Assembly: GCA_965214265.1 (NCBI GenBank)
Contig: CBDCBK010000007.1
Location: 439 to 64,438, forward strand
Direction of reading: 5' to 3'
Length of the DNA: 64,000 bases
Origin: Acidimicrobiia bacterium
GTDB lineage: Bacteria; Actinomycetota; Acidimicrobiia; Spongiisociales; ZC4RG35
Below the pieces are notes generated by a model. That model worked only from the letters and a program-made list of their open reading frames with translations. It had not been told where the DNA came from and did no database searches. The position numbers and the translations under genes are program-made. Shown in pieces: positions 1 to 64,000 of this stretch (position 1 is its first letter; each line of letters starts with the position of its first letter).

Positions 1-3000
1 CTTTTCCGAACCGGTGACGGGCTTCAGCGCCAGCGACATCGAGACGGGTCAGGATCCTGCCTGCGTGGACGATCAGAACAACACGGTCTTCTGCGACCCG
101 GGGATTGGGGCCTTGCAGACGACCGACGACCGGGTCTTCACCACCACGGTGACCCCGAGGACCGACCGTGTGGCCCACAGCTACACGTTGACGATGACGG
201 TTCCGGGAGGCGCCGTGAGGTCATCAGTGGGAAGCAAGTCGAGCGAGGAGCCTGAGGAGCCGCTGGAGGTCCGGGTGGCGCCGCCGGGAGTGGAGGAGCC
301 GATTTCGTCTCTGGGTCTAACGGCCAGCGGTGGGAACGGAACAGTCAGGCTGAGCTGGAACCGGCCAACGGATAACGGAGGCTCAGCCATCATCCGCTAC
401 GAGGTTCGGTATCAAGCGGTGGGAGAGACGTGGAGCGAGTGGGAGAAGGTGGGAGCGGGGACGCGTGGGGTGACGGTGGAGAACCTGATCAACGGCCGGG
501 AATACATCTTCGAGGTGCGTGCGGTCAATGCGTTGGGGAAGGGTGGAGCTGAAACGGTGCAGGCCACCCCGGAGCGGCGGATTGCGCCTCCGCCCCCGCC
601 CCGCGGAGGTGGGGGCGGCGGTGGTGGCCTGCTGTTTCCACCGGAGGCGCCGCTGGGGCTGATGGCGATGCCCGGGGACGGAGCGGTGCGGCTGGAGTGG
701 AGCCCGCCCGAGAGCGACGGGGGCACCCCGATCCTGCGCTATGAGTACCGTTTGAAGGAGGGGCGGGGAGCGTTCGGGGAGTGGACCGCCATCGAAGACA
801 GCGCCCCCGGTGAGGTCAACGCCACCGGGTATACGGTGGGTGAGCTTGGCAACGGGACGGTCTATGTCTTTGAGCTGCGAGCGGTCAACCTGGTGGGCGG
901 GGGGCCGGAATCGGAGGCGGTGGAGGCGGTGATGGGGCTGGATCGGGCCTATTGGTCGAACTTCGGTGCGGAGGATCTCCAAGGGGGTGAGGCCAGTCTG
1001 GAGGGAGGGCCGTTTGGGGAAACCCCGCAGAGTCTGAGGCTGCGGTTTGGAGCGGGGCTGCGGTTTGAGGAGAGCAAGCTGGACGGAGACGGGGAGGTGA
1101 CCGGGACCCGGTCGGGGAGCTACGGGTACCGCTACACCAGCCGGACGACGGGGGAGTTGAGGTTGGACTACGACGGGGGAGAGTCCTGTGAGCTGCGGTT
1201 GACCTTCAGGGGAGTGGGAGCGGGCAGCTACAGCTATCATCGCTGCGGCGGGGTGTTGGGGGGACAGGGGAGCTTCGAGTTGACGGGGCTGAACCGGGGG
1301 CCGGAGATTACCAGCGCAGGGGCGTATGAGGTAGCGGAGAACACGGTGCGGGTAGGACGGCTGGAGGCGGTGGACGGGGACGATGAGATCGGGGGATACG
1401 GGATAGCGGGGGGAGCGGACGGGGGGCTGTTTGAGGTGGTTGAGGAGACGGGGGAGTTGATGTTCCGGGAGGCACCGGACTACGAGATTCCGGGAGATGT
1501 GGAGAGCGAGGAACCTCAAAGCAGAGCAGCAGACAACGAATACATTGTAGTGGTAGAGGTGAGCAGCGGTGAGGGGGAGAGGGAGCGGAGGGAGAGCCGT
1601 GCGATCCGTGTGCGGGTGGCTGACGAGGAGGAGCCGCCGGAGATCACCAGCCTGGGCCCGTTTGAGGTGGTGGAGAACCGGACGAGGGTGGGGCAACTGG
1701 AGGCAGTAGACCAGGACAAGCAGGACGAGATTACGGAGTACGGGATAGCGGGGGGAGCGGACGGAGCACTGTTTGCGGTGGAAGCGGAGACGGGGGAGCT
1801 GAGGTTCCGGGAGGCGCCGGACTACGAGACTCCGGGGGATGTAGCCAGTGAGGATCCCCAGAGCGGAGCAGGGGACAACGAATACATCGTGGTGGTAGAG
1901 GTGAGGAGCGGTGAGGGAGAGAGGGAGCGGAAGGGTAGGCGTGTGATCCGGGTGCGGGTGAGTGACGAGGAGGAACCGCCGGGGGCGCCGGGGGCACCGG
2001 CGGTGACGGCGGAGGGCAGCGACAGTTTGAAGGCAAGCTGGAGAGAGCCGGAGAACCGAGGGCCTGAGATCGTGGACTATGAGGTGCGCTACCGGGAGGC
2101 AGGCGAGGCAGGTTACAGCGATGGGGGACACGAGGGGACGGGTTTGGAGGTGAGGCTGTCGGGGCTCGAGGAGGGGACGGCCTACCAGGTGCAGGTGAGG
2201 GCGGTCAACCAGGAGGGGATCAGTGAATGGTCGGAGCCGGGGGAAGGGCGGACGGACACGGAGGAACCGGACCCGGACCCGGACGATCCATCGGACTTCA
2301 CCGAGGAAGAGCTTGAGGGCAGGCGGCTGACCCTGCGGCTGGAGGGTGAGGAGGGGACTGCCGGAAGCCTTGAGCTGCGGTTTGGGGAGAGCAACCGGTT
2401 CGAGCAGACCGAGTCGGGCGGTCAGCAAGCTGCGACCCGGAGCGAGGGCGCCGCCTCCCGATCGGGCGCCTACACCTATGAGAAGACGGGCACTCGCATG
2501 GGGACGGTGAGGCTGGCCTACGATGACGGAAGTTCCTGTGAAGTGTTACTTGCCTTCACCGAGTCGGGAGCAGGCACGTTCAGTTATGACTGCGGCGGGG
2601 GGACCCGGCCGAAGGGAGCTTCCGGCTGACGACGGGGTCGTTGTTCGTTCCGGTGATTCTGTCGGCGGCAGGTCAGAACCAGTCCTTTTTCACCTCGGAA
2701 CTGACGCTGACCAACCGGGGGGACGAGGAGGTAAAGCTGGACTACAGCTACACGGCCCACAGGGGAGGGGGCAGCGGGAAGACTTCTGATGTGCTTGCAC
2801 CCGGCATGCAAAAGATCGAGACCGACGCCCTGGGCTATCTACAGAGCCTGGGGATACCGATTCCCGAAACGGGCAACCGGATCGGGACGCTGAGGGTGGA
2901 GGCGCGGCTGGGGTCCGAGGTAGAGGCGGTGGTGCGGACGACGACGCTGGTGCCTGACGGGAGGGCGGGGCTGGCCTATCTGGGGGTAACGGAGGAGGAG

Positions 3001-4098
3001 GGCTTTACCGAGGCAGTCTACCTGTGCGGGCTGCGGCAGAACAGCCGTGACCGCTCCAACGTGGCCTTCCAGAACATGGGAGCAGAGGAAGAGGGTGCGA
3101 TCACTGTGAGGACGACGGTGTATTCGGGAGAGTCGACAGACACCAATGCCCGGGTGCTTGAGGACGTGACGCTTGAGCCGGGAGAGTTTCACCAGTACTC
3201 GGGGCTGCTGGGAGTGCTGGAGAGCGTGGAGGGCAACCGCCAGGGCTACGTCAAGGTGGAGCGTGTGGAAGGAACCGCTCCCTTCTACGCCTACGGGGTG
3301 ATCAACGACCAGGCCAACTCGGACGGCTCGTTTGTCTTTCCGGTAGCGGCGAGTTGGCTGGAGGGAAGGATGGGGCAGACCCTGCCGGTGATTGTGGAGA
3401 CGAGCGCGTTCACCAGCGAGCTGACGGTGACGAACTTCTCAGGGGAGGCCAGGAGGCTGGATTTCCAGTTTGTGGCCGAGGGAATCGAGGCTGCGGGCAA
3501 CACCGCCGCCTTCAGCATGAGGCTGGAAGCCGGCCGGCAGGAGATCATTGCGGAGGTGGTGGAGGAGCTGCGCCAGCGGGGGGTAGCGGGGCTGGGGTCG
3601 ACACGGGGCTTCTACGCGGGACCCTTGTTCGTGGTGGCGGAAGGCGGAGACATGAGCGGCATCGTGATCGGGGCCAGGACGGGCTCGGAAGGAGGGGGCG
3701 GACAGTACAGCGTCTTCTACAACGCGGTGCCGGAAGGTGCGGCCTTCACCGGGGAGGCCTGGGTGGATGGGTTGCAGCAGGACGAGGAGAACCGCAGCAA
3801 CCTGGCGCTGGTCAACACCGGGGAGGTGGACGGGAGCGCCAGCGTCTTCCATCTGGAGATCTACGACGGCGAGACAGGGTTGCTGGCCGAGACGGTGGTA
3901 ACCAAGCCGATCCCCGTCCGGCGCTGGCATCAGATCAACGGCATTCTGGACAGCTACGCCCCGGAGACCCGGCAGGGGTATATCCGGATCGAGAAGGTGT
4001 CCGGGGAGAACCCCTTCCTGGCCTACGGGGTGGTCAACGACGGCGGGGCTCCGGGAGAGCGCAGCGGCGACGGAGCCTACCTGCCCGCGAGGGAGTAG
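1..4098 (+). pseudogene. Copy A of the giant FN3/cadherin-like surface protein. It is 5'-partial (continues off-window) and its frame is broken once (ORFs 14..2629 and 2641..4098).
   Basis: Positions 1-4098 are colinear with 15338-19415 of the intact copy. Translation shows FN3 ('LSWNRPTDNGGSAIIRYEVRYQ'), cadherin-like units ('PEITS..GIAGGADG..F....TGEL.FREAPDYE') and the C-terminal double module. The frame breaks at the G run 2597-2602, where copy B has one more nt (GAGGGGG). This could be a real pseudogene or an indel error. Confidence 0.8.
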
Positions 4099-4359
4099 GC
4101 GCTCTGCTCGGCACTCAATGCCATTTCCAGACGTTCGATTGGAATGGGAGCTTCATCGATAATCCATCCAGTTTGGGGAAAGCGGAAAATGGACACTGTT
4201 TACCACTTTTCCACAGGCGCTTGGACTAATGAAATCAAGGTATCTGTCGGTCTACAAACCGGACAGATCACCAGTCATAAAAACCGGTCAACTCGACATG
4301 TCATTGAAACCGGTTCAAAGCCGCCGTTGCCTCAAGCCCGGATCAGCAGTTCTTTTTAT

Positions 4360-4774
4360 ATGTCGGTTCACCACTGTCCGGTTAAACTTTCAAGACGTTA
4401 GTGTAACAGGTTTAATTCCATCAGGTTACCAGTGGAAATGAGTGTTTTCGACTTTAACTCGCTCCAAGATTTCGGCCATACTTTCTCCGCTACCCAGAAG
4501 CGCATGGTCTTCTTGACCAACAACTTTACCCTTCCGGCCCTGACTATTGCCCATCTTTACAAGTGCCGCTGGCGTGTGGAGTTGTTCTTCAAATGGATCA
4601 AACAATATCTGCGGATCAAGGCTTTCTTTGGAACCTCCCAGAACGCGGTCAAGACCCAGATCTGGATCGCCATCAGCGTTTACTTACTCGTGGTTATCCT
4701 CAAAAGGGAATTGAAAATCGACCGAAGTTTCGGCGAAATCCTGCAAATTCTCAGCATCACCTTCTTCGGAAAAG
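4360..4774 (+). mobile_element. Left part of an IS4-family derivative: TSD, left TIR and a transposase C-terminal fragment. The right part was lost in a 287-bp deletion.
   Basis: 'ATGTCGGTT' (4360-4368) is followed by the TIR 'CACCACTGTCCGGTTA' (4369-4384). The ORF from 4432 encodes 'LPALTIAHLYKCRWRVELFFKWIKQYLRIKAFFGTSQNAVKTQIWIAISVYLL', a typical IS4/DDE_Tnp_1 C-terminus. Apart from one mismatch it is identical to 19677-20091. Confidence 0.7.
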
Positions 4775-4896
4775 ACAAGCCAGGGCGCGCCCAGCACCGT
4801 CTGTCCCCTGAAGACTCCAAACAAAGCGCCGCAAGATGTCAAAGACAAGCACGTTTCGACCTTATGCTCAGCGACCTGGTGAGAAATGCGGGCTAG
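4775..4896. mobile_element. Truncated MITE: right half with terminal inverted repeat.
   Basis: Matches 20379-20500 of the full MITE. It ends in 'GGTGAGAAATGCGGG' followed by 'CTAG' (4878-4896). Confidence 0.7.
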
Positions 4897-5354
4897 ATAC
4901 GCATCAGAGAGCACCGGGGCCGGTCTTCGCCGCGATCCGATCCTTCGACAAAGAGAATGGACATGATCTCCATCGTGAATGGTAGATTGCGAAGCCTCCA
5001 TCACGTCCTCCGGCCTGCGGCGGGCGCCGAGGGGAATGCGGTTCATCGTGGCGGTCACGGTCGTGCTGCTGTGGTCACTGCTCACGGCCACGGGACAGGG
5101 CGTTGGCCTCTTTTCCGCAGTCGAGCCGGCGGCGCCGAGAAACCGGACGCCAGCAGGCGAGCGTGTCGACGGACCCGGCGCGGGTGGGTGTGGTCGGTCG
5201 ACTTGGCAAACTTCTTGTCGAGTAGAAATTGCTCCAACGTGACTGGCACCCAGTGCGACTTAACACCCTACAGTCGGCGTCGAACACCGGTCTTCCCGCC
5301 AATGAGGCGGAAGTGTCTCGTCTTCCCTACAAAAGCAAAAGCCGACCTTCAACT

Positions 5355-5556
5355 CTAATCCGCATTTCTCACCAGAGTTCACAGATGAGGTCTGAGAGGG
5401 CCTTGGCCTGGTCCAACTCGGGGCGGATGGCGGCTGAAACTGCTCAAGATCGGCGCCCAGATCACCACCTCGGTTGGCCGCATCAAAGTGGCCATGGCTT
5501 CCGGCTGTCCCTACCAGCGGGAGTTCCGTCTGGCCTGGGCTCACCTGCTTCCCTGA
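5355..5556 (+). mobile_element. MITE-type terminal repeat followed by an IS1380-family transposase C-terminal remnant.
   Basis: 'CTAATCCGCATTTCTCACC' sits at 5355-5373. The open frame 5389-5556 reads 'GWRLKLLKIGAQITTSVGRIKVAMASGCPYQREFRLAWAHLLP*'. From memory this resembles the conserved C-terminus of IS1380-family transposases. There is no N-terminal part and no right end. Confidence 0.5.
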
Positions 5557-5882
5557 GACACCACCGAACTGACCGCCCATCCTTGCCCTTGCAACCGGCC
5601 GCTTGAGTAGGGTGGGTCTTATCTGTCCAAGAAATCAGGGGCGGTACATGATGCGCAAAATATGGCGCCCCTATTGGGTCTCAGCAGCTTTACCGGATCG
5701 CTCGAAGTCACCTCCACGGAGCCCATCGCCAGTCTGTCGATCCATTCCGAAGCCGCTCCCGTATTCTCCTCCCTGCCTCCGGGTGAACTGGAAGCTGCCG
5801 CTCCGGTACCCGTGTCTGGACCCTCCTGAAGCGCATTGACGAGGCGGAGGCTGCGTCCTGCCGCTCGGTAGGACGGGGGCCG

Positions 5883-8231
5883 CTAGGCCTCGCCGGGCCG
5901 GGGCATGCGGTAGCCGACCCCGCGCTCGTTGAATATCCAGGTCGGGCGGGCGGCGTCGTCGCCGAGCCTGTTGCGCAGCCGCTTGACGTAGGCGCGCACG
6001 ATCTTGCTGTTGCCGGTGCCGCGTCTGGCCCAGACCTGGCGCAGCAGGGCCTCGTGAGTCAGGACCCGGCCCGCTCCCTGCGCCAGCACACGCAGCAGTT
6101 CGTACTCGGTCGCCGTCAGCGTCACCGGGCGCCCGGCCAGGCTGACCCGGCGCCGGTCGTAGTCGATGGAGAGCTCACCGAGTACGAAGGGGACGGGGTT
6201 CGACCGCCGGCGCAGGGCCGCCCGGATGCGCGCCGTGAGCTCGGTCGGCGAGAACGGCTTGACCACGTAGTCCTCGGCGCCGGCCTCCAGCGCCCGCGCG
6301 ATGGTCTCGTCGCGCCCGTAGCCCGAGATGAAGATGACCGGCAGGTCGGCGAGCTCCGGAACGGTCCGCATCAGCTCGATGCCGTCGGTCCCGGGCAGCA
6401 TCAGGTCGAGCAGGACCAGCCGGGGCTTCTCGGCCCGGATCAAGCGCGACAACTCCTGCGGGTCGCCCGTGACCAGCGGGGCGTAGCCCGCCTCCGCCAG
6501 CGTGTCGCGGAGATGCCGCAGCGTCTCCGGGTCGTCGTCGACCACCAGGATGGGCACCGCTTCCGGTGCTTCGCCCGGCGCGCCGCGGCGGCCCGGGGCG
6601 GGACCGCCGCCGGACTCCTCGGCCACCGGGATCGTGAAGGTGAAGCGCGCGCCGAGGCCGACGCCGCCGCTCTCGGCCCGGATGCGCCCGCCCTGGGCCT
6701 CAACCAGGCCCTTGCAGATGGCGAGTCCCAGCCCGCCTCCGATGCCGCCCTCCCGGTCCCCGGCGGCGGTGTACTTGCGAAACAGCTGGCCGAGATGGTC
6801 CGGCGCGATGCCCCGGCCTTCGTCGGAGACCGCAACCGCCACATGCAGCCCCTCGCGCTCCGCCTCGATCCGGATGGGAGCGGTTTCCGGAGAGTGGCGC
6901 GCGGCGTTGGCGAGCAGGTTGTTGAGCACCTGCACCAGGCGCTGCCGGTCGGCCATGACCCGGGGCAGGCCGGGCGGCAGGTCGATGCGGACGGTGTGCC
7001 GCCCGCCGCCGCTGACGAACGTGCCGCGGGCCTGGTCCACCAGCGCGGCGACCTCCGAGGGCTCGGGCGCGACCGACAGCGTGCCGGCGTCGATGCGCCC
7101 GGCGTCGAGCAGGTCGCCGATCAGGCTGTCCATGCGGTCGGCCTGCTGGTCGATGATGCGGAAGAACTGCGCCACCTCGGCCGGGCCGAAGATACGCGAG
7201 GCGCGGAGCACCGTGGCGGCCGAGCCCTTGATCGAGGTCAGTGGCGCGCGCAGTTCGTGGCTCACCATGCCCAGGAACTCGGCACGCATGCGCTCCAGCT
7301 CCCGAAGCGGCTCCAGGTCCTGCAGGGTGACCACCACTGAGGCGAGCGCTCCGTCAGGGCCGTCCGGGCCGTGGATCGGGGTGGAGTTGATGAGCGTCGT
7401 GACGCTGCGCCCGTCCGGGACCGAGAGCACGATCTCCTCGGCCCGCACCGTCTCGGCGCTGTCCAGCGCCCGCGCCAGCGGCAGCCGGTCGAGCGCGATC
7501 TCGCGCCCGTCCGCGCGCCGGCAGGCGATCGTCTGCAGCAGTTGCTCCGCAGTCTGGCCGGGCAGGCACAGGCCCTGCACGATGCGCCTGGCCTCGCGGT
7601 TGAGCGAGGCCAGGGCGCCGGTCTGCGCATCGAACACCACGACGCCCACCGGCGAGGTCTCGATCAGGGCTTCCAAGCCGGCGCGGGCGCGCTGCTCGGC
7701 GCGGTAGGTGCGCGCGTTGGCGATCGCCGTCGCAGCCTGCGAGGCGAACAGCACCAGGACCTCCTCGTCCTCGTCCGTGAACCCCTCCCCGCCCTCCTTC
7801 TCGACCAGGTAGAAGTTGCCGACATGGACGCCCCGGTGGCGCATCGGCGTGCCCTGGAAGGTCTTCGAGGGCAGACGGTCGGGCGAGAAGCCGAGCGAGC
7901 GGACATAGGCGGGCACGTCGGGGATGCGCAGCGGTCCCGGCAGGTCGCGGAAATACTCGAACAGCCGCGGCCCGTCGGGCCATTCCACCAGCTTGCGGTG
8001 CTCGTCGGCGGTGAAGCCCGAGGTGACGAAGTCCTGGGCGGCGCCGGCCTCGTCGATGGTAGCGATGGCGCCGTAGCGCGCGCCGGTGAGCGCCCGGGCG
8101 CTCTCGACGACCTCATTCAGCACGGTCTCGAGGTCGAGGCTCGCGCTGATGCGCAGGCTCGCCGCGCTCAGCGCGGAGATGCGGGCGCGCAGCGCCGCGT
8201 TCTCGTTCGCCGTCCTGTCTTGATCGGTCAT
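5883..8231 (-). CDS. Cytoplasmic fused two-component protein: GAF-PAS-HisKA-HATPase_c-REC-OmpR/PhoB winged-helix.
   Basis: H-box 'FLGMVSHELRAPLTSI'. ATPase motifs 'NLLANAARHSP', 'DEGRGI', 'GGLGLAICKGLVEAQGG'. Receiver 'ILVVDDDPE...LVLLDLMLPGTDG...KPF'. C-terminal 'TATEYELLRVL....VLTHEALLRQVW......VRAYVKRLRNRL.......GVGYRM'. No TM segment is seen. Confidence 0.9.
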   Translation of the reverse strand: MTDQDRTANENAALRARISALSAASLRISASLDLETVLNEVVESARALTGARYGAIATIDEAGAAQDFVTSGFTADEHRKLVEWPDGPRLFEYFRDLPGPLRIPDVPAYVRSLGFSPDRLPSKTFQGTPMRHRGVHVGNFYLVEKEGGEGFTDEDEEVLVLFASQAATAIANARTYRAEQRARAGLEALIETSPVGVVVFDAQTGALASLNREARRIVQGLCLPGQTAEQLLQTIACRRADGREIALDRLPLARALDSAETVRAEEIVLSVPDGRSVTTLINSTPIHGPDGPDGALASVVVTLQDLEPLRELERMRAEFLGMVSHELRAPLTSIKGSAATVLRASRIFGPAEVAQFFRIIDQQADRMDSLIGDLLDAGRIDAGTLSVAPEPSEVAALVDQARGTFVSGGGRHTVRIDLPPGLPRVMADRQRLVQVLNNLLANAARHSPETAPIRIEAEREGLHVAVAVSDEGRGIAPDHLGQLFRKYTAAGDREGGIGGGLGLAICKGLVEAQGGRIRAESGGVGLGARFTFTIPVAEESGGGPAPGRRGAPGEAPEAVPILVVDDDPETLRHLRDTLAEAGYAPLVTGDPQELSRLIRAEKPRLVLLDLMLPGTDGIELMRTVPELADLPVIFISGYGRDETIARALEAGAEDYVVKPFSPTELTARIRAALRRRSNPVPFVLGELSIDYDRRRVSLAGRPVTLTATEYELLRVLAQGAGRVLTHEALLRQVWARRGTGNSKIVRAYVKRLRNRLGDDAARPTWIFNERGVGYRMPRPGEA

Positions 8232-8327
8232 CCTCTCCCCCTTCCGCCCGCCGCCCGCCGGCGGGTGATTCGGCCCCGGACTGCGGCCGGAGCGGTTCGA
8301 TTCGGTCAGATTCCGTTATATCGCATC

Positions 8328-8381
8328 GTATTCGCGAAGTATTCACGTAACAAACCTAAAAATAACATAACTGTAACATAA
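8328..8381. promoter_or_regulatory. Two pairs of direct repeats with 11-bp phasing in the AT-rich divergent promoter region.
   Basis: GTATTC at 8328 and 8339. TAACATAA at 8363 and 8374. Both pairs are spaced exactly 11 bp apart, within the only AT-rich stretch between the kinase/regulator gene and the giant gene. Confidence 0.4.
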
Positions 8382-9119
8382 TATTCCCTAGTATTACAAG
8401 GGAAGATTGTTTGCGGGACCGGTGGCGGAAGCCGGGCAGGCCGCGTGGATGGCTTCGGGGACCTCGGCGGCCGGAATCGTACGGTCCGGTCCCGGAGCAT
8501 GCCGGGACCTCAGGAGGTGGGAAGGACCGAATTGGATTGTACTTCAGAACCGGGCGTCATCGCTGTCCAAAACCTCGGCAAATACTCGGCCATTGTGCAA
8601 AAGATAAGTACCGGCGGGGGGGCGCGAACGCGTTCACGACCGGCAGGGGGAGGCCTCGTGGACCCTCGACTCCGTGCGGATCGCCATCTTTCGATGGCCG
8701 CCCGGCACGAATCTCGTCGTCAGGATCCACAGCGCGAGCGGCTCCAGTCCGGGCGCCGTGATCGCCACCCTCGCCAACCCCTCCCGCGCCGTCGGCGCGC
8801 TGGCCTTCACCGCCCTCGACAACGTACAGCTTGCCAGCGGCACGACCTACAGGGTGACGTCCGCAACCAGGCGGCACACGCCAGCGGCTCGCCAGGTGTT
8901 GAGCTCCCGCAGCCCGTACGGGAAAACGATTCAGAACACATGGGCAGCGAGATGCAACGGCAAATTCCACGCCCTATCGAAGCCTGGAGAATCAACTCCA
9001 GCCCGGTTCTCCTGGCCTCCTCTCCCACAACTGCAACGGAAGATAGCGTTTCAGCAATTCCTCATTCTCTACCTGGACCTGTACGGGATTGGAGATATGC
9101 TTCGCCCCGCCGGGAGAAT

Positions 9120-12100
9120 ATGAAACTGCCACGCACGGCAGGAATCATGACACGGGCCGGTGCCGGTCGGCGCTGGGGGCTGCTGGGGGCGGTGTTGGCG
9201 ATTCCGTTGCTGGCCGGGCCCGCCGGGGCCCAGCAAGCGTCGGTGCAGGCTGGCGGCGAGTTGGCGGTGAAGACCGTGCGGCAGATCGAGGCTCTGCTGG
9301 CCGAGAAGGCGCAGCGGACGCCCGCCCAGAGGAAGGTGAGTTCGCAACTACTGTCCGCGCGGCAGGATCAGCAGTACAGCGTCGCGCGCCGGCAGGCGCC
9401 GGTCGAGGTTGCCGCAGACGAGACGGTGATGGTGGACATCCTGGCCGACGTCACGCCGGAGGTCCTGGCGCGCATCCGGTCCCTGGGCGGCACGGTCATC
9501 AACAGCGTGCCGAAGTACAGGGGCATCCGGGCACGGCTCCCATTGGCCGCCGTGGAGCCGCTCGCCGGGCTTGATGCGGTACAGTCCATTCACCCCGCCG
9601 ACCAGGCGGTAACCCGCAAGGACGACACCTCCGAGGGCGATGTCGCCCATCGGGCGAACTCAGCGCGCACAATCCATGGCGTCGACGGCACGGGCATCGG
9701 GATCGGGGTGCTCTCGAATGGCGTCGATACGCTCTCCGACCGGCAGGTTTCGGGCGACCTGCCGGACTGGGTGACGGTGCTGCCGAGGAAGGAGGGACAG
9801 GGAAGCGAGGGGACGGCCATGCTCGAGATCGTCCACGACCTCGCGCCGGGGGCAGATCTCTATTTCGCGACGGCGTCGGGCGGAGGAGAGCCGCTGTTGG
9901 CGTCCAACATCGAGGCGCTCTGCGAGGCAGGGGCGGACGTCATCGTCGACGACGTCTACTTTCTCAGGGAAGCGGCTTTTCAGGACGGCATCGTGGCGCA
10001 GGCGGTCAACGCGGCGGTTGCCGATGGCTGTGTCGTCATCTCGGCGGGCGGCAACGGCGGCAACAAGAAAAACGGAACGTCCGGGGTCTGGGAGGGCGAT
10101 TACGCCGCGGGGAGTTCGCTGCCCGTGAACGGCGTATCGGTCGGCGTTCTCCACGACTTCGGCGGCGGGGTGGTCAAGAACCGGATCGCGCAAGACAGCC
10201 CGTTCGCTTACGTCCTGCAGTGGGCCGACCCGCTGGGGGCCTCCACAAACGACTACGACCTGTTCCTGGTCGACGCGGACGACAACGTGCTTGCCAGCTC
10301 GACGAATAGCCAGAACGGCAGGCAGGATCCGGTCGAGATAATCTTTTCGATTGCGGACAACCACGCCAATGACCGTCTCCTCATCGTCAAGACCGCCGGC
10401 GCGGCGGATCGCTACCTGCGCCTCGATGCGAACCAAGGACGGTTGGCGACCTCGACCGCCGGTAATCTTTTCGGGCACAGTGCGGCAGCCAGCGCGATCA
10501 CCGTGGCGGCCGTGGATGTCCGCGCGGCCCGCAGGGCCGCCGGCGTCTTCAACGGGACGGAGTCGGTCCGGAGGTCCAACTCGGACGGACCGCGGCGTAT
10601 CTTCTTCGAAGCCGACGGCATGGCGATCACGCCGGGGAACTTCTCATCTACTGGCGGGCGGGTGTTGCAGAAACCGGACCTGGCCGCCGCAACCTGTGTG
10701 TCGACCTCGACGCCCGGCTTTTTGAGGTTCTGCGGCAGCTCGGCGGCGGCGCCGCACGCGGCAGCCATCGCGGCGTTGATGCTGGAGGCGGCGGGCGGTC
10801 CCGACAACGTGACGCTGGCGGATCTTCGCACGGCGATGACCGGATCTGCGCTCGATATCGAAGCAACCGGGGTCGATCAAGATTCCGGCGCCGGCATCGT
10901 GATGGCGCCCGGCGCGGTAGATGCGGTGGATGTCCCCGTGGCGGACCGCAACGGGGCGCCGATGGTGGTGGATGGCATGCTGCCAAACCGGACGCTGATA
11001 GGGGGCGCCGGAGCCGTGACGGCCGACGTGGCGAACTCTTTTTCCGATCCGGAAAACGACACGTTGACCTACACGGCACTGTCGAACGACCCCGATCGGG
11101 TGGCGGTCACACGGACGGGGTCTCAGTTGAGGCTGACCCCGGGGTGGCCGGGCCCTGCCATGGTTGCGGTGCGCGCGACAGATCCCAGCGGCCTGAGCGT
11201 GGTGGGGAGCTTCTCGGTCATGGTCTCTGCTGGAAACCGGGACTACGACCTCGATGACGATAACCTCATCGATGTCGGCAACTTGGCCCAGCTCGATGCG
11301 ATGCGCTACGACCTGAACGGCGACGGCGTGTTGGATGACGCATCGGTCTGGCGGTCCTACTACGCGGCCGGAGCCTTTGCCCAGGGGGCGATCGACATGG
11401 GGTGCCCCGGCGGATGCATCGGCTACGAGTTGACGGCGGACCTGGACTTCGACACCGACGGGAGCGGCGGTCCGGATTCGGGCGACGATTACTGGAACGG
11501 CGGCGAAGGCTGGGCGCCGATCGGCGGCGCCGGCGTCCAGGCAATTGGAAGGCGGTTGTTGCTGGAGAATCCGTTCAGTGCGATCTTCGAGGGCAACGGG
11601 CGGACGATCGGCAATCTCTTCATCGACACGGACACGGTCGTTTTTGCCGGCCTGTTCGGCTATGCCACGTCGGAGATCCGGAACGTCGGGCTGATCGACG
11701 CCGACGTGACGGGTACCGTGCTGGCCGCGGGGCTGGCCGGGTACAACGTGGGCGAGATCCGCGCCAGCTACGTGACGGGCCGCGTATCGGGAGTCGAGAA
11801 TGTCGGCGGGTTGGTGGGCATCAACGTGGTCGATGGCGGGATTCGCGGCAGCTACGCCACGGCCAGCGTGTCGGGTGACGACGACGTGGGCGGGCTGGCG
11901 GGGGACAACCGCGGCGAGATTATCGCCGCCTACGCCACGGGCCGCGTTTCCGGCGAATCCGACGTGGGCGGCCTGGTCGGCAACAACCAATCGACCGGCG
12001 AGATCCGCGCGGCCTACGCCACGGGCCCCGTGTCGGGCGATTCCGGCGTGGGCGGGTTGGTCGGGACCTCCGGGGGCGGGCGGGTGATCGCCGGCTACTG

Positions 12101-15100
12101 GGACACGAGCACGTCGGGCCGCACCCAGAGCGCCGGCGGGACGGGCCGGACGACGGCCCTGTTGCAGTCGCCCACGGGCTATAGCGGGATCTACGGGAGT
12201 TGGAACGTAGACCTCGACGGCGACAGCATGACCCCCGATCCCTGGGACTTCGGGACGTCCAGCCAGTATCCGGTCCTGTCGGTGGACTTCGATGGGAATA
12301 ATTCGGCGACATGGCAGGAATTCGGCTACCAGCTTCGGGAAGGCCCGGCCCTGATGACGACCGCGAACGAGACCCGGGTGAACCTCAACTGGGACGCGGT
12401 GGCGGCGAGCCACTGGACCCCGCCGCCGGTCGTCGCCTACACCCTTTATCGCGACGACGGCACCGCCGTCGAGGCCCTGGCCGAGAACACCGGAAGTCGC
12501 ACGTACGCCGACACCGACTTCATCGCCGGCGTCACCTACGCCTACCAGGTGGCCGCGGTGGTGGCGGGTGGTGAAGCGACGCGCAATGGGTGGCTGTCGG
12601 TGAGAGTGCTGGACACGACGGCACCGCGGTTGTCGTTGGTCTCGATCACGTCCGATCCGGGGACGGATGGGATCTACGCGGCCGGCGACCGGATCGTGGT
12701 CACGGCGGCGTTCGACGAGGCGGTGAGGGTGACGGGGACGCCGCGGGTGAAGCTCGAGGTCGGAGGCGAGGAACGAACGGCCGACTATGCGGACGGCTCC
12801 GGCACCGGCGCGCTGGTGTTCGAGTACAAGGTGGCGGAAGGGGAGAGCGACGACGACGGGGTGAGCATAGCGGCCGACGGCATCGACCTGAACCGGGGGA
12901 CGATCACCGACGCGTCGGACAATGCCGCCGTGTTGACGCATCCGGCGGTGAGCCCGCAGTCCGGTCATCGGGTGGACGGAGTCCGGCCGGTTCTGGAGGA
13001 CACCGGCGGAGCCGTCGTTAACGGTTCGATCCTGACGTTGAACTACGACGAGCTGTTGGACGGCGGCTCGCCGCCGCCCGAAAGCGCCTTCACGGTGAGG
13101 GGCGGCGACCGGACGCGAACGGTCTCCGACGTGGGAATCAGCGGCAGTGCGGTCATCCTCACCGTCGACCCGGCGGTGGAGCACGGGGAGGAAGGGATTC
13201 GCGTGAGCTACCGGGCGGGGTCGGGCGCGATACTGATTCGGGACGTGCCGGGCAACGAGGCGGCCGGACTGAGCAACGAGCCGGTGACGAACGAGACGCC
13301 GGACACGACGGCGCCGACGGTGGATTCGGTCGAGATCAGCTCGGATCCGGGGACGGACAGGACCTATGCGGCGGGGGAAGAGATTCGGGTGACGGTGACA
13401 TTCAGCGAGACGGTGGAGGTGACGGGCAGGCCGCGGTTGATGCTCGAGGTTGGGGGAGGCAGTCGAACGGCGACCTATGGAGGCGGGTCGGGAACCGCAG
13501 CCCTGGTCTTTGCCTATGAGGTGGCCGACGGGGACAGCGACACCGACGGGGTGGGGGTTGAGGCCGACAGCCTGTCGGGCGGGACGATTGAGGACACCTC
13601 GGACAATCCCGCGGAGCTGGACCATGACGGGCTGGCCGCCGACGCGGGCCAGAAGGTGGACGCGGTCCGGCCGGAATTGGCCGCTACCGATGGAGCGGTG
13701 GTGAACGGAACGACGCTGACACTGACCTACGACGAGCCGCTCGACGCCGGATCGAGCCCGTCGACGGGGGACTTTACGGTGTCGGGGGGCGATCGGGCGC
13801 GGACGGTCGCCGGAGTACGAGTGAGGGGGAGTGCGGTGGAGCTGACCCTGGATCCGGGGGCGGAGCACTTGGAGGCGGGGATCCGGGTGAGCTATACGCC
13901 GGGGGCCAACCCGATCCGGGACGTGCCGGGCAACGAAGCGGAATCGGTGAGCCAGGAGCCGGTAACGAACGAGACGCCAGACACCACGCCCCCGGAAGTG
14001 AGCAGTCTGGCCATCACCTCGAACCCCGGCGGGGATCAGATCTATGCGGCGGAGGACGAGATCGAGGTGACGGTGAGGTTCAGCGAGACGGTGGCAGTGG
14101 AGGGGACGCCGCGGTTGAGGTTGAGAGTTGGGAGCCGGACCCGCACAGCCGGCTACCTGAGAGGCACGGACACGGCGGCGCTGGTGTTCGGCTACGAGGT
14201 GGCCGATGGGGACGAAGACACCGATGGAGTGAGCATAGAGGCCGGGAGGATCGACCGGAACGGGGGGACGATCACCGACGATGCGGACAATCCGGCGGAT
14301 CTGGCCCATGAAGCGGTGGCGCCGCAGGCGGGGCACAAGGTGGACGGGGTCCGGCCCGTTCTCGTCAGCACGGCGGTGGACGGCGCCTCGCTGACGTTGA
14401 GCTACGGAGAGGCGCTCGACGGCGGGTCGAGGCCAACCAGGGGGGACTTCACGGTGGAGGTGGACGGGAGCGGGCGAAGCGTTACGGGAGTCTCGATCAG
14501 CGGCCGTGTGGTGACGCTGACGCTCAACCCGGCGGTGGAGCACGGAGATACGGGGATCCGGGTGAGCTACACGGTTCCGACGGGGGTGGGGGCGAACCCG
14601 ATCCGGGATGAAGTGGGCAACGAGGCTAGGGGGCTGAGCAGCCAGTCGGTGACCAACACCACCGGGGCGCCCAACACGGTGCCTGAGATCACGAGTCCGA
14701 GTTCGATCAGTGTCCGGGAGAACCAGGCGGTGGTGAGGCGGCTGGCGGCCAGGGACACCGACCCGGGGGACGAGGTGACGGGCTGGGAGATTGCGGGCGG
14801 GGCCGACCAATCTCAGTTCTCGATTGCTTCCGATACGGGAGAGCTGAGCTTCCGGGAGGCGCCGGACTTCGAGGCTCCCGGAGACAACGAGTATGAGGTG
14901 AGGGTGGAAGTGAAGAGCGGTGCGGGAGCCAGGGAGCTGGAGGCGGAGCAGACGTTTACGATCAGCGTGACGGACGAGCGGGAACCGCCTGATGTTCCTG
15001 AAGCACCCACATTTTCGGGGGAGACGGCCGAGAGTCTGCAGGTGAGTTGGAGCGAACCCGACAACACGGGGCCGGACATCACCGACTATGACGTGCAATA

Positions 15101-18100
15101 CCGGGAGAAAGGCACGGGGCGATTCAGCGGCGCTCTGCATGAGGGGCCGGGGCGCACTTTGACGCTTTCGGACCTCAATGCGGGGACGGTCTATGAAGTG
15201 CAGGTGCGGGCCAGCAACGACGAGGGGATGAGTGACTGGTCGAATCCGGGCGAGGGGATGACGGTCACGCCGCTGACGGTCGTGATGGCGAGCGGCACGG
15301 AGCCGCCGGTGTCGGGGCCGTTCAGGGTGCGGTTCAGCTTTTCCGAACCGGTGACGGGCTTCAGCGCCAGCGACATCGAGACGGGTCAGGACCCTGCCTG
15401 CGTGGACGATCAGAACAACACGGTCTTCTGCGATCCGGGGATCGGGGCCTTGCAGACGATTGACGACCGGGTCTTCACCACCACGGTGACCCCGAGGACC
15501 GACCGTGTGGCCCACAGCTACACGTTGACGATGACGGTTCCGGGAGGCGCTGTGAGGTCATCGGTAGGCAGCAAGCCGAATGAGGCGCCCGAGGAGCCGC
15601 TCGAGGTCCGGGTAGCGCCGCCGGGGGCGCCCGAGCCGGTGTCATCGATTGATCTGCGAGCGAGTTCCGGCAGCGGGTCGGTGAGGCTGAGCTGGAACCT
15701 GCCGTCGGATAGTGGAGGCTCAGCCATCATCCGCTACGAGGTCCGGTATCAAGCGGTGGGAGAGGCGTGGAGCGAGTGGGAGAACGTGGGAGCGGGATCG
15801 CGCGGGGTGACGGTGGGAGGCCTGGTCAATGGCCGGGAATACGTCTTTGAGGTGCGTGCGGTCAATGCCCTGGGGAAGGGTGGGGCGGAGGCGGCACGGG
15901 CCACGCCGGAGCGACGGATTGCACCCCCGCCCCCGCCCCGCGGCGGCGGAGGTGGCGGCGGCGGACTGCTGTTCGTACCGGAGGCGCCGCTGGGCTTGAT
16001 GGCGATGCCCGGGGACGGAGCGGTGCGGCTGGAGTGGGGCCCGCCCGAAAGCGACGGGGGCACTCCCATCCAGCGCTATGAGTACCGTCTCAAGGACGGG
16101 CGGGAAGAGTTCGGGGAGTGGACCCCGATCGCAGACAGCGCCCCCGGCGAGGTCAACGCCACCGGGTATACGGTGGGTGAGCTTGACAACGGGACGGTCT
16201 ATGTCTTTGAACTGCGAGCGGTCAACCTGGTGGGCAATGGGCGGGTATCGGAGGCGGTGGAGGCGGTGATGGGGCTGGACCCGGCCTATTGGTCGAACTT
16301 CCGAGCGGAGGATCTGCAGGGGGGTGAGGCCAGTCTGGAGCGGGGGCCGTTTGGAGGAGGACCGCAGAGTCTGAGGCTGCGGTTTGGAGCGGGGCTGCGG
16401 TTTGAGGAGAGCGAGCTGGACGGAGAGGGGGAGGTGAGGGGGACCCGGTCGGGGAGCTACGGGTACCGCTACACCAGCCGGACGACGGGGGAGTTGAGTC
16501 TGGACTACGACGGGGGGGAGTCCTGTGAGCTGCGGCTGACCTTCAGGGGAGAGGGAGCGGGCAGCTACAGCTATCGCTGCGGCGGGGTATTGGGGGGACA
16601 GGGGAGCTTCCGGATGAGCGGGCTGAACCGGGCGCCGGAGATCACCAGCGCAGGGGCGTATGAGGTAGCGGAGAACACGGCGCGGGTAGGGCGAGTGGAG
16701 GCGGTGGACGGGGACGATGAGATCGGGGGATACGGGATAGCGGGGGGAGCGGACGGGGGGCTGTTTGAGGTGGTTGAGGAGACGGGGGAGTTGATGTTCC
16801 GGGAGGCGCCGGACTACGAGACTCCGGGAGATGTAGCCAGTGACGATCCCCAGAGCGGAGCAGGGGACAACGAATACATTGTAGTGGTAGAGGTGAGGAG
16901 CGGTGAGGGAGAGAGGGAGCGGAAGGGGAGCCGTGCGATCCGGGTGCGGGTGGCTGACGAGGAGGAGGCGCCGGAGATTACCAGCCTTGGCCCGTTTGAG
17001 GTGGTGGAGAACCGGACGAGGGTGGGGCAACTGGAGGCGGTAGACCAGGACAAGCAGGACGAGATTACAGAGTACGGGATAGCGGGGGGAGCGGACGGGG
17101 GGCTGTTTGCGGTGGTTGAGGAGACGGGGGAGCTGATGTTCCGGGAGGCGCCGGACTACGAGACTCCGGGGGATGTAGCCAGTGACGACCCCCAGAGCGG
17201 AGCGGGGGACAACGAATACATTGTAGTGGTAGAGGTAAGGAGCGGTGAGGGGGAGAGGGAGCGGAAGGGGAGGCGTGCAATCCGGGTGCGGGTGGCTGAC
17301 GAGGAGGAACCGCCGGCGGCGCCGGGGGCACCGGTGGTGACGGCGGAGGGGAGCGACAGCTTGAAGGTGAGCTGGAGAGAGCCGGAGAACCGAGGGCCTG
17401 AGATCGTGGACTATGAGGTCCGCTACCGGGAGGGGGGCGAGGAAGGCTACAGCGATGGGGGCCACGAGGGGACGGGTCTGGAGGTGAGGCTGTCGGGGCT
17501 CGAGGAGGGGACGGTGTATGAGGTGCAGGTGAGGGCGGTCAACGAGGAGGGGATCAGTGAGTGGTCGGAGCCGGGGGAAGGGCGGACGGACATGGAGGAA
17601 CCGGACCCGGACGATCCGTCGGACTTCACCGGGGAGGACCTGGAGGGCAGGCGCCTGACCTTGCGGCTGGAGGGTGAGGAGGGGACCGCCGGAAGCCTTG
17701 AGCTGCGGTTCGGCGAGGGCAACCGGTTCGAGCAGATCGAGTCGGGCGGAAAGCAAGCCGCCACCCGGAGCGAGGGCGTTACCCGATCGGGCAGCTACAC
17801 CTATGAGAAGACTGGTCCCGGCAGAGGAACGGTGAGGCTCGACTACGATGACGGGAGTTCCTGTGAGATCCAAATGAGTTTCACCGAGACGGGAGTGGGC
17901 GCGTTCGCCTATGACTGCGGCGAGGGGGACCCGGGCGAGGGGAGCTTCCGGCTGACGACGGGGTCGTTGTTCGTTCCGGTGATCCTGAGCTCGGCAGGTC
18001 AGAACCAGTCCTTTTTCACCTCGGAGCTGACGCTGACCAACCGGGGGGAGCAGGAGGTAAGGCTCGACTACAGCTACACGGCCGAACGGGGAGGAGGAAG

Positions 18101-19415
18101 CGGGACAGCTTCGGAGGTACTGGCTGCAGGCAGGCAGAGGGTGGAGACCGACGCCCTGACCTATTTGAGGGGCTTGGGGGTTCCGATTCCCGAAACGGGC
18201 AACCGGATCGGGACGCTGAGGGTGGAGGCGCGGCTGGGGTCGGAGGTAGAGGCGGTGGTGCGGACGACGACGCTGGTGCCTGACGGGAGGGCGGGGCTGG
18301 CCTACCTGGGGGTGGCGGAGGAGGAGGGCTTTACCGAGGCGGTCTATCTGTGTGGGCTGCGGCAGAACAGCCGGGACCGCTCGAACGTGGCCTTCCAGAA
18401 CATGGGAGCGCCGGAAGCGGGCGAGATCACCCTCAGGACCACGGTGTATTCGGGAGAGGCGGCGGATGGGACTGCACGGGTGCTGGACGACATAGAGCTT
18501 GAGCCGGGAAAGTTTCACCAGTACTCGGGGCTGTTGGGAGTGCTGGGGGTTCCGGCCCAGGGCTACGTCAAGGTGGAGCGGGTGGAGGGGAGAGCGCCTT
18601 TCTACGCCTACGGGGTGATCAACGACCAGGCCAACTCGGACGGGTCGTTTGTGTTTCCGGTGACGGCGGGTTCACTGGAGGGAACAGCGGGCCAGACCCT
18701 GCCGGTGGTGGTGGAGACCAGCGAGTTCAGAAGCGAGCTAACGGTGACGAACTTCTCGGAGGAGCCGAGGAGGCTGGATTTCCAGTTTGTGGCCGAGCAG
18801 ATCGAGGGGGACGACAAGACGGCGAGCTTCAGCATGGAGCTGGAAGCCGGCCAGCAGGAGATCATCCCCGAGGTGGTGGATGAGTTGCGGAGTCAGGGGG
18901 TGGCGGGGCTGGGTAGGGGCAGCCGGGCCTTGGCTGGGGCGGTGTTTGCCACGGCGGTCGAGGGGGACATGAGCGGGATCGTGATCGGGGCCAGGACGGG
19001 CTCTCAAGGAGGGGGCGGACAGTACAGCGTCTTCTACAACGCGGTGCCGGAGGGAGCGGCCTTCACCGGGGAGGCCTGGGTGGATGGGCTGCAGCAGAAC
19101 GAGGAGAACCGCAGCAACCTGGCGCTGGTCAACACCGGGGAGGTGGACGGGAGCGCCAGCGTCTTCCATCTGGAGATCTACGACGGCGAGACAGGGTTGC
19201 TGGCCGAGACGGTGGTGACCAAGCCGATCCCGGCCCGGGGCTGGCATCAGATCAACGGCATTCTGGGCAGCTACGCCCCGGAGACCCGGCAGGGGTATAT
19301 CCGGATCGAGAAGGTGTCCGGGGAGAACCCCTTCCTGGCCTACGGGGTGGTCAACGACGGCGGGGCTCCGGGAGAGCGCAGCGGCGACGGAGCCTACCTG
19401 CCCGCGAGGGAGTAG
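9120..19415 (+). CDS. Copy B (intact) giant secreted multidomain protein: signal peptide, S8 subtilisin-like domain, GLUG repeats, FN3, Ig-like units, cadherin-like units, and a duplicated C-terminal domain.
   Basis: The ORF is open from 8445, but 'MKLPRTAGIMTRAGAGRRWGLLGAVLAIPLLAGPAGAQQ' at 9120 is a clear signal peptide. S8 motifs 'GTAMLEIVHDLAPGA' and 'GSSAAAPHAAAIAALM' lie at ~9650-10900. GLUG-type 'VGGLVG.N.G.I...YATG.VSG' lies at ~11650-12130. The gene runs uninterrupted to the stop at 19413-19415. Confidence 0.9.
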   Translation: MKLPRTAGIMTRAGAGRRWGLLGAVLAIPLLAGPAGAQQASVQAGGELAVKTVRQIEALLAEKAQRTPAQRKVSSQLLSARQDQQYSVARRQAPVEVAADETVMVDILADVTPEVLARIRSLGGTVINSVPKYRGIRARLPLAAVEPLAGLDAVQSIHPADQAVTRKDDTSEGDVAHRANSARTIHGVDGTGIGIGVLSNGVDTLSDRQVSGDLPDWVTVLPRKEGQGSEGTAMLEIVHDLAPGADLYFATASGGGEPLLASNIEALCEAGADVIVDDVYFLREAAFQDGIVAQAVNAAVADGCVVISAGGNGGNKKNGTSGVWEGDYAAGSSLPVNGVSVGVLHDFGGGVVKNRIAQDSPFAYVLQWADPLGASTNDYDLFLVDADDNVLASSTNSQNGRQDPVEIIFSIADNHANDRLLIVKTAGAADRYLRLDANQGRLATSTAGNLFGHSAAASAITVAAVDVRAARRAAGVFNGTESVRRSNSDGPRRIFFEADGMAITPGNFSSTGGRVLQKPDLAAATCVSTSTPGFLRFCGSSAAAPHAAAIAALMLEAAGGPDNVTLADLRTAMTGSALDIEATGVDQDSGAGIVMAPGAVDAVDVPVADRNGAPMVVDGMLPNRTLIGGAGAVTADVANSFSDPENDTLTYTALSNDPDRVAVTRTGSQLRLTPGWPGPAMVAVRATDPSGLSVVGSFSVMVSAGNRDYDLDDDNLIDVGNLAQLDAMRYDLNGDGVLDDASVWRSYYAAGAFAQGAIDMGCPGGCIGYELTADLDFDTDGSGGPDSGDDYWNGGEGWAPIGGAGVQAIGRRLLLENPFSAIFEGNGRTIGNLFIDTDTVVFAGLFGYATSEIRNVGLIDADVTGTVLAAGLAGYNVGEIRASYVTGRVSGVENVGGLVGINVVDGGIRGSYATASVSGDDDVGGLAGDNRGEIIAAYATGRVSGESDVGGLVGNNQSTGEIRAAYATGPVSGDSGVGGLVGTSGGGRVIAGYWDTSTSGRTQSAGGTGRTTALLQSPTGYSGIYGSWNVDLDGDSMTPDPWDFGTSSQYPVLSVDFDGNNSATWQEFGYQLREGPALMTTANETRVNLNWDAVAASHWTPPPVVAYTLYRDDGTAVEALAENTGSRTYADTDFIAGVTYAYQVAAVVAGGEATRNGWLSVRVLDTTAPRLSLVSITSDPGTDGIYAAGDRIVVTAAFDEAVRVTGTPRVKLEVGGEERTADYADGSGTGALVFEYKVAEGESDDDGVSIAADGIDLNRGTITDASDNAAVLTHPAVSPQSGHRVDGVRPVLEDTGGAVVNGSILTLNYDELLDGGSPPPESAFTVRGGDRTRTVSDVGISGSAVILTVDPAVEHGEEGIRVSYRAGSGAILIRDVPGNEAAGLSNEPVTNETPDTTAPTVDSVEISSDPGTDRTYAAGEEIRVTVTFSETVEVTGRPRLMLEVGGGSRTATYGGGSGTAALVFAYEVADGDSDTDGVGVEADSLSGGTIEDTSDNPAELDHDGLAADAGQKVDAVRPELAATDGAVVNGTTLTLTYDEPLDAGSSPSTGDFTVSGGDRARTVAGVRVRGSAVELTLDPGAEHLEAGIRVSYTPGANPIRDVPGNEAESVSQEPVTNETPDTTPPEVSSLAITSNPGGDQIYAAEDEIEVTVRFSETVAVEGTPRLRLRVGSRTRTAGYLRGTDTAALVFGYEVADGDEDTDGVSIEAGRIDRNGGTITDDADNPADLAHEAVAPQAGHKVDGVRPVLVSTAVDGASLTLSYGEALDGGSRPTRGDFTVEVDGSGRSVTGVSISGRVVTLTLNPAVEHGDTGIRVSYTVPTGVGANPIRDEVGNEARGLSSQSVTNTTGAPNTVPEITSPSSISVRENQAVVRRLAARDTDPGDEVTGWEIAGGADQSQFSIASDTGELSFREAPDFEAPGDNEYEVRVEVKSGAGARELEAEQTFTISVTDEREPPDVPEAPTFSGETAESLQVSWSEPDNTGPDITDYDVQYREKGTGRFSGALHEGPGRTLTLSDLNAGTVYEVQVRASNDEGMSDWSNPGEGMTVTPLTVVMASGTEPPVSGPFRVRFSFSEPVTGFSASDIETGQDPACVDDQNNTVFCDPGIGALQTIDDRVFTTTVTPRTDRVAHSYTLTMTVPGGAVRSSVGSKPNEAPEEPLEVRVAPPGAPEPVSSIDLRASSGSGSVRLSWNLPSDSGGSAIIRYEVRYQAVGEAWSEWENVGAGSRGVTVGGLVNGREYVFEVRAVNALGKGGAEAARATPERRIAPPPPPRGGGGGGGGLLFVPEAPLGLMAMPGDGAVRLEWGPPESDGGTPIQRYEYRLKDGREEFGEWTPIADSAPGEVNATGYTVGELDNGTVYVFELRAVNLVGNGRVSEAVEAVMGLDPAYWSNFRAEDLQGGEASLERGPFGGGPQSLRLRFGAGLRFEESELDGEGEVRGTRSGSYGYRYTSRTTGELSLDYDGGESCELRLTFRGEGAGSYSYRCGGVLGGQGSFRMSGLNRAPEITSAGAYEVAENTARVGRVEAVDGDDEIGGYGIAGGADGGLFEVVEETGELMFREAPDYETPGDVASDDPQSGAGDNEYIVVVEVRSGEGERERKGSRAIRVRVADEEEAPEITSLGPFEVVENRTRVGQLEAVDQDKQDEITEYGIAGGADGGLFAVVEETGELMFREAPDYETPGDVASDDPQSGAGDNEYIVVVEVRSGEGERERKGRRAIRVRVADEEEPPAAPGAPVVTAEGSDSLKVSWREPENRGPEIVDYEVRYREGGEEGYSDGGHEGTGLEVRLSGLEEGTVYEVQVRAVNEEGISEWSEPGEGRTDMEEPDPDDPSDFTGEDLEGRRLTLRLEGEEGTAGSLELRFGEGNRFEQIESGGKQAATRSEGVTRSGSYTYEKTGPGRGTVRLDYDDGSSCEIQMSFTETGVGAFAYDCGEGDPGEGSFRLTTGSLFVPVILSSAGQNQSFFTSELTLTNRGEQEVRLDYSYTAERGGGSGTASEVLAAGRQRVETDALTYLRGLGVPIPETGNRIGTLRVEARLGSEVEAVVRTTTLVPDGRAGLAYLGVAEEEGFTEAVYLCGLRQNSRDRSNVAFQNMGAPEAGEITLRTTVYSGEAADGTARVLDDIELEPGKFHQYSGLLGVLGVPAQGYVKVERVEGRAPFYAYGVINDQANSDGSFVFPVTAGSLEGTAGQTLPVVVETSEFRSELTVTNFSEEPRRLDFQFVAEQIEGDDKTASFSMELEAGQQEIIPEVVDELRSQGVAGLGRGSRALAGAVFATAVEGDMSGIVIGARTGSQGGGGQYSVFYNAVPEGAAFTGEAWVDGLQQNEENRSNLALVNTGEVDGSASVFHLEIYDGETGLLAETVVTKPIPARGWHQINGILGSYAPETRQGYIRIEKVSGENPFLAYGVVNDGGAPGERSGDGAYLPARE
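11650..12130 (+). repeat. GLUG-motif repeat block inside copy B.
   Basis: About five successive 'G(E)IR.(S/A)YATG.VSG...VGGL.G' units are visible in translation. Confidence 0.7.
12612..14660 (+). repeat. Three tandem coding units of ~670-700 nt (paired Ig-like domains) inside copy B.
   Basis: Units start at 12612, 13312 and 13980 with 'DTT(A/P)P'. Each contains '..ITSDPG.D.(I/T)YAAG(D/E).I.VT..F.E.V.VTG.PR' followed by 'TL.YDE.LD.GS.P....FTV.GG.R.R.V'. Confidence 0.8.
16632..17310 (+). repeat. Two tandem cadherin-like coding units (~336 nt) inside copy B. The same pair occurs in copies A and C.
   Basis: 'APEITS.G..EV.EN..RVG..EAVD......GYGIAGGADGGLF.VVEETGELMFREAPDYETPGDVASDDPQSGAGDNEYIVVVEVRSGEGERERKG' occurs twice. 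The second halves are nearly identical at DNA level. Confidence 0.8.
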
Positions 19416-19685
19416 GCGCTCTGCTCGGCACTCAATGCCATTTCCAGACGTTCGATTGGAATGGGAGCTTCATCGATAATCCATCCAGTTTGGGGAAAGC
19501 GGAAAATGGACACTGTTTACCACTTTTCCACAGGCGCTTGGACTAATGAAATCAAGGTATCTGTCGGTCTACAAACCGGACAGATCACCAGTCATAAAAA
19601 CCGGTCAACTCGACATGTCATTGAAACCGGTTCAAAGCCGCCGTTGCCTCAAGCCCGGATCAGCAGTTCTTTTTATATGTCGGTT

Positions 19686-20190
19686 CACCACTGTCCGGTT
19701 AAACTTTCAAGACGTTAGTGTAACAGGTTTAATTCCATCAGGTTACCAGTGGAAATGAGTGTTTTCGACTTTAACTCGCTCCAAGATTTCGGCCATACTT
19801 TCTCCGCTACCCAGAAGCGCATGGTCTTCTTGACCAACAACTTTACCCTTCCGGCCCTGACTATTGCCCATCTTTACAAGTGCCGCTGGCGTGTGGAGTT
19901 GTTCTTCAAATGGATCAAACAATATCTGCGGATCAAGGCTTTCTTTGGAACCTCCCAGAACGCGGTCAAGACCCAGATCTGGATCGCCATCAGCGTTTAC
20001 TTACTCGTGGTTATCCTCAAAAGGGAATTGAAAATCGACCGAAGTCTCGGCGAAATCCTGCAAATTCTCAGCATCACCTTCTTCGGAAAAGTCTCTATGG
20101 ATCAAGTACCTAAGAAATTCCATTTGCAACAAGAAGGTTCCGAATCCTGTAAGCAGTTGATATTGTTTGAGTTGTAACCGGACAGTAGTG
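19686..20190 (+). mobile_element. 505-bp internally deleted IS4-family element with both TIRs and a 9-bp target-site duplication.
   Basis: Left TIR 'CACCACTGTCCGGTTA' (19686-19701). Right TIR 'TAACCGGACAGTAGTG' (20175-20190), which pairs with the left TIR at 15 of 16 positions. It is flanked by direct 'ATGTCGGTT' at 19677-19685 and 20191-20199. Only the last ~140 aa of the transposase (19749-20177) remain. Confidence 0.75.
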
Positions 20191-20234
20191 ATGTCGGTTT
20201 AAAAAATTGATAATGTTGTTTCAACTCAAGAGCT

Positions 20235-20500
20235 CTAGCCCGCATTTCTCACCAGGGGGTTGCACTCTTCTCAAGAGTGCAACTTGGCGCAGGATTTTCC
20301 GCTTCAGCGCGTGCTCGTGACCGAAGGGCGTAGCCGGAACACCATTCGAGGGAGCACGTGCGCGCTGAAGCGGAAAAGACAAGCCAGGGCGCGCCCAGCA
20401 CCGTCTGTCCCCTGAAGACTCCAAACAAAGCGCCGCAAGATGTTAAAGACAAGCACGTTTCGACCTTATGCTCAGCGACCTGGTGAGAAATGCGGGCTAG
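20235..20500. mobile_element. MITE (266 bp), full copy.
   Basis: Termini are 'CTAG CCCGCATTTCTCACC' and 'GGTGAGAAATGCGGG CTAG'. There is an internal 11-bp stem 'GTTGCACTCTT ctc AAGAGTGCAAC' and a long imperfect hairpin 'CCGCTTCAGCGCG...CGCGCTGAAGCGG'. No ORF. Confidence 0.8.
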
Positions 20501-20976
20501 ATACGCATCAGAGAGCACCGGGGCCGGTCTTCGCCGCGATCCGATCCTTCGACAAAGAGAATGGACATGATCTCCATCGTGAATGGTAGATTGCGAAGCC
20601 TCCATCACGTCCTCCGGCCTGCGGCGGGCGCCGAGGGGAATGCGGTTCATCGTGGCGGTCACGGTCGTGCTGCTGTGGTCACTGCTCACGGCCACGGGAC
20701 AGGGCGTTGGCCTCTTTTCCGCAGTCGAGCCGGCGGCGCCGAGAAACCGGACGCCAGCAGGCGAGCGTGTCGACGGACCCGGCGCGGGTGGGTGTGGTCG
20801 GTCGACTTGGCAAACTTCTTGTCGAGTAGAAATTGCTCCAACGTGACTGGCACCCAGTGCGACTTAACACCCTACAGTCGGCGTCGAACACCGGTCTTCC
20901 CGCCAATGAGGCGGAAGTGTCTCGTCTTCCCTACAAAAGCAAAAGCCGACCTTCAACTCTAAACCAGGTTTTTCGG

Positions 20977-23900
20977 ATGATTCGTAGTGGGTCGGCCATT
21001 CTATTTGTGTTGAGCATCCTTGTTGCGTCGGTTGGCCCCGGGTTACGGGCGCAGACCTCCGGCGAGGAGACGATCGTCCGTGTCTTCTTCGACGATCTGC
21101 CGACCGGCAGACTCATTGCCGCGAGTTTGGAGCCGATCGAATCCAAGTACGAGAATGGCTACCTGGTGGTGGAGGTCACCGCCGAACAGCTTCAGCGCCT
21201 GCAACAGCGCGGGCTGAGAACGGAACCTGTCAGCGCACAAGAATTGTCGACGATACTTGCCCCACCCCGCGAGATCCGTTCAGCCCAGGCTCCAGAGCAG
21301 GCCACGGCGACGGAAGTGACCGGGATACCTGGTTTCTCATGCTACCGAACCGTCGAGGAGACGTTCGCCGCCGCCGATTCTATGGTTGCGGACAACCCAA
21401 CTTTGGCGAGCTGGGTTGATGTCGGTGATTCGTGGTTGAAGACCGACGCTCAGGGCGGCTATGACATGCGGGTCCTGGTCTTGACGAACCAGAACGTCTC
21501 GGGCACAAAGCCAAAGATGTTCGTCACTTCGTCGATTCACGCCAGAGAATACACGCCGGCGGAGCTGATGACCCGCTTCGCGGAGGACTTGGTCAGCAAA
21601 TACGGTGTCGCTGCCGATGCCACTTGGCTGCTTGACCACCACGAGGTCCACTTGATGCTGCTGGCTAACCCGGACGGCCGCAAACAAGCCGAGGCGGGCC
21701 TGTTGTGGCGCAAGAACGTCAATGAAAACTACTGCGAAGAGGAACCGAACAGTCGAGGCGCGGACCTCAACCGAAACTTCGATTTCATGTGGGACTGCTG
21801 CGATGGTTCGAGTGATGAGCCATGCAGCAATACCTACCACGGCGCTTCTGCGGCTTCGGAACCCGAGGTACTGTCCATCCAGAATTACATTCGGTCGATC
21901 TTTCCCGATCAGCGCGGACCGAATCTCACCGACCCCGCGCCTGATGATGCTACCGGCATCTACCTGGATATCCACAGCACCGGCCAATTGATACTTTACC
22001 CCTATGGGTTCACGGAGACACTGGCCCCCAACAATACACAGCTCCGAACGTTTGCCCGCAAGCTGGCTTTCTTCAATCTGCATACCCCGCAGCAGGCGCT
22101 CGATCTTTACCTCACCGACGGCACGGCAGAGGACTTCGGCTATGGAGGGATGGGCTTGGCGACGTTCACGTACGAGCTCGGCACCAAGTTTTTCGAAGAC
22201 TGCAGCTACTTCGAAGACACGCTGCTTCCGCGCAACATGCCATCGCTCTACTACGCAGCCAAGGTTGCGAGAACTCCCTATATGACGCCCTCGGGCCCCG
22301 ACGTTGTCGATGGCAGCCTCTCGCTGAGCGCGGGAGAATGGCCGTCCGTGGTCGCGGGGGGCACCTCAGTCACGCTCAGAGCCGCCCTGAGCGACAGCCA
22401 GTTCAACAACGACAACGGCGTCGAGCCCACGCAGCCTGTCGTATCCGCGGAGTACTACATCGACACTCCCCCGTGGGTCACGACTCCCGCTCCGGTACCG
22501 TTTACCATGGTGGATGTGGTGGACGCCCCGGGCGATCCGATTGACGGGGATGTTTATGAGGCGTCGATTGACACCACCGGCCTCAATGCCGGCCAGCACA
22601 TCCTTTTCGTGAGGGGGAAGGATTCAGGTCAGAATTGGGGAGCTTTCAGCGCAATCTTTCTGGGAATCGGGATACCGCCGCCACCACCTCCACCACCACC
22701 TCCGCCCCCGCCACCACCTCCGCCACCGCCGCGGGGAGGCGGCGGTGGTGGCCTGCTGTTTCCTCCGCAGGCGCCGCTGGGGCTGATGGCGATGCCCGGG
22801 GAGGGAGCGGTGCAGCTGGAGTGGAGTCCGCCCGAGAGCGACGGGGGCACCCCGATCCTGCGCTATGAGTACCGTTTGAAGGAGGGGAGAGGAGAGTTCG
22901 GCGAGTGGACCCCGATCGCAGACAGCGCTCCCGGCGAGGTCAACGCCTCGGGGTATACGGTCGGGGAGCTGGGAAACGGGACGGTCTATGTCTTTGAGCT
23001 GCGCGCGGTCAACCTGGTGGGCAACGGGCGGGAATCGGAGGCGGTGCAGGTGGTGATGTTGCTGGACCGGGCCTATTGGTCGAACTTCCGGGCGGAGGAT
23101 CTGCAGGGGATCGAGGCCAGTCTGGAGCGGGGGTCGTTTGGGGGAGGACCGCAGAGTCTGAGGCTGCGGTTTGGAGCGGGGCTGCGGTTTGAGGAGAGTG
23201 AGCTGGACGGGGAGGGGGAGGTGAGGGGACCCGGTCGGGGAGCTACGGGTACCGCTACACCAGCCGGACGACGGGGGAGTTGAGTCTGGACTACGACGGG
23301 GGGGAGAGCTGTGAGGTGCGGCTGACCTTCAGGGGAGAGGGAGCGGGCAGCTACAGTTTTCGCTGCGGCGGAAGATTGGGAGGACAGGGGAACTTCCGGA
23401 TGAGCGGGCTGAACCGGGCGCCGGAGATCACCAGAGCAGGGGCGTATGAGGTCGCGGAGAACACGGCGCGGGTAGGACGGATTGAGGCGGTGGACGGGGA
23501 CGATGAGATCGGGGGATACGGGATAGCGGGGGGAGCGGACGGGGCGCTGTTTGCGGTGGAGGCGGAGACGGGGGAGCTGCTGTTCCGGGAGGCGCCGGAC
23601 TACGAGACTCCGGGGGATGTGGAGAGTGACGATCCCCAGAGCGGAGCAGCAGACAACGAATACATCGTGGTGGTAGAGGTGAGGAGCGGAGAGGGGGAGA
23701 GGGAGCGGAAGGGGAGCCGTGCGATCCGGGTGCGGGTGAGTGACGAGGAGGAGTTGCCGGAGATCACCAGCCTGGGCCCGTTTGAGGTCGTGGAGAACCG
23801 GACGAGGGTGGGGCAACTGGAGGCGGTAGACCAGGACAAGCAGGACGAGATTACGGAGTATGGGATAGCCGGAGGAGCGGACGGGGGGCTGTTTGCGGTG

Positions 23901-26210
23901 GAGGAGACGGGGGAGCTGCTGTTCCGGGAGGCGCCGGACTACGAGACTCCGGGGGATGTAGCCAGTGACGACCCCCAGAGCGGAGCGGGGGACAACGAAT
24001 ACATTGTAGTGGTAGAGGTAGGGAGCGGTGAGGGGGAGAGGGAGCGGAAGGGGAGCCGTGCGATCCGGGTGCGGGTGGCTGACGAGGAGGAGCCGCCGGG
24101 GGCGCCGGGGGCGCCGGTGGTGACGGCGGAGGGCAGCGACAGTTTGAAGGTGAGCTGGAGAGAGCCGGAGAACCGAGGGCCTGAGATCGTGGACTATGAG
24201 GTGCGCTACCGGGAGGGTGGCGAGGCAGGTTACAGCGATGGGGGGCACGAGGGGACGGGTCTGGAGGTGAGGCTGTCGGGGCTGAAGGAGGGGACGGCCT
24301 ACCAGGTGCAGGTGAGGGCGGTCAACCAGGAGGGGATCAGTGAATGGTCGGAGCCGGGGGAAGGGAGGACGGACTCGGAGGAACCGGACCCGGACCCGGA
24401 CGATCCGTCGGACTTCACCGGGGAGGACCTGGAGGGCCGGCGGTTGACGTTGCGGAATACGGGTGAGGAGGGAAGCACCGGAAGCCTTGAGCTGCGGTTC
24501 GGCGAGGGCAACCGGTTCGAGCAGATCGAGTCGGTCGGAGAGCAAGCCGCCACCCGGAGCGAGGGGACCTCCCGATCGGGCAGTTACGCCTATCAATGGA
24601 CGGGCCCCCTTATGGGAAGGCTGAGTCTGACCTACGATGACGGGAGTTCCTGTGAAGTGTTATTTACCTTTACCGAGGCAAGAGCGGGCACCTTCGTCTA
24701 TGACTGCGGCAGGGACCCGGGGGAGGGCAGCTTCCGGCTGACGACGGGGTCTGTGTTCGTTCCGGTGATTCTGTCCGCGGCGGGACAGAACCAGTCCTTT
24801 TTCACCTCGGAGTTGACCCTGGCCAACCGGGGAGAGCGGGAGGAGAGGCTCGACTACCTCTACACGGCCCATATCGGTGGGGGCAGCGGGAGGGCCTCGG
24901 AGGTGCTGGCACCCGGCGTGCAGAAGACTGAGACCGACGCCCTGGGCCATTTGAGGGGCTTGGGGATACCGATTCCCGAAACGGGCAACCGGATCGGGAC
25001 GCTGTGGGTGGAGGTGCGTCTGGGGTCTGAGGTAGAGGCGGTGGTGCGGACGACGACGGCGGTGCCTGAGGGAAGGGCGGGGCTGGCCTACCTGGGAGTG
25101 GCGGAGGAAGAGGGCTTTACCGAGGCGGTCTATCTGTGCGGGCTGCGTCAGAACAGCCGGGACCGCTCCAACGTGGCCTTCCAGAACATGGGAGCAGAGG
25201 AAGAGGGTGCGATCACTGTGAGGACGACGGTGTATTCGGGAGAGTCGACAGACACCAATGCCCGAGTCCTGGAAGACGTGACGCTTGAGCCGGGAGAGTT
25301 TCACCAGTACTCGGGGCTGCTGGGAGTGCTGGAGAGCGTGGAGGGCAACCGCCAGGGCTACGTCAAGGTGGAGCGTGTGGAAGGAACCGCTCCCTTCTAC
25401 GCCTACGGGGTGATCAACGACCAGGCCAACTCGGACGGCTCGTTTGTCTTTCCGGTAGCGGCGAGTTGGCTGGAGGGAAGGATGGGGCAGACCCTGCCGG
25501 TGATTGTGGAGACGAGCGCGTTCACCAGCGAGCTGACGGTGACGAACTTCTCAGGGGAGGCCAGGAGGCTGGATTTCCAGTTTGTGGCCGAGGGAATCGA
25601 GGCTGCGGGCAACACCGCCGCCTTCAGCATGAGGCTGGAAGCCGGCCGGCAGGAGATCATTGCGGAGGTGGTGGAGGAGCTGCGCCAGCGGGGGGTAGCG
25701 GGGCTGGGGTCGACACGGGGCTTCTACGCGGGACCCTTGTTCGTGGTGGCGGAAGGCGGAGACATGAGCGGCATCGTGATCGGGGCCAGGACGGGATCGG
25801 AGGGAGGCGGCGGATCCTACAGCGTCTTCTACAACGCGGTGCCGGAGGGAGCGGCCTTCACCGGGGAGGCCTGGGTGGATGGGTTGCAGCAGGACGAGGA
25901 GAACCGCAGCAACCTGGCGCTGGTCAACACCGGGGAGGTGGACGGGAGCGCCAGCGTCTTCCATCTGGAGATCTACGACGGCGAGACAGGGTTGCTGGAG
26001 GAGACCGTCGTCACCAAGCCGATCCCGGCCCGCGGTTGGCATCAGATCAACGGCATTCTGGGCAGCTACGCTCCGGAGACCCGGCAGGGGTATATCCGGA
26101 TCGAGAAGATATCCGGGGAGAACCCCTTCCTGGCCTACGGAGTGGTCAACGACGGCGGCGCCCCGGGAGAGCGCAGCGGCGACGGAGCCTACCTGCCGGC
26201 CCGGGAGTAG
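20977..26210 (+). pseudogene. Copy C: secreted M14 zinc carboxypeptidase head fused to the shared stalk/C-terminal cassette. One frame break (ORFs 20833..23283 and 23280..26210).
   Basis: Signal peptide 'MIRSGSAILFVLSILVASVGPGLRAQ' from the ATG at 20977. M14 motifs 'SSIHAREYT', 'LLANPDGR', 'DLNRNF', 'YLDIHS'. From the Pro/Gly tract (22675-22752) onward it is colinear with copy B. The run GGGG at 23225-23228 is one G shorter than in copy B (GGGGG), which shifts the frame. This may be an indel error. Confidence 0.8.
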
Positions 26211-26237
26211 GGGGCTTACCGATTCAACTTCACGTCA

Positions 26238-26417
26238 GCCAGCCCGCATTCCTCACCGGGGGGTTGCACTCTTCTCAAGAGTGCAACTTGGCGCAGGAGT
26301 TTTTCCCTCAGCGCGTGCTTCTGTACCCGCAAGCCCTTTAAATGGGCCCAATCAAGGTACTGAAGATAAACTGCTTCTCATTATGTATCCAGCGACCCGG
26401 TGAGAAATACGGGCTAA
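26238..26417. mobile_element. MITE, short variant (~180 bp).
   Basis: 'CCAG CCCGCATTCCTCACC' on the left and 'GGTGAGAAATACGGG CTAA' on the right. It has the same 'GTTGCACTCTTCTCAAGAGTGCAAC' hairpin as the 20235 copy. The right arm of the inner hairpin is missing. Confidence 0.7.
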
Positions 26418-26606
26418 GTGCTGCCGCGGCTACGCCGCTCTATAAGGAAGCCTTGTAGGCGGCGTTTCGCCGGGTCACCCACTCCAACCGCGGCTTCACC
26501 GCTCTCCCCAAAAACACAACACTGCCGGGGGACAGGATTTTTAAATGATTGTTCCCCGGGCGCCAGCCCGGGGGTTCCAGTAAGCCGCGAATGCGGCGTC
26601 CGCACT
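26412..26606 (-). repeat. Interspersed ~190-bp repeat (family R4), copy 1.
   Basis: Its reverse complement aligns with 47591-47781 ('GACGCCGCATTC.CGGCTTACTGGAACCCCCGG..TGGCGCCCG...TTTTGGGGAGAGCGGT.(A/T)AGCCGCGGTTG...TAGAGCGGCG.AGCCGCG.CAGCACTT.GCC'). Confidence 0.6.
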
Positions 26607-26689
26607 TAGCCGTGGGCGTAAGCCCATGGAAAGCTCGGCGTTAGAGTTGAGCCGCGTAGGCGGCGGCAGCAATCATCCCTGGTGTTCGA

Positions 26690-28350
26690 TCTCAGGTAAG
26701 TCCGGCCCCCCGCCCCCCACGACGGGGCGGATCCGAGAGTGAAACAGGTTTTGTTTCCCGGCCCCCCCCCCACGACGGTGCGCATCACTCAGAGGGAAAA
26801 CAGCCGTTCGTCAATGAAGACGAACCACCAATGAACACGAATAGGCACGAGGACTGATGGACCTCCTTCAACGACAACTGGCGCCAAAATGCTTCTGCAC
26901 TTTTGTCCCGTTGGTGTGACCCTGTCATGGGAGGAAGCCCCCCCGGGAGCGCGGGCGTCCCGCCCGCACAAATCCTCCCGCAGCTTCGGCCATCTCCTCC
27001 ACCGGAATCAACCGGCAGCGGCGCCCTGCCTCTGCTTCGGCCGGGCCCATGCGGTTCCCGCCGGCAGGGCGGTCGGCTGCAACATCGCAGGGAAACTGAG
27101 CGGCAACCGAAGGGACAGCATGCGGGCGGGACGCCCGCGCTCCCGGGGGTGTCGTCCCGATGGTGAGGTGGGGGGTATCCGGCGGGCGACTTCTCTGAAA
27201 GCCGGCCTGTCCCCTTTGGGAGACTCCCGTTTGCCTGCGAGCCGGGCGCCCGCCCCCCGCGACTGGGCAGATCCATCGAGAAGGACTATAAATTGAACAT
27301 CGATGCACAGGATGCACAGGATAATCAGGACGGGAGGCTGCTGCAGGAGACGCGGACTCGGGCGATGATCGCGTGCGGATTTGAGGATGTCCGGGAACAC
27401 AAGCCAGCCGTCTCCGGAAAAAATCCTGTGCATCCTGTGCATCGATGTGAATCAAAAATCTACCCATGCTTGACTATGAACCGGTTTCCAGCCACCAGGC
27501 GCAGGCGTTTGTTTCAGGCAAGTCGGGCCCCCGCCCCCCACGACGGGGCGGATCATTCGAGAGTGAAACAGGTTTTGTTTCAAATAAGTCCGCCCCCCCC
27601 CCCACGACGGTGCGCATCACTCAGAGGGAAAACAGCCGTTCGTCAATGAAGACGAACCACCAATGAACACGAATAGGCACGAGGACTGATGGACCTCCTT
27701 CAACGACAACTAGCGCCAAAATGCTTCGGCACTTTTGTCCCGTTGGTGTGACCATGTCATGGGAGGAAGCCCCCCCGGGAGCGCGGGCGTCCCGCCCGCA
27801 CAAATCCTCCCGCGGCTTCAGCCATCTCCTCCACCGGAATCAACCGGCAGCGGCGCCCTGCCTCTGCTTCGGCCGGGCTCATGCGGTTCCCGCCGGCAGG
27901 GCGGTCGGCTGCAACATCGCAGGGAAACTGAGCGGCAACCGAAGGGACAGCATGCGGGCGGGACGCCCGCGCTCCCGGGGGTGTCGTCCCGATGGTGAGG
28001 TGGGGGTATCGGGCGGGCGACTTCTCTGAAAGCCGGCCTGTCCCCTTTGGGAAACTCCCGTTTGCCTGCGAGCCGGGCGCCCGCCCCCCGCGACTGGGCA
28101 GATCCATCGAGAAGGACTATAAATTGAACATCGATGCACAGGATACACAGGATAATCAGGACCGGAGGCTGCTGCAGGAGACGCTAACTCGGGCGATGAT
28201 CGCGTGCGGATTTGAGGATGTCCGGGAACACAAGCCAGCCGTCTCCGGAAAAAATCCTGTGCATCCTGTGCATCGATGTGAATCAAAAATCTACCCATGC
28301 TTGACTATGAACCGGTTTCCAGCCACCAGGCGCAGGCGTTTGTTTCAGGC
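26690..28350 (+). repeat. Two tandem copies of a composite ~822-832-bp non-coding unit made of nested long hairpin modules.
   Basis: 26771 aligns with 27603 (period 832). Each unit has a 29-bp perfect inverted repeat (26940-26968 / 27121-27149; 27772-27800 / 27953-27981). Unit A also has a 26-bp perfect inverted repeat (27297-27322 / 27423-27448), which carries one mismatch in unit B. ORFs here are low-complexity hairpin shadows. Confidence 0.8.
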
Positions 28351-28351
28351 A

Positions 28352-28471
28352 AGCGAGGGCTCACCCAGCGCAGTCTGTACCCTGAAGGCTCTCCCAAAAA
28401 GCGCTTCAAGATGCTAAAAACAAACACTTTCCCAGGCGACACCCAGCGACAGGGTGAGAACTTCGGGTTAG
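28352..28471. mobile_element. Degenerate MITE right half.
   Basis: Aligns with 20390-20500 with many substitutions. It ends 'GGTGAGAACTTCGGG TTAG'. Confidence 0.55.
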
Positions 28472-28675
28472 AGCGTTGTTGGGAAGGGGACTATACGCGG
28501 AGGTCGCAGGGGCGGCTGAGCTGGAGGCCGGGCTGGCGCCCGGAGACTGTCTTTAAAAAATCCTCTCCTCCTGCCCTGTCGTGGTTTCAGGAAAAGCGGC
28601 GAAGCGGCGGTCGGCACCTGCTCCCAGCGGCCTCCGATCACGGTGGCCCCGCCAGATGAATTCTCCGGGACACAA

Positions 28676-29818
28676 TCAGGGCGACTCTCCGCTGCCTGTC
28701 AGGCTGTCCTTGCCCTGGGTCAACCATTCCAGGTCGAATCTGGCGAAGGTGATCTTTTCGTAGGGGGTCTGGCCGCCTCTCTCGTAGAGGCAGCCGGCCG
28801 TCATGTCGGGAAGCACCGTCAGGCAGGAGTAGGCGGACGGCCCGGCATGAACCTGGCGGAAGACGGGCCAGGTGCGGCCGTCATCGTAGCTGAGACGAAC
28901 CGTCATGTTCCTGCGCTCGATGGCGGCCGGGTTGGAAAAGAGGAGCCGGTTTCTATCGTGATCCAGCCGGTTGGTGAAGTTCGAGAGGCTGGCCTGGCAG
29001 CGAGGCTCGACCAGAGCCGGATCCAGGCTGACCTCCGACCAGCTCATCCCCCCGTCAGTGCTTCTGCTGATTCTGCGCCGGTTCCCCTCGGTCCCTCGCA
29101 TGTTCAGTAGCAAGGTTCCATCGCTCAGCTCCGCCACCTGGCTCTCGTTGGTGGTCCCGTTCGTGTGAGCTTCGCTGCCGATCGTCCAGGACTCTCCGTG
29201 GTCGTCGCTGAAGACCACGTGAGAAGCCGCGTAACCGTCCTTCACAAAATACTTGGGGACGATCAGGCGTCCGCTTCGCATCTGCATGCCCTTGCCGGGT
29301 CCGGGGGACCCGGAGTTCCACTCGGGCTTCTTGAACATGGGCGTGAGGTCTATCTTGTCCGACCAGGTCCGGCCGTCGTCAGTGCTCTTGATGGCCCAGT
29401 ACATGAAGGTATCGCCCGACAGTCCCGGCTTGGCCGTGCCGGTGCCGACCCCCACCGGACAGTAGACGGTGAATACCCAGATGGTGCCCGTCTTCCGGTC
29501 GACCAGTCCGCAGGAATCGGCCGTGGCGCCCTCTCCAACGTCCAGCAACACCCGGAGCGGTCCCCAGGTCCTGCCCTGGTCGGTGCTCCGTTTCATGACC
29601 AGGTCGATGTTGTTGGGCGGGTCTCCCGGTCTTTCCACCCGGGCGTCGCAGAAAGCCAGCAATGTCCCCTTGGTGGATGTCAGCAGCACCGGGATGCGAA
29701 ACTGAGCCACGCCGTCCTGACCGGCGACAAACACGTCGGTCTGTTCGAAGAGCCCGGGCCGGGACCGGTCGGTATCCGAATCGCCGGGCCCCGGAAAGCA
29801 GGCCGAAGCACACAGCAT
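28676..29818 (-). CDS. GH33 exo-alpha-sialidase (BNR/Asp-box beta-propeller).
   Basis: 'FRIPVLL' RIP motif plus five Asp-boxes: 'STDQGRTW', 'STDDGRTW', 'SDDHGESW', 'STDGGMSW', 'SYDDGRTW'. The start is uncertain because signal-peptide-like codons lie upstream of the ATG. Confidence 0.85.
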   Translation of the reverse strand: MLCASACFPGPGDSDTDRSRPGLFEQTDVFVAGQDGVAQFRIPVLLTSTKGTLLAFCDARVERPGDPPNNIDLVMKRSTDQGRTWGPLRVLLDVGEGATADSCGLVDRKTGTIWVFTVYCPVGVGTGTAKPGLSGDTFMYWAIKSTDDGRTWSDKIDLTPMFKKPEWNSGSPGPGKGMQMRSGRLIVPKYFVKDGYAASHVVFSDDHGESWTIGSEAHTNGTTNESQVAELSDGTLLLNMRGTEGNRRRISRSTDGGMSWSEVSLDPALVEPRCQASLSNFTNRLDHDRNRLLFSNPAAIERRNMTVRLSYDDGRTWPVFRQVHAGPSAYSCLTVLPDMTAGCLYERGGQTPYEKITFARFDLEWLTQGKDSLTGSGESP

Positions 29819-29868
29819 CGCCGTCGCCAGCAGACAGTGCAGAGGGTGTCTTCACGGGGGAGCTCCTC

Positions 29869-30885
29869 TCAGGACGCAGTCTCTTCGGCTTCGGGAAGAT
29901 CCGCGCGGTGCGGTGTCGGTTCACCGGGCCGCCAATCGAGCGCGTAAAGGGTGGTGGATACCGGTCGATGGTCGACGGCTGAATAGCGATCGGTTTGAAA
30001 CAGCTTCCGCAACTGCTCGGCGGGCAGGGGCGGTTGCCACCCGGTAAAGAGGCGGTTGCTGATTTCGGCAACCTGCTCGCCCGTCAGAGCCGGATGTCGA
30101 CGAGGGAGGCGGTCAGGGGGCTGGTAGGTGGCGCCCGAAAGAATGGAGGTCGGCTTTTCCAGGAAGCAGCGCACCCGATCGAAAGAGCGGTAGTCGAGAT
30201 AAGCCCACTGAAAATCATCGAACTCCAGGCTGCGACCCACTTCCAACCGTTGGGGGTCCAGCAGGACCACGGGGCCGGTCTCGACGCGGAAGGTGTCGTC
30301 CGGGTTTCCGTCAGCCCATTTCACCGGGTACTCGATCAGGTAACCTCGCGAAGGATCGTCCCCCACGAATTCGCTTCGGGCCACCAGGGGACGCCAGGAT
30401 TGAACGGCCTCACGGATGTCCTTCCCGGAGGCCAGCAATTTGGCCGGAGTGGGTTGAAGGCGCCAACCGCTGGAATGGAACCGGTCCACTTTCGGCCGGC
30501 TGGGATTGAGGTTGTAGGAGGAGGTGTGGACCCGACGGATCAACACATGCTTTCTGGAGAAAATCATCCAGAAGTCGTATCCCGGATCGAGGTGGTCGGA
30601 CGGCGGGTTGGTCCTCAGGCCTGTTTGGGTCCGGACCGTCAGGAAGTACTCGTCCGAGCGGCCGCTGGAACGGTCGAAGACCTGGCACCGGCATTCGATC
30701 TGGATGCGGACCAAGATCTTTTGGTTCTGGGGGATGTAGTAGCAGAAGGAGCGGGAAAAGTCCGTGGCGGTGGTTTGGGTTTGATTGGACGGTCGATTCA
30801 GACAGGCCGCCAGGGGCAGCGAGCTCAGAGAGAGGGCGCCGGCCAGCCAGGTCCGGCGGTTGACGGCCTTTGGTGTGATTTCCAT
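29869..30885 (-). CDS. Hypothetical exported protein with a TAT/lipoprotein-like N-terminus.
   Basis: 'MEITPKAVNRRTWLAGALSLSSLPLAAC' is followed by 310 aa with no motif I recognise. It has coding-like composition and sits between DUF1501 and the sialidase on the same strand. Confidence 0.6.
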   Translation of the reverse strand: MEITPKAVNRRTWLAGALSLSSLPLAACLNRPSNQTQTTATDFSRSFCYYIPQNQKILVRIQIECRCQVFDRSSGRSDEYFLTVRTQTGLRTNPPSDHLDPGYDFWMIFSRKHVLIRRVHTSSYNLNPSRPKVDRFHSSGWRLQPTPAKLLASGKDIREAVQSWRPLVARSEFVGDDPSRGYLIEYPVKWADGNPDDTFRVETGPVVLLDPQRLEVGRSLEFDDFQWAYLDYRSFDRVRCFLEKPTSILSGATYQPPDRLPRRHPALTGEQVAEISNRLFTGWQPPLPAEQLRKLFQTDRYSAVDHRPVSTTLYALDWRPGEPTPHRADLPEAEETAS

Positions 30886-30999
30886 GGGTCCCCTTTCGAA
30901 CCGGAGCGGCCGGCTGCGGGCGCCGGCAGTGAGGATTCAAAGCCAGCTTTGAAGACCAAGATTCATCGGATGGCCCCGAATTCCCGATTGGAACTGCCG

Positions 31000-31018
31000 T
31001 TAACCCGCATTTCTACCC
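31000..31018. mobile_element. Solo MITE terminal repeat.
   Basis: 'TTAA CCCGCATTTCTACCC', one deletion relative to the consensus. No partner end lies nearby. Confidence 0.45.
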
Positions 31019-31071
31019 GGAGAGCTGGACCCGAATCGAGAATCGTTCAGCCGCGGCCCTTCGATTTGGAA

Positions 31072-32568
31072 TCAGGCGATGACGTCGGTGATGGGGTGGC
31101 CAAAATCCATTTCCAGCCGCTTGCGTCCGGGGACTGCCAACCTGCGGGGGTCGAGGCCCAGCAGATGCAGCACGGTGGCGTGGGCGTCGGTGACGTAGTG
31201 ACGGTCCTGGACGGCGTGAAAACCCAACTCGTCGGTGGCGCCGTGAACGTGTCCGCCCTTGACGCCGCCGCCCGCCATCCAGATGGAGAAGGCGTAGGGA
31301 TGGTGGTCTCGTCCGCTGGCTCCTTCCGCGCCGGGGGTTCGGCCGAACTCGGTGGCCCAGACTACCAGCGTTTCATCCAGCAGGCCGCGCTGCTTGAGGT
31401 CCCTCAACAGCCCGGCGATGGGTTTGTCGACCTTCCGGCACAAACCGTTGTAGCTCTTCTTCAACGCCCGGTGGGCGTCCCAGCGATTGCCCGAGGTGCC
31501 GTGATAGACTTGCACGAATCGCACCCCCCGCTCGGATAGTCGTCGCGCCGCCAGGCATACCTCGCCGAAGGGTCGTGTTGCCTCCTCTTCCAGGCCATAG
31601 AGCCGGCGGGTCTCCTCTCCCTCCTGCCTGAACTGCAGGGCCTCGGGAACCGCGGTCTGCATGCGGAAAGCCAATTCGTAGGACTTGATGCGTGCCTGCA
31701 ACTTGGGATCTTCCGGGTAATTCACTGCCGACAGCCGGTGCAGCCGCTCCAGCAACTCGTACTCACGCTTCTGCTCGGCCCGGTAGACATCGGGGCCGGG
31801 TGAGGCGAAGGGAAGGGGGTTTTCCGGGTCCACCTCAATGGGCACCCCGGTATTGGCGGGGCCGAGATAGCCGGCGCCGTGGGTTCCGATGCCGCCGCAA
31901 CAGTCCCCGGGCGGTTCCCCCAGCACTATGAACCGCGGCAGGTTCTCGTTCAGCGATCCCAGTCCGTAGTGCACCCAGGAACCGATGGTCGGCAGGTAGC
32001 CGTCGAAGATATGGCGTCCGGTGTGGAACTGCAGGATGGCTCCGTGGTTGTTGTCGGTGGTCCACATGGAGCGAATGACCGAGAGGTCGTCGACGCATTG
32101 CCCCAGGTGGGGCCACCAGTCGCTCACCTCGATGCCGCTCTGCCCGCGCTTGCGGAAGCCGATTTGCAAGGGGTAGACCTTGGTTCGTATGTGCCGCAGG
32201 TCGCCGGTGAGGAAAGGCCGGAGGTTGTCCTTGGTGTAGCTGGCGGTGAGCGCGCCGCCGTGGGGCGTCTCGGCGATGGACATGCCGGCGTACCGGTTCA
32301 GGGCGGGCTTGGGATCGAAGCTTTCCAGGTGGCTGACCCCTCCCAGCATGAAGATCCAGATCACCCGCTTGGCTTTGGGAGTGAAGTGGGGTTGGCCGTC
32401 GGGGGGCGACCAGGGGACAGCCGACGGAGTCGCCGCAAGCCCGTCGCGGGCCAGCATGGTGCCCAACACCAGCCCGGTGAAACCCATGCCGGCGTCGGCC
32501 AGAAAGACGCGGCGGCTGGACCCGCAGCACCCGGTCGCTTGGAAGGGAAGAGGTTTTTTCATGGCCAC
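31072..32568 (-). CDS. DUF1501 family protein (sulfatase-like fold) with a TAT signal.
   Basis: 'SRRVFLADAGMGFTGLVLGTMLA' twin-arginine leader. Conserved 'DNHG', 'WATEFGRTP', 'GRDHHP.AF..W.AGGG.KGG' stretches are typical of DUF1501. It lies 3 nt downstream of the PSCyt gene. Confidence 0.9.
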   Translation of the reverse strand: MAMKKPLPFQATGCCGSSRRVFLADAGMGFTGLVLGTMLARDGLAATPSAVPWSPPDGQPHFTPKAKRVIWIFMLGGVSHLESFDPKPALNRYAGMSIAETPHGGALTASYTKDNLRPFLTGDLRHIRTKVYPLQIGFRKRGQSGIEVSDWWPHLGQCVDDLSVIRSMWTTDNNHGAILQFHTGRHIFDGYLPTIGSWVHYGLGSLNENLPRFIVLGEPPGDCCGGIGTHGAGYLGPANTGVPIEVDPENPLPFASPGPDVYRAEQKREYELLERLHRLSAVNYPEDPKLQARIKSYELAFRMQTAVPEALQFRQEGEETRRLYGLEEEATRPFGEVCLAARRLSERGVRFVQVYHGTSGNRWDAHRALKKSYNGLCRKVDKPIAGLLRDLKQRGLLDETLVVWATEFGRTPGAEGASGRDHHPYAFSIWMAGGGVKGGHVHGATDELGFHAVQDRHYVTDAHATVLHLLGLDPRRLAVPGRKRLEMDFGHPITDVIA

Positions 32569-32571
32569 CGC

Positions 32572-35500
32572 CTAGCGGATCGTCACGAATTCGTTGTGGT
32601 TGAACAGCACGTGCACCAGGCTCTCCCGCGCCCGCAGGAGCGGATCGGCGGAGGGCGGTACTTTTTCGTTCCTGACCCCTGCGTCGAAGGCCTCAAGATC
32701 GGCCGCGCCCTTGTAAGTCCCGGCCTGGGCCAGCAGAAACTTGCGGGATTCCATGCGTTCCCGGTTCGACGGGGCCCGTCCCAGGATGGCGTCAAAGGCC
32801 CGGTCGACGAACCGTCCCTGACGGCCTTCCGCCTGCCCGGCCCCTGCACTGAGACTCCGCGCCAGGATTCGGGACATCGACAGGCTCACCGGGCTGTTGG
32901 AAAGCGACAGCGCCTGATGGGGCGTGATGCTTTCGTTTCGCCGGAAGCACTCGTTGGGGCTGGGCGCGTCCCACACCTTGAGAAAGGCCGCCTGCGTGTC
33001 GGGCGTGTGCTGAAAGTAGAGACTGCGGCGCGGCAGCTCCCCTGCCTTGCCGGCTGCGATCTCGGGTCCGCCCATGGTGGAATCGAGTTGGCCGGCGAGG
33101 TAGAGCAAGCTGTCCCGGACGACTTCCGACTCCATGCGCCGGGGATTCATGCGCCAGAGATGGGAGTTGTCCGGATCCGTCACGCGGCCGGGATGATCCC
33201 GGGGAGCGGCCGACTGCATGCGGTAGGTGTTGCTGGTGACCATCAGGCGGTGCAGGTGCTTCATGCTCCAGCCGCTTTCCATGAATTCCACGGCCAGCCA
33301 GTCCAGCAGATCCGGATGGGAGGGGGGGCGACCGCTGGAACCGAAGTTGTCGACGGTGGAGACCAGCCCTTCGCCGAAGTGGCGTAGCCACAGGTGGTTG
33401 ACGGCTACCCTGGCCGTCAGGGGGTTATTGGGATTGGCGATCCAGCGGGCCAGCGCCAGGCGGCGCCCGGTGCTGGTACGGGGATAGCCGGGACCGACCG
33501 CCGTATGGACTTCGGTGGGCCCCTTCAGGGATTCGACGGCTGCTTCCAGCTTTTTTTGGGCCTCGGCGATCTTTTTCTCGTCGGCGAATTTCTCACTCTT
33601 CTCGGGCGGGTCCTTTCTCTGCCCGGGCTGGGGGGCTTTGGCTGCTTTCGGCTTAGGATTGGGGTTGAGCAAGGCTTCGCTGAGCTCCTGCCTGGCTTCC
33701 AGCAACTCGGCCTCGGCCTTGAGAATGCGCGCCTTGCGTTCCTCGCGGAGCGCGGCGGCGGCCAGCGCCTCGGCGTCAAGGCCCGGGATCAGGCCATGCC
33801 TGCCCTTGTCGGCCTCAATGCGGGCTTCCAGCGCCGGCAGATGGGCGCGGGCGGCCCGCAGGCGTTTGTGGGCCAGGGCGACCCGGTTCCGTGCCTGGCG
33901 CCGCGCCGCAGCCGCCTCTTCTTCGGTCTGCCCGGGCGCTTCGGGAGTTGCGGCATCCTCCCCAACGCCCGGCGCCGCCGGAGCCGGTGGCCTCTTTGAT
34001 CCCTCCACTTCCGCCAGGGCCGCGGCGGCCTCCGCCACCTCCGATTCGGCCTGGCGGATATTGTCCCTGGCTGCCTGGATCAGGTCCTCATGCACGAAGG
34101 CGCGCACGGCGGGGTAGGAGACTTCCAGCGGCAACCGGATGGGCTCGACCTTCAGGATTGCCTGGCCGAAGAGGCGCGGCACTCCCGGACTCAGCGGGCG
34201 GTCCTCATCCGGACTGGCCTCGTTGCCCCGCAGGAAGCGGTAGGTCTGGGCGCCGGCGTCGGCGTCGTAAGCCCGGGTCAGTCCGTCCTTCCCGAGGTCG
34301 GGTTGTCCCGAAACACGGTCCATGCGGATTTGGTGAGGCTCGAAGACGGCCCGCAGCCGGTAGTAGTCGGTCTGCAGTATGGGGTCGTACTTGTGATCAT
34401 GGCAGCGCGCGCACTTGACCGTCAGACCCAGAAAGGAGGCTCCGGCGTATTCCACCGTCTCCTGCAGCCAGACGTTGCGGTTGAACCGGTACCAACTACG
34501 GGCCAGGTAGCCGGTGGCGCGGACGACGTCCGGGTCGCCGGGAGCCAGCTCGTCACCCGCGAACATCTCCAGCACCATGCGATCGTAACCCTTGTCCTCA
34601 TTGACCGATTCGACGATCCAATCCCGCCAGCGCCACAGGTGGCGGTGGCTGTAGCGGACCTGGTTGGTTTTTGTCCAGCCGTACCAGTCGCTGTAGCGCC
34701 AGATGTCCATCCAGTGGCGCCCCCAGCGTTCGCCGTAACGGGGACTGCCCAGCAGCCTGTCCACCACTCGTTCGTAGGCCTCGTCGGAATTGTCGGCCAG
34801 GAAGGCAGCCGTCTCTTCGGGGGTCGGCGGCAGGCCGGTCAGGTCCAGAAAGACACGCCGCAGCAACATCCGCTTGCTGGCGGCGCTCACCGGCTGGAGG
34901 CCTCGCTTCCGGTGCTCGGCGGCCACAAAGGCGTCGATCGGGTTCCGAACCCAGCCCGGAGTGTCAACCCGCGGTGGCGATGGCCGGGCGGGGGGCTGAA
35001 AAGCCCAGTGGGCGGTGGGGATGGCGCCGGAGGAGGCCTTCAGGGTTCCTTCGAAAGGCGCCCCGGCGTCGATCCAGTGGGCCAGGGCGTCGATGGTCTT
35101 CTGCTCCAGCCTGGGTGAGCGGAAGGGCATGTGGGGCTCGATTTGGTGGGCCACGGCCCGGTGGAGGAGGCTGGCGCGGGCATCCCCCGGTGCGACCGCC
35201 GCCCCGTTCTCACCGCCGTCCAGCATGGCCGCCCGGTTGGAGAGGTCCAGTCCGGAAGCCCTGGTCTCCGGTGAGTGGCATTTCAGACAGGTGGATTCGA
35301 AGAGCGGCTTTACCCGCTCGACAAAGAGTTTCCGCCCCGCGGCTCGTCTGGCATCCTCTCGGGACAGGTCGGCCGTCCCGTCCTCGGGGTAGAGGGCGCC
35401 GGCCGAGATCCACCGGCTGAGGCGGTCGATTTCCGCTTGGGGCAGGCGCTCGCCGCCCATCGGCATGAAGGGTTGTTTGCGATGGGTCACGAGCTGGATC

Positions 35501-35943
35501 AGCAGGCTGGCTTCGGGGTTTCCCGGGACCAAGGCCGGCCCCCGCTCGCCGCCCCGCAGGGCGGCTGCCCGGGTCGAGAGGTCGAGTCTGGAAACCGTGG
35601 AGCCGGCCTGGTGGCAAGACAGGCACCGGGTCTCGAGAATCGGCTGGATGTGTTGCTGGAAATAGGTGGGGCTGCCCGCGTCCGTGGCCGCGGCGGGATC
35701 GCCGCCTGTTGCCGGCCGGGCCCAAAGCAAGGCCGCCGCAACCAAGGCAGCCACCATCATGCCGGAGACAATTCTCAATCCCCTTGCCGGATCGGTGACT
35801 CGCATGAATGTCCAGGCCAGTTGAGGTCCATTGATAAGCCTCCCAAACATAACATAAACCCGCCATCGGCCGCACGGCCCGGTTCGAAAGCGGTCTGTTG
35901 CTTCCGATTCAGGGACCGAGGCTGGCGGGAGTCCGGCTGGCAT
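32572..35943 (-). CDS. PSCyt1/PSCyt2-DUF1549-DUF1553 (planctomycete-type cytochrome-c-like) protein.
   Basis: Two 'C..CH' haem-like motifs in repeated context ('ETRCLSCHQAGS', 'ESTCLKCHSPET') and 'CARCHDHKYDPI'. Long coiled Ala/Glu/Lys linker. The real start is probably internal ('MRVTDPARGLRIVSGMMVAALVAAALLWA', ~35805). Confidence 0.9.
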   Translation of the reverse strand: MPAGLPPASVPESEATDRFRTGPCGRWRVYVMFGRLINGPQLAWTFMRVTDPARGLRIVSGMMVAALVAAALLWARPATGGDPAAATDAGSPTYFQQHIQPILETRCLSCHQAGSTVSRLDLSTRAAALRGGERGPALVPGNPEASLLIQLVTHRKQPFMPMGGERLPQAEIDRLSRWISAGALYPEDGTADLSREDARRAAGRKLFVERVKPLFESTCLKCHSPETRASGLDLSNRAAMLDGGENGAAVAPGDARASLLHRAVAHQIEPHMPFRSPRLEQKTIDALAHWIDAGAPFEGTLKASSGAIPTAHWAFQPPARPSPPRVDTPGWVRNPIDAFVAAEHRKRGLQPVSAASKRMLLRRVFLDLTGLPPTPEETAAFLADNSDEAYERVVDRLLGSPRYGERWGRHWMDIWRYSDWYGWTKTNQVRYSHRHLWRWRDWIVESVNEDKGYDRMVLEMFAGDELAPGDPDVVRATGYLARSWYRFNRNVWLQETVEYAGASFLGLTVKCARCHDHKYDPILQTDYYRLRAVFEPHQIRMDRVSGQPDLGKDGLTRAYDADAGAQTYRFLRGNEASPDEDRPLSPGVPRLFGQAILKVEPIRLPLEVSYPAVRAFVHEDLIQAARDNIRQAESEVAEAAAALAEVEGSKRPPAPAAPGVGEDAATPEAPGQTEEEAAAARRQARNRVALAHKRLRAARAHLPALEARIEADKGRHGLIPGLDAEALAAAALREERKARILKAEAELLEARQELSEALLNPNPKPKAAKAPQPGQRKDPPEKSEKFADEKKIAEAQKKLEAAVESLKGPTEVHTAVGPGYPRTSTGRRLALARWIANPNNPLTARVAVNHLWLRHFGEGLVSTVDNFGSSGRPPSHPDLLDWLAVEFMESGWSMKHLHRLMVTSNTYRMQSAAPRDHPGRVTDPDNSHLWRMNPRRMESEVVRDSLLYLAGQLDSTMGGPEIAAGKAGELPRRSLYFQHTPDTQAAFLKVWDAPSPNECFRRNESITPHQALSLSNSPVSLSMSRILARSLSAGAGQAEGRQGRFVDRAFDAILGRAPSNRERMESRKFLLAQAGTYKGAADLEAFDAGVRNEKVPPSADPLLRARESLVHVLFNHNEFVTIR

Positions 35944-36278
35944 TTGGCTGGCCGTATGGCATAATCTCAGAGGCTTCGCGGCTGAGTACCGTGCTTAGCG
36001 TGGTTTTGGAGAGGCGGCGCGTTCCCGAACGACGCTTTTTTGAAACCAATTGAGGGACTAACGACGAACGACCAAAAAAGAAATCCACGAAGGGCCACGA
36101 AGAACGGCGAAGGGCCACTAAGGGGTTGGAGGAGGCTCGAGAGGGTTCCGCCAAAGGTCGGGAAGGGGGTCCGCGAAGGGACTCCAAGGGGTTGGAAAAG
36201 ACTCGAAAGGGGGTCCGTGAAGGGCCACGAAGAAAGACACCAAGGGAAAAAAGATATCCACCAAGGGGCAGGAAGTCA

Positions 36279-36960
36279 TCATCCCATGACATCGTCACAC
36301 CAAGGGCACCAAATTGCAGAAGCATCTTGGCGCCGCTTGTCGTTGAAGCAGGTCCATCTGTCTTCTGGTCTATTTGTGTCTATTCGTGTCCATTTGTGGT
36401 TCATTTTCATTAACGATCGGCCGTTTTTCCTGGAATGATCGGCACGGCCGGGCGGGGGCCCGGCTCGCGGGCAAACGGGAGTTTTCCAAAGGGTGCATGT
36501 CGACATTCTGAGAAGTTGCCCGCCAGACACCCCCCACCGCACCGCCGGGACGGCATCGCCTGGGAGCGCGGGCGTCCCGCCCGCATCCTGTCCCTTTGGC
36601 CGCCGCTGAGCTTCAGTGCGATGCTGCAGGCAGCCACCCTGTCGGCGGAAACCTCATCGGCCAGGCAAAGGGAAAGCCCGGGCGCCGTTCCCGGTTGTTG
36701 CAAGTGGGGGAGATGGCCGTGGCTGTGCCAGGCTTGGTGCGGGCGGGACGCCCGCGCTCCCGGGAAGCCTTCATCCCATGACATCGTCACACCAAGGGCA
36801 CAGAATTGCAGAAGCATTTTGGCGCCGCTTGTCGTTGAAGGATGTCCATCTGTCTTCTGGTCTATTTGTGTTCCTTCGTGTCCATTGGTGGTTCATCTTC
36901 ATTAACGATCGGCCGTTTTTCCTCGAATGATCCGCACGGCAGGGCGGGGGCCCGGCTAAA
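36279..36960 (-). repeat. About 1.4 tandem copies (period 492 bp) of a shorter variant of the composite repeat, in inverse orientation to 26690-28350.
   Basis: 'ATCCCATGACATCGTCACACCAAGGGCAC' at 36281 and 36773. It holds the same hairpin core 'GGGAGCGCGGGCGTCCCGCCCGCA' (36562-36585) / 'TGCGGGCGGGACGCCCGCGCTCCC' (36739-36762). Modules align with the reverse complement of 26795-27265. Confidence 0.75.
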
Positions 36961-37017
36961 CAGGTACCCCGCTCAAGCCCGGGGGGAAGCCATTCAATTG
37001 ACGGTTGATCTCAACGC

Positions 37018-40000
37018 ATGCCCATGAAAACCAATCGACTCTTGTTCTGGATTGTGCTGGTGCTGCTCTCGCTGGGTTCTCTGGCGGGGGCTTATCGCTA
37101 TTTTGGCGAGGCCTTCCCTCTCATCACCCTGGATCTTCAGATGGATCGGGCCGGCGCTCTGCAGCGGGCCCGGGAACTGGCCGGCCGCTACCAATGGGGT
37201 CCGCGGGAGTTTGAGCAGGCCGCCTCCTTCGGTTCGAGCTCGCAGGTGCAGAACTACATCGAGCTCGAGGGCGGGGGCAAGGAGACGTTCTCCCGGGTGA
37301 TGGCCAGCGACCTCTACTCCGCCTACACCTGGCGAGTCCGCCACTTCCGCGAGAAGGAAACCACCGAAAGCCTGATGCGCTTTACCCCGGCCGGGGAGTT
37401 GTGGGGGTTTCGCGAGAAGCTGCCCGAAGACCAGCCCGGCGCCACTCTTTCAGGCGAGGAGGCTCGAAACCTGGCCCAAACCCGGCTGAAGGAGATCCTG
37501 GGTATCGAGCTGGAGCCTTATCAGTTGGTAGAGCACGCCCAGGAGGTGCAACCCGGAGGGCGAACCGATCACCGGCTGGTCTACGAGCACCGGCGCCAGG
37601 ATATCGGGGAAGCTCGCTACCGGCTGGGTTTGACGGTAGGCGGGGACCGGTTCACCGAGATCGAGCGCTTTATCAAGGTGCCCGAGTCCTTCAACCGGCG
37701 CTATCAGGAAATGCGCTCTTCCAACACCACCATCGGGGCCATTGGAGGCGTGGCCATGGTGATGGTCTATATCCTGGGCGGGTGTCTCATAGGGCTGTTT
37801 CTTCTCCTGCGCCGGGGTTGGGTGCTGTGGAAACAAGCGCTTTTCTGGGGTCTGTTGGTCGCCTTTCTGCAAGGCCTGGTGGCCCTCAACCAACTGCCGC
37901 TGGCCTGGATGAACTACGACACGGCCTTGTCTCGGAACGGATTCCTGGCCAGCCAGATGGCGGGGGCCCTGGTCCAGTTCGTGGCCCTGGGCATTCTGCT
38001 GACCCTCTCCTTCATGGCCGCCGAGACGCTCTCGCGGAAGGCTTTTCCCCACCACATTCAGCTCTGGAAACTGGGATCTCGGGGAGTGGTCAATACGAGG
38101 CCGGTCCTGGGATATACGGTGGCGGCATATCTGCTGGTGCCGCTTTTCTTCGGCTATGAGGTGGCTCTCTACTTCTTTTCCAACAACGTGCTGGGTTGGT
38201 GGTCCCCCTCCAACGCCCTGCTGCAGCCGGACGTCCTGGCAACCTATCTGCCCTGGCTTTCCTCCATAGCCATCTCGCTTCAGGCCGGCTTCTGGGAGGA
38301 GTGCCTGTTTCGCGCCGTCCCCCTGGCCGGCGCGGCGCTGCTGGGGCGCCGTTTCGGAAAGCCCGCACTCTGGATCGGAGCGGCCATGGTGCTGCAGGCG
38401 CTGATTTTCGGCGCCGGCCACGCGGCCTATCCCACCCAACCCGCCTACGCCCGGGTGGTGGAGTTGATCCTGCCCTCCTTTTTCTTCGGCGCCATCTACT
38501 TGAGGTATGGACTGCTGCCGGCTGTCGTCCTCCACTTCGCCTTTGACGTGGTCTGGTTTGCCATCCCGCTGTTCGTATCCGCGGCGCCCGGCGTCTGGGT
38601 CGATCAGGTCCTGGTGGTGCTGCTCACCCTGGTTCCCTTGGGGGCCATTGGGTGGGTCCGATGGCGGGCCGGGGAATGGAGCGCCTTGTCGTCCGACAAG
38701 TTGAACGGGGCCTGGAGTCCCCCTGCGCCCCGGGCGGCCGAGGTCGAAGCGGAAGCTCCGCCTGTTCGGAGCGTTCCGGTCCTGGTCCCGGCCCTGCGCT
38801 CCGGGTTGCTGCTGGGCGGGATTGCCGGTCTGGCGGTCTGGGCCCTGCTGGCGAGATTTCAGACCGATGTGCCCGGGCTGGAAGTGGACCGGGAGCAGGC
38901 GGTGAAGATCGCCCGGGAAGTGCTGGAGGAAAGAGGCGTTCAAATTCCCCCGACCTGGCGGGAGATGGTGTCTGTTCGAGGGGGGGCCACCCAGGCCGGG
39001 CGCTTTGTCTGGCAGACGGCGGGGCGGGAGACGCACGAGCAACTGGCCGGCTCCTATGTTCCCGGGGTCCGCTGGAGGATTCGGTATGCCACCTTTGAAG
39101 GAAGCGTGGAGGAACGGGCCGAGGAGTACCGGGTGATTGTCGCCGATTCAGAGTCGGTTCCCCGTGTGATTCACAGGCTTCCGGAGGCCCGGGAGGGAGC
39201 GGCGTTATCCGAGGAGGAGGCGCGGTCAAAGGCTCAGAGTGCGGTTTCGGCCCGTTTCGGCCTCGAACCGGGAGATCTCAAGGAGATTTCCGCCGAGCCC
39301 TCCCAGCGGCCGGCCCGCCGGGACTGGACCTTTGTCTTTGCCGATCGAACCCGGCCGCTTCCCCAGGGAGAGGCTCGGGTGGCGGCCGTGGTGGCGGGCG
39401 ATGAAGTGTCCGACGTCTACCGCCTGGTTCACCTGCCCGAGGAGTGGCAGAGGGACGAACGCAGCCGCCGCAATCTTGTCGGGGTCCTCGGAATTATCGG
39501 TGGCGTCCTGCTTGCTCTGGGAGCGGTGGTCGGAGCCGTGGTCGCCCTCATCCGTTGGAGCCGGGGAAAGTTTTCGTCTCGAACGTTCTTCTGGCTGGCC
39601 CCAATCCTGTTTCTGCTCCAGCTGGCCGGCTTTTTCAATGGGTGGCCGGCGTTGACCTCGAATCTGACCACGGCCGAGCCTCTCAGCCATCAGCTTCTGG
39701 CGCTGATTGCGGTCAGTCTCATCGGGACCCTCTTTCTCTCTCTCCTGTTGGCCTTGCTGTTTGGCTGGGTCAAGGCCTCCGTCCGCTGGGGCGGTGAGGC
39801 CACCGGTGGACGAATCGCCCTGGGAATAGCTGTGGGAGTGGTGGCCAAGGCGCTCGAGGTGCTGGCAACGACCTTCGCCACCGCCAAGGGTCCGGCATGG
39901 CCAAGGTTCGGAGCCCTGGACGATTTCCTGCCGGCGCTCGGTCCGCTGATCCAGTCGATCACCCAATACCTCATGCTCCTGTCCGTCCTGCTAGTGGCGA

Positions 40001-40383
40001 TTGCGGCCGTGGAGGTCTTGACCCGCGGCTGGAGCCGGCGCCGCTATGCCGGCGGCCTGTTGATCCTGCTGGGGCTGGTGGGGCAGGGCGCCGGCTTCGA
40101 GGACCTGGGGGAATGGCTGGTGAGGGGCCTGCTGCTGGGAGCCGCGCTGCTGGCGGCCTATGTCTATTTGCGGGCCGAGGCGGGCCTGATCCCTCTGGCG
40201 CTGGCTTCCTACCTGACTCTCGGCCTCTTGCAGCAGGCCATCGACCAACCCTACGGGGGAGCCCTGCTGCACTACGGCCTGGCGGCGGCGGGTTCCCTGA
40301 TTGCCGGCTGGCTGTGCTGGCGACACCTGAACCGGCCCAAGCCTTTTGCTATAATTTCGGAGAGCTTCGGAAACCCAGGATGA
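37018..40383 (+). CDS. Large polytopic membrane protein with a CPBP (CAAX/Abi-type) intramembrane protease core.
   Basis: The CPBP motifs appear in order: 'EECLFRAVP', 'FGAGHAAY', 'HFAFDVVWF'. There are many TM stretches. Three soluble inserts have a PepSY-like pattern ('EEARNLAQTRLKEILG', 'EQAVKIAREVLEERGV', 'EEARSKAQSAVSARFGL'); the PepSY assignment is inference. Confidence 0.8.
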   Translation: MPMKTNRLLFWIVLVLLSLGSLAGAYRYFGEAFPLITLDLQMDRAGALQRARELAGRYQWGPREFEQAASFGSSSQVQNYIELEGGGKETFSRVMASDLYSAYTWRVRHFREKETTESLMRFTPAGELWGFREKLPEDQPGATLSGEEARNLAQTRLKEILGIELEPYQLVEHAQEVQPGGRTDHRLVYEHRRQDIGEARYRLGLTVGGDRFTEIERFIKVPESFNRRYQEMRSSNTTIGAIGGVAMVMVYILGGCLIGLFLLLRRGWVLWKQALFWGLLVAFLQGLVALNQLPLAWMNYDTALSRNGFLASQMAGALVQFVALGILLTLSFMAAETLSRKAFPHHIQLWKLGSRGVVNTRPVLGYTVAAYLLVPLFFGYEVALYFFSNNVLGWWSPSNALLQPDVLATYLPWLSSIAISLQAGFWEECLFRAVPLAGAALLGRRFGKPALWIGAAMVLQALIFGAGHAAYPTQPAYARVVELILPSFFFGAIYLRYGLLPAVVLHFAFDVVWFAIPLFVSAAPGVWVDQVLVVLLTLVPLGAIGWVRWRAGEWSALSSDKLNGAWSPPAPRAAEVEAEAPPVRSVPVLVPALRSGLLLGGIAGLAVWALLARFQTDVPGLEVDREQAVKIAREVLEERGVQIPPTWREMVSVRGGATQAGRFVWQTAGRETHEQLAGSYVPGVRWRIRYATFEGSVEERAEEYRVIVADSESVPRVIHRLPEAREGAALSEEEARSKAQSAVSARFGLEPGDLKEISAEPSQRPARRDWTFVFADRTRPLPQGEARVAAVVAGDEVSDVYRLVHLPEEWQRDERSRRNLVGVLGIIGGVLLALGAVVGAVVALIRWSRGKFSSRTFFWLAPILFLLQLAGFFNGWPALTSNLTTAEPLSHQLLALIAVSLIGTLFLSLLLALLFGWVKASVRWGGEATGGRIALGIAVGVVAKALEVLATTFATAKGPAWPRFGALDDFLPALGPLIQSITQYLMLLSVLLVAIAAVEVLTRGWSRRRYAGGLLILLGLVGQGAGFEDLGEWLVRGLLLGAALLAAYVYLRAEAGLIPLALASYLTLGLLQQAIDQPYGGALLHYGLAAAGSLIAGWLCWRHLNRPKPFAIISESFGNPG

Positions 40384-41546
40384 AACGGCGATTTTTCTTG
40401 CAGGCAAGCTTGGCAGGGTTGGCGGCTATGGCCTCGGCCAGTCGGAAAAAGTATCGCATCGGCGTGATCGGCCACACCGGCCGCGGAGACTACGGGCACG
40501 GGCTCGACACGGTGTGGCGGGCCTTTGACTGTACCGAGGTGGTCGCGGTGGCCGACCCTGACGACGAGGGCCGCGCCAGGGCCAAAGAGCGTACCGGCGC
40601 CGACCGGGATTACCCCGACTACCGCCGGATGCTGGACAGCGAGAAGCTGGACATCGTCGCCGTCGCTCCGCGTTGGCTGGACCAGCGGGCGGCCATGACC
40701 ACGGCTGCCGCCGAGGCCGGCTGCCACATCTTCCATGAGAAGTCTTTCGCCCCCAGCCTGACCGATGCCGATCGCATGGTCGCGGCCGTGGAGCGGAACC
40801 GGGTGAAGCTCCAGATGGCCCACCAGATGCGGACCTCGCCCTTCGTCACCCGTGTCAGGGCCATGATCGAAGCCGGGGAGATCGGCATGATCCAGGAGGT
40901 GCGCGGACGGGGCAAGGAGGACCGGCGTGCCGGCGGAGAGGACCTGATGGTGCTGGGCCCCCATATCTGCGACATGATGCGGTACTTCCTGGGCGATCCC
41001 AAGTGGGTCTTCTCTCACGTGACCGAGGATGGGAAGGAGGTGGGCCGGGGGCAGGTCCGGGAGGCTACCGAACCCATCGGCCCGGTGGCTGGCAACCAGA
41101 TCGCGGCGGTTTTCGGCTTTAGCCGCGGCATCCATGCCTACTTCGGCTCCAAGGCCAGCGATCGAACCGACCGAAAACGCTTCGGCCTCTGGTTTTACGG
41201 AAGCAAGGGCGTGATTCACCTGCCGAACGACGTCTATCCGAGAGGCCAGCCCCAAATCCTGCGCTCACCGGGCTGGCTGCCCGACGAGAGGCACCGCTGG
41301 GAGTCCATTGAGGCCAGCCCGCCGGAGGGAAGCCGCTTCCGAGCCGACAACCACACCCTGGGCAACGCCCTGCTGGTGGCTGACCTGCTGGAGGCTATCG
41401 AGCAGGACCGCAAGCCGGTCTGCAGTGAGCAGGATGGACGCTGGACCATCGAGATGATCACCTCGGTCTACCAGTCGCAGAAGACCGGAGCCCGGGTGGC
41501 CCTGCCTCTCAAGGATCGCCGGCACCCGCTGGAGACCTGGGGCTAG
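40380..41546 (+). CDS. Gfo/Idh/MocA-family oxidoreductase with a TAT signal.
   Basis: 'MKRRFFLQASLAGLAAMASA' followed by 'YRIGVIGHTGRGDYGH' (Rossmann N-terminus). The ATG overlaps the upstream stop (ATGA at 40380-40383). Confidence 0.85.
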   Translation: MKRRFFLQASLAGLAAMASASRKKYRIGVIGHTGRGDYGHGLDTVWRAFDCTEVVAVADPDDEGRARAKERTGADRDYPDYRRMLDSEKLDIVAVAPRWLDQRAAMTTAAAEAGCHIFHEKSFAPSLTDADRMVAAVERNRVKLQMAHQMRTSPFVTRVRAMIEAGEIGMIQEVRGRGKEDRRAGGEDLMVLGPHICDMMRYFLGDPKWVFSHVTEDGKEVGRGQVREATEPIGPVAGNQIAAVFGFSRGIHAYFGSKASDRTDRKRFGLWFYGSKGVIHLPNDVYPRGQPQILRSPGWLPDERHRWESIEASPPEGSRFRADNHTLGNALLVADLLEAIEQDRKPVCSEQDGRWTIEMITSVYQSQKTGARVALPLKDRRHPLETWG

Positions 41547-41597
41547 GCAGGGGCGATCCAATGGCTTGCGCCCAGCTGACCACCGGCAGCCCGCTTT

Positions 41598-42165
41598 CCC
41601 CCCCCCACCGCATCAGCCTTCGCCTGACGGCTCGGCTTCTGCGACTCCCCCTCGAGGGGGGAGTGATTCCCGCGGTACTAACCGATGACGTCGTTTACAC
41701 ATTGGACCGGGAACATGGTTTACATCCTGCCAAGGAATCGGGCAAGAAGCCTTGTGCAGGCCTCGAGGATCACTCCCCCCTTGAGGGGGAGTCGGCGAGA
41801 CCAGGGCGGAGCCCGCAGTCGAGCCGGTGGGGGGCAAACGCGGCGCCCCGTGAGTGACGATCAGAGGCACTACCTTGGGCGAGGTGGCGGGTATTGGTTG
41901 GCCCCCCCACCGCATCAGCCTTCGCCTGACGGCTCGGCTTCTGCGACTCCCCCTCGAGGGGGGAGTGATTCCCGCGGTACTAACCGATGACGTCGTTTAC
42001 ACATTGGACCGGGAACATGGTTTACATCAAGGAATGCCAAGGAATCGGGCAAGAAGCCTTGTGCAGGCCTCAAGGATCACTCCCCCCTTGAGGGGGAGTC
42101 GGTGAGACCAGGGCGGAGCCCGCAGTCGAGCCGGTGGGGGGCAAACGCGGCGCCACGTGAGTAAA
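41598..42165 (+). repeat. Two tandem copies of a ~302-bp non-coding repeat with internal GC palindromes.
   Basis: 'CACCGCATCAGCCTTCGCCTGACGGCTCGGCTTCTGCGACTCCCCCTCGAGGGGGGAGTGATTCCCGCGG' at 41606 and 41908. There is a second palindrome, 'ACTCCCCCCTTGAGGGGGAGT', in each unit. Confidence 0.8.
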
Positions 42166-42261
42166 TATCAGCGGCACGGGCAGAGACGCGTTGCCGGCAC
42201 GGGTCTGGCGCCCCGCTTCACAATCACGCCAAACACGTACCGCTGGCCGACCCTTCGGTCG

Positions 42262-43302
42262 TCACGGCCTGGGTTTCAACTCCCGCCTGGGTTGGACGGA
42301 TCGATTGAAGGGGAAGGGGGGCCAGTATCCCTGGATCAGGCAGGAGAGGGCCTCGGTCACGCCGCGGCAAATGTCCTCGCCCGACTCCACCGAGCTGGAT
42401 CCCTGGTGGGGTGTGAGCACGGCGTTGTCCAGGCTTCTGAGGGGGCTGTCGGCCCCCAGGGGCTCCTGCTCGGTCACGTCCAGGGCGGCGCCGCCGATGC
42501 GCCGTTCCTTCAGGGCCTGGATCAGCGCCTCCTCGTCCACCACTCCTCCCCGGCTGGTGTTGACCAGGAAAGCCGAGGGCTTCATCAGCCGCAACTCGGG
42601 AGCGCCGATGAGATGCCGGCTCCCGGCGTTCAGGAAGGTGTGCAGGGAAATCAGGTCCGACTCTCTCAGGACCCTATCCAGCGAAGTCAACTCCACGCCG
42701 GCTTCAGCGGCCAATCGGGGATCCACGTAGGGGTCGGTGGCCAGGATACGCATGCCGAACCCCTGCAACCGGGGGACCATGCGGCGGCCGATGTTGCCGA
42801 AACCGACCAATCCCAATGTCAGGCGGCCGACGCGGCGCAGCGGGTGCTCCAGCGGAGGATTGTCCCAACCGCCGGCCCTCACATGACGGTCCAGGATGAC
42901 CACGCGCCGGGCGCAGGCCAGCACCAGGGCTGCCGCGTGGTCCGCAACCTCCTCGACGCAATAGTCGGCCACGTTGAAGACCACGATGCCGCAGTCGGTG
43001 GCGGCATCGACGTCGATATTGTCCACTCCAATCCCGTAGCGGCCCACGGCCCAGCAATCGGGCAGGGCCTCCAGGACTTTTCTGGTGATGGGCGTGAACA
43101 AGCCTTCGGTCAGGATGATCCGGGCGCCGGCGCAGGCTCGAATGATCTCCTCCTCGGTTTGTGCCGACAACAGAACCAACTCCCCTCCCAGGTCCTCGAC
43201 GGCCTTTCTCTCCGCGGCGTAGTGGTTCTCCCTCTCCTTCTCCGGACGGTCGCAGTCCACATTCACGACTTTTGCTGGCTGGTCTCCCTGTTGGCTGGCC
43301 AT
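42262..43302 (-). CDS. D-isomer-specific 2-hydroxyacid dehydrogenase (CtBP/PGDH-like).
   Basis: 'GLVGFGNIGRRM' NAD-binding motif. 'NTSRGGVVDEEAL..AL....IGGAALDV' and a following 'TPH' catalytic region. Confidence 0.9.
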   Translation of the reverse strand: MASQQGDQPAKVVNVDCDRPEKERENHYAAERKAVEDLGGELVLLSAQTEEEIIRACAGARIILTEGLFTPITRKVLEALPDCWAVGRYGIGVDNIDVDAATDCGIVVFNVADYCVEEVADHAAALVLACARRVVILDRHVRAGGWDNPPLEHPLRRVGRLTLGLVGFGNIGRRMVPRLQGFGMRILATDPYVDPRLAAEAGVELTSLDRVLRESDLISLHTFLNAGSRHLIGAPELRLMKPSAFLVNTSRGGVVDEEALIQALKERRIGGAALDVTEQEPLGADSPLRSLDNAVLTPHQGSSSVESGEDICRGVTEALSCLIQGYWPPFPFNRSVQPRRELKPRP

Positions 43303-43798
43303 GTTGTTCGCTCCTCAATTAAGGTCGATAATTAGGTCTATATTGATTCGAGTGCCCAAGCGCGAGCCATTGTAACCGAGTCCCGGGCCCTTTCGGAGGT
43401 GAATCAGGCCGTACAGGCCTCGAAGCGGGGGTGCCGGATCCCGTTTTACCCCGGCGGGCACAGGCCGGCGCCTCTCTTCGCGGTCACTTTCCGAATGGAA
43501 ACGGGTTCATCTCCGTCTCGGGTGGTGCGGAGCCCCTGTCGGGCCCTGGTTTGCATTTGGATCGTCTCCGCCTCTGCGTCCACTTCCTCCATTCTTGCAT
43601 CACGGTCTTGGGATTCAAGGACCGCTTGCAAAGGAATCGAACTTGATGCAAAATCGATGCAGGTAAAATCAGCGTAAATTGAGTTGTTGTGCAGAGGCGG
43701 GTGCCTGACGATGGGACTCACCCATTTTTCCGATTGCGGCCCTGCCGAAGGTGGTGCTGGCAGCCTTGAGAAGTCTCGATTGACAAGTCCGGGTCGAG

Positions 43799-46700
43799 GT
43801 GGCCCCAGGGAGGTGTATCGTGTCCGGTAGACCGTTTCGAAATCCAACGATCCCCTTTGGTGGAAGACTCGTTGCCCTTGCAGTGGTGCTGTTTGTGGCG
43901 GCCGTTCCCGCCGGCGGGCAGGTTTTGACCTCCCGGGTGGATGGGAGGGTGCTGGATCAGACCGGCGCCGTGGTGCCGGGGGTGACGGTGACCTTGACCA
44001 ACGTCGCCACCAACCTGGCGCGGGAGACCACCACCAACAGTGCCGGTCTCTACATATTTCCCCAGGTTTCCCTGGGGACCTATCGGGTCGAAGCCACGCT
44101 GGCCGGCTTCAAGACGGCCCTGGTTGAAGAGGTTCAGGTCGAGTTGGGCGCCCCCGCCAATGTCGACATCATCGTGGAGGTGGGTGTGGTGACCCAGACG
44201 GTGGTGGTGACGGCGGCCCAGACTCAATCCGTGGTCAACGAGGTCAACGCGGAAATCAATACCAACCTCAGCCGGGAGCAGGTCAAGGATCTTCCCTTGA
44301 ACGGCCGCAGCGTGACCCAGTTGGCGCTCACCCAGGCCGGCGTGACCAGCCCAGGCGGCACCCGCTCGGCTTCCATCAACGGGGGGAGAGGCACCTTCAA
44401 CAACTTCACCCTGGACGGGATCAACAATCAGGACACCTTCATTCGAACCGATGCCCTCTTTGGAATCATTCCGGTGCAGGAGAGCTTCATCGAGGAGGTG
44501 AGCATCACCACCGCCAACGCCGACGTGGATGCCGGCCTGGGAAGCTCCCAGACCCAGTTCGTGACCCGGTCCGGGGGCAATGCCTATCACGGCGAGGTCT
44601 TTTACTACCACCGGAACGACGCCCTCAACGCCACCGACTACTTCAACAACGCCGCCGGCATCGACAAGGAGCGGGTCTTCATCCACCAGTTCGGCTTCAA
44701 CGTGGGCGGTCCCATCCTGAAGGACAAGCTGTTTTTCTTCGTCAACTACGAGGAGGAGCGCAGCCCCGGCTCGGCCTCGGTGGTCCGCAACGTTCTGACG
44801 GATTCGGCCCGGGCCGGCAATTTCAGCTACGTCAGGCAGGACAACGGCCAGATTGCCACGGTGAACCTTTTCGAGCTCTCCGGATTCAGCCCCGACCCGG
44901 CCATTGCCTCCCTGGTGGATCTGACCCCGATGCCCAACGATAGCAGCGTGGGCGACGGAAGAAACACCTCCGGCTATCGCTTCAACAGCCCCGACAAATC
45001 CGATTCTGACTGGTTTGTGCTGCGGGGAGATTACGAAATCAGTTCCAGCCACTCCTTCACCGGAATCTTCCACCGGTTTAGCCTGGAGGCCCCCAACTCG
45101 GTGTTCAACGGCATCGACGCCGTCTTCCCCGGCCTGGCCGGCGCCGGGCAGGGTTCCACTCGCAAGCTGGGTTCCTTTTCCCTGAGCAGCCTGTTGAATC
45201 CCAATGTCACCAACGAGGCCAGGCTGGGCTTCCAGACTTCGAGTCCCCGGTTCTACAACAACGAGACCTTTCCCCTGGGCTACCAGCTGTCCTTGGGGGG
45301 TGGCTTTAGCAATCCTGTCCGGAACTTTCTGGATCAGGGGCGCGACACCCGCAACGTGGACATCATGGACCACCTTTCCTGGGTCAAGGGGAACCACACC
45401 ATCAAGGTGGGCGGAAGCGTGCGCCTGACCCAGGTGGATCAGTTCAACGATTCCAGGATTCTGCCCACCTACGAACTGGGGTTCGGGCCCGGAAACCCCG
45501 ATCCCCTGGTGCCCGATCTCTTTCCCGGAGGCATCTCTTCCGGCGAGTTGAGCGGCGCCTCGGGACTGCTGGGGACGTTGGGAGGATTTGTCGACAGCGC
45601 CGAGCAGGTGTTCAACGCGAACTCGCCCTTTTCGGGCTTCGTCGACGGGGCCTCCAATACCAACCTGCTCACCCAGAACTTTGTCAACTTCTACCTGGGA
45701 GACACCTGGCGGGTCACCCGCTGCCTGAGCCTGAACTTCGGATTCCGCTGGGAGTTTCACTCGGTGCCGGACGAGGCCAAGGGTCTGGCCCTGTTGCCGG
45801 TGGGCGGGGTGGAAGCGGTGCTGGATCCCGACGCCGTCATCGATCTGGCCGGCTCCACCAACGGAAGGCCCTTTTACAACAACGACGGCAACAACTTCTC
45901 TCCCAACATCGGCATCGCTTGGCAACCCGGGCCCGGAAACCGGACCGTTGTGCGCGCCGGCTACGGAATCAACTATGTGGTCGACAACGGCTTGACCACG
46001 GTGCTCAACGCCCTGCGAGGCAACGACGGCCTGAGCCAGACGGTGGCTCTCTCGGGACTCAGCGGCACGGTCAGCGGCGGCGGCCTGGTTCCCATTCCGG
46101 TTCCCGAATTCCGGATTCCACGCACCGCCCGGGACGGAATTCTGTCCGATTCCCTGGCCGCCATCTTCACCATCGACCCCGGCATGCGCACCCCCTACGT
46201 GCAGCAGTGGAACATCGGGGTGCAGCACAAGCTCATGCAGGACACCGCCGTTGAGCTGCGCTACGTCGGCAACCACGGCGTCAAGCTGACCCGTGCCATC
46301 GATCTCAACCAGCTGCTGCTGCCCCCGGACTTCGTGGCGGACTTCCGGACGGCGCAACGCAACCTGGCCGCCAACGGGGATCCCAGAGTCGGTGAACCGC
46401 TGCAGATCTTTCCGCAACTGGGGTTTGCGGGCTTCCTGCAATCGGGGGGGGTCCAAAACTGGATCCGCAACGGGGAGATCGGTCAATACATCGGCGGTTT
46501 TCTGGCCCCCAACCGCATTTTCTTCTTCAACGGCGAGGGAGGCGAGCGCTTCGGCGCCACCCTGCCCGCCAGCTATTTCTTCCTCAATCCCAACGCCTTC
46601 GTGGGCGACGTGGTCGGAAACAACGCCTTCTCCAAGTACCATGCCCTCCAGTTCGAGATCAGACGGCGTTTGCGCTCGGGCTTGACGGGCCAGTTCAACT

Positions 46701-47452
46701 ACACCTGGGGGAAGGTGCTGACCAATTTCTCCGGCAGCCAGACCAATTTCCGCGGGCTCTTCGACAACGCCCAGCCGGAGCTGGAGATCATGCGTCCCGA
46801 TTTCGACATCACCCACACCTTCAACGGCAACTGGGTGTGGGAGATCCCCTTGGGCAACGGACGCCGCTGGATGAACAGCGGCAGCATCCTGGACACTATC
46901 GCCGGCGGCTGGGACCTCAGCGGATTTTTCAGGATGCGTTCAGGGGAGACGGTTAATATCATCTCCGGAAGGGGGACCATCAATCGCGGCGGTTCCAGAG
47001 GTCTGACCAATACCGTGCACCTGGAGGGGATCGATATCAAGGCTCTCCAGACCAAGACCGGTGCCTTCCGCCACTCGGACGGCCGGGTGACCCTTTTCGA
47101 TTCCAGCCTCATCGCTGAGGGGGGTGAGGGGAATCCCAGTGTTTTCAAGAATCCGGGGTTGCTGGAGGCGGGAACGCTGGGCCTGTCTCCCGTCAGCGGG
47201 CCCTGGTACACCTCACTGGACGTGGGCCTCCGCAAGAGCATTGCCCTGCCCATCACCGAGGAGTCGCGGTTGCAGCTTCGGGTGGACGCCTTCAACGTTC
47301 TCAATCACACCAACTTCGCCGTGTCGAGTACGGGAGGCCCCTCTGGTCTGGGTATCGTCAACCGCCAAAACCCCAACAGCACCCAGTTCGGACTGATCAG
47401 CTCGGCCTTCTCGGCCCGAACCCTCCAGGTGGGCCTGAAGGTGGAATTCTAG
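43799..47452 (+). CDS. Large TonB-dependent-receptor-like outer-membrane protein with an N-terminal CarboxypepD_reg domain.
   Basis: 'RVDGRVLDQTGAVVPGVTVTLTN....ETTTNSAGLYIFPQVSLGTYRVEATLAGFK', plug-like 'LNGRSVTQLALTQAGV', and a C-terminal 'LQVGLKVEF' ending in Phe. The likely start is the GTG at 43820, 6 nt after 'GGGAGG'. Confidence 0.85.
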   Translation: MAPGRCIVSGRPFRNPTIPFGGRLVALAVVLFVAAVPAGGQVLTSRVDGRVLDQTGAVVPGVTVTLTNVATNLARETTTNSAGLYIFPQVSLGTYRVEATLAGFKTALVEEVQVELGAPANVDIIVEVGVVTQTVVVTAAQTQSVVNEVNAEINTNLSREQVKDLPLNGRSVTQLALTQAGVTSPGGTRSASINGGRGTFNNFTLDGINNQDTFIRTDALFGIIPVQESFIEEVSITTANADVDAGLGSSQTQFVTRSGGNAYHGEVFYYHRNDALNATDYFNNAAGIDKERVFIHQFGFNVGGPILKDKLFFFVNYEEERSPGSASVVRNVLTDSARAGNFSYVRQDNGQIATVNLFELSGFSPDPAIASLVDLTPMPNDSSVGDGRNTSGYRFNSPDKSDSDWFVLRGDYEISSSHSFTGIFHRFSLEAPNSVFNGIDAVFPGLAGAGQGSTRKLGSFSLSSLLNPNVTNEARLGFQTSSPRFYNNETFPLGYQLSLGGGFSNPVRNFLDQGRDTRNVDIMDHLSWVKGNHTIKVGGSVRLTQVDQFNDSRILPTYELGFGPGNPDPLVPDLFPGGISSGELSGASGLLGTLGGFVDSAEQVFNANSPFSGFVDGASNTNLLTQNFVNFYLGDTWRVTRCLSLNFGFRWEFHSVPDEAKGLALLPVGGVEAVLDPDAVIDLAGSTNGRPFYNNDGNNFSPNIGIAWQPGPGNRTVVRAGYGINYVVDNGLTTVLNALRGNDGLSQTVALSGLSGTVSGGGLVPIPVPEFRIPRTARDGILSDSLAAIFTIDPGMRTPYVQQWNIGVQHKLMQDTAVELRYVGNHGVKLTRAIDLNQLLLPPDFVADFRTAQRNLAANGDPRVGEPLQIFPQLGFAGFLQSGGVQNWIRNGEIGQYIGGFLAPNRIFFFNGEGGERFGATLPASYFFLNPNAFVGDVVGNNAFSKYHALQFEIRRRLRSGLTGQFNYTWGKVLTNFSGSQTNFRGLFDNAQPELEIMRPDFDITHTFNGNWVWEIPLGNGRRWMNSGSILDTIAGGWDLSGFFRMRSGETVNIISGRGTINRGGSRGLTNTVHLEGIDIKALQTKTGAFRHSDGRVTLFDSSLIAEGGEGNPSVFKNPGLLEAGTLGLSPVSGPWYTSLDVGLRKSIALPITEESRLQLRVDAFNVLNHTNFAVSSTGGPSGLGIVNRQNPNSTQFGLISSAFSARTLQVGLKVEF

Positions 47453-47590
47453 CGAGGCCGTGCCTCAGACCGACAAGCCAGGAAAAAAAGATATCCACGA
47501 AGGGGCACGAAGAAAATCTAAAAGAAAAATGCGTTTCTTCGCCACCTACGGCGCTCAACTCCAGCGCCAACCTTGTCCAATGGATACCTG

Positions 47591-47781
47591 CAGACGCCGC
47601 ATTCACGGCTTACTGGAACCCCCGGTCTGGCGCCCGTGCAACTATCATTTAGGAATTCTGTCCAGCGGTCGTGTCGCGGTTTTGGGGAGAGCGGTATAGC
47701 CGCGGTTGACGCAGGTCAGCCGAGGAAACGTCTCCTACAGGTCTTCCCTATAGAGCGGCGCAGCCGCGCCAGCACTTGGCC
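47591..47781 (+). repeat. Interspersed ~190-bp repeat (family R4), copy 2.
   Basis: Aligns with the reverse complement of 26412-26606. The core 'AGAGCGGC..AGCCGCGCCAGC' recurs at 50934-50966 and 51864-51898. Confidence 0.6.
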
Positions 47782-47943
47782 CCGGAACCCCGCGTGAGCC
47801 CGGGGTGCCTAACACGCCCCGGGCGTGAGCCCGGGGTCGTCTGAATTCCCCGCAGCCGCGTCAGCGGCGACTAAGTAGCATCTCCCTGGAACAAACCACC
47901 TCTCCAAGGACAGGCCAACCACCGGCAGATTGTTCCAGCCTGA

Positions 47944-49251
47944 TTGTTTTCGGGAAACAACTCGAATAGAATACGCTCCGTTATGGATACGGCACCGGGA
48001 CACCCCTGGCACAGGAAACTGCATTGGCGCATTGCAATAGCGATGCTGCTTGGCATCCTTGCGGGTCTGATCGGCGGTGAGCCCCTGGCCGCCAAGGTGG
48101 GTTGGCTGGGCGATCTGTTCATCCGCCTGCTGAAGATGATCATCGTTCCCCTGGTGCTGACCTCGATCATTTCGGGCGTGGCATCGGTCGGGGCGGGGGC
48201 GGGTTTGGGGCGGCTGTTCGGAAAGACCCTGGGTTACTACGTGATGACCAGCCTGGCCGCCTGCCTGGTGGGTCTGGTGTTGGTGAATACCATTCGGCCC
48301 GGAGTGGGCGCGGAACTGGTAGACGCCGAGGTCGAGCAGATGCCGGAACTCACCGTCATCCAGTCTCCCGTGGACCTGATTCTGGATATCGTGCCCGATA
48401 ACATCGTGTCGGCAGCGGCAAAGCCCAATATGCTCTCGATCATCTTTTTCTCGATCCTGCTGGGCATCAGCATCAGCAGTCTCCGGCAGCGTTACCGTGA
48501 GCCGTTGCTGAATGTCTTCGAGGCGGGCTTCGAGGCCATGATGCGCCTGACCGGAGGAATCATTTGGTTTGTGGCTCCCGTGGGAGTGTTCGGTCTGATC
48601 GTGCGCTTGGTCGGCACCACGGGTCTGGGCGCCTTCAAGGCTCTGGGGTTGTATGCCCTCATGCTGGTCTGCGGCCTGACGATCCATCTGTTCATTACCC
48701 TGCCGCTCATTTTGCGATTCCTGGGCGGGATCAATCCCATGGTGCACTTCAGGAACATGATCGAGCCGATTGTAATGGCGTTTTCCACCAGCTCCTCGGG
48801 CGCAACCTTGCCGGTCACCATCAATGCCGTAGAAAACAAGGTCGGGGTCTCCAACCGCGTCACCTCCTTCGTACTGCCGATGGGCGCCACCGTCAACATG
48901 GACGGCACGGCGCTCTACGAGTGCGCCGGGGTGCTCTTCATCGCCCAGGCGATGGGGGTCTCGCTGGGTCTGGAGCAGCAGCTTCTGGTGGTGTTCACGG
49001 CGCTGTTGGCCTCCATTGGAGCCGCGGCCGTGCCCTCTGCCGGGCTGGTGGTAATCTTCATTGTGCTGGAGGCCGTGAACCTGAGGGGCCCGCAGGTGGA
49101 GTTGATCGTGGGGGCCATGCTGGCGGTGGACCGTCCCCTGGACATGTACCGCACCGTGGTCAACGTGTTCAGCGATTCCTGCGGTGCCGCCATCATCGCG
49201 CGCTCCGAGGGCGAGACCGGAGTGGATGAACCGGCTTCTGCGACTTCTTGA
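47944..49251 (+). CDS. Dicarboxylate/amino acid:cation symporter (DAACS/SDF family).
   Basis: 'LIRLLKMIIVPLVLTSIISGV', 'AFSTSSSGATLPVT', 'LPMGATVNMDGTALYE', 'AAAVPSAGLV'. The start is possibly the ATG at 47983. Confidence 0.9.
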   Translation: MFSGNNSNRIRSVMDTAPGHPWHRKLHWRIAIAMLLGILAGLIGGEPLAAKVGWLGDLFIRLLKMIIVPLVLTSIISGVASVGAGAGLGRLFGKTLGYYVMTSLAACLVGLVLVNTIRPGVGAELVDAEVEQMPELTVIQSPVDLILDIVPDNIVSAAAKPNMLSIIFFSILLGISISSLRQRYREPLLNVFEAGFEAMMRLTGGIIWFVAPVGVFGLIVRLVGTTGLGAFKALGLYALMLVCGLTIHLFITLPLILRFLGGINPMVHFRNMIEPIVMAFSTSSSGATLPVTINAVENKVGVSNRVTSFVLPMGATVNMDGTALYECAGVLFIAQAMGVSLGLEQQLLVVFTALLASIGAAAVPSAGLVVIFIVLEAVNLRGPQVELIVGAMLAVDRPLDMYRTVVNVFSDSCGAAIIARSEGETGVDEPASATS

Positions 49252-49387
49252 ACAGCATTGCCGTCCCGGGCCTGCGGCTTGTGTCGTTTTTGGGATGAAA
49301 CGGGAAAAGCTTGGCGATCTCGGTGGGTTCAGATAAACTCATTCGCCCGGCTCTTAACCGGATTTCCTTGAAGGCCAGTGAGGTGCT

Positions 49388-49900
49388 ATGTTGAATAGAG
49401 ATAACTCTCTAATCGAATCCCGGTCCTTGTCGGCGACACCCGATCGGTCCACGACAGGGCCGCCTGTTCAATCTTCTCGGGAGAAACCGGCTGTAGGGAG
49501 ATCAGCTCCCGGCGGACCGGCGGCTATCGGAGGATCGCTGGTGCTCACCGGAACCCTCACCGGTCAGGAGGACGTCTATATTGACGGTACCTTGAAAGGG
49601 ACCATCGAGTTGCGGGACAGCGACCTGACCATTGGTCCCAACGGCAACATCAATGCCGACATCAAGGCCAGGAAGATAACGGTATTGGGGCGAGTCAGCG
49701 GAAAAATTTTCCCCACGGAGAGCATTGAGGTGCTCAAGAGCGCCTCACTCAAGGGGGCCGTCAGGACACCCCGTATTGCGGTCGAGGAGGGAGCGGTTGT
49801 GCAAGGAAGGATCGAGGCCCTTGGACAAGAGCTGGAATCCCCGACGGCCAGGCAATCGAAGCCGTTGATCGTTCGACAGCGAAGCCGCAGTGAGAGTTAG
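49388..49900 (+). CDS. Bactofilin.
   Basis: A beta-helical repeat pattern: 'G.L.G.....DVYIDGTLKGTIEL.DSDLTIGPNGNINADIKARKITVLGRVSGKI....IEVLKSASLKGAVRTPRIAVEEGAVVQGRIE'. Confidence 0.85.
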   Translation: MLNRDNSLIESRSLSATPDRSTTGPPVQSSREKPAVGRSAPGGPAAIGGSLVLTGTLTGQEDVYIDGTLKGTIELRDSDLTIGPNGNINADIKARKITVLGRVSGKIFPTESIEVLKSASLKGAVRTPRIAVEEGAVVQGRIEALGQELESPTARQSKPLIVRQRSRSES

Positions 49901-49928
49901 GGGATGCCGGAGAATCGAATTCAGCCCA

Positions 49929-50177
49929 TTAACCCGCATTTCTCACCGGGTCGCTGGAACCATGATGAAAGACAGTTTATTTTCAGCAACTTGTTGGTCC
50001 AATTGTGATGTCTTGCGGTTACACACGGTGCTGGGCGCGCTCTGGCTTGTCCTTTTCCCCTCAGCGCGCACATGCTCGCTCGAACGTAGTGACCGCTACG
50101 CTCTTCGCTCCCGAGCACGCGCTGAGGGAAAAATTCCTGCGCCATCATCACGCCCCCCGGTGAGAAATGCGGGTTCA
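49929..50177. mobile_element. MITE (249 bp), full copy.
   Basis: 'TTAA CCCGCATTTCTCACC' and 'GGTGAGAAATGCGGG TTCA'. Inner hairpin 'CCCTCAGCGCG...CGCGCTGAGGG'. It lies between the two bactofilin genes. Confidence 0.8.
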
Positions 50178-50273
50178 GGCCAGGCGGTGCGACGGCATTC
50201 CAGAACTTTCCAATGAGGGGGCCGGAGCCGAGCCTGGGTCCGGCGGTCTTTAGGCGGCGAATGGGCACTACAG

Positions 50274-50807
50274 GTGATCATTTCGGGAACGGCCCGGAAT
50301 AGAGAGGACTCACCAAGGACGGGACATCGCATGGGAACAGAACAAGAGAACTCGATGCAGGCACTCCTGCAGCGGAAGACGCTGGAAGCGCTTCCGCCTC
50401 CCCGATTGCTGTCCTCGAGCGCGACGCCCGCGAGGTCGACCGCTCGCGGTCAGGACCGGACAGCCACCATCGGAACATCGCTCTCGTTTGAAGGAATCCT
50501 CAGCGGACTCGCGGACGTGGTTGTCGACGGGGAAGTGGAGGGAACCATCAGGCTGTTGGAAAGCAGTTTAACGGTCGGCGCCAGCGGACGGGTCAATGCC
50601 GACATCGAGGTCAGGAACTTGACGGTGCTCGGGCATGTTACCGGGAAAATTGTTTGCCTGGAGCGGATGAGGCTCTGCAGTACCGGCTCGATCGATGGCG
50701 ACGTGAAAGCGCCACGAATCGTCATCGAGGATGGCGCCGTCGTCCACGGGAACATTGAAGTGGTCAAAACGGCGGCGGCTTCCAAGGCCCTCCCGCAGAC
50801 AAAGTAG
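50274..50807 (+). CDS. Bactofilin (second paralog).
   Basis: 'DVVVDGEVEGTIRLLESSLTVGASGRVNADIEVRNLTVLGHVTGKI....MRLCSTGSIDGDVKAPRIVIEDGAVVHGNIE'. The probable start is the ATG at 50331. Confidence 0.85.
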   Translation: MIISGTARNREDSPRTGHRMGTEQENSMQALLQRKTLEALPPPRLLSSSATPARSTARGQDRTATIGTSLSFEGILSGLADVVVDGEVEGTIRLLESSLTVGASGRVNADIEVRNLTVLGHVTGKIVCLERMRLCSTGSIDGDVKAPRIVIEDGAVVHGNIEVVKTAAASKALPQTK

Positions 50808-51145
50808 TCTTCCCCATCCATTCAAGCCGCGCGCCCTGCCGATTCCTGAGGACCCTGCAGCTATACCCCGCCAGCGGTGACGCTGGGGCTGACGTCAATC
50901 GACCGACAAACCCCCTCTGGTACCGACCTCCTCTAAGAGCGGCACAAGCCGCGCCAGCTTATCGCCCCGGGTACGAGCCCGGGGATGGTGTGAGTCCCGC
51001 CTCCCCCGGGAGCCGGGTAGCGGCGCACTGGTCGCTTCGCGCCGGGACGGCCTGCCTTTCCCGAGCCCACCGGTGCTTGGCAAGGAAGGGGATTTCGGCC
51101 GCTTTTTGTGGATATGGCTTTCCCATATTGTGAGGTATTGTTAGT

Positions 51146-51403
51146 ATGGTGCTTATGAAGACAACTATCGATATCCATGACGAGCTGTTGGCACGCGCCA
51201 AAAATCAAGCCAGGAAAACGGGGTGTTCTTTGCGTTCCGTCATTGAGGAGGGCCTCCGTCAGGTACTTTCCGTGCGTGAGTCAGAGAACCGGTATGGGTT
51301 GCCGGATCTGAGCACGGGAGATCCGGACGCCGCCGACCCGATGGAGGCCTATTCGTGGCAGGACCTGCGTGGAATGATCTACGGAGAGTCGAAGTCACAG
51401 TGA
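51146..51403 (+). CDS. vapB: Type II antitoxin (VapB-like).
   Basis: An 85-aa protein, 'MKTTIDIHDELLARAKNQARKTGCSLRSVIEEGLRQVL'. Its stop overlaps the start of the PIN gene (GTGA at 51400-51403). Confidence 0.75.
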   Translation: MVLMKTTIDIHDELLARAKNQARKTGCSLRSVIEEGLRQVLSVRESENRYGLPDLSTGDPDAADPMEAYSWQDLRGMIYGESKSQ

Positions 51404-51852
51404 TTGCGGTCGATACCAACTTGCTGGTCTACGCCCATCGCAGGGAATCACGACTGCATGAGGCAGCCTGTGGGGTATTGCGGGAGTTGGCTGAAGGAGA
51501 CAGGATTTGGGCTATTCCCTGGCCGTGCTGTTATGAGTTTCTAAGCGTCGTGACAAATCACCGAATCTGGAGGGAAGCAGCAACTCCGCCGCAACGTGCC
51601 TGGCAGCAACTCGAAGCCTGGATTGCATCGCCAAGTAATCGCCTGATCGGTGAGACTGACGATTTTTTCGAGATCCTGGGCGGTCTGGTTCAGCGGCCGC
51701 GAGTGCGGGCCGGCATCGTGCACGACGCTCGCATTGCGGCGATCTGCCTCGCGCACGGCATTGAATTTCTGCTCACCCGAGACCGCGACTTTTCCCTATT
51801 TCCGGAACTCGACCGGCGGGACCCGTTCAATGAGCGGCGGCCGACTCCGTGA
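51400..51852 (+). CDS. vapC: PIN-domain toxin (VapC-like).
   Basis: 'VIAVDTNLLVYA' (first acidic residue) and a later 'HDARIAAICLAHGIEFLLTRDRDF' (C-terminal acidic residue). The GTG start is taken from the overlap with the antitoxin. Confidence 0.85.
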   Translation: MIAVDTNLLVYAHRRESRLHEAACGVLRELAEGDRIWAIPWPCCYEFLSVVTNHRIWREAATPPQRAWQQLEAWIASPSNRLIGETDDFFEILGGLVQRPRVRAGIVHDARIAAICLAHGIEFLLTRDRDFSLFPELDRRDPFNERRPTP

Positions 51853-51913
51853 TCTCAGTGTTTGAGTAAGAGCGGCGGCAGCCGCGCCAGCCCAATCCGG
51901 ATTTCCCACCATT

Positions 51914-51932
51914 GGTGAGAAATGCGGGGTAG
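51914..51932. mobile_element. Solo MITE terminal repeat.
   Basis: 'GGTGAGAAATGCGGG GTAG' with no left partner. It is preceded by the R4 core at 51864-51898. Confidence 0.45.
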
Positions 51933-51958
51933 CCAGAACGGCCGCCGCCGGGTCGAGA

Positions 51959-54343
51959 TCAAAAGAATCGAACCGTATAGGTCAACCGCAGGCCCCGGCC
52001 AATCTCCGGAGCCAGGTCCTTGATGAATGAGGAATGGTTGCGGTAGAGCCGGTCGCTCAGGTTGAAGACGTTGACCGAGAACTGGTGGGCCAGGTGTTGC
52101 TGGGCGAACGTGTAGGAGCCCTTCAGGTTCAGCACGGCATATCCCGGGGTGCGGGTCTCTCCGGTAAAGGTCTGGTGTTGCTGGCTGGCCAGAATCAGCT
52201 CGGGCGAGACCCGGAAGCCGAGGTGGTTGAAGTCAAAACCCAGCTTGCCTCGAAGCGGAGGGATTCTCGGCATCGGCGTATTCAGGTCGGTCTCCTGGGC
52301 ATCCACGTAGTCCATGCCAAGGTTGAGCCAGAGCTGTGGATTCAGGTTGATGTCCAGGTTGGCCTCGGTCCCCAGGAAGCGGGCATTGCGCTGGGTAAAA
52401 TCGATCACCTGAAGTCCATCCAGGACTTCTCCGGTAGCAAAGGGGAAGATGAAGTTGTCGAAGTTGTAGTAGAAAAGGTTCAGTTCGCCTCTCAGATCCT
52501 GGCTTTTGTGGCGCAGGGACATTTCGATGCCGTCTCCCGTTTCGGGGTGGAGGGCCGGGTCGCCCACCTCAAAGGACAGGGTCCCCGCATGGGGACCGTA
52601 GTTGTAAAGCTCCTCCAGGGACGGAGCCCGAAAAGAGTGGGAGTAGTTGACGACCAGGGCTCCTCCACTCCAGGTGTCCACTTGCAGGCCGGCGGATGCG
52701 GATGCTCCGGTGAAGGTCCGATTCACGGGCTCGGGGATTTCATCGCCTTCTTCTGCCTCATGGCCCTGCTCTTCCTGGCCGTTTTCGTCGTCAGCATGGC
52801 CTCCCGCGCGCTCGGCAAAACCCGGCCGGTAGCGCTGGGTCTCCAGCCTGCCGCCAAACTGGAACTTGGCGGTCTCGAATTCCAGTTCCTCGAGAGCGTA
52901 AAGGGCAAAGCCGGTCTGATCGATCGGGGGTGACAAGGCCTCCTCCCCGGTTGCCGTGAACTCTCGATCCAGCCCCCAGAAACCGAAACGTCCGCTCAAG
53001 GGACCGACGTTTTTTTGCTCGAAGACCCCCCGGTAGATGAACTCCTGTTGGTTGAATCGGGTCCCGATGCTCCGAGTTGCGTCGGCAGCAACCTCGATCT
53101 CATCGTGTGCCCAGTCGGTCAGGCTCAGTTTCAGCACAAAGCTGTCGATCGCCGTCCTCAGATCCTTCAATCCCCCGGTGAAGCGGAAGTTCCGGCGCCG
53201 TGAGTCGATCTCGATGCGGTCGATCTCCTCTTCGCCGTGTCCGTGCTCCTCACCTTCATCGTCATGGTGTTCCTCTTCCTCGCCTTCCTCGTCGTGCCCC
53301 TCCTCTTCCTCACCCTCGTGGTCTGCGTCACCCTGGTGTCGGTGGAACTCCTGAACGAAGGGTACGCCGTAGTTGCCGTCGTCGAGTTTGGCTTCGAGAC
53401 TCAAGAAAACCTTCTTCCCGTACCAACCCAGCCCTGCGCCGCCGTTGCTGAGCCGGGAGCGCGAATTGGTGATCCGCCCCTGTTCCGGCGCCCTGTAGTC
53501 ACCGGTGCGAATGCCCCCGCCGCGGCCCCAGAACATCCAATTGCCGGTTCCGTATTCCAGACCGGCGCTGCCTCCGCCCAGCGCGTTGGTTGTACCGGCC
53601 GATCCGGACAGGAATCCGCGAAACCCCTGGTGGGCATGGCGGTGAGCTTCGTGGTGGCGACTGATGGCGTTGACCGTGCCGCCCATGGCATTGCCGCTGT
53701 AGAGCAAGGTCGCCGGTCCCTTGACGATCTCCAGCCGCTCCAGTTGTGCGGGATTGATCAGTTCTCCATGATCGCCGGACTGTGACGAAAGGGTACCTGT
53801 CCGAACGCCGTCTTCCATTATCAGTACCCGGTCCCCGTCAAAACCGCGCACGATCGGCCGGGACGGCCCCGGTCCGAAGCCGCGTTTGGCAATCCCGGTA
53901 CCGACTCTGTGGTCCAGCGTCTCCCCCAGAGAGATATCGGTCGATTGACCCAGCTCGTGGGGCCCCATGGACACCACGCTCTGGAAGGATTCGAATGTCG
54001 TTTCCCGCTTCTCCGATCCGGTCACCGTGATCTCATACTGGGGGGGCGCCAATTCCAGCAGAAAGTCGGCTTTGGCCGCACGAGCAGCCTCGATGGTCAC
54101 TGTCGTGGACACTTCGGTGAACAGGCTGTCGAGATGGGCGTCAACCGTGTATCTTCCGGGAGGCACTCGCTGGAACCGGTAACTTCCATCATCCTGGCTG
54201 AGGGTGCTCCGGCCCAGTTCCACAATCGTCACACTGGCGCCGTGCAGCGGGTCGCCGGTGGCTTTCAGAGAGACGCGGCCCTTCAGGCTGCCGTCCGATT
54301 GAGCGGCCGCGGGTGGTTGAGCCGCCAGAGATAGAGCAGCCAA
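51959..54343 (-). CDS. TonB-dependent receptor with a CarboxypepD_reg N-domain and acidic/His-rich inserts (probable metal, likely zinc, uptake).
   Basis: Plug 'RGFDGDRVLIMEDGVR' and the terminal 'RLTYTVRFF'. Inserts are 'HRHQGDADHEGEEEEGHDEEGEEEEHHDDEGEEHGHGEEE' (~53215-53345) and 'GGHADDENGQEEQGHEAEEGDE' (~52735-52810). The true start probably lies upstream of the TTG at 54343. Confidence 0.9.
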   Translation of the reverse strand: MAALSLAAQPPAAAQSDGSLKGRVSLKATGDPLHGASVTIVELGRSTLSQDDGSYRFQRVPPGRYTVDAHLDSLFTEVSTTVTIEAARAAKADFLLELAPPQYEITVTGSEKRETTFESFQSVVSMGPHELGQSTDISLGETLDHRVGTGIAKRGFGPGPSRPIVRGFDGDRVLIMEDGVRTGTLSSQSGDHGELINPAQLERLEIVKGPATLLYSGNAMGGTVNAISRHHEAHRHAHQGFRGFLSGSAGTTNALGGGSAGLEYGTGNWMFWGRGGGIRTGDYRAPEQGRITNSRSRLSNGGAGLGWYGKKVFLSLEAKLDDGNYGVPFVQEFHRHQGDADHEGEEEEGHDEEGEEEEHHDDEGEEHGHGEEEIDRIEIDSRRRNFRFTGGLKDLRTAIDSFVLKLSLTDWAHDEIEVAADATRSIGTRFNQQEFIYRGVFEQKNVGPLSGRFGFWGLDREFTATGEEALSPPIDQTGFALYALEELEFETAKFQFGGRLETQRYRPGFAERAGGHADDENGQEEQGHEAEEGDEIPEPVNRTFTGASASAGLQVDTWSGGALVVNYSHSFRAPSLEELYNYGPHAGTLSFEVGDPALHPETGDGIEMSLRHKSQDLRGELNLFYYNFDNFIFPFATGEVLDGLQVIDFTQRNARFLGTEANLDINLNPQLWLNLGMDYVDAQETDLNTPMPRIPPLRGKLGFDFNHLGFRVSPELILASQQHQTFTGETRTPGYAVLNLKGSYTFAQQHLAHQFSVNVFNLSDRLYRNHSSFIKDLAPEIGRGLRLTYTVRFF

Positions 54344-54712
54344 CCACAGGAGTGGCAGGAACCTGAGTCGAGTGTGGATGATGCCCTCCGAAAATTATGG
54401 TGTCCCTGTCAATTTTATTGCTGAATCCCTATTGAAGCGAATGGAACATCACCATCGGGGTATGTACCTGGATGAGCGGGATAAAATTCTGCTCGAGTGG
54501 AACTGACTGTTTCGGGAATTCTCTCGAGACAAGACTCTCGTGGAGTGACTTTGCCGTGATTGGCTCCAATTGTTTTCAGGCGAAACAAGCATTGAATCGG
54601 GGTTGTTTTTTGCATTGTACTGCTTGGCAAAGTCATAATCGTGCAAAGCTATAGGGAATCGTTTCCCAGAGTTAATTGAACTAACTTCCCTCAAGGCCAA
54701 CGGCTTCAAAAA

Positions 54713-56107
54713 ATGACTTCCAGCCAGAGCCATGAACAGGGTCATGATCACAGCCACGACCACGGCTTGGGCGGGCATTCGCACGATCTGCGCGGCATGA
54801 GCAAGCGCGGCCTGATTAGTGCACTCGTGTTGGTCACCGGCTATATGTTTGTCGAGATCGTCGGCGGCATCCTCTCAGGCAGTTTGGCTCTCATCGCGGA
54901 TGCCGGCCACATGCTGACCGACGCGGCTTCGATCGGCTTCGCCTTGGTCGCCCTGCACTTCTCGAATCTGCCCGCGTCCGCGCAACGTACCTTCGGGTAT
55001 CGCCGCCTTGAAATCCTGGCAGCCTTGGCGAACGCTCTCATGCTCTGGCTGATCGCCGCTTGGGTGGTCTTCGAAGCCTACCACCGCTTCCTCGAGGTTC
55101 CTGACATCGAGGGTGGACTGATGCTGGCCGTTGGCTCCGTCGGCCTCATTGTCAACATCGTCGCGGCTTGGATCCTCCGCGGTTCTGCCAAGCACAGCAT
55201 AAACGTTGAAGGAGCCTACCAGCACGTTATGGCCGATATGCTGGGGTCCGTCGGTGTCGTCGTGTCAGGCGTTCTCGTCTGGGCTTTCGGGTGGACGCTT
55301 GCGGACCCCATCCTGAGTGTGGTCATCGGCATCCTCATTCTGCTCAGCGCGTGGCGTCTGCTCGGCAAAGTGATCCATGTGCTACTTGAGGGGGTCCCCG
55401 AACACATTGACGTCCATCATCTCTGCAACCAGATGGAAGATGTGGAAGGTGTCGTTCACATCCACGACATCCACGTCTGGAGTCTCGCCCCCGACTACGA
55501 CTTGCTCACAGCTCATATCCTTGTAGATCCCGATATCAGGGACGACCAACTGGCCTCGGTGCGGCGGCGGCTGCGGGGAATTGCCGCTAATGACTTCGGC
55601 ATCCGGCACATCACAATTCAGTTGGAACATTCTCCGGACGGTTGTACCGAACACCACCAAGTCGACCCTGTGCATGCCCGTAGCAGGATGGCCCAGCGTC
55701 GCCTCTCTTTAATGCAGATAATAAGAAGGAGCTTAAGGAAAGGGAGGGATAATAATAGGGCACAGGATCATCATATTCACGAAGACCACCAACACCGGCA
55801 CGGCCCTGGCTGCGGCCACACTGCCGTGGAACACGACGGTCACACCGACTATCTGCACGACGGCCACATGCACCACGAGCACGAGGGCCATTACGACGAT
55901 CATACCTTGGTAGTTTCGGATTCGAACCCCAACGCCTGCACTCCCGACCATGCTTGTGACGGTCACGAGTCCGGTCACCAGCACGGCCCTGGCTGCGGTC
56001 ACGAAGCGCTGCCTCACGGCGACCACACGGACTACCTGGTCGGTGGCCATCTGCACCATCCACACGGCGGCCACTGCGACGACCACGGCAAACTGTCCAC
56101 CCAGTAG
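54713..56107 (+). CDS. Cation diffusion facilitator (CzcD/ZitB-like) with a long duplicated His/Cys-rich C-terminal extension.
   Basis: CDF core 'LIADAGHMLTDAAS' and 'HVMADMLGSVGVVV', with an N-terminal His cluster. The tail carries two copies of 'H.HGPGCGH.A..H..HTDYL..GH.HH.H.GH.DDH'. Confidence 0.9.
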   Translation: MTSSQSHEQGHDHSHDHGLGGHSHDLRGMSKRGLISALVLVTGYMFVEIVGGILSGSLALIADAGHMLTDAASIGFALVALHFSNLPASAQRTFGYRRLEILAALANALMLWLIAAWVVFEAYHRFLEVPDIEGGLMLAVGSVGLIVNIVAAWILRGSAKHSINVEGAYQHVMADMLGSVGVVVSGVLVWAFGWTLADPILSVVIGILILLSAWRLLGKVIHVLLEGVPEHIDVHHLCNQMEDVEGVVHIHDIHVWSLAPDYDLLTAHILVDPDIRDDQLASVRRRLRGIAANDFGIRHITIQLEHSPDGCTEHHQVDPVHARSRMAQRRLSLMQIIRRSLRKGRDNNRAQDHHIHEDHQHRHGPGCGHTAVEHDGHTDYLHDGHMHHEHEGHYDDHTLVVSDSNPNACTPDHACDGHESGHQHGPGCGHEALPHGDHTDYLVGGHLHHPHGGHCDDHGKLSTQ

Positions 56108-56182
56108 GACAGTTCGGCGCAACCGTTCACAGGCGTCCGCAACGGGTCGCGGGTGCCTCCGAATTCCAGGGCCGCCACGACC

Positions 56183-56432
56183 CTAGCCCGCATTTCTCAC
56201 CAGGACGCTGAATGTATAGTGAAAAGCGGTTTATTTGCAGCACCTTGATTGGTGCCATTCAAGGGACCTGCGACTACAGACTGCGCTGGGCGCGCCCTGG
56301 CTTGGCCTTTTTCCCTCAGCGCGCACATGCTCGCTCGAACGTAGTCCCCGCTACGCCCTTCGCTCGCGAGCACGCCCTGAGGGAAAAATTCCGGCGCCAT
56401 GATCGCGCCCCCTGGTGAGAAATGCGGGCTAG
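56183..56432. mobile_element. MITE (250 bp), full copy.
   Basis: 'CTAG CCCGCATTTCTCACC' and 'GGTGAGAAATGCGGG CTAG'. Colinear with the 49929 copy. Confidence 0.8.
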
Positions 56433-56537
56433 TCACGAGCAGGAATGAGTGCCCCCTTGGTCAAGGAGGTCACGCTCTGTTGAGTATTCCCCACCCCTGT
56501 AGCTGGCCTTGTCAGAACGCGGATCTTTAGATAAGAC

Positions 56538-58850
56538 ATGCAACCCTCTCCCTCTGAGAAAAGAAACCGGGCCGTGCCGGGAGTTTTGCCCCCGTCAGGT
56601 CCCGACCGACTCGAGGGCGCCATTGAAAGGGTAACCTTCTTCAATGAGGAAAACGGGTTCTGCGTGCTTCAGGTCAAGGTCAAGGGGCAACGGGACCTGG
56701 TGACGGTGGTGGGCTCGGCGCCGATCGTCAACTCCGGGGAGTGGCTCAGCGCCGAAGGCGCCTGGGTCATCGACAAGAATCACGGGCGCCAGTTCAAGGC
56801 GGGCCAGCTCCGATGTCTCCCGCCCACGACCGCTGAAGGCATAGAAAGGTACCTGGCCAGCGGCATGGTCAAGGGCATTGGACCGGTCTACGCCCGCAAG
56901 CTGGTGCAGAAATTCGGCAAGGAGATCTTTGAAATCATCGAGGAGCATCCTGCCTGCCTGGAAGCCGTGGAGGGCATCGGTCCCGGCCGCAGGAGGCGCA
57001 TCACTCAGGCCTGGTCGGATCAGAAGGCGGTCCGGGAAATCATGCTTTTTCTTCACTCTCACGGTGTCGGAACCCGGCGGGCTACCCGGATCTACAAAAC
57101 CTATGGGGCCAATGCCGTCGCCCAGGTCCGGGAAAATCCCTACAGGCTGAGCCAGGACATCCCGGGTATCGGGTTCAAGACGGCCGACCAGATTGCCGGG
57201 AATGTCGGAATCTCGCGGGACTCCGCCCTGCGGGCGCGGGCCGGTCTCAACCATGTACTGCTGGAAGCGACCCAGGCCGGCCACTGTGCGCTTCCCGACG
57301 GGCAGCTCCGCCAGGAGGCCGTGAAGGTCCTTGAAATCTCCGAATCCATCGTGGACCAGGCCCTGGACTGGATGATCGCTCGAGGACAACTGCTAAGGGA
57401 ACGCCTCGACGGGGAAGACCTGATCTTTCTGCCTCACCTGGCAGGCGCCGAAAAGGTCATAGCGGCCGGGATCGGGCAGTTGGCCCGGGGTCCCGCCAAC
57501 TATCCGCCGATCGACATCGAAAAGGCCACTGCCTGGTGCCAGCGGCGGTCGGGCACGACCCTGGCGGAAAGTCAGAAAGAGGCCCTGACCCAGGCCCTGA
57601 GGCACCGGGTCCTGGTGATTACGGGTGGACCCGGAGTGGGCAAGACCACCCTGGTGAACTCGATCCTGATGATTCTCCGAGCCAAGAAGGTGAAATGCCT
57701 GTTGTGCGCACCCACCGGCCGGGCAGCCAAGCGGCTTTCCCAGGCCACCGGACTGGAAGCCAAGACCATCCACCGTCTGCTGGAGGTCATTCCGGCCAGC
57801 GGTCGATTCGCCAGGAACCGGCGCAATCCCCTGCAATGCGACCTGCTGGTGGTCGACGAGTGTTCCATGCTGGATGTTCCGCTCATGAGCCAGCTGCTGG
57901 CGGCCCATCCCGCCAACGGGTCTCTGATTCTGGTTGGAGACGTGGACCAGCTTCCCTCGGTCGGGCCGGGGATGGCTCTGCACCATGTGATCGCCAGCGG
58001 GGTGGTGCCGGTGGTCCGGTTGAAAGAAGTCTTTCGCCAGTCGAGAGACAGCCGGATCGTCACCACCGCGCACGAGGTCAATCGCGGCAAGGCGCCGGCC
58101 CCGGTCTCGGGACCCTCTCCCGACTCGGACTTCTATTTCCTGGAGAGGGAAGATCCGGAGCAGATTGCCGGGTTGATGTCGAAGCTTATACAAGAGCGGA
58201 TCCCCGGAAGGCTGGGTGTCGACGCCATCCAGGACATCCAGGTGCTCTGTCCCATGCATCGCGGCTCGCTGGGGTCCCGGGAGGTGAACCGGAGACTGCA
58301 GGTCCTCCTCAACCCCGCTCGGCCGGGACGGGCCGAGATCGAGAAGTTCGGATGGAATTTCCGTGTCGGGGACAAGGTCATTCAGATGGAGAACAACTAT
58401 GACAAGAATGTCTTCAACGGCGACATGGGGTGGATAGAGATGATCGACCTCTCCGACCAGGGCGTGGCCATCCGATTCGAGAATCAGAAGGTGATCTACG
58501 ACTTCGGCGAGTTGGACCAGCTTTCTCCGGGGTACGCCATCTCCATTCACAAGAGCCAGGGGTCGGAATTCCCGGTGGTGGTCATTCCCCTGGCCATGCA
58601 GCAGTATCTGCTGCTTCAGCGCAACCTGATCTACACTGGGATCACTCGGGGTAAAAGGCTGGTGGTGGTGGTCGGGCAAGCCCGGGCACTGCAGGCGGCG
58701 GTCAGGAACAACAAGCAGGAGCGCCGCCACTCCGGACTTCTCAGCCGGCTGCGGGGAGATGCGGTGTCCGCGGTGCAGCCCGAGGTCCACTCCCCGGACA
58801 CTTCCCTCAAGAGCGCCCGCCCCGGACAGGGGGGGGTAAGGTCCCCCTGA
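56538..58850 (+). CDS. recD2: RecD2-type SF1 DNA helicase.
   Basis: N-terminal 'LEGAIERVTFFNEENGFCVLQVKV', Walker A 'ITGGPGVGKTT', 'LLVVDECSMLD', 'LILVGDVDQLPSVGPG', 'AISIHKSQGSEFP', 'YTGITRGKRLVVVVG'. Confidence 0.9.
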   Translation: MQPSPSEKRNRAVPGVLPPSGPDRLEGAIERVTFFNEENGFCVLQVKVKGQRDLVTVVGSAPIVNSGEWLSAEGAWVIDKNHGRQFKAGQLRCLPPTTAEGIERYLASGMVKGIGPVYARKLVQKFGKEIFEIIEEHPACLEAVEGIGPGRRRRITQAWSDQKAVREIMLFLHSHGVGTRRATRIYKTYGANAVAQVRENPYRLSQDIPGIGFKTADQIAGNVGISRDSALRARAGLNHVLLEATQAGHCALPDGQLRQEAVKVLEISESIVDQALDWMIARGQLLRERLDGEDLIFLPHLAGAEKVIAAGIGQLARGPANYPPIDIEKATAWCQRRSGTTLAESQKEALTQALRHRVLVITGGPGVGKTTLVNSILMILRAKKVKCLLCAPTGRAAKRLSQATGLEAKTIHRLLEVIPASGRFARNRRNPLQCDLLVVDECSMLDVPLMSQLLAAHPANGSLILVGDVDQLPSVGPGMALHHVIASGVVPVVRLKEVFRQSRDSRIVTTAHEVNRGKAPAPVSGPSPDSDFYFLEREDPEQIAGLMSKLIQERIPGRLGVDAIQDIQVLCPMHRGSLGSREVNRRLQVLLNPARPGRAEIEKFGWNFRVGDKVIQMENNYDKNVFNGDMGWIEMIDLSDQGVAIRFENQKVIYDFGELDQLSPGYAISIHKSQGSEFPVVVIPLAMQQYLLLQRNLIYTGITRGKRLVVVVGQARALQAAVRNNKQERRHSGLLSRLRGDAVSAVQPEVHSPDTSLKSARPGQGGVRSP

Positions 58851-60104
58851 ATGATTACGGGGGAGTCATGGCATTTTTCAGGCAGGCTGAAGGTACGAGA
58901 GATTACAACCCATCCATCGACGGAGGTCATCGTCACCATGTTTTCCATCGCAAGTTCACGGCTCGATCCGCCTGGTCGGAACCAACCGTCCAAAATCGCT
59001 TCCGCAGGAATCAGGTCAAAGGCGGCAAGGCCCGGCTTGACCAGGACACCCGGGCTCGCATCCGGAAGGCCTTGGGCGAGTCGCGCCGGCATTGGATTGG
59101 CTGTCGGTCTCGTCTGGTTGCTGCTTGGCGTTTCCCACCAGGGAGCCGAACGATTCGTGGCCATCGACAATGTCTGTGCCTGGCCCAACCTGACCCTGAT
59201 GCCGGACGGAAGCGTGGTGGCAACCATCTTCAACCGGCCCTACCACGGGTCGGTCGTTGGTGACGTGGAGTGCTGGTCCAGCCGGGACGGCCGCCTGTGG
59301 GAAAAACGCGGCAGTCCCGCCATTCATGAGCCGGACAGCAATCGGATGAACGTGGCGGCCGGATTGGCCCATGACGGATCGTTGCTGGTGCTCGCCTCGG
59401 GATGGGGCGGCCGGGATTTCCGGGAAAAAATTCTGCCCACCGTGGTGGCGCGATCAGCCGACGGGGGCAGGAACTGGCGTCGAACTTTTTCGGTGCAATT
59501 GCCGGAGGAGGTGGATTTCCTGATTCCCTTCGGAGACATCGTTCAAGGAAAGGGTGAGCTGCTGGCGGCCAGTTTCTACCATGAGATCCCAGGGGCAGCC
59601 AACGCCTATGTGCTGTTCAGTCGGGACGATGGACGGAGTTGGGGCGAAGCCGTCAAGGTAGCACCCCGTGACTACAACGAGACGGCGCTGCTACGGCTGC
59701 GCTCCGATCGCTGGCTGGCCGCTTCCCGAAGTCACGGCGACGCCCATCTGGCGCTCTTTGTCTCGGGGGACGAGGGAAAACACTGGGCCAGGTCCGGACT
59801 CTTGACGCTTCCCGGGCATCATCCGGCTCACCTGATGGAGTTGGCCGATGGGCGCATCCTCCTGACCTACGGGATTCGGGAGAAAGGGCACCACGGCATT
59901 GGCTACCGTACCAGTCGGGACGAAGGCCGGACCTGGAGTCGTCCGACCCGGATCGTCAACCTCGAAGAGACCACCGACGGAGGATATCCGTCGACCATCC
60001 AGATGGCGGACGGGACCTTGCTGACTGCCTACTACAGCAATCGGATTCCCCAGCACCAGCGCTATCACATGGGAGCGGTGCGCTGGGTTCCGGAGACAGA
60101 GTAG
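58851..60104 (+). CDS. BNR/Asp-box beta-propeller protein (sialidase-like).
   Basis: Asp-boxes 'SSRDGRLW', 'SADGGRNW', 'SRDDGRSW', 'SGDEGKHW', 'SRDEGRTW'. A TM/signal segment 'IGLAVGLVWLLLGV' suggests a later start (for example, the ATG near 58938). Confidence 0.8.
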   Translation: MITGESWHFSGRLKVREITTHPSTEVIVTMFSIASSRLDPPGRNQPSKIASAGIRSKAARPGLTRTPGLASGRPWASRAGIGLAVGLVWLLLGVSHQGAERFVAIDNVCAWPNLTLMPDGSVVATIFNRPYHGSVVGDVECWSSRDGRLWEKRGSPAIHEPDSNRMNVAAGLAHDGSLLVLASGWGGRDFREKILPTVVARSADGGRNWRRTFSVQLPEEVDFLIPFGDIVQGKGELLAASFYHEIPGAANAYVLFSRDDGRSWGEAVKVAPRDYNETALLRLRSDRWLAASRSHGDAHLALFVSGDEGKHWARSGLLTLPGHHPAHLMELADGRILLTYGIREKGHHGIGYRTSRDEGRTWSRPTRIVNLEETTDGGYPSTIQMADGTLLTAYYSNRIPQHQRYHMGAVRWVPETE

Positions 60105-60317
60105 CTCCGGGTCTTTGCCCGGTTTCCCCTGATCGGGCATGGAGTTAGCCTCATTGGAACATTGCAACATCATGCGGGTTAAGCATGTCGGCCTTGAGAT
60201 CGGCGACATCGGCCTTGGTGGCCATGGACTTTAGCGCAGCCTTGACATCCGAAATGTCAAATATGGCGGCAAACTGCCCATGGCCCAACAATCGGCGTAG
60301 CGCCTCATTGCAGCCGC

Positions 60318-60566
60318 CTACCGGATTATCCAGTCGAGGAACTTGTTGATCAGGACCGCAAGACCGGCAATGGTGACTCCGATCTTCCATATCCTGGCTT
60401 CGAGTTTGTCAATGACGGCTAAAAGGTCGGCCTTGGTCGCCAACTCCGCATCGGAGCGGCTGATGGCGGCCACGACCGCTTCGGCCTGCCGGGAATCCAT
60501 GCCGGCGTCTTCAAGCTGCTTGATGGTGGCGTGGGTGTCGAGGGTGTCGAGGGTGTAGGTGGTCAT
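60318..60566 (-). CDS. DUF1640-like small coiled-coil/TM protein.
   Basis: 'FDT.....L..AG....QAEA...A........LATKADL......LE.R' followed by a hydrophobic tail 'IGVTIAGLAVLINKFL'. A second, partial copy of the 'ATKADVADLKADM' segment lies at 60151-60260. Confidence 0.6.
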   Translation of the reverse strand: MTTYTLDTLDTHATIKQLEDAGMDSRQAEAVVAAISRSDAELATKADLLAVIDKLEARIWKIGVTIAGLAVLINKFLDWIIR

Positions 60567-60831
60567 GGTGGTTTCCGTTGCCTAAAGCCTAGCACAATCC
60601 AAGCGGCCACAGGACTTCCCTTCACAGCCGGAGCCTCGCCTTCTCTGGAGGAAACTACAATTTTGGCCCGACCGGGCCAAAAAACAGGCCCGCATTTGCC
60701 CTGTATTGCGTTTTCTCGGGGTCGGGCGACCTGCAGCACCTGGCTTTTTCTCTCTGAAAGGGTTCTGCGGTTTGAGGTCGGCCCGATCGATGGTGACCGG
60801 TGCCGCCGCTGGATCCTTGTTCAGGGCAGGC

Positions 60832-61188
60832 TCACAGCAGTCTTCCCGCCCATTTGACCTCTCCGATCAACTCGGCCCGGTCGAGGTCCTGGCAGATGCC
60901 GGAGCGGAGGTGTCTGACCCGGTCCGTCGGGTCTTCTGGCTGAACGGAAGACTGGGGTGAAGCGGGTGTCCGCCGAGGGCCGATGTAGAACTCCAGGCCG
61001 AGGGCCTTGCAGATTTCGAAGGCCCGGTCGATGGAAGGGACCTGGGGGCGGCGGGAGTCGAGGATTCCCCTCAGAGACCAGGGGCGCAATCCCCGCTTCG
61101 ATTCCAGCTTTCTGGCGCCCAGGCCGGAGCGTCTCAGGGATTGCTGGATGGCGGTGCGGATCTGCTCAAATGGTTTTTCCCCGCGCAT
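60832..61188 (-). CDS. XRE-like helix-turn-helix protein.
   Basis: 'IRTAIQQSLRRSGLGARKLESKRGL....L.GIL.......PSIDRAFEICKALGLEFYIG' fits an HTH_3-type pattern loosely. Confidence 0.5.
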   Translation of the reverse strand: MRGEKPFEQIRTAIQQSLRRSGLGARKLESKRGLRPWSLRGILDSRRPQVPSIDRAFEICKALGLEFYIGPRRTPASPQSSVQPEDPTDRVRHLRSGICQDLDRAELIGEVKWAGRLL

Positions 61189-61346
61189 GTGGGTACATGG
61201 GATCGTAGAGGTTCCGCGTCCCTGTGCGGCTTCCCCCGGTCCGGTCCCTTGCGGGGGGCTTCTTGAGGGCCTGTTTGCTTCAAGCGGTCATCCCAGCGTT
61301 TTTTCCGCCTGCCGGACGTCGCTGAAACCTCATCACCGTGATCCTC

Positions 61347-61913
61347 CTAGGGTAGCAGGCTTCTCCCGGACACTTCGCCAGGCATTTCCGGGTCGGACCG
61401 ATGCACGTAGCCGGAACGGTCCGCGACCGGCTGACCGGTCTGCCACTCGTATTCCCCTGGACTGACTCCTGCCTCCTCCGTTTTGCCGCGGAGGCACTGC
61501 GCCATCCAGACCAGTTCCCCCATCACATCCTCGTCCGGCGGCCACACAGGATCGTTCAGTGTGGCGTTGTCGGGCACCATGACCTGAGAGCCGTCGGGTC
61601 CCATTTTGACTCGCCTGGCTACCAGTCCCTTGCTGGAGCGGACCAGGTAGATCCGATCGTTCTTCCTGTCTTTCCCGCCGGGGTTGACCAACACCAGGCA
61701 TCCGTCCGGCAGGGTCGGAGCCATGGAGTCTCCCATCACCTTGACCATATAGCACTGGGCAGGGTCGATGCCGTGGTAGAGGAGCCAGCTCCTCCTGAAA
61801 GGCACCCGGCCGATTTCCTCCGGGTCGAGATGGTCAGCCCCGCTGCCGATCAGGGTCTTGAGATGGCGGACCCCGACCTGATCCTCAAAAAACTTGGCGT
61901 ATTCGGGCCCCAA
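61347..61913 (-). CDS. S24 (LexA/CI-type) peptidase domain protein lacking an N-terminal HTH.
   Basis: 'VKVMGDSMAPTLPDGCLVLVN' holds the Ser-containing motif and 'VARRVK' the Lys region. It has a TTG start, and the open frame extends only 17 codons further upstream. Confidence 0.75.
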   Translation of the reverse strand: MGPEYAKFFEDQVGVRHLKTLIGSGADHLDPEEIGRVPFRRSWLLYHGIDPAQCYMVKVMGDSMAPTLPDGCLVLVNPGGKDRKNDRIYLVRSSKGLVARRVKMGPDGSQVMVPDNATLNDPVWPPDEDVMGELVWMAQCLRGKTEEAGVSPGEYEWQTGQPVADRSGYVHRSDPEMPGEVSGRSLLP

Positions 61914-61975
61914 GGCCTGTCGAATCTCGGACCGGATTACGGCGACCCAGTCGGGCGGGGGCGATCACGGGCCCG

Positions 61976-64000
61976 GTGAGGGTGACGGCTCAGGCAGGAG
62001 GGGTGAGCAACGGGGTCGAGTTCAGCGTGCGCCCTGCCATCAGCCTCGAGGCCTTCCGCGGCCGGTGGGAGTGGCGCCCGCCAGCGAGGATCAGGGTCAG
62101 CGTGCCGGAGGGGGAGGAGCCGGCCACCGACACGCCGGTTACCTTCACCTTCGGGGGGACGGCCGAAAGGGGGACCGACTATGAGATGGCGGCGACGGTG
62201 ACGTTGCCGGCCGGGGAACGTTCGGTGAGGACTCGGCTGGAGTTGATCGACGATGCGCACTTCGAACTGAGGGAGACGATCATTCTACAGGCGGCGGCCG
62301 CCGGCTACCTGGCGAGTCCCGAGGTGGAGGCGTTTATCTACGACGACGATCCGGCGCCGCTGACGCTCTCTGCCGACCCGGCCAGCGTGTCGGAGGCGGC
62401 CGGCGAGCGGACGGCGACGATCACGGTCAGCGTGCCGGAGGCGGTGGGGGCGCCCGTGGAGGTCACCCTCAACCGCTCGGGGACGGCGACCAGCGGGGTC
62501 GACTACACCCTGGCCGAGACGGTGACGATCCCGGCCGGGACCTCGACGACGGCGACGCTTCAGGTGATCGACGATCGGATCGACGAGGGCACGGAGACGG
62601 TCGAAGTCCAGGCCGGTGCGGACGGGTATGGGCCCAGTGACGCGGTGGCGGTCCCCATCGGCGACGACGATACCGCCGGCCTGACGGTGACCCCGGCCGA
62701 TCTAAGTCTTACGGAGGGCGGGTCGGGCCAGTATGAGGTGAGGCTCGACTCGCAGCCTTTACACCCCGTCACGATTACCATCGCCAGCAGCAACCCCGAC
62801 GTGGAGGCGCCCACCCCGCTGAGCTTCACGGCGGATAACTGGAATCAGCTCCAGGCGGTCACGGTCACGGTGGCCCACGACGACGACGCCACCGACGAGA
62901 GCGCCACCGTCACCCACACGGCCGAAAGCGGTGACCTGAACTATCAGGGGATTCCCGTCCCCGGCGTCTCGGTCAGCGTGAGCGATGATGATAACCAACC
63001 GCCGCGGTGTGATTCCATTGCTACCCGGATTCTCAGGGTGGCGGACAGCCAGACGGTGGACCTGTCCGAGTACTGCAGCGACCCCGACGGGCACGACCTG
63101 GACTACACGGCCAGCTCCTCGGACACGAGCACGGTGACGGTGTCGATCGACGGCAGCAGCTTGACGCTGACGGGGGTAGCGTTGGGGAGTGCGGACATCA
63201 CGGTCACGGTAACGGACCAGCCGGGAGAATCTCAGGACAGCCTGTCCATGGTGGAGTTCCCCGTGACGGTGCCAAACGGGACGCCGGTGTGCAGCGACAT
63301 TCCTGTCCAGATTCTGTGGGTGGCGGACAGCCAGACGGTGACCTGTCCGAGTACTGCAGCGATCCCGACGGGCACAGCCTGGACTACACGGCCAGCTCCT
63401 CGGACACAAGCAAAGTGACGGTGTCGATGACCGGGAGCCGCTTGACGCTGACCGGGGTTGCTGCCACGGCAAGCCCACACCCGAGGGTGACGGTCACGGT
63501 GACCGATGGGCACGGGGGGTCGGACTCGGTGGAGTTTCCCGTGACGGTGAGGGAGAAGCCGTCGTGTGATCTCTCGTCGATTTCCGACCAGACACTCTTT
63601 GAGGATGAGGAGAGGATGCTACCGCTCTCCAGCGTCTGTGACGTGACCTACAGTGCCAGCTCGTCGCCCTCGGGTATCGTGACGGTATCGGTCAACAACA
63701 GCACGGACGAGCTGACGATCCGCGGGCAATCGGTAGGAACGGCGACGGTGACGGCGAGGGTGACGAAGTCCGGATATGAGCCGGATTCGGTGTCGTTCCA
63801 AGTGACGGTGGAGGAGCGGCCGCCGTCTCCGGAGGCCTTCATCAGCGCCAGTTCGGTAATCCTCGACGCAGACGGCTGCACGACGTTGAACTGGGAGACG
63901 GAAAATGCGGCAAGCGCCTCTATCAGCCCAGGCGTTGGAGTTGCAGTAAAGCTCAACAAGGAGCAGTCACATCGGGTCTGCCCGGATGCGAAGCAGCAAT
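61976..64000 (+). pseudogene. Calx-beta / Ig-like repeat adhesin fragment. It is 5'-truncated, has one frame break near 63340, and continues off-window.
   Basis: Calx-beta-type 'FTFGGTAERGTDYEMAATVTLPAGERSVRTRLELIDD' and 'LNRSGTATSGVDYTLAETVTIPAGTSTTATLQVIDD'. It is followed by repeated 'D(L/Y)..YCSDPDGH.LDYTASSSDTS.VTVS' units. The second unit lacks one G at 63338-63341 relative to the first (63051-63070). After the shift the frame stays open to position 64000. Confidence 0.8.

Follow-up and report, generated by a model that had tools for sequence, protein, structure and literature searches.

As in the family described here, type IX cargo of Bacteroidota comprises dozens of exported enzymes and adhesins that have unlike N-termini, Sec signal peptides, and one conserved terminal domain, often with Ig-like or FN3 spacers. 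The C-terminal domain (CTD) of type IX secretion system (T9SS) cargo is a beta-sandwich of about 80–100 aa, found only at the C-terminus and cleaved off during export. Cellulosomal dockerin enzymes also share with this family the joining of many catalytic heads to one common docking module in large shuffled families; in cellulosomes, this module ties the enzymes to a scaffold on the surface. With about 70 aa, the dockerin binds Ca and depends on scaffoldins that bear cohesins. Subtilisin-like autotransporters (type Va, e.g. SphB1 and Ssp) resemble one of our genes: a signal peptide precedes a head with the subtilase fold, and several hundred residues at the C-terminus form a conserved domain. 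In autotransporters, the chain terminates with an outer-membrane barrel of 12 strands. Similarly long chains of Ig-like repeats occur in SwmB-type proteins and RTX adhesins, of which the latter use type I secretion, lack a Sec signal peptide, and have their RTX repeats close to the C-terminus. In a survey of sponge symbionts, eukaryote-like repeat proteins were abundant in several lineages, Acidobacteriota being one of them (PMC8163846).

Here, we analysed a 64-kb stretch of DNA (the window) with three linked genes that end in the same cassette. The genes belong to a modular family with head exchange, export signals, and purifying selection.

Three linked copies of one cassette

Self-BLAST of the window showed a stalk-plus-tail cassette of 3.5–4.1 kb at 1–4098 (copy A), 15338–19415 (copy B), and 22709–26210 (copy C), with 88–91% DNA identity. 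This bore out the three copies within 26 kb reported by the first-pass annotation, and the remaining 38 kb of the window held no fourth copy. The identity was 90.5% between 1–4774 and 15338–20091 (A/B), 91.1% between 585–4099 and 22709–26211 (A/C), and 88.5% between 15924–19416 and 22711–26211 (B/C). The order given earlier for the cassette was also confirmed: FN3, a 116-aa module, two cadherin units, FN3, the 116-aa module again, and the tail. The dN/dS between the cassette copies was about 0.3, and it was also about 0.3 downstream of the frameshifts in A and C. A and C share mosaic stretches of 97–100% identity. The A tail is 97–100% identical to C over about 600 nt. This mosaic identity inside the tail points to gene conversion.

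Gene B is an intact ORF of 3431 aa on the forward strand (9120–19415), annotated with Pfam and NCBIfam. The protein P0121 covers it end to end (95% identity, 3422 aa, no gaps); since P0121 was not flagged as encoded in the window, we took it to be from another assembly. Gene B starts with a signal peptide, an S8-like head (~9210–10920), an Ig-like unit, and a GLUG region (~11600–12120; Glug, 35.5 bits when this region was scanned alone). The middle of the gene contains three SWM/Ig-like units (~12600–14670), then cadherin, FN3, Big_12, and FN3 units and a Pro5-Arg-Gly8 linker, and the cassette comes last. Pfam thus agreed with the series of signal peptide, S8 subtilisin-like domain, GLUG, Ig-like units, and cassette that had been read from the sequence. 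The three SWM_repeat units (PF13753, 124.9 bits; TIGR02059, 93 bits) match a common repeat type only, and this match does not give a functional family for protein B as a whole.

The stalk of the B cassette (15972–17966, forward strand) consists of FN3 (15972–16271), module 1 (16272–16619), and two cadherin units (16620 to ~17300), followed by FN3 (~17310–17585), an acidic linker, and module 2 (17619–17966). The tail domain of B (17967–19415, forward strand; 482 aa) is an all-beta unit, internally duplicated as (a-b)(a′-b′). The duplication had been claimed before, and hhalign supported it for both pairs of sub-domains (1a with 2a, E = 2.7e-15; 1b with 2b, E = 7.6e-27). Divergent from gene B, a hybrid sensor histidine kinase with a receiver and an OmpR-type output in one protein was identified by translation on the reverse strand (5883–8231). 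This kinase lies outside the cassette, and tblastn found its paralogues at ten places across nine other tail-gene loci.

The head of gene B matched Peptidase_S8 (PF00082) with 41.2 bits (cut-off 21.8; profile positions 73–288), and an S8-like paralogue in locus L017 reached 52.1 bits. Alignment to subtilisin BPN′ and the paralogues showed a subtilisin fold without the canonical Asp-His-Ser triad. B and three paralogues have Glu in place of the catalytic His. Where the triad has Asp, B and P0121 have Asn and the paralogues keep Asp; the Ser (GSSAAAPH) and the oxyanion Asn (GGNGGN) are retained. A more distant S8-like copy in locus L073 has the canonical D/H/S. The head of B had been called a protease; the S8 fold stands above the cut-off, but the catalytic His and Asp are replaced by Glu and Asn.

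The first ORF of gene C (20977–23283, forward strand) encodes a signal peptide, an M14 carboxypeptidase domain (~21373–22185), a linker, FN3, and module 1. Peptidase_M14 (PF00246) scored 159.2 bits (cut-off 21.6), and the closest PDB relative of the head was carboxypeptidase T (E = 3.6e-35). In the alignment with carboxypeptidase T, the zinc ligands (HxxE and a second His), the substrate-binding Arg/Asn/Arg, and the catalytic Glu were all present, within the motifs HAREY, DLNRN, DIHS, DLYLTDG, and TYEL. The head of C is thus, as predicted from this alignment, a carboxypeptidase-T-like M14 enzyme with all active-site residues kept, and its earlier designation as a peptidase domain was upheld. 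The signal peptide and M14 domain were as first described, but the head is not placed directly on the cassette: about 175 aa without a Pfam match and a Pro17-Arg-Gly6 linker (~22690–22770) intervene. We guess that the 175-aa stretch may be an Ig-like domain. The frame of gene C breaks at ~23224, in module 1, by a 1-nt deletion relative to B. The second ORF (23280–26210, forward strand) contains the remainder of module 1, two cadherin units, FN3, module 2 (~24400–24752), and the tail (24753–26210). The orthologue of gene C in locus L001 is a single uninterrupted ORF.

Copy A is already within the cassette at the window edge, as had been noted. Its gene runs off the left edge, with the stalk at 1–2629 on the forward strand (Pfam fn3 and Cadherin; 90.5% DNA identity to 15338–19415). 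The stalk contains Ig-like/FN3 units, the 116-aa module (~935–1282), two cadherin units, FN3, and a second module (~2285–2640), and a 1-nt deletion relative to B breaks the reading frame at ~2597. The tail of A appears in the ORF list as a 485-aa ORF in a frame different from that of the stalk (2641–4098, forward strand). It is 99.2–99.4% identical to P0049 and P0054, in which module and tail share one reading frame. As assembled, two of the three copies in the window are frame-broken.

The stretch common to A and B is longer than the 3.5-kb cassette, with 4.1 kb of coding sequence and 0.7 kb of downstream DNA that carries an IS4-type transposase remnant. The duplicated segment downstream of A was delimited by BLAST and DDE_Tnp_1 (4099–5361, forward strand), and the remnant of the IS4-family DDE transposase lies in ORF 4432–4896 (DDE_Tnp_1, 53.9 bits). 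BLAST matched 4099–4774 to a second copy of the IS4-remnant segment at the 3′ side of B (19416–20091, forward strand), and 4767–5361 (595 bp) to 20371–20965 upstream of gene C with 99.7% identity. Judged by these alignments, 1–5361 is a plain segmental duplicate of 15338–20965, including non-coding DNA and the IS remnant.

Heads and tail domain across the family

Proteins with the tail domain form 1,459 clusters when grouped at 50% identity, and four genomes have at least 28, 19, 18, and 15 copies. In 99 gene copies from 13 genome records, no fewer than 15 kinds of head accompany the tail. The heads tabulated in the loci of related genomes were sulfatase, arylsulfotransferase (ASST), M9, M12B, M14, LRR, WD40, TIG, and more; S8-like and GSDH/Spondin_N heads were also seen. 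More distant tail proteins carry HAF-like repeats (recognised by eye) and CARDB and FGE (source annotations). The idea that the heads are hydrolytic enzymes or proteases was not sustained, as heads of the LRR, WD40, TIG, and Spondin_N types are frequent. The locus L001 is 96% identical to the window from 13330 onward, and its head is Spondin_N, cadherin, and ASST, in place of the S8-like domain and GLUG of B. A near-identical syntenic locus with a different head on the same cassette indicates that heads are exchanged. The number of head kinds and copies and the head swap in L001 strongly support the proposal of one scaffold with interchangeable heads, beyond simple duplication, and extend it well past the three genes of the window. 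Plain segmental duplication of 15338–20965 also took place.

The three window tails align over their full length with 95 copies from the loci, and also with family representatives as distant as 48% identity. Paralogues that differ in their heads have a median tail identity of 69%, and conservation reaches 95% or more in 168 of 478 columns. Such extreme conservation across unlike heads implies one conserved partner or ligand, although concerted evolution rather than function could account for part of it. The conserved motifs of the tail include FVPVILS..G.N.SFFTSELTLTN, GLRQN..DRSNVAFQN, YGVINDQ..SDGSF, GLQQN..NRSNLALVNTG, and NDGG.PG.RSGDGAY. The 116-aa module has two conserved Cys, which may form an extracytoplasmic disulfide. 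Of 102 copies, 95 have the tail at the very C-terminus; in the remaining seven, it directly follows the signal peptide and precedes LRRs and more than 1000 aa. The tail is therefore always at a chain end, which is where a base should lie. Of the relatives retrieved, those richest in tail copies are MAGs, several of them named from sponge or coral bins, and tail relatives with ~48–50% identity also occur in Terriglobia and Thermoanaerobaculia MAGs that come with no stated habitat.

The tail had no NCBIfam match and no match to PDB sequences, and neither the tail halves nor the 116-aa module matched Pfam even at E ≤ 10. By these searches, the cassette matches no named family. The AF2 model of module 2 and the tail is compact and confident (pLDDT 84.5, pTM 0.81). 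Foldseek gave no match to the tail fold beyond weak neighbours (TM ~0.1–0.25, probability < 0.75). Among them are arrays of beta-sandwiches and beta proteins with two lobes, and some bind glycans (PNGase F, POL lectin, tandem CBM22, bicupins). About 100–130 aligned columns of the modelled part match the small beta-barrels 1nc7 and 5hal, and this part could be module 2 or a tail sub-domain.

Possible role of the tail

We give a probability of roughly one half to a modular Sec-exported family in which the tail is the common attachment base. The three genes lie close together and belong to a large family that occurs in Candidatus Versatilivorator and related Acidobacteriota. Its proteins have a variable N-terminal head (an enzyme or a eukaryote-like binding repeat), an Ig-like stalk, usually the 116-aa module, and the conserved 480-aa tail. 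Long Ig-like stalks lie between head and tail, and B and C have signal peptides. The stalk of FN3, cadherin, and SWM units, variable in length, would project the head outwards. The tail would hold the protein to a surface, most likely the cell's own envelope or glycan coat and possibly the sponge matrix. New head/tail combinations would arise by recombination within the repetitive stalk and the Pro/Gly linkers, and gene conversion would keep the cassettes alike. We infer the attachment function of the tail from its position, conservation, and architecture, and its target is likewise an inference. No partner gene, scaffold, or sorting machinery was identified in the window and one inspected neighbourhood, and homology did not link the tail to any binding activity.

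The tail may instead be a sorting or export tag of a dedicated secretion or surface-attachment machinery of Acidobacteriota, like the type IX cargo CTD, and may be cleaved or covalently attached after transport. We regard this as unlikely, at around one chance in five, even though one conserved terminal domain on dozens of otherwise unrelated exported proteins per genome is a hallmark of cargo tags. The very high conservation would also fit recognition by one machine, and the eukaryote-like repeat proteins of sponge symbionts are considered unlikely to use traditional secretion pathways (PMC8163846). However, 480 aa is five times the size of known cargo tags, the inspected genes had no machinery genes beside them, and no known sorting-domain model was matched. 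The seven N-terminal tails, each followed by more than 1000 aa, are hard to reconcile with a C-terminal signal. Tentatively, we speculate that the tail might define a previously unrecognised sorting or surface-attachment system of Acidobacteriota, with a logic like that of T9SS CTD or exosortase tags. In sponge symbionts, such a system would deliver eukaryote-like repeat proteins and matrix-degrading enzymes to the host interface and hold them there, and recombination in the stalk would be a built-in generator of head/tail combinations.

A similarly improbable reading is that the tail is a CBM-like substrate-targeting module for something abundant in the sponge mesohyl, for example a sulfated glycan or collagen/spongin, and that the proteins are released rather than cell-bound. 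The extracellular matrix of animals is a substrate for many heads (sulfatases, arylsulfotransferases, M9 collagenase, M12B, M14), the weak fold neighbours include lectins and CBM tandems, and the naming of several copy-rich MAGs from sponge or coral bins would suit such a ligand. However, a targeting module would make the long rigid stalks needless, and the LRR, WD40, and TIG heads are already binders that need no targeting. The relatives in Terriglobia and Thermoanaerobaculia MAGs also mean that the ligand need not be specific to sponges.

It is very improbable that nothing systematic is present, with a recent segmental duplication that left three copies in decay (A and C being pseudogenes by now) and a cassette without a common role. 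The duplicated segment with its IS remnant and the frameshifts in A and C would fit such decay, but the dN/dS of ~0.3, the intact in-frame counterparts elsewhere, and the 99 copies with many heads argue against it, and the data on the family as a whole largely refute it. An assembly artefact, in which the three copies of one gene, or the mosaic stretches and the junction at 5361, are chimeras of metagenome paralogues, was suggested by the apparent origin of the window in a metagenome contig of about 65 kb, the 100%-identical A/C stretches, and synteny with OZ253547.1 that ends exactly at the end of the 595-bp repeat, but we rejected three artefactual copies of one gene because the copies differ by 9–12% overall with dN/dS ~0.3, the B-C order recurs at 96% in a separate chromosome-level MAG, P0121 matches B end to end, and P0049 and P0054 match the A-type tail at 99%, so that we consider an artefact highly implausible.

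Comparison with described systems

The tail as an attachment base can be set against the systems introduced above. Unlike the type IX CTD, the tail has 480 aa in an (a-b)x2 arrangement, is sometimes N-terminal, and occurs in a phylum without a known T9SS. The Por/T9SS CTD models gave no Pfam or NCBIfam match in A, B, and C (the tail halves were searched in Pfam at E ≤ 10), and the T9SS machinery models gave no match among the ORFs scanned in the 64-kb window and 20-kb loci. Dockerin and cohesin were not matched in any protein scanned, and no scaffold gene was identified. Pfam found no Autotransporter domain in the tail, and the Foldseek matches listed contained no outer-membrane barrel, being soluble beta-sandwich proteins. 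B and C differ from RTX adhesins in their Sec-type signal peptides and new tail, and Pfam gave no RTX/HemolysinCabind match.

The repertoire of eukaryote-like proteins and matrix enzymes in sponge symbionts (PMC8163846) resembles that of this family, with FN3, cadherin, LRR, WD40, and TIG together with sulfatases and collagen- or protein-degrading enzymes. The literature searched made no mention of a single undescribed tail that links these protein classes. Such surveys count Pfam domains gene by gene (PMC8163846), whereas here one tail domain links these protein classes.

Domain order and catalytic state of the giant genes

Gene B (9120–19415) is a single intact ORF of 3431 aa. Pfam scans confirmed the domain order of the first-pass annotation, which had proposed different protease heads on one shared scaffold. 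In the product of gene B, a Sec-type signal peptide is followed by a region that matches Peptidase_S8 (41 bits, cut-off 21.8), a GLUG region (35.5 bits on a separate scan), three SWM_repeat/Ig-like units that also match TIGR02059, and cadherin and FN3 units. Gene C encodes a Peptidase_M14 domain (159 bits) behind a signal peptide. The cassette common to genes A, B and C has the order FN3, 116-aa module, two cadherin units, FN3, second 116-aa module and a tail of 482–485 aa. In gene C, approximately 175 aa without a Pfam match, possibly an Ig-like domain, and after them a Pro17-Arg-Gly6 linker separate M14 from the cassette. The same junction in A and B is Pro5-Arg-Gly8. These low-complexity Pro/Gly linkers are plausible recombination points.

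The M14 head of gene C aligned with carboxypeptidase T (E 3.6e-35). It keeps the HxxE, second His, DLNRN, Tyr and catalytic Glu motifs in this alignment, and we take it to be an active carboxypeptidase. Alignment of the S8-like head with subtilisin BPN' showed Glu in place of the catalytic His in B and three paralogues. At the position of the catalytic Asp, B has Asn and the three paralogues have Asp. Both the Ser and the oxyanion Asn are retained. The database protein P0121, which we take to stem from another assembly, is 95% identical to B over the full length and has the identical Asn and Glu at the triad positions, so these residues are not errors. The head of B has a subtilase-like fold with the canonical triad absent, and it may either be a variant that uses Glu or lack catalytic function.

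The tail domain, its family and its possible role

The second 116-aa module and the tail were modelled together with AlphaFold2 from a 38-sequence alignment. The model was confident and almost wholly beta, with a mean pLDDT of 84.5 and a pTM of 0.81. The first half alone was modelled with lower confidence (pLDDT 75.7 vs 84.5 in the full model), and the two halves of the tail may support each other. The tail is a duplicated two-subdomain unit, in which hhalign matched 1a with 2a (E 2.7e-15) and 1b with 2b (E 7.6e-27). Kinship among sub-domain a, sub-domain b and the 116-aa module was not detectable by hhalign.

Foldseek searches returned no convincing match for the whole model in PDB and BFVD or for the first half of the tail in PDB. 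The best matches of the whole model were generic beta-sandwich arrays (TEP1, complement, PrgB and transglutaminase C-terminal domains), and those of the first half were two-lobed beta proteins (7S globulins, PNGase F, a mushroom lectin and tandem CBM22), all with a TM of approximately 0.1–0.25. The small beta-barrels 1nc7 and 5hal matched with high probability over only approximately 100–130 aligned columns. No outer-membrane barrel was among the Foldseek matches listed. Pfam at E ≤ 10 gave no match for the tail halves or the 116-aa module, NCBIfam gave none for the tail, and the PDB sequences matched neither the tail sequence nor a six-sequence tail profile.

The scan for tail relatives, with one genome per species, gave 156 stretches, of which 80 were kept, representing 74 distinct loci. 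Nearly all hosts were MAGs named Candidatus Versatilivorator, Versatilivoraceae, Terriglobia or Acidobacteria; several carried sponge-bin names and one a coral-bin name. The fetched loci held 99 distinct tail copies after removal of overlaps. One 6.0-Mb genome had at least 28 copies, and three others had at least 19, 18 and 15; these counts per genome are lower bounds. An exhaustive HMMER search over 50%-identity representatives found 1,459 clusters at E ≤ 0.001 and 749 at E ≤ 1e-30. Members at approximately 48–50% identity included proteins from Terriglobia and Thermoanaerobaculia MAGs. A second protein search with the profile, made for more diversity, returned mostly the same close relatives, and the 116-aa module as a query found nothing beyond short ORF fragments from the same family. 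Tail copies with unrelated heads had a median identity of 69%, and 168 of 478 columns were at least 95% conserved. Clusters of conserved Arg, Asp, Asn and Gln residues in the tail are a possible ligand site. By these comparisons a large family of modular proteins with predicted Sec export is shown to exist, and to share an undescribed and strongly conserved terminal domain.

The public gene calls for the family (ENA proteins P0001–P0120 and P0282–P0323) are mostly fragments, even on contigs of 0.2–5 Mb, with tail ends of 480–830 aa and module pieces of 64–197 aa. The reading frames of such giant genes may often be broken in assemblies, although the word-sharing preselection of the search may favour short proteins.

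A further 32 family genes, a part of the whole family, were scanned with Pfam to tally their heads. Sulfatase heads were found in four genes, one of them also with Spondin_N and LRR, and Spondin_N with glucose/sorbosone dehydrogenase in three. Two genes had arylsulfotransferase heads, one with Calx-beta and one with Spondin_N and cadherin. LRR heads occurred in five genes and TIG heads in two, one with up to 12 units. Single cases were WD40, reprolysin M12B, collagenase M9 with GEVED, an S8-like head and a PPDK_N-like region; several genes had Ig-like repeats alone in the scanned part. More distant representatives add 'DDLGTLGG'-type repeats, HAF-like by eye, and, according to source annotations, CARDB and formylglycine-generating-enzyme domains.

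In 95 of 102 copies the protein chain ended with the tail. It directly followed the signal peptide and preceded LRRs in the other 7. Representative P0140 also has an HEFGH zinc-protease motif. Stand-alone tail genes were ruled out, as all seven short-upstream cases run on into LRR-containing proteins. The 116-aa module lay directly ahead of the tail in 61 of the 90 genes long enough to judge.

We propose, with a probability of approximately 0.5, that the tail is an attachment base that displays the head. This reading is inferred from the tail always lying at a chain end, the long stalk between tail and head, and the presence of enzymes and binding repeats alike. A sorting tag, by which the tail would direct C-terminal export, is an unlikely reading, and a module targeting the protein to matrix substrates is just as doubtful; the same features suit both less well than an attachment base.

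Cassette copies, frame breaks and head exchange

Self-comparison by BLAST of the first 30 kb of the window bore out the three linked cassette copies of the first-pass annotation. Copies A and B (1–4774 and 15338–20091) were 90.5% identical, A and C (585–4099 and 22709–26211) 91.1%, and B and C (15924–19416 and 22711–26211) 88.5%. The remainder of the window held no fourth copy. Across the cassettes (1–4000, 14000–19000 and 22000–26000) the GC skew was strongly positive (0.22–0.36) and the AT skew was also positive, against approximately 0 elsewhere; the coding strand is G- and A-rich.

Copy A is truncated by the left window edge. A single base missing relative to B divides copies A and C into two ORFs each, at approximately 2597 in A, 44 nt ahead of the tail, and at approximately 23224 in C, within the first 116-aa module. 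These breaks would be expected if the copies were decaying duplicates. However, the database proteins P0049 and P0054 are 99% identical to the tail of A and in frame through the junction, the C orthologue in L001, a locus from another genome record, is one ORF, and the dN/dS is approximately 0.3 among the three copies in stalk and tail alike. The breaks are thus either of recent origin or errors in the consensus. Purifying selection on the cassette copies is shown, and it is very improbable that the three copies are no more than decaying duplicates. The break ahead of the tail was also considered as a recurrent, perhaps programmed, slip site. This was rejected because other copies are in frame there and breaks elsewhere fall at different positions.

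The identity between the cassettes is mosaic. Approximately 600 nt of the tail are 97–100% identical between A and C, and within the same stretch each is only approximately 82–85% identical to B. This pattern points to gene conversion.

Locus L001, on chromosome OZ253547.1, is collinear with the window at 13330–26214 (96% identity) and again at 28528–31416 (97% identity), so the B–C pair is orthologous in the two genomes. An assembly artefact, in which the near-alike copies would be one gene, deserves very little credence; they are 88.5–91.1% identical and the pair recurs in L001. Upstream of 13330, in the SWM repeat region, the L001 gene encodes Spondin_N, cadherin and arylsulfotransferase domains in place of the S8-like head and GLUG region of the window. 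The kinase gene of the window (5354–8563) is 98% identical to one in L005, a locus on the same chromosome, where its neighbour is a different member of the family, carrying Spondin_N, sulfatase and LRR. The two comparisons indicate rearrangement and replacement of heads, mediated by the repeats, between genomes of close relatives, and they show that the predicted heads are interchangeable on the shared cassette. Segmental duplication also took place, as 1–5361 copies 15338–20965.

An IS4-family DDE transposase remnant (4432–4896 and 19416–20091; DDE_Tnp_1, 53.9 bits, C-terminal part only) sits directly downstream of the A and B tails and was duplicated along with the cassette. A 595-bp repeat downstream of A (4767–5361) and just upstream of C (20371–20965) is 99.7% identical, far more alike than the flanking cassettes (approximately 90%). 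Synteny with OZ253547.1 at L005 begins exactly at the end of this repeat. Elsewhere in the family, L021 has an insertion of approximately 1.4 kb between stalk and tail (8270–9688), L040 has a stop just within the tail at approximately 10071, and the second copies of L016 and L053 are truncated and fused to S8-like fragments. Such disrupted copies suggest that decay and rearrangement are ongoing in the tail family.

A hybrid sensor kinase, receiver and OmpR-type regulator are joined in one protein (5883–8231, minus strand), divergent upstream of B. Paralogues with 62–99% identity were found at ten places in nine other tail-gene loci (L001, L002, L005, L016, L025, L031, L037, L052 and L053), which suggests a co-duplicated regulator. 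A non-coding unit of approximately 830 bp lies in tandem at 26692–27522 and 27514–28353 (96.7% identity), with no convincing ORF, Rfam match or tRNA. The whole of 26215–28527 corresponds to approximately 300 bp at the syntenic L001 and is therefore specific to this genome, as an insertion or an expansion. No RNA gene came up when the window was scanned with Rfam and for tRNAs. A 79-bp repeat (20237–20315 and 26241–26319, 91% identity) downstream of the B and C tails could act as a terminator or regulatory element common to both. Farther downstream, a BNR/sialidase-like protein (28676–29818) and a DUF1501 and PSCyt1/PSCyt2/PSD1 pair (31072–35943) are encoded on the minus strand. The DUF1501 and PSCyt1/PSCyt2/PSD1 Pfam families were first described from Planctomycetes.

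Relation to sponge symbionts and known systems

Surveys of sponge-symbiont genomes reported enrichment of eukaryote-like repeat, FN3 and cadherin proteins and of enzymes attacking the host matrix. One paper considers traditional secretion routes unlikely for the eukaryote-like repeat proteins (PMC8163846). Here, all these protein classes occur in one symbiont lineage with Sec signal peptides and one large, strongly conserved and undescribed terminal domain, present dozens of times per genome, which bears on how such repeat proteins and matrix enzymes are exported and where they are located. For work on localisation, binding partners and structure, the tail provides one common experimental entry point, and its sequence can serve as a marker with which to mine Acidobacteriota for their 'interface proteome'. 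The exchange of heads seen between nearly identical genomes illustrates the way in which such a repertoire diversifies. Our literature searches found no paper naming the tail, or the genus, family or species names.

We regard the family as modular surface or secreted proteins that share a terminal module and are built on an undescribed domain. The logic resembles that of T9SS cargo with a shared CTD, dockerin-bearing cellulosomal enzymes and subtilase autotransporters, but their defining domains, namely a CTD, a dockerin or cohesin and an outer-membrane barrel, were looked for in the scanned proteins and not found. The head repertoire matches the classes reported as enriched in sponge symbionts (PMC8163846).

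Follow-up and report, generated by a model that had tools for sequence, protein, structure and literature searches.

We have found strong support for recombination or gene conversion between paralogs as the origin of the patchwork of identical and divergent sequence seen in three related gene copies, here called A, B and C. All three belong, as ordinary members, to a large multigene family, and their host is assigned to a sponge-associated Acidobacteriota lineage ('Candidatus Versatilivorator'). Probably they are ordinary family mosaics that arose by ectopic, mostly non-reciprocal gene conversion, accompanied by concerted evolution, with A as a segmental duplicate. A first-pass annotation of this DNA had proposed gene conversion between an expressed locus and flanking donor copies. 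The paralog conversion in that proposal is upheld by the breakpoints, the dS values and the patches that differ between strains, but the arrangement of one expressed locus plus donors is not, since C is a full gene and the 521-nt tract joins A and C.

We have used as comparator the syntenic locus (L001) of a near-identical strain, OZ253547.1 ('Ca. Versatilivorator'); both this assembly and that of the window (the whole stretch of 64,000 nucleotides analyzed here) are metagenome-assembled genomes (MAGs). The relevant features of the window are:

1 to 4098, plus strand: copy A, a family gene present by its 3' 4.1 kb only, its start lying beyond the window; shared cassette from about 585
3163 to 3683, plus strand: tract of A, 521 nt, identical to C 25275-25795 and to the ortholog of C in L001; A likely the recipient
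4099 to 5358, plus strand: flank of A, duplicated with the flank of B (2 mismatches in 1260 nt)
4432-4896, within the flank of A: IS4-type transposase remnant, C-terminal part of DDE_Tnp_1
4876-4893: inverted-repeat end of the right half of a MITE in the flank of A
5358 to 5375, plus strand: MITE terminal inverted repeat, coinciding exactly with the right-hand boundary of the duplication
5883 to 8231, minus strand: hybrid regulator with GAF, HisKA, HATPase, receiver and OmpR-type DNA-binding domains, divergent from B
9120 to 19415, plus strand: gene B, about 3430 aa, intact (open frame 8445-19415, likely ATG at 9120)
15924 to 19415, plus strand: shared 3.5-kb cassette of B, from the Pro/Gly linker
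15944 to 16647, plus strand: tract of B matching a sister-strain paralog (L012, 0-2 mismatches per 100 nt) and not the positional ortholog (9-13 per 100)
16775 to 17014, plus strand: tract of B matching another sister-strain paralog (L002)
17177 to 17267, plus strand: short tract of B matching copy C of the window
17958-19412, plus strand: 485-aa C-terminal domain in B
19416 to 20962, plus strand: B-C intergenic region; contains an IS4-type remnant that is longer than the one in A and reaches to about 20235, then a complete MITE and the upstream region of C
20238-20497: the complete MITE of this intergenic region
20977 to 26210, plus strand: gene C (ATG at 20977), with signal peptide, M14 carboxypeptidase head, fn3 and the cassette from 22709
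23500 to 24200, plus strand: tract of C unlike its own ortholog and nearer to paralog L005 and to B of the window
25275 to 25795, plus strand: counterpart in C of the 521-nt tract of A
26242 to 26414, plus strand: MITE copy directly downstream of C

The family members encode giant Sec-exported proteins in which an unrelated N-terminal head is followed by a Pro/Gly linker and a common cassette of about 1160 aa. Across the family the heads seen include S8 proteases, M14 carboxypeptidases, sulfatases, arylsulfotransferases, LRR arrays and TIG arrays, and the 3.5-kb cassette comprises fn3, cadherin and beta domains followed by an undescribed 485-aa C-terminal domain. Gene B reads in order signal peptide, S8 subtilase head, GLUG and SWM repeats, cadherin and fn3, and the shared cassette, which is itself made of fn3, an unknown beta domain, two cadherin domains, fn3, a second unknown beta domain and the 485-aa domain. 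Gene C has only its last 3.5 kb (from 22709) in common with A and B, its N-terminal half being unrelated. We retrieved 74 distinct family loci, mostly from Ca. Versatilivorator / Versatilivoraceae MAGs, with at least 11-20 copies per genome as counted from the retrieved loci; in public DNA runs the k-mer depth of the cassette was about 15-50 times the single-copy depth. A first protein search, with matches of at most 831 aa, had pointed to widespread truncation of the members, but this was overturned by a representative search and by ORF tracing in the 74 loci, most of which hold long open frames. Paralogs of the regulator adjoin about 10 of the 74.

The 485-aa domain is matched by 1464 clusters at 50% identity, and in some relatives a domain of this type is placed near the N-terminus. 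It had no match in Pfam, NCBIfam or PDB sequences, and its membership in the T9SS, PEP-CTERM or MXYO-CTERM sorting domains was discarded on the lack of any Pfam or NCBIfam match. AlphaFold2 predicts four beta-sandwiches (pLDDT 78.6), and a Foldseek search of PDB with this model gave only low-TM matches to beta-sandwiches of macroglobulin/transglutaminase type, plus a local match to TM1070, so that neither the sequence searches nor these matches allowed a known function to be assigned. A weak match to MXAN_2561, below threshold (25 bits against a cut-off of 150), was confined to the fn3/cadherin part. The Rfam scan of the whole window gave no match. We found no paper containing 'Versatilivorator', and a literature search returned no paper linking sponge symbionts to paralog gene conversion.

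The identity between the copies is patchy and not uniform, as had been noticed from the sequence of the window. Specifically, the first-pass annotation had described A 3181-3683 as identical to C 25293-25795 and heavily different from B; all 503 positions are indeed identical, B being 79% identical to A there, and the run in its full extent covers 521 nt. The near identity of A 1-200 and B 15338-15537 (5 mismatches) and the divergence just after it, between A 230-370 and B 15567-15707 (38 mismatches in 141 nt), were likewise confirmed. Overall blastn identities were 90.7% for A-B, 91.3% for A-C and 88.7% for B-C, with values from 69% to 100% in windows of 100 nt, and each pair shared 20-23 identical runs of 30 nt or more. 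The nearest relative shifts every few hundred nucleotides along all three copies. The significance of the recombination breakpoints that this pattern had suggested was borne out by triplet, run-length and PHI tests. The maximum-descent test of the 3SEQ type gave p<5e-5 both for A against B and C and for C against A and B, the longest A-C identical run (521 nt) compares with a largest one of 166 among 5000 uniform placements, and PHI on the C-terminal domain of the paralogs gave z values of -16 to -28 in four genomes. Along the gene dS takes values between 0 and 0.63, with an overall dN/dS of about 0.3; the family genes are under purifying selection.

Divergence between the window and L001 was 0.13% in the B-C intergenic region, 0.69% in the head of C, 2.17% in the cassette of C and 5.20% in that of B. 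The patches of B and C that differ match other, dispersed paralogs at 99-100%, these donor-like paralogs having been found in the sister strain and not in the same cell line, with the window genome examined over 64 kb. At 144 of the 182 sites where B differs from its ortholog (79%) both states are already present in six other paralogs, in which only 25% of the columns are polymorphic. The positional ortholog of C in L001 is an intact open frame of 1792 aa, and because it has the same sequence as the 521-nt tract, C would likely be the donor and A the recipient. In three other species the nearest C-terminal domain was found within the same genome for 14 of 20, 11 of 15 and 9 of 11 copies; in OZ253547.1 the picture was mixed (5 of 12). 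The heads differ as well. At the locus recognised in both strains by its 3' flank and its C gene, there is an S8-protease head in the window strain and a Spondin_N-cadherin-arylsulfotransferase head in OZ253547.1, the regulator paralog behind which the head of the B locus sits differs between the two, and the switch point falls within the shared stalk, at about 13.3-14.5 kb. Unique genes downstream are also patchily divergent between the strains, at about 1% (windows with 25-32 mismatches per 200 nt).

The flanks of A and B tell of a duplication. As previously counted, A 4099-4766 and B 19416-20083 show a single mismatch in 668 nt, but their description as a non-coding flank did not hold, since the segment includes the IS4-type transposase remnant, the MITE and the sequence found upstream of C, of which A has a copy. 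About 280 nt located between two CGGAAAAG repeats are present in the flank of B and absent from that of A; past them the identity resumes (4767-5358 against 20371-20962, 1 mismatch in 592 nt), and the shared segment ends at 20962 in the B-C intergenic region. Unitigs in run X1 span the junctions at 5358 and 20962, and the duplicated junctions are therefore real. The A locus may thus be described as a segmental duplicate, comprising the 3' part of B with its flank and ending at the MITE end, which would have been altered afterwards by the 280-nt deletion and by conversion tracts. Some patches of A are closest to a paralog of a different species (L024, 99%). The structure of the locus varies among host populations, with unitigs branching at 5358 in runs X1 and X3 and not in X25 and X32.

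The frame breaks were found as first described, one of 1 nt each in A and C and none in B. One base is missing in A at 2597/2598 (GGCG-GGGGG against GGCGAGGGGG in B) and one G in C at 23224, where the five-G run of B is reduced to four; both are single-base losses within G-rich runs. We searched eight public runs as Logan k=31 unitigs, which break at every paralog branch and are too short to tie a tract to its locus. No unitig in the eight runs crossed the break of A at 100% match, and that of C was crossed by just two low-depth unitigs of one run (X25), as a minor form. Since the public reads give the breaks no support, the consensus of the window is imperfect. Hence, of the earlier statement that only the central copy is intact, the part concerning B stands and the brokenness of A and C becomes doubtful, given these unitigs and the intact ortholog of C; the intactness of A cannot be judged, as the window start cuts the gene and leaves its 5' end outside. 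Most likely the two breaks are private mutations or consensus errors, and not a designed silencing of donors. Phase variation at the G runs was also rejected, the tracts being merely G4-G6 and the broken forms absent or rare in the reads. Frame breaks and mosaics in genes of this kind call for checking at the read level before any biological reading.

An intact B flanked by frame-broken A and C could suggest programmed antigenic variation in which B is the expression site and the other two are silent, broken donors, like pilE/pilS or vlsE. The idea is favoured by short tracts of B, 17177-17267 being closest to C and 19056-19255 to A or C, as well as by the better representation of the head of B than that of C in one metatranscriptome run. 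We consider it highly improbable, however. C is equipped with a start codon, a signal peptide and a catalytic head of its own and has an intact ortholog; the broken forms are absent or minor in the eight runs; the longest tract joins A and C, not B; the two long tracts of B correspond to distant, full-length paralogs at other places in the sister genome (L012 and L002); and long open frames are found in most of the 74 loci. Besides, with a dN/dS of about 0.3, hypervariable segments between invariant ones were not found. The same ratio bears on the other possibility raised initially, that diversifying selection set in after a recent duplication; the divergent patches of a surface protein would then have been created by point mutation. 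A flank identity of 99.8% does suggest a recent duplication, yet the coding sequences are only about 91% identical. But the most divergent patches combine dS values of 0.4-0.6 with dN/dS of 0.2-0.5, next to patches where dS is 0, and 79% of the differences with the ortholog use states found in other paralogs. A dS ranging from 0 to 0.6 with dN/dS of about 0.3 therefore argues against this explanation, to which we give hardly any credit.

We consider it unlikely that the main source of the patches was homologous recombination among strains or species of the symbiont population, with divergent alleles imported by DNA uptake or transfer, although the clustered divergence in the downstream genes outside the family (about 1%), the structural polymorphism among host populations at 5358 and the A patches closest to other-species paralogs such as L024 all speak for it. 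Allelic recombination of this kind could yield part of the observed patches. The replaced patches of B correspond to non-orthologous paralogs of the sister genome, therefore transfer from paralog to paralog is needed at some step; A and C have 521 identical nucleotides in common inside the window, and in other species the paralogs group by genome. An assembly artefact, by collapse of paralogs or chimeric joining, has to be considered in a highly repetitive, metagenome-derived region with dozens of paralogs and MITEs and with two frame breaks that the public reads do not support. It is nevertheless very unlikely to account for the mosaics: the block common to A and C is identical at the C ortholog of the independent assembly OZ253547.1, the tracts lie inside genes and are 99-100% identical to real paralogs, so that double switches within 100-700 nt would be required, unitigs of an independent run span the junctions and show that the duplicated flank does exist in two copies, and the PHI signal appears in four other genomes. 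A diversity-generating retroelement, which would call for a reverse transcriptase and a template repeat close by and for adenine-specific substitutions within a short variable region, was rejected too, as the differences are kilobase-wide and use paralog states, with no reverse-transcriptase domain among the window ORFs scanned.

There are known systems with part of these properties. The Hop genes babA, babB and sabA of Helicobacter pylori, opa of Neisseria and pmp of Chlamydia are families of full-length, individually expressed genes that exchange tracts. They resemble the family described here in their long similar segments, exchanges of tens to hundreds of nucleotides, mosaic alleles and homogenisation within the genome, but here the part in common is a 3.5-kb C-terminal cassette that follows heads unrelated to each other, whether enzymatic or adhesive, the family has far more members, the proteins are far longer (up to about 3400 aa) and the host is an uncultured sponge symbiont. 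In antigenic variation from silent cassettes (Neisseria pilE/pilS, Borrelia vlsE, Anaplasma msp2, Treponema tprK), systems of the pilE/pilS and vlsE type have one expression locus bearing the promoter and several promoterless, truncated silent cassettes, with one-way conversion into the expression site and hypervariable segments under diversifying selection. Segmental, patchy conversion between clustered paralogs of a surface or secreted protein is common to both situations. However, there is no single expression site here, the putative donors are complete genes, the transfer is not directed to one locus and there are no positively selected hypervariable segments. Diverse heads with a common C-terminal module are also known from T9SS C-terminal domains, PEP-CTERM, MXYO-CTERM and the dockerin-bearing cellulosomal enzymes. 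There, too, many unrelated N-terminal modules per genome carry the same C-terminal module, whose sorting role is putative in our case; unlike those, the module found here has 485 aa and four predicted beta-sandwiches and is devoid of a terminal hydrophobic anchor. Eukaryotic-like proteins (fn3, cadherin, LRR, etc.) are enriched in sponge microbiomes (PMC9531527). They share with our family the habitat and the domain classes (fn3, cadherin, LRR, Calx-beta), although that work covers domain enrichment and not one family defined by a recombining cassette that all members share and by a novel C-terminal domain.

Over many stretches of 30-500 nt the cassettes are 85-100% identical, and they would therefore recombine by ordinary homologous recombination, presumably RecA-type and intragenomic. 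Under the gene conversion that we favour, tracts of about 90-700 nt would be copied between paralogs, near and far, each copy becoming a mosaic of the family pool, and the same process would keep the shared module alike within a genome (concerted evolution). We infer that the exchange is a by-product or a homogeniser and not a programmed variation system. A more tentative idea, which we regard as possible but not probable, is that the cassette acts as a portable recombination handle that reshuffles the secreted repertoire, exchanging heads, stalk patches and regulators between loci about as fast as strains diverge, the 485-aa domain being a new module for surface anchoring or export; it is hinted at by the different head and regulator of the window strain and OZ253547.1 at one locus.

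How the fn3, cadherin and LRR repertoires of sponge symbionts are organised and how they evolve has so far been poorly described. In one abundant Acidobacteriota lineage of sponge symbionts, a large part of the eukaryotic-like repertoire is a single family, whose members change by exchange of patches faster than the surrounding genome does by mutation. The family thus provides a concrete and testable system in which concerted evolution and the shuffling of modules can be studied in a symbiont that is uncultured.

The DNA is bacterial chromosome with a GC content of about 65%, and its relatives are MAGs labelled 'Candidatus Versatilivorator' or Versatilivoraceae (Acidobacteriota). Window 13330-31416 has a syntenic counterpart in one of these, OZ253547.1 (locus L001, the sister strain). 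Comparing the window with itself, we found a long segment in three copies, belonging to three neighbouring genes, A, B and C.

Genes A, B and C and their shared segment
A 1-4774 and B 15338-20091: homologous, 90.7% identity
C 22709-26211 and A 585-4099: homologous, 91.3% identity
C 22709-26211 and B 15924-19416: homologous, 88.7% identity
8445-19415: gene B, open frame without interruption, likely ATG 9120, product of ~3430 aa
20977: ATG of gene C, signal peptide and M14 zinc-carboxypeptidase head
2641-4095 (A), 17958-19412 (B), 24744-26207 (C): 485-aa C-terminal domain

The B protein has a signal peptide, an S8 subtilase, GLUG and SWM repeats, cadherin and fn3, and a full-length allele (P0121, 3422 aa) comes from another assembly. 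The 5' part of A lies outside the window, whose start cuts this copy. Since C joins the homology with A and B only at 22709, at a Pro/Gly linker, we take the common unit to be a C-terminal cassette of ~3.5 kb (1160 aa), in the order fn3, unknown beta domain, two cadherin, fn3, a second unknown beta domain and the 485-aa terminal domain.

This terminal domain had no match in Pfam, NCBIfam or PDB sequences. Its close homologues number more than 1388, and at 50% identity there are 1464 clusters of it. Its AlphaFold2 model is all-beta (pLDDT 78.6), with four predicted sandwich units forming an internal duplication, and no convincing structural relative was found. In some relatives the domain sits near the N-terminus and 1300-1850 more residues follow. 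Among GTDB species representatives, 156 stretches code for it, from which we retained 74 distinct loci. In these the domain mostly terminates open frames, 1500 to over 3300 aa in length, and four complete genomes carry at least 20, 15, 12 and 11 copies. The heads are mutually unrelated: S8 protease, M14 carboxypeptidase, Spondin_N with sulfatase, with glucose/sorbosone dehydrogenase or with cadherin and arylsulfotransferase, and LRR or TIG arrays. In public sequencing runs (read as k=31 unitigs) the cassette k-mer depth was 15-50x that of single-copy DNA. In so large a family of cassette genes, A and C are ordinary members and no special satellites of B. The proposal of the first-pass annotation that B is an expressed locus with A and C as flanking donors finds no support. 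The unique B head was covered by unitigs in four metatranscriptome runs (depth 8-15 in run X27) and the unique C head by sporadic low-depth ones, a hint of transcription for B and of less for C, with DNA carry-over as a possible source of the unitigs.

The first-pass annotation had described the copies as mosaics, and on recomputation all its coordinates were correct. Positions 3181-3683 of A are identical to 25293-25795 of C (503/503), B being 79% identical in that block. The start of A (1-200) differs from B by 5 mismatches and the next stretch by 38/141; across 100-nt windows identity goes from 69% to 100%. This patchiness is beyond chance, as indicated by run lengths, 3SEQ-type descent and PHI. 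Between A and C the longest identical run reaches 521 nt; in 5000 random placements no run exceeded 166. For both A|B,C and C|A,B, p<5e-5 was obtained by the 3SEQ-type maximum descent, and PHI for the paralog C-terminal domains of four genomes gave z = -16 to -28. When A, B and C were painted in 200-nt windows with all retrieved copies, the closest relative kept switching, at intervals of a few hundred bases, between many paralogs.

Two explanations had been offered for this pattern, gene conversion and diversifying selection after a recent duplication. Pairwise dN/dS was ~0.3 for each of the three pairs, dS along the gene went from 0 to 0.63, and dN/dS was 0.2-0.5 even in the most divergent windows, which speaks against diversifying selection. 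From these values the divergent patches are old, purified sequence imported by recombination rather than fast-evolving sites. A and C have evolved as coding sequence. The strongest evidence for recombination between paralogs comes from the sister strain, where differences concentrate in the cassettes.

Divergence of the window from L001
B-C intergenic DNA: 0.13%
C head: 0.69%
B stalk: 0.79%
C cassette: 2.17%
B cassette: 5.20%

Within the cassettes the differences cluster in patches, and there the B of the window is nearly identical to other paralogs.

Paralog-like tracts in B and C
15944-16647: B, like L012, a sister-genome paralog (0-2 mismatches per 100 nt versus 9-13 for the ortholog)
16775-17014: B, like L002, a sister-genome paralog
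17177-17267: B, matches C of the window
~23500-24200: C, nearer to paralog L005 and to B than to its own ortholog

Of the 182 cassette sites at which B and its ortholog differ, 144 have both states present among six other paralogs, and only 25% of the columns in those six are polymorphic, so point mutation cannot produce this. The 521-nt block shared by A and C is identical in the ortholog of C as well, and C was therefore the likely donor and A the likely recipient. Copies of the C-terminal domain in three other species usually have their nearest neighbour in the same genome, as expected under concerted evolution. Together with the breakpoint statistics, the paralog-like patches support gene conversion between paralogs, with conversion inside one genome here not separable from recombination between strains; the donor-like paralogs L012 and L002 were taken from the sister strain.

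The high identity of the A and B 3' flanks was confirmed (a single mismatch in 668 nt); described before as simply non-coding, they hold a transposase remnant, a MITE and, as a third part, the region upstream of C. The inverted-repeat end of the MITE, GCCCGCATTTCTCACCAG, is matched 11 times across the window, where 0.06 matches would be expected.

Mobile-element features
4432-4896 and 19749-20235: IS4-type transposase remnant (DDE_Tnp_1 C-terminal part); the B-flank copy is the longer one and retains ORF end and element end
20238-20497, 26242-26414, 49932-50174, 56186-56429: MITE-like element, ~170-260 nt
4876-4893, 5358-5375, 51912-51929: partial MITE copies

In DNA runs the MITE k-mers reached 100-250x single-copy depth, and metatranscriptome unitigs showed them at very high depth. 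The A flank equals the B flank minus ~280 nt between two CGGAAAAG repeats, and terminates at 5358, exactly where a MITE end lies, 14 nt before the position of the C start codon in the other copy. The A locus thus arose by segmental duplication from the 3' part of B with its flank; either its coding part was since overwritten patchwise, or B recently converted its ends. Both duplicate junctions were confirmed by unitigs in run X1. Over 4869-5459, unitigs of runs X25 and X32 pass 5358 unbranched, leading only to the A-type junction, and those of X1 and X3 fork at this position. Some host populations thus seem to have one copy of the duplicated flank, with the A-type junction, making the locus structurally polymorphic between populations.

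B had also been called the only intact copy. Its frame is intact, and A and C each have a single 1-nt break, one base missing in a G-rich run (2597/2598 in A; 23224 in C, five G to four). That only B is intact is not a dependable feature, the breaks being rare or missing in the runs. The ortholog ORFs are intact (C 1792 aa, B 3212 aa). Each of four DNA runs has a unitig in which the extra G at 23224 is present; in one of the runs it takes all local depth. At 100% match no unitig of these four crossed either break. In four further runs again none crossed the A break, and only two unitigs crossed that of C (depth 5 and 12.6, flanking depth ~80-100). A single frame switch inside the cassette occurs in ~4 of ~45 close family copies of other complete MAGs (L014, L018, L020, L040); L020 additionally carries a ~1.4 kb insertion. 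For both breaks the best reading is a private mutation or a consensus error.

Window and sister strain are non-orthologous upstream of ~13.3-14.5 kb.

Regulator and other features of the window
5883-8231, minus strand: regulator, divergent from B, with GAF, HisKA, HATPase, receiver and OmpR-type DNA-binding domains in one polypeptide
26692-27522 and 27514-28353: tandem pair of a ~831-nt element, 96.7% identical
36279-36962, minus strand: sequence related to it
31072-35943, minus strand: Planctomycete-type gene pair, PSCyt1/PSCyt2/PSD1 (1123 aa) and DUF1501 (498 aa)
28676-29818 (minus) and 58851-60104 (plus): BNR/sialidase-like genes
43799-47452 and 51959-54343: two CarboxypepD_reg outer-membrane barrel proteins

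The ~831-nt element showed no convincing ORF and no Rfam match; it is missing at the orthologous L001 position, is found in family loci L016 and L068, and has high depth in RNA unitigs. Regulator paralogs (62-99% identity) adjoin ~10 of the 74 family loci, and the k-mers of the regulator gene itself reach 10-60x single-copy depth. In the window a regulator 98% identical to that of L005 is followed by the S8 head with GLUG; in L001 a regulator paralog (92.7%) is followed by a Spondin_N-cadherin-arylsulfotransferase head. The difference covers 8563-14500 in the window versus 1236-6500 in L001, with unrelated heads over the same 3' flank, and the switch point lies inside the SWM-repeat stalk. From such a difference between near-identical strains, recombination in the shared stalk would also reassort heads and regulators. 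Concerted evolution with mosaic formation is a known phenomenon of bacterial multigene families, and this system is a new example of it; its scale and modular architecture stand out, as do the undescribed C-terminal domain and the host.
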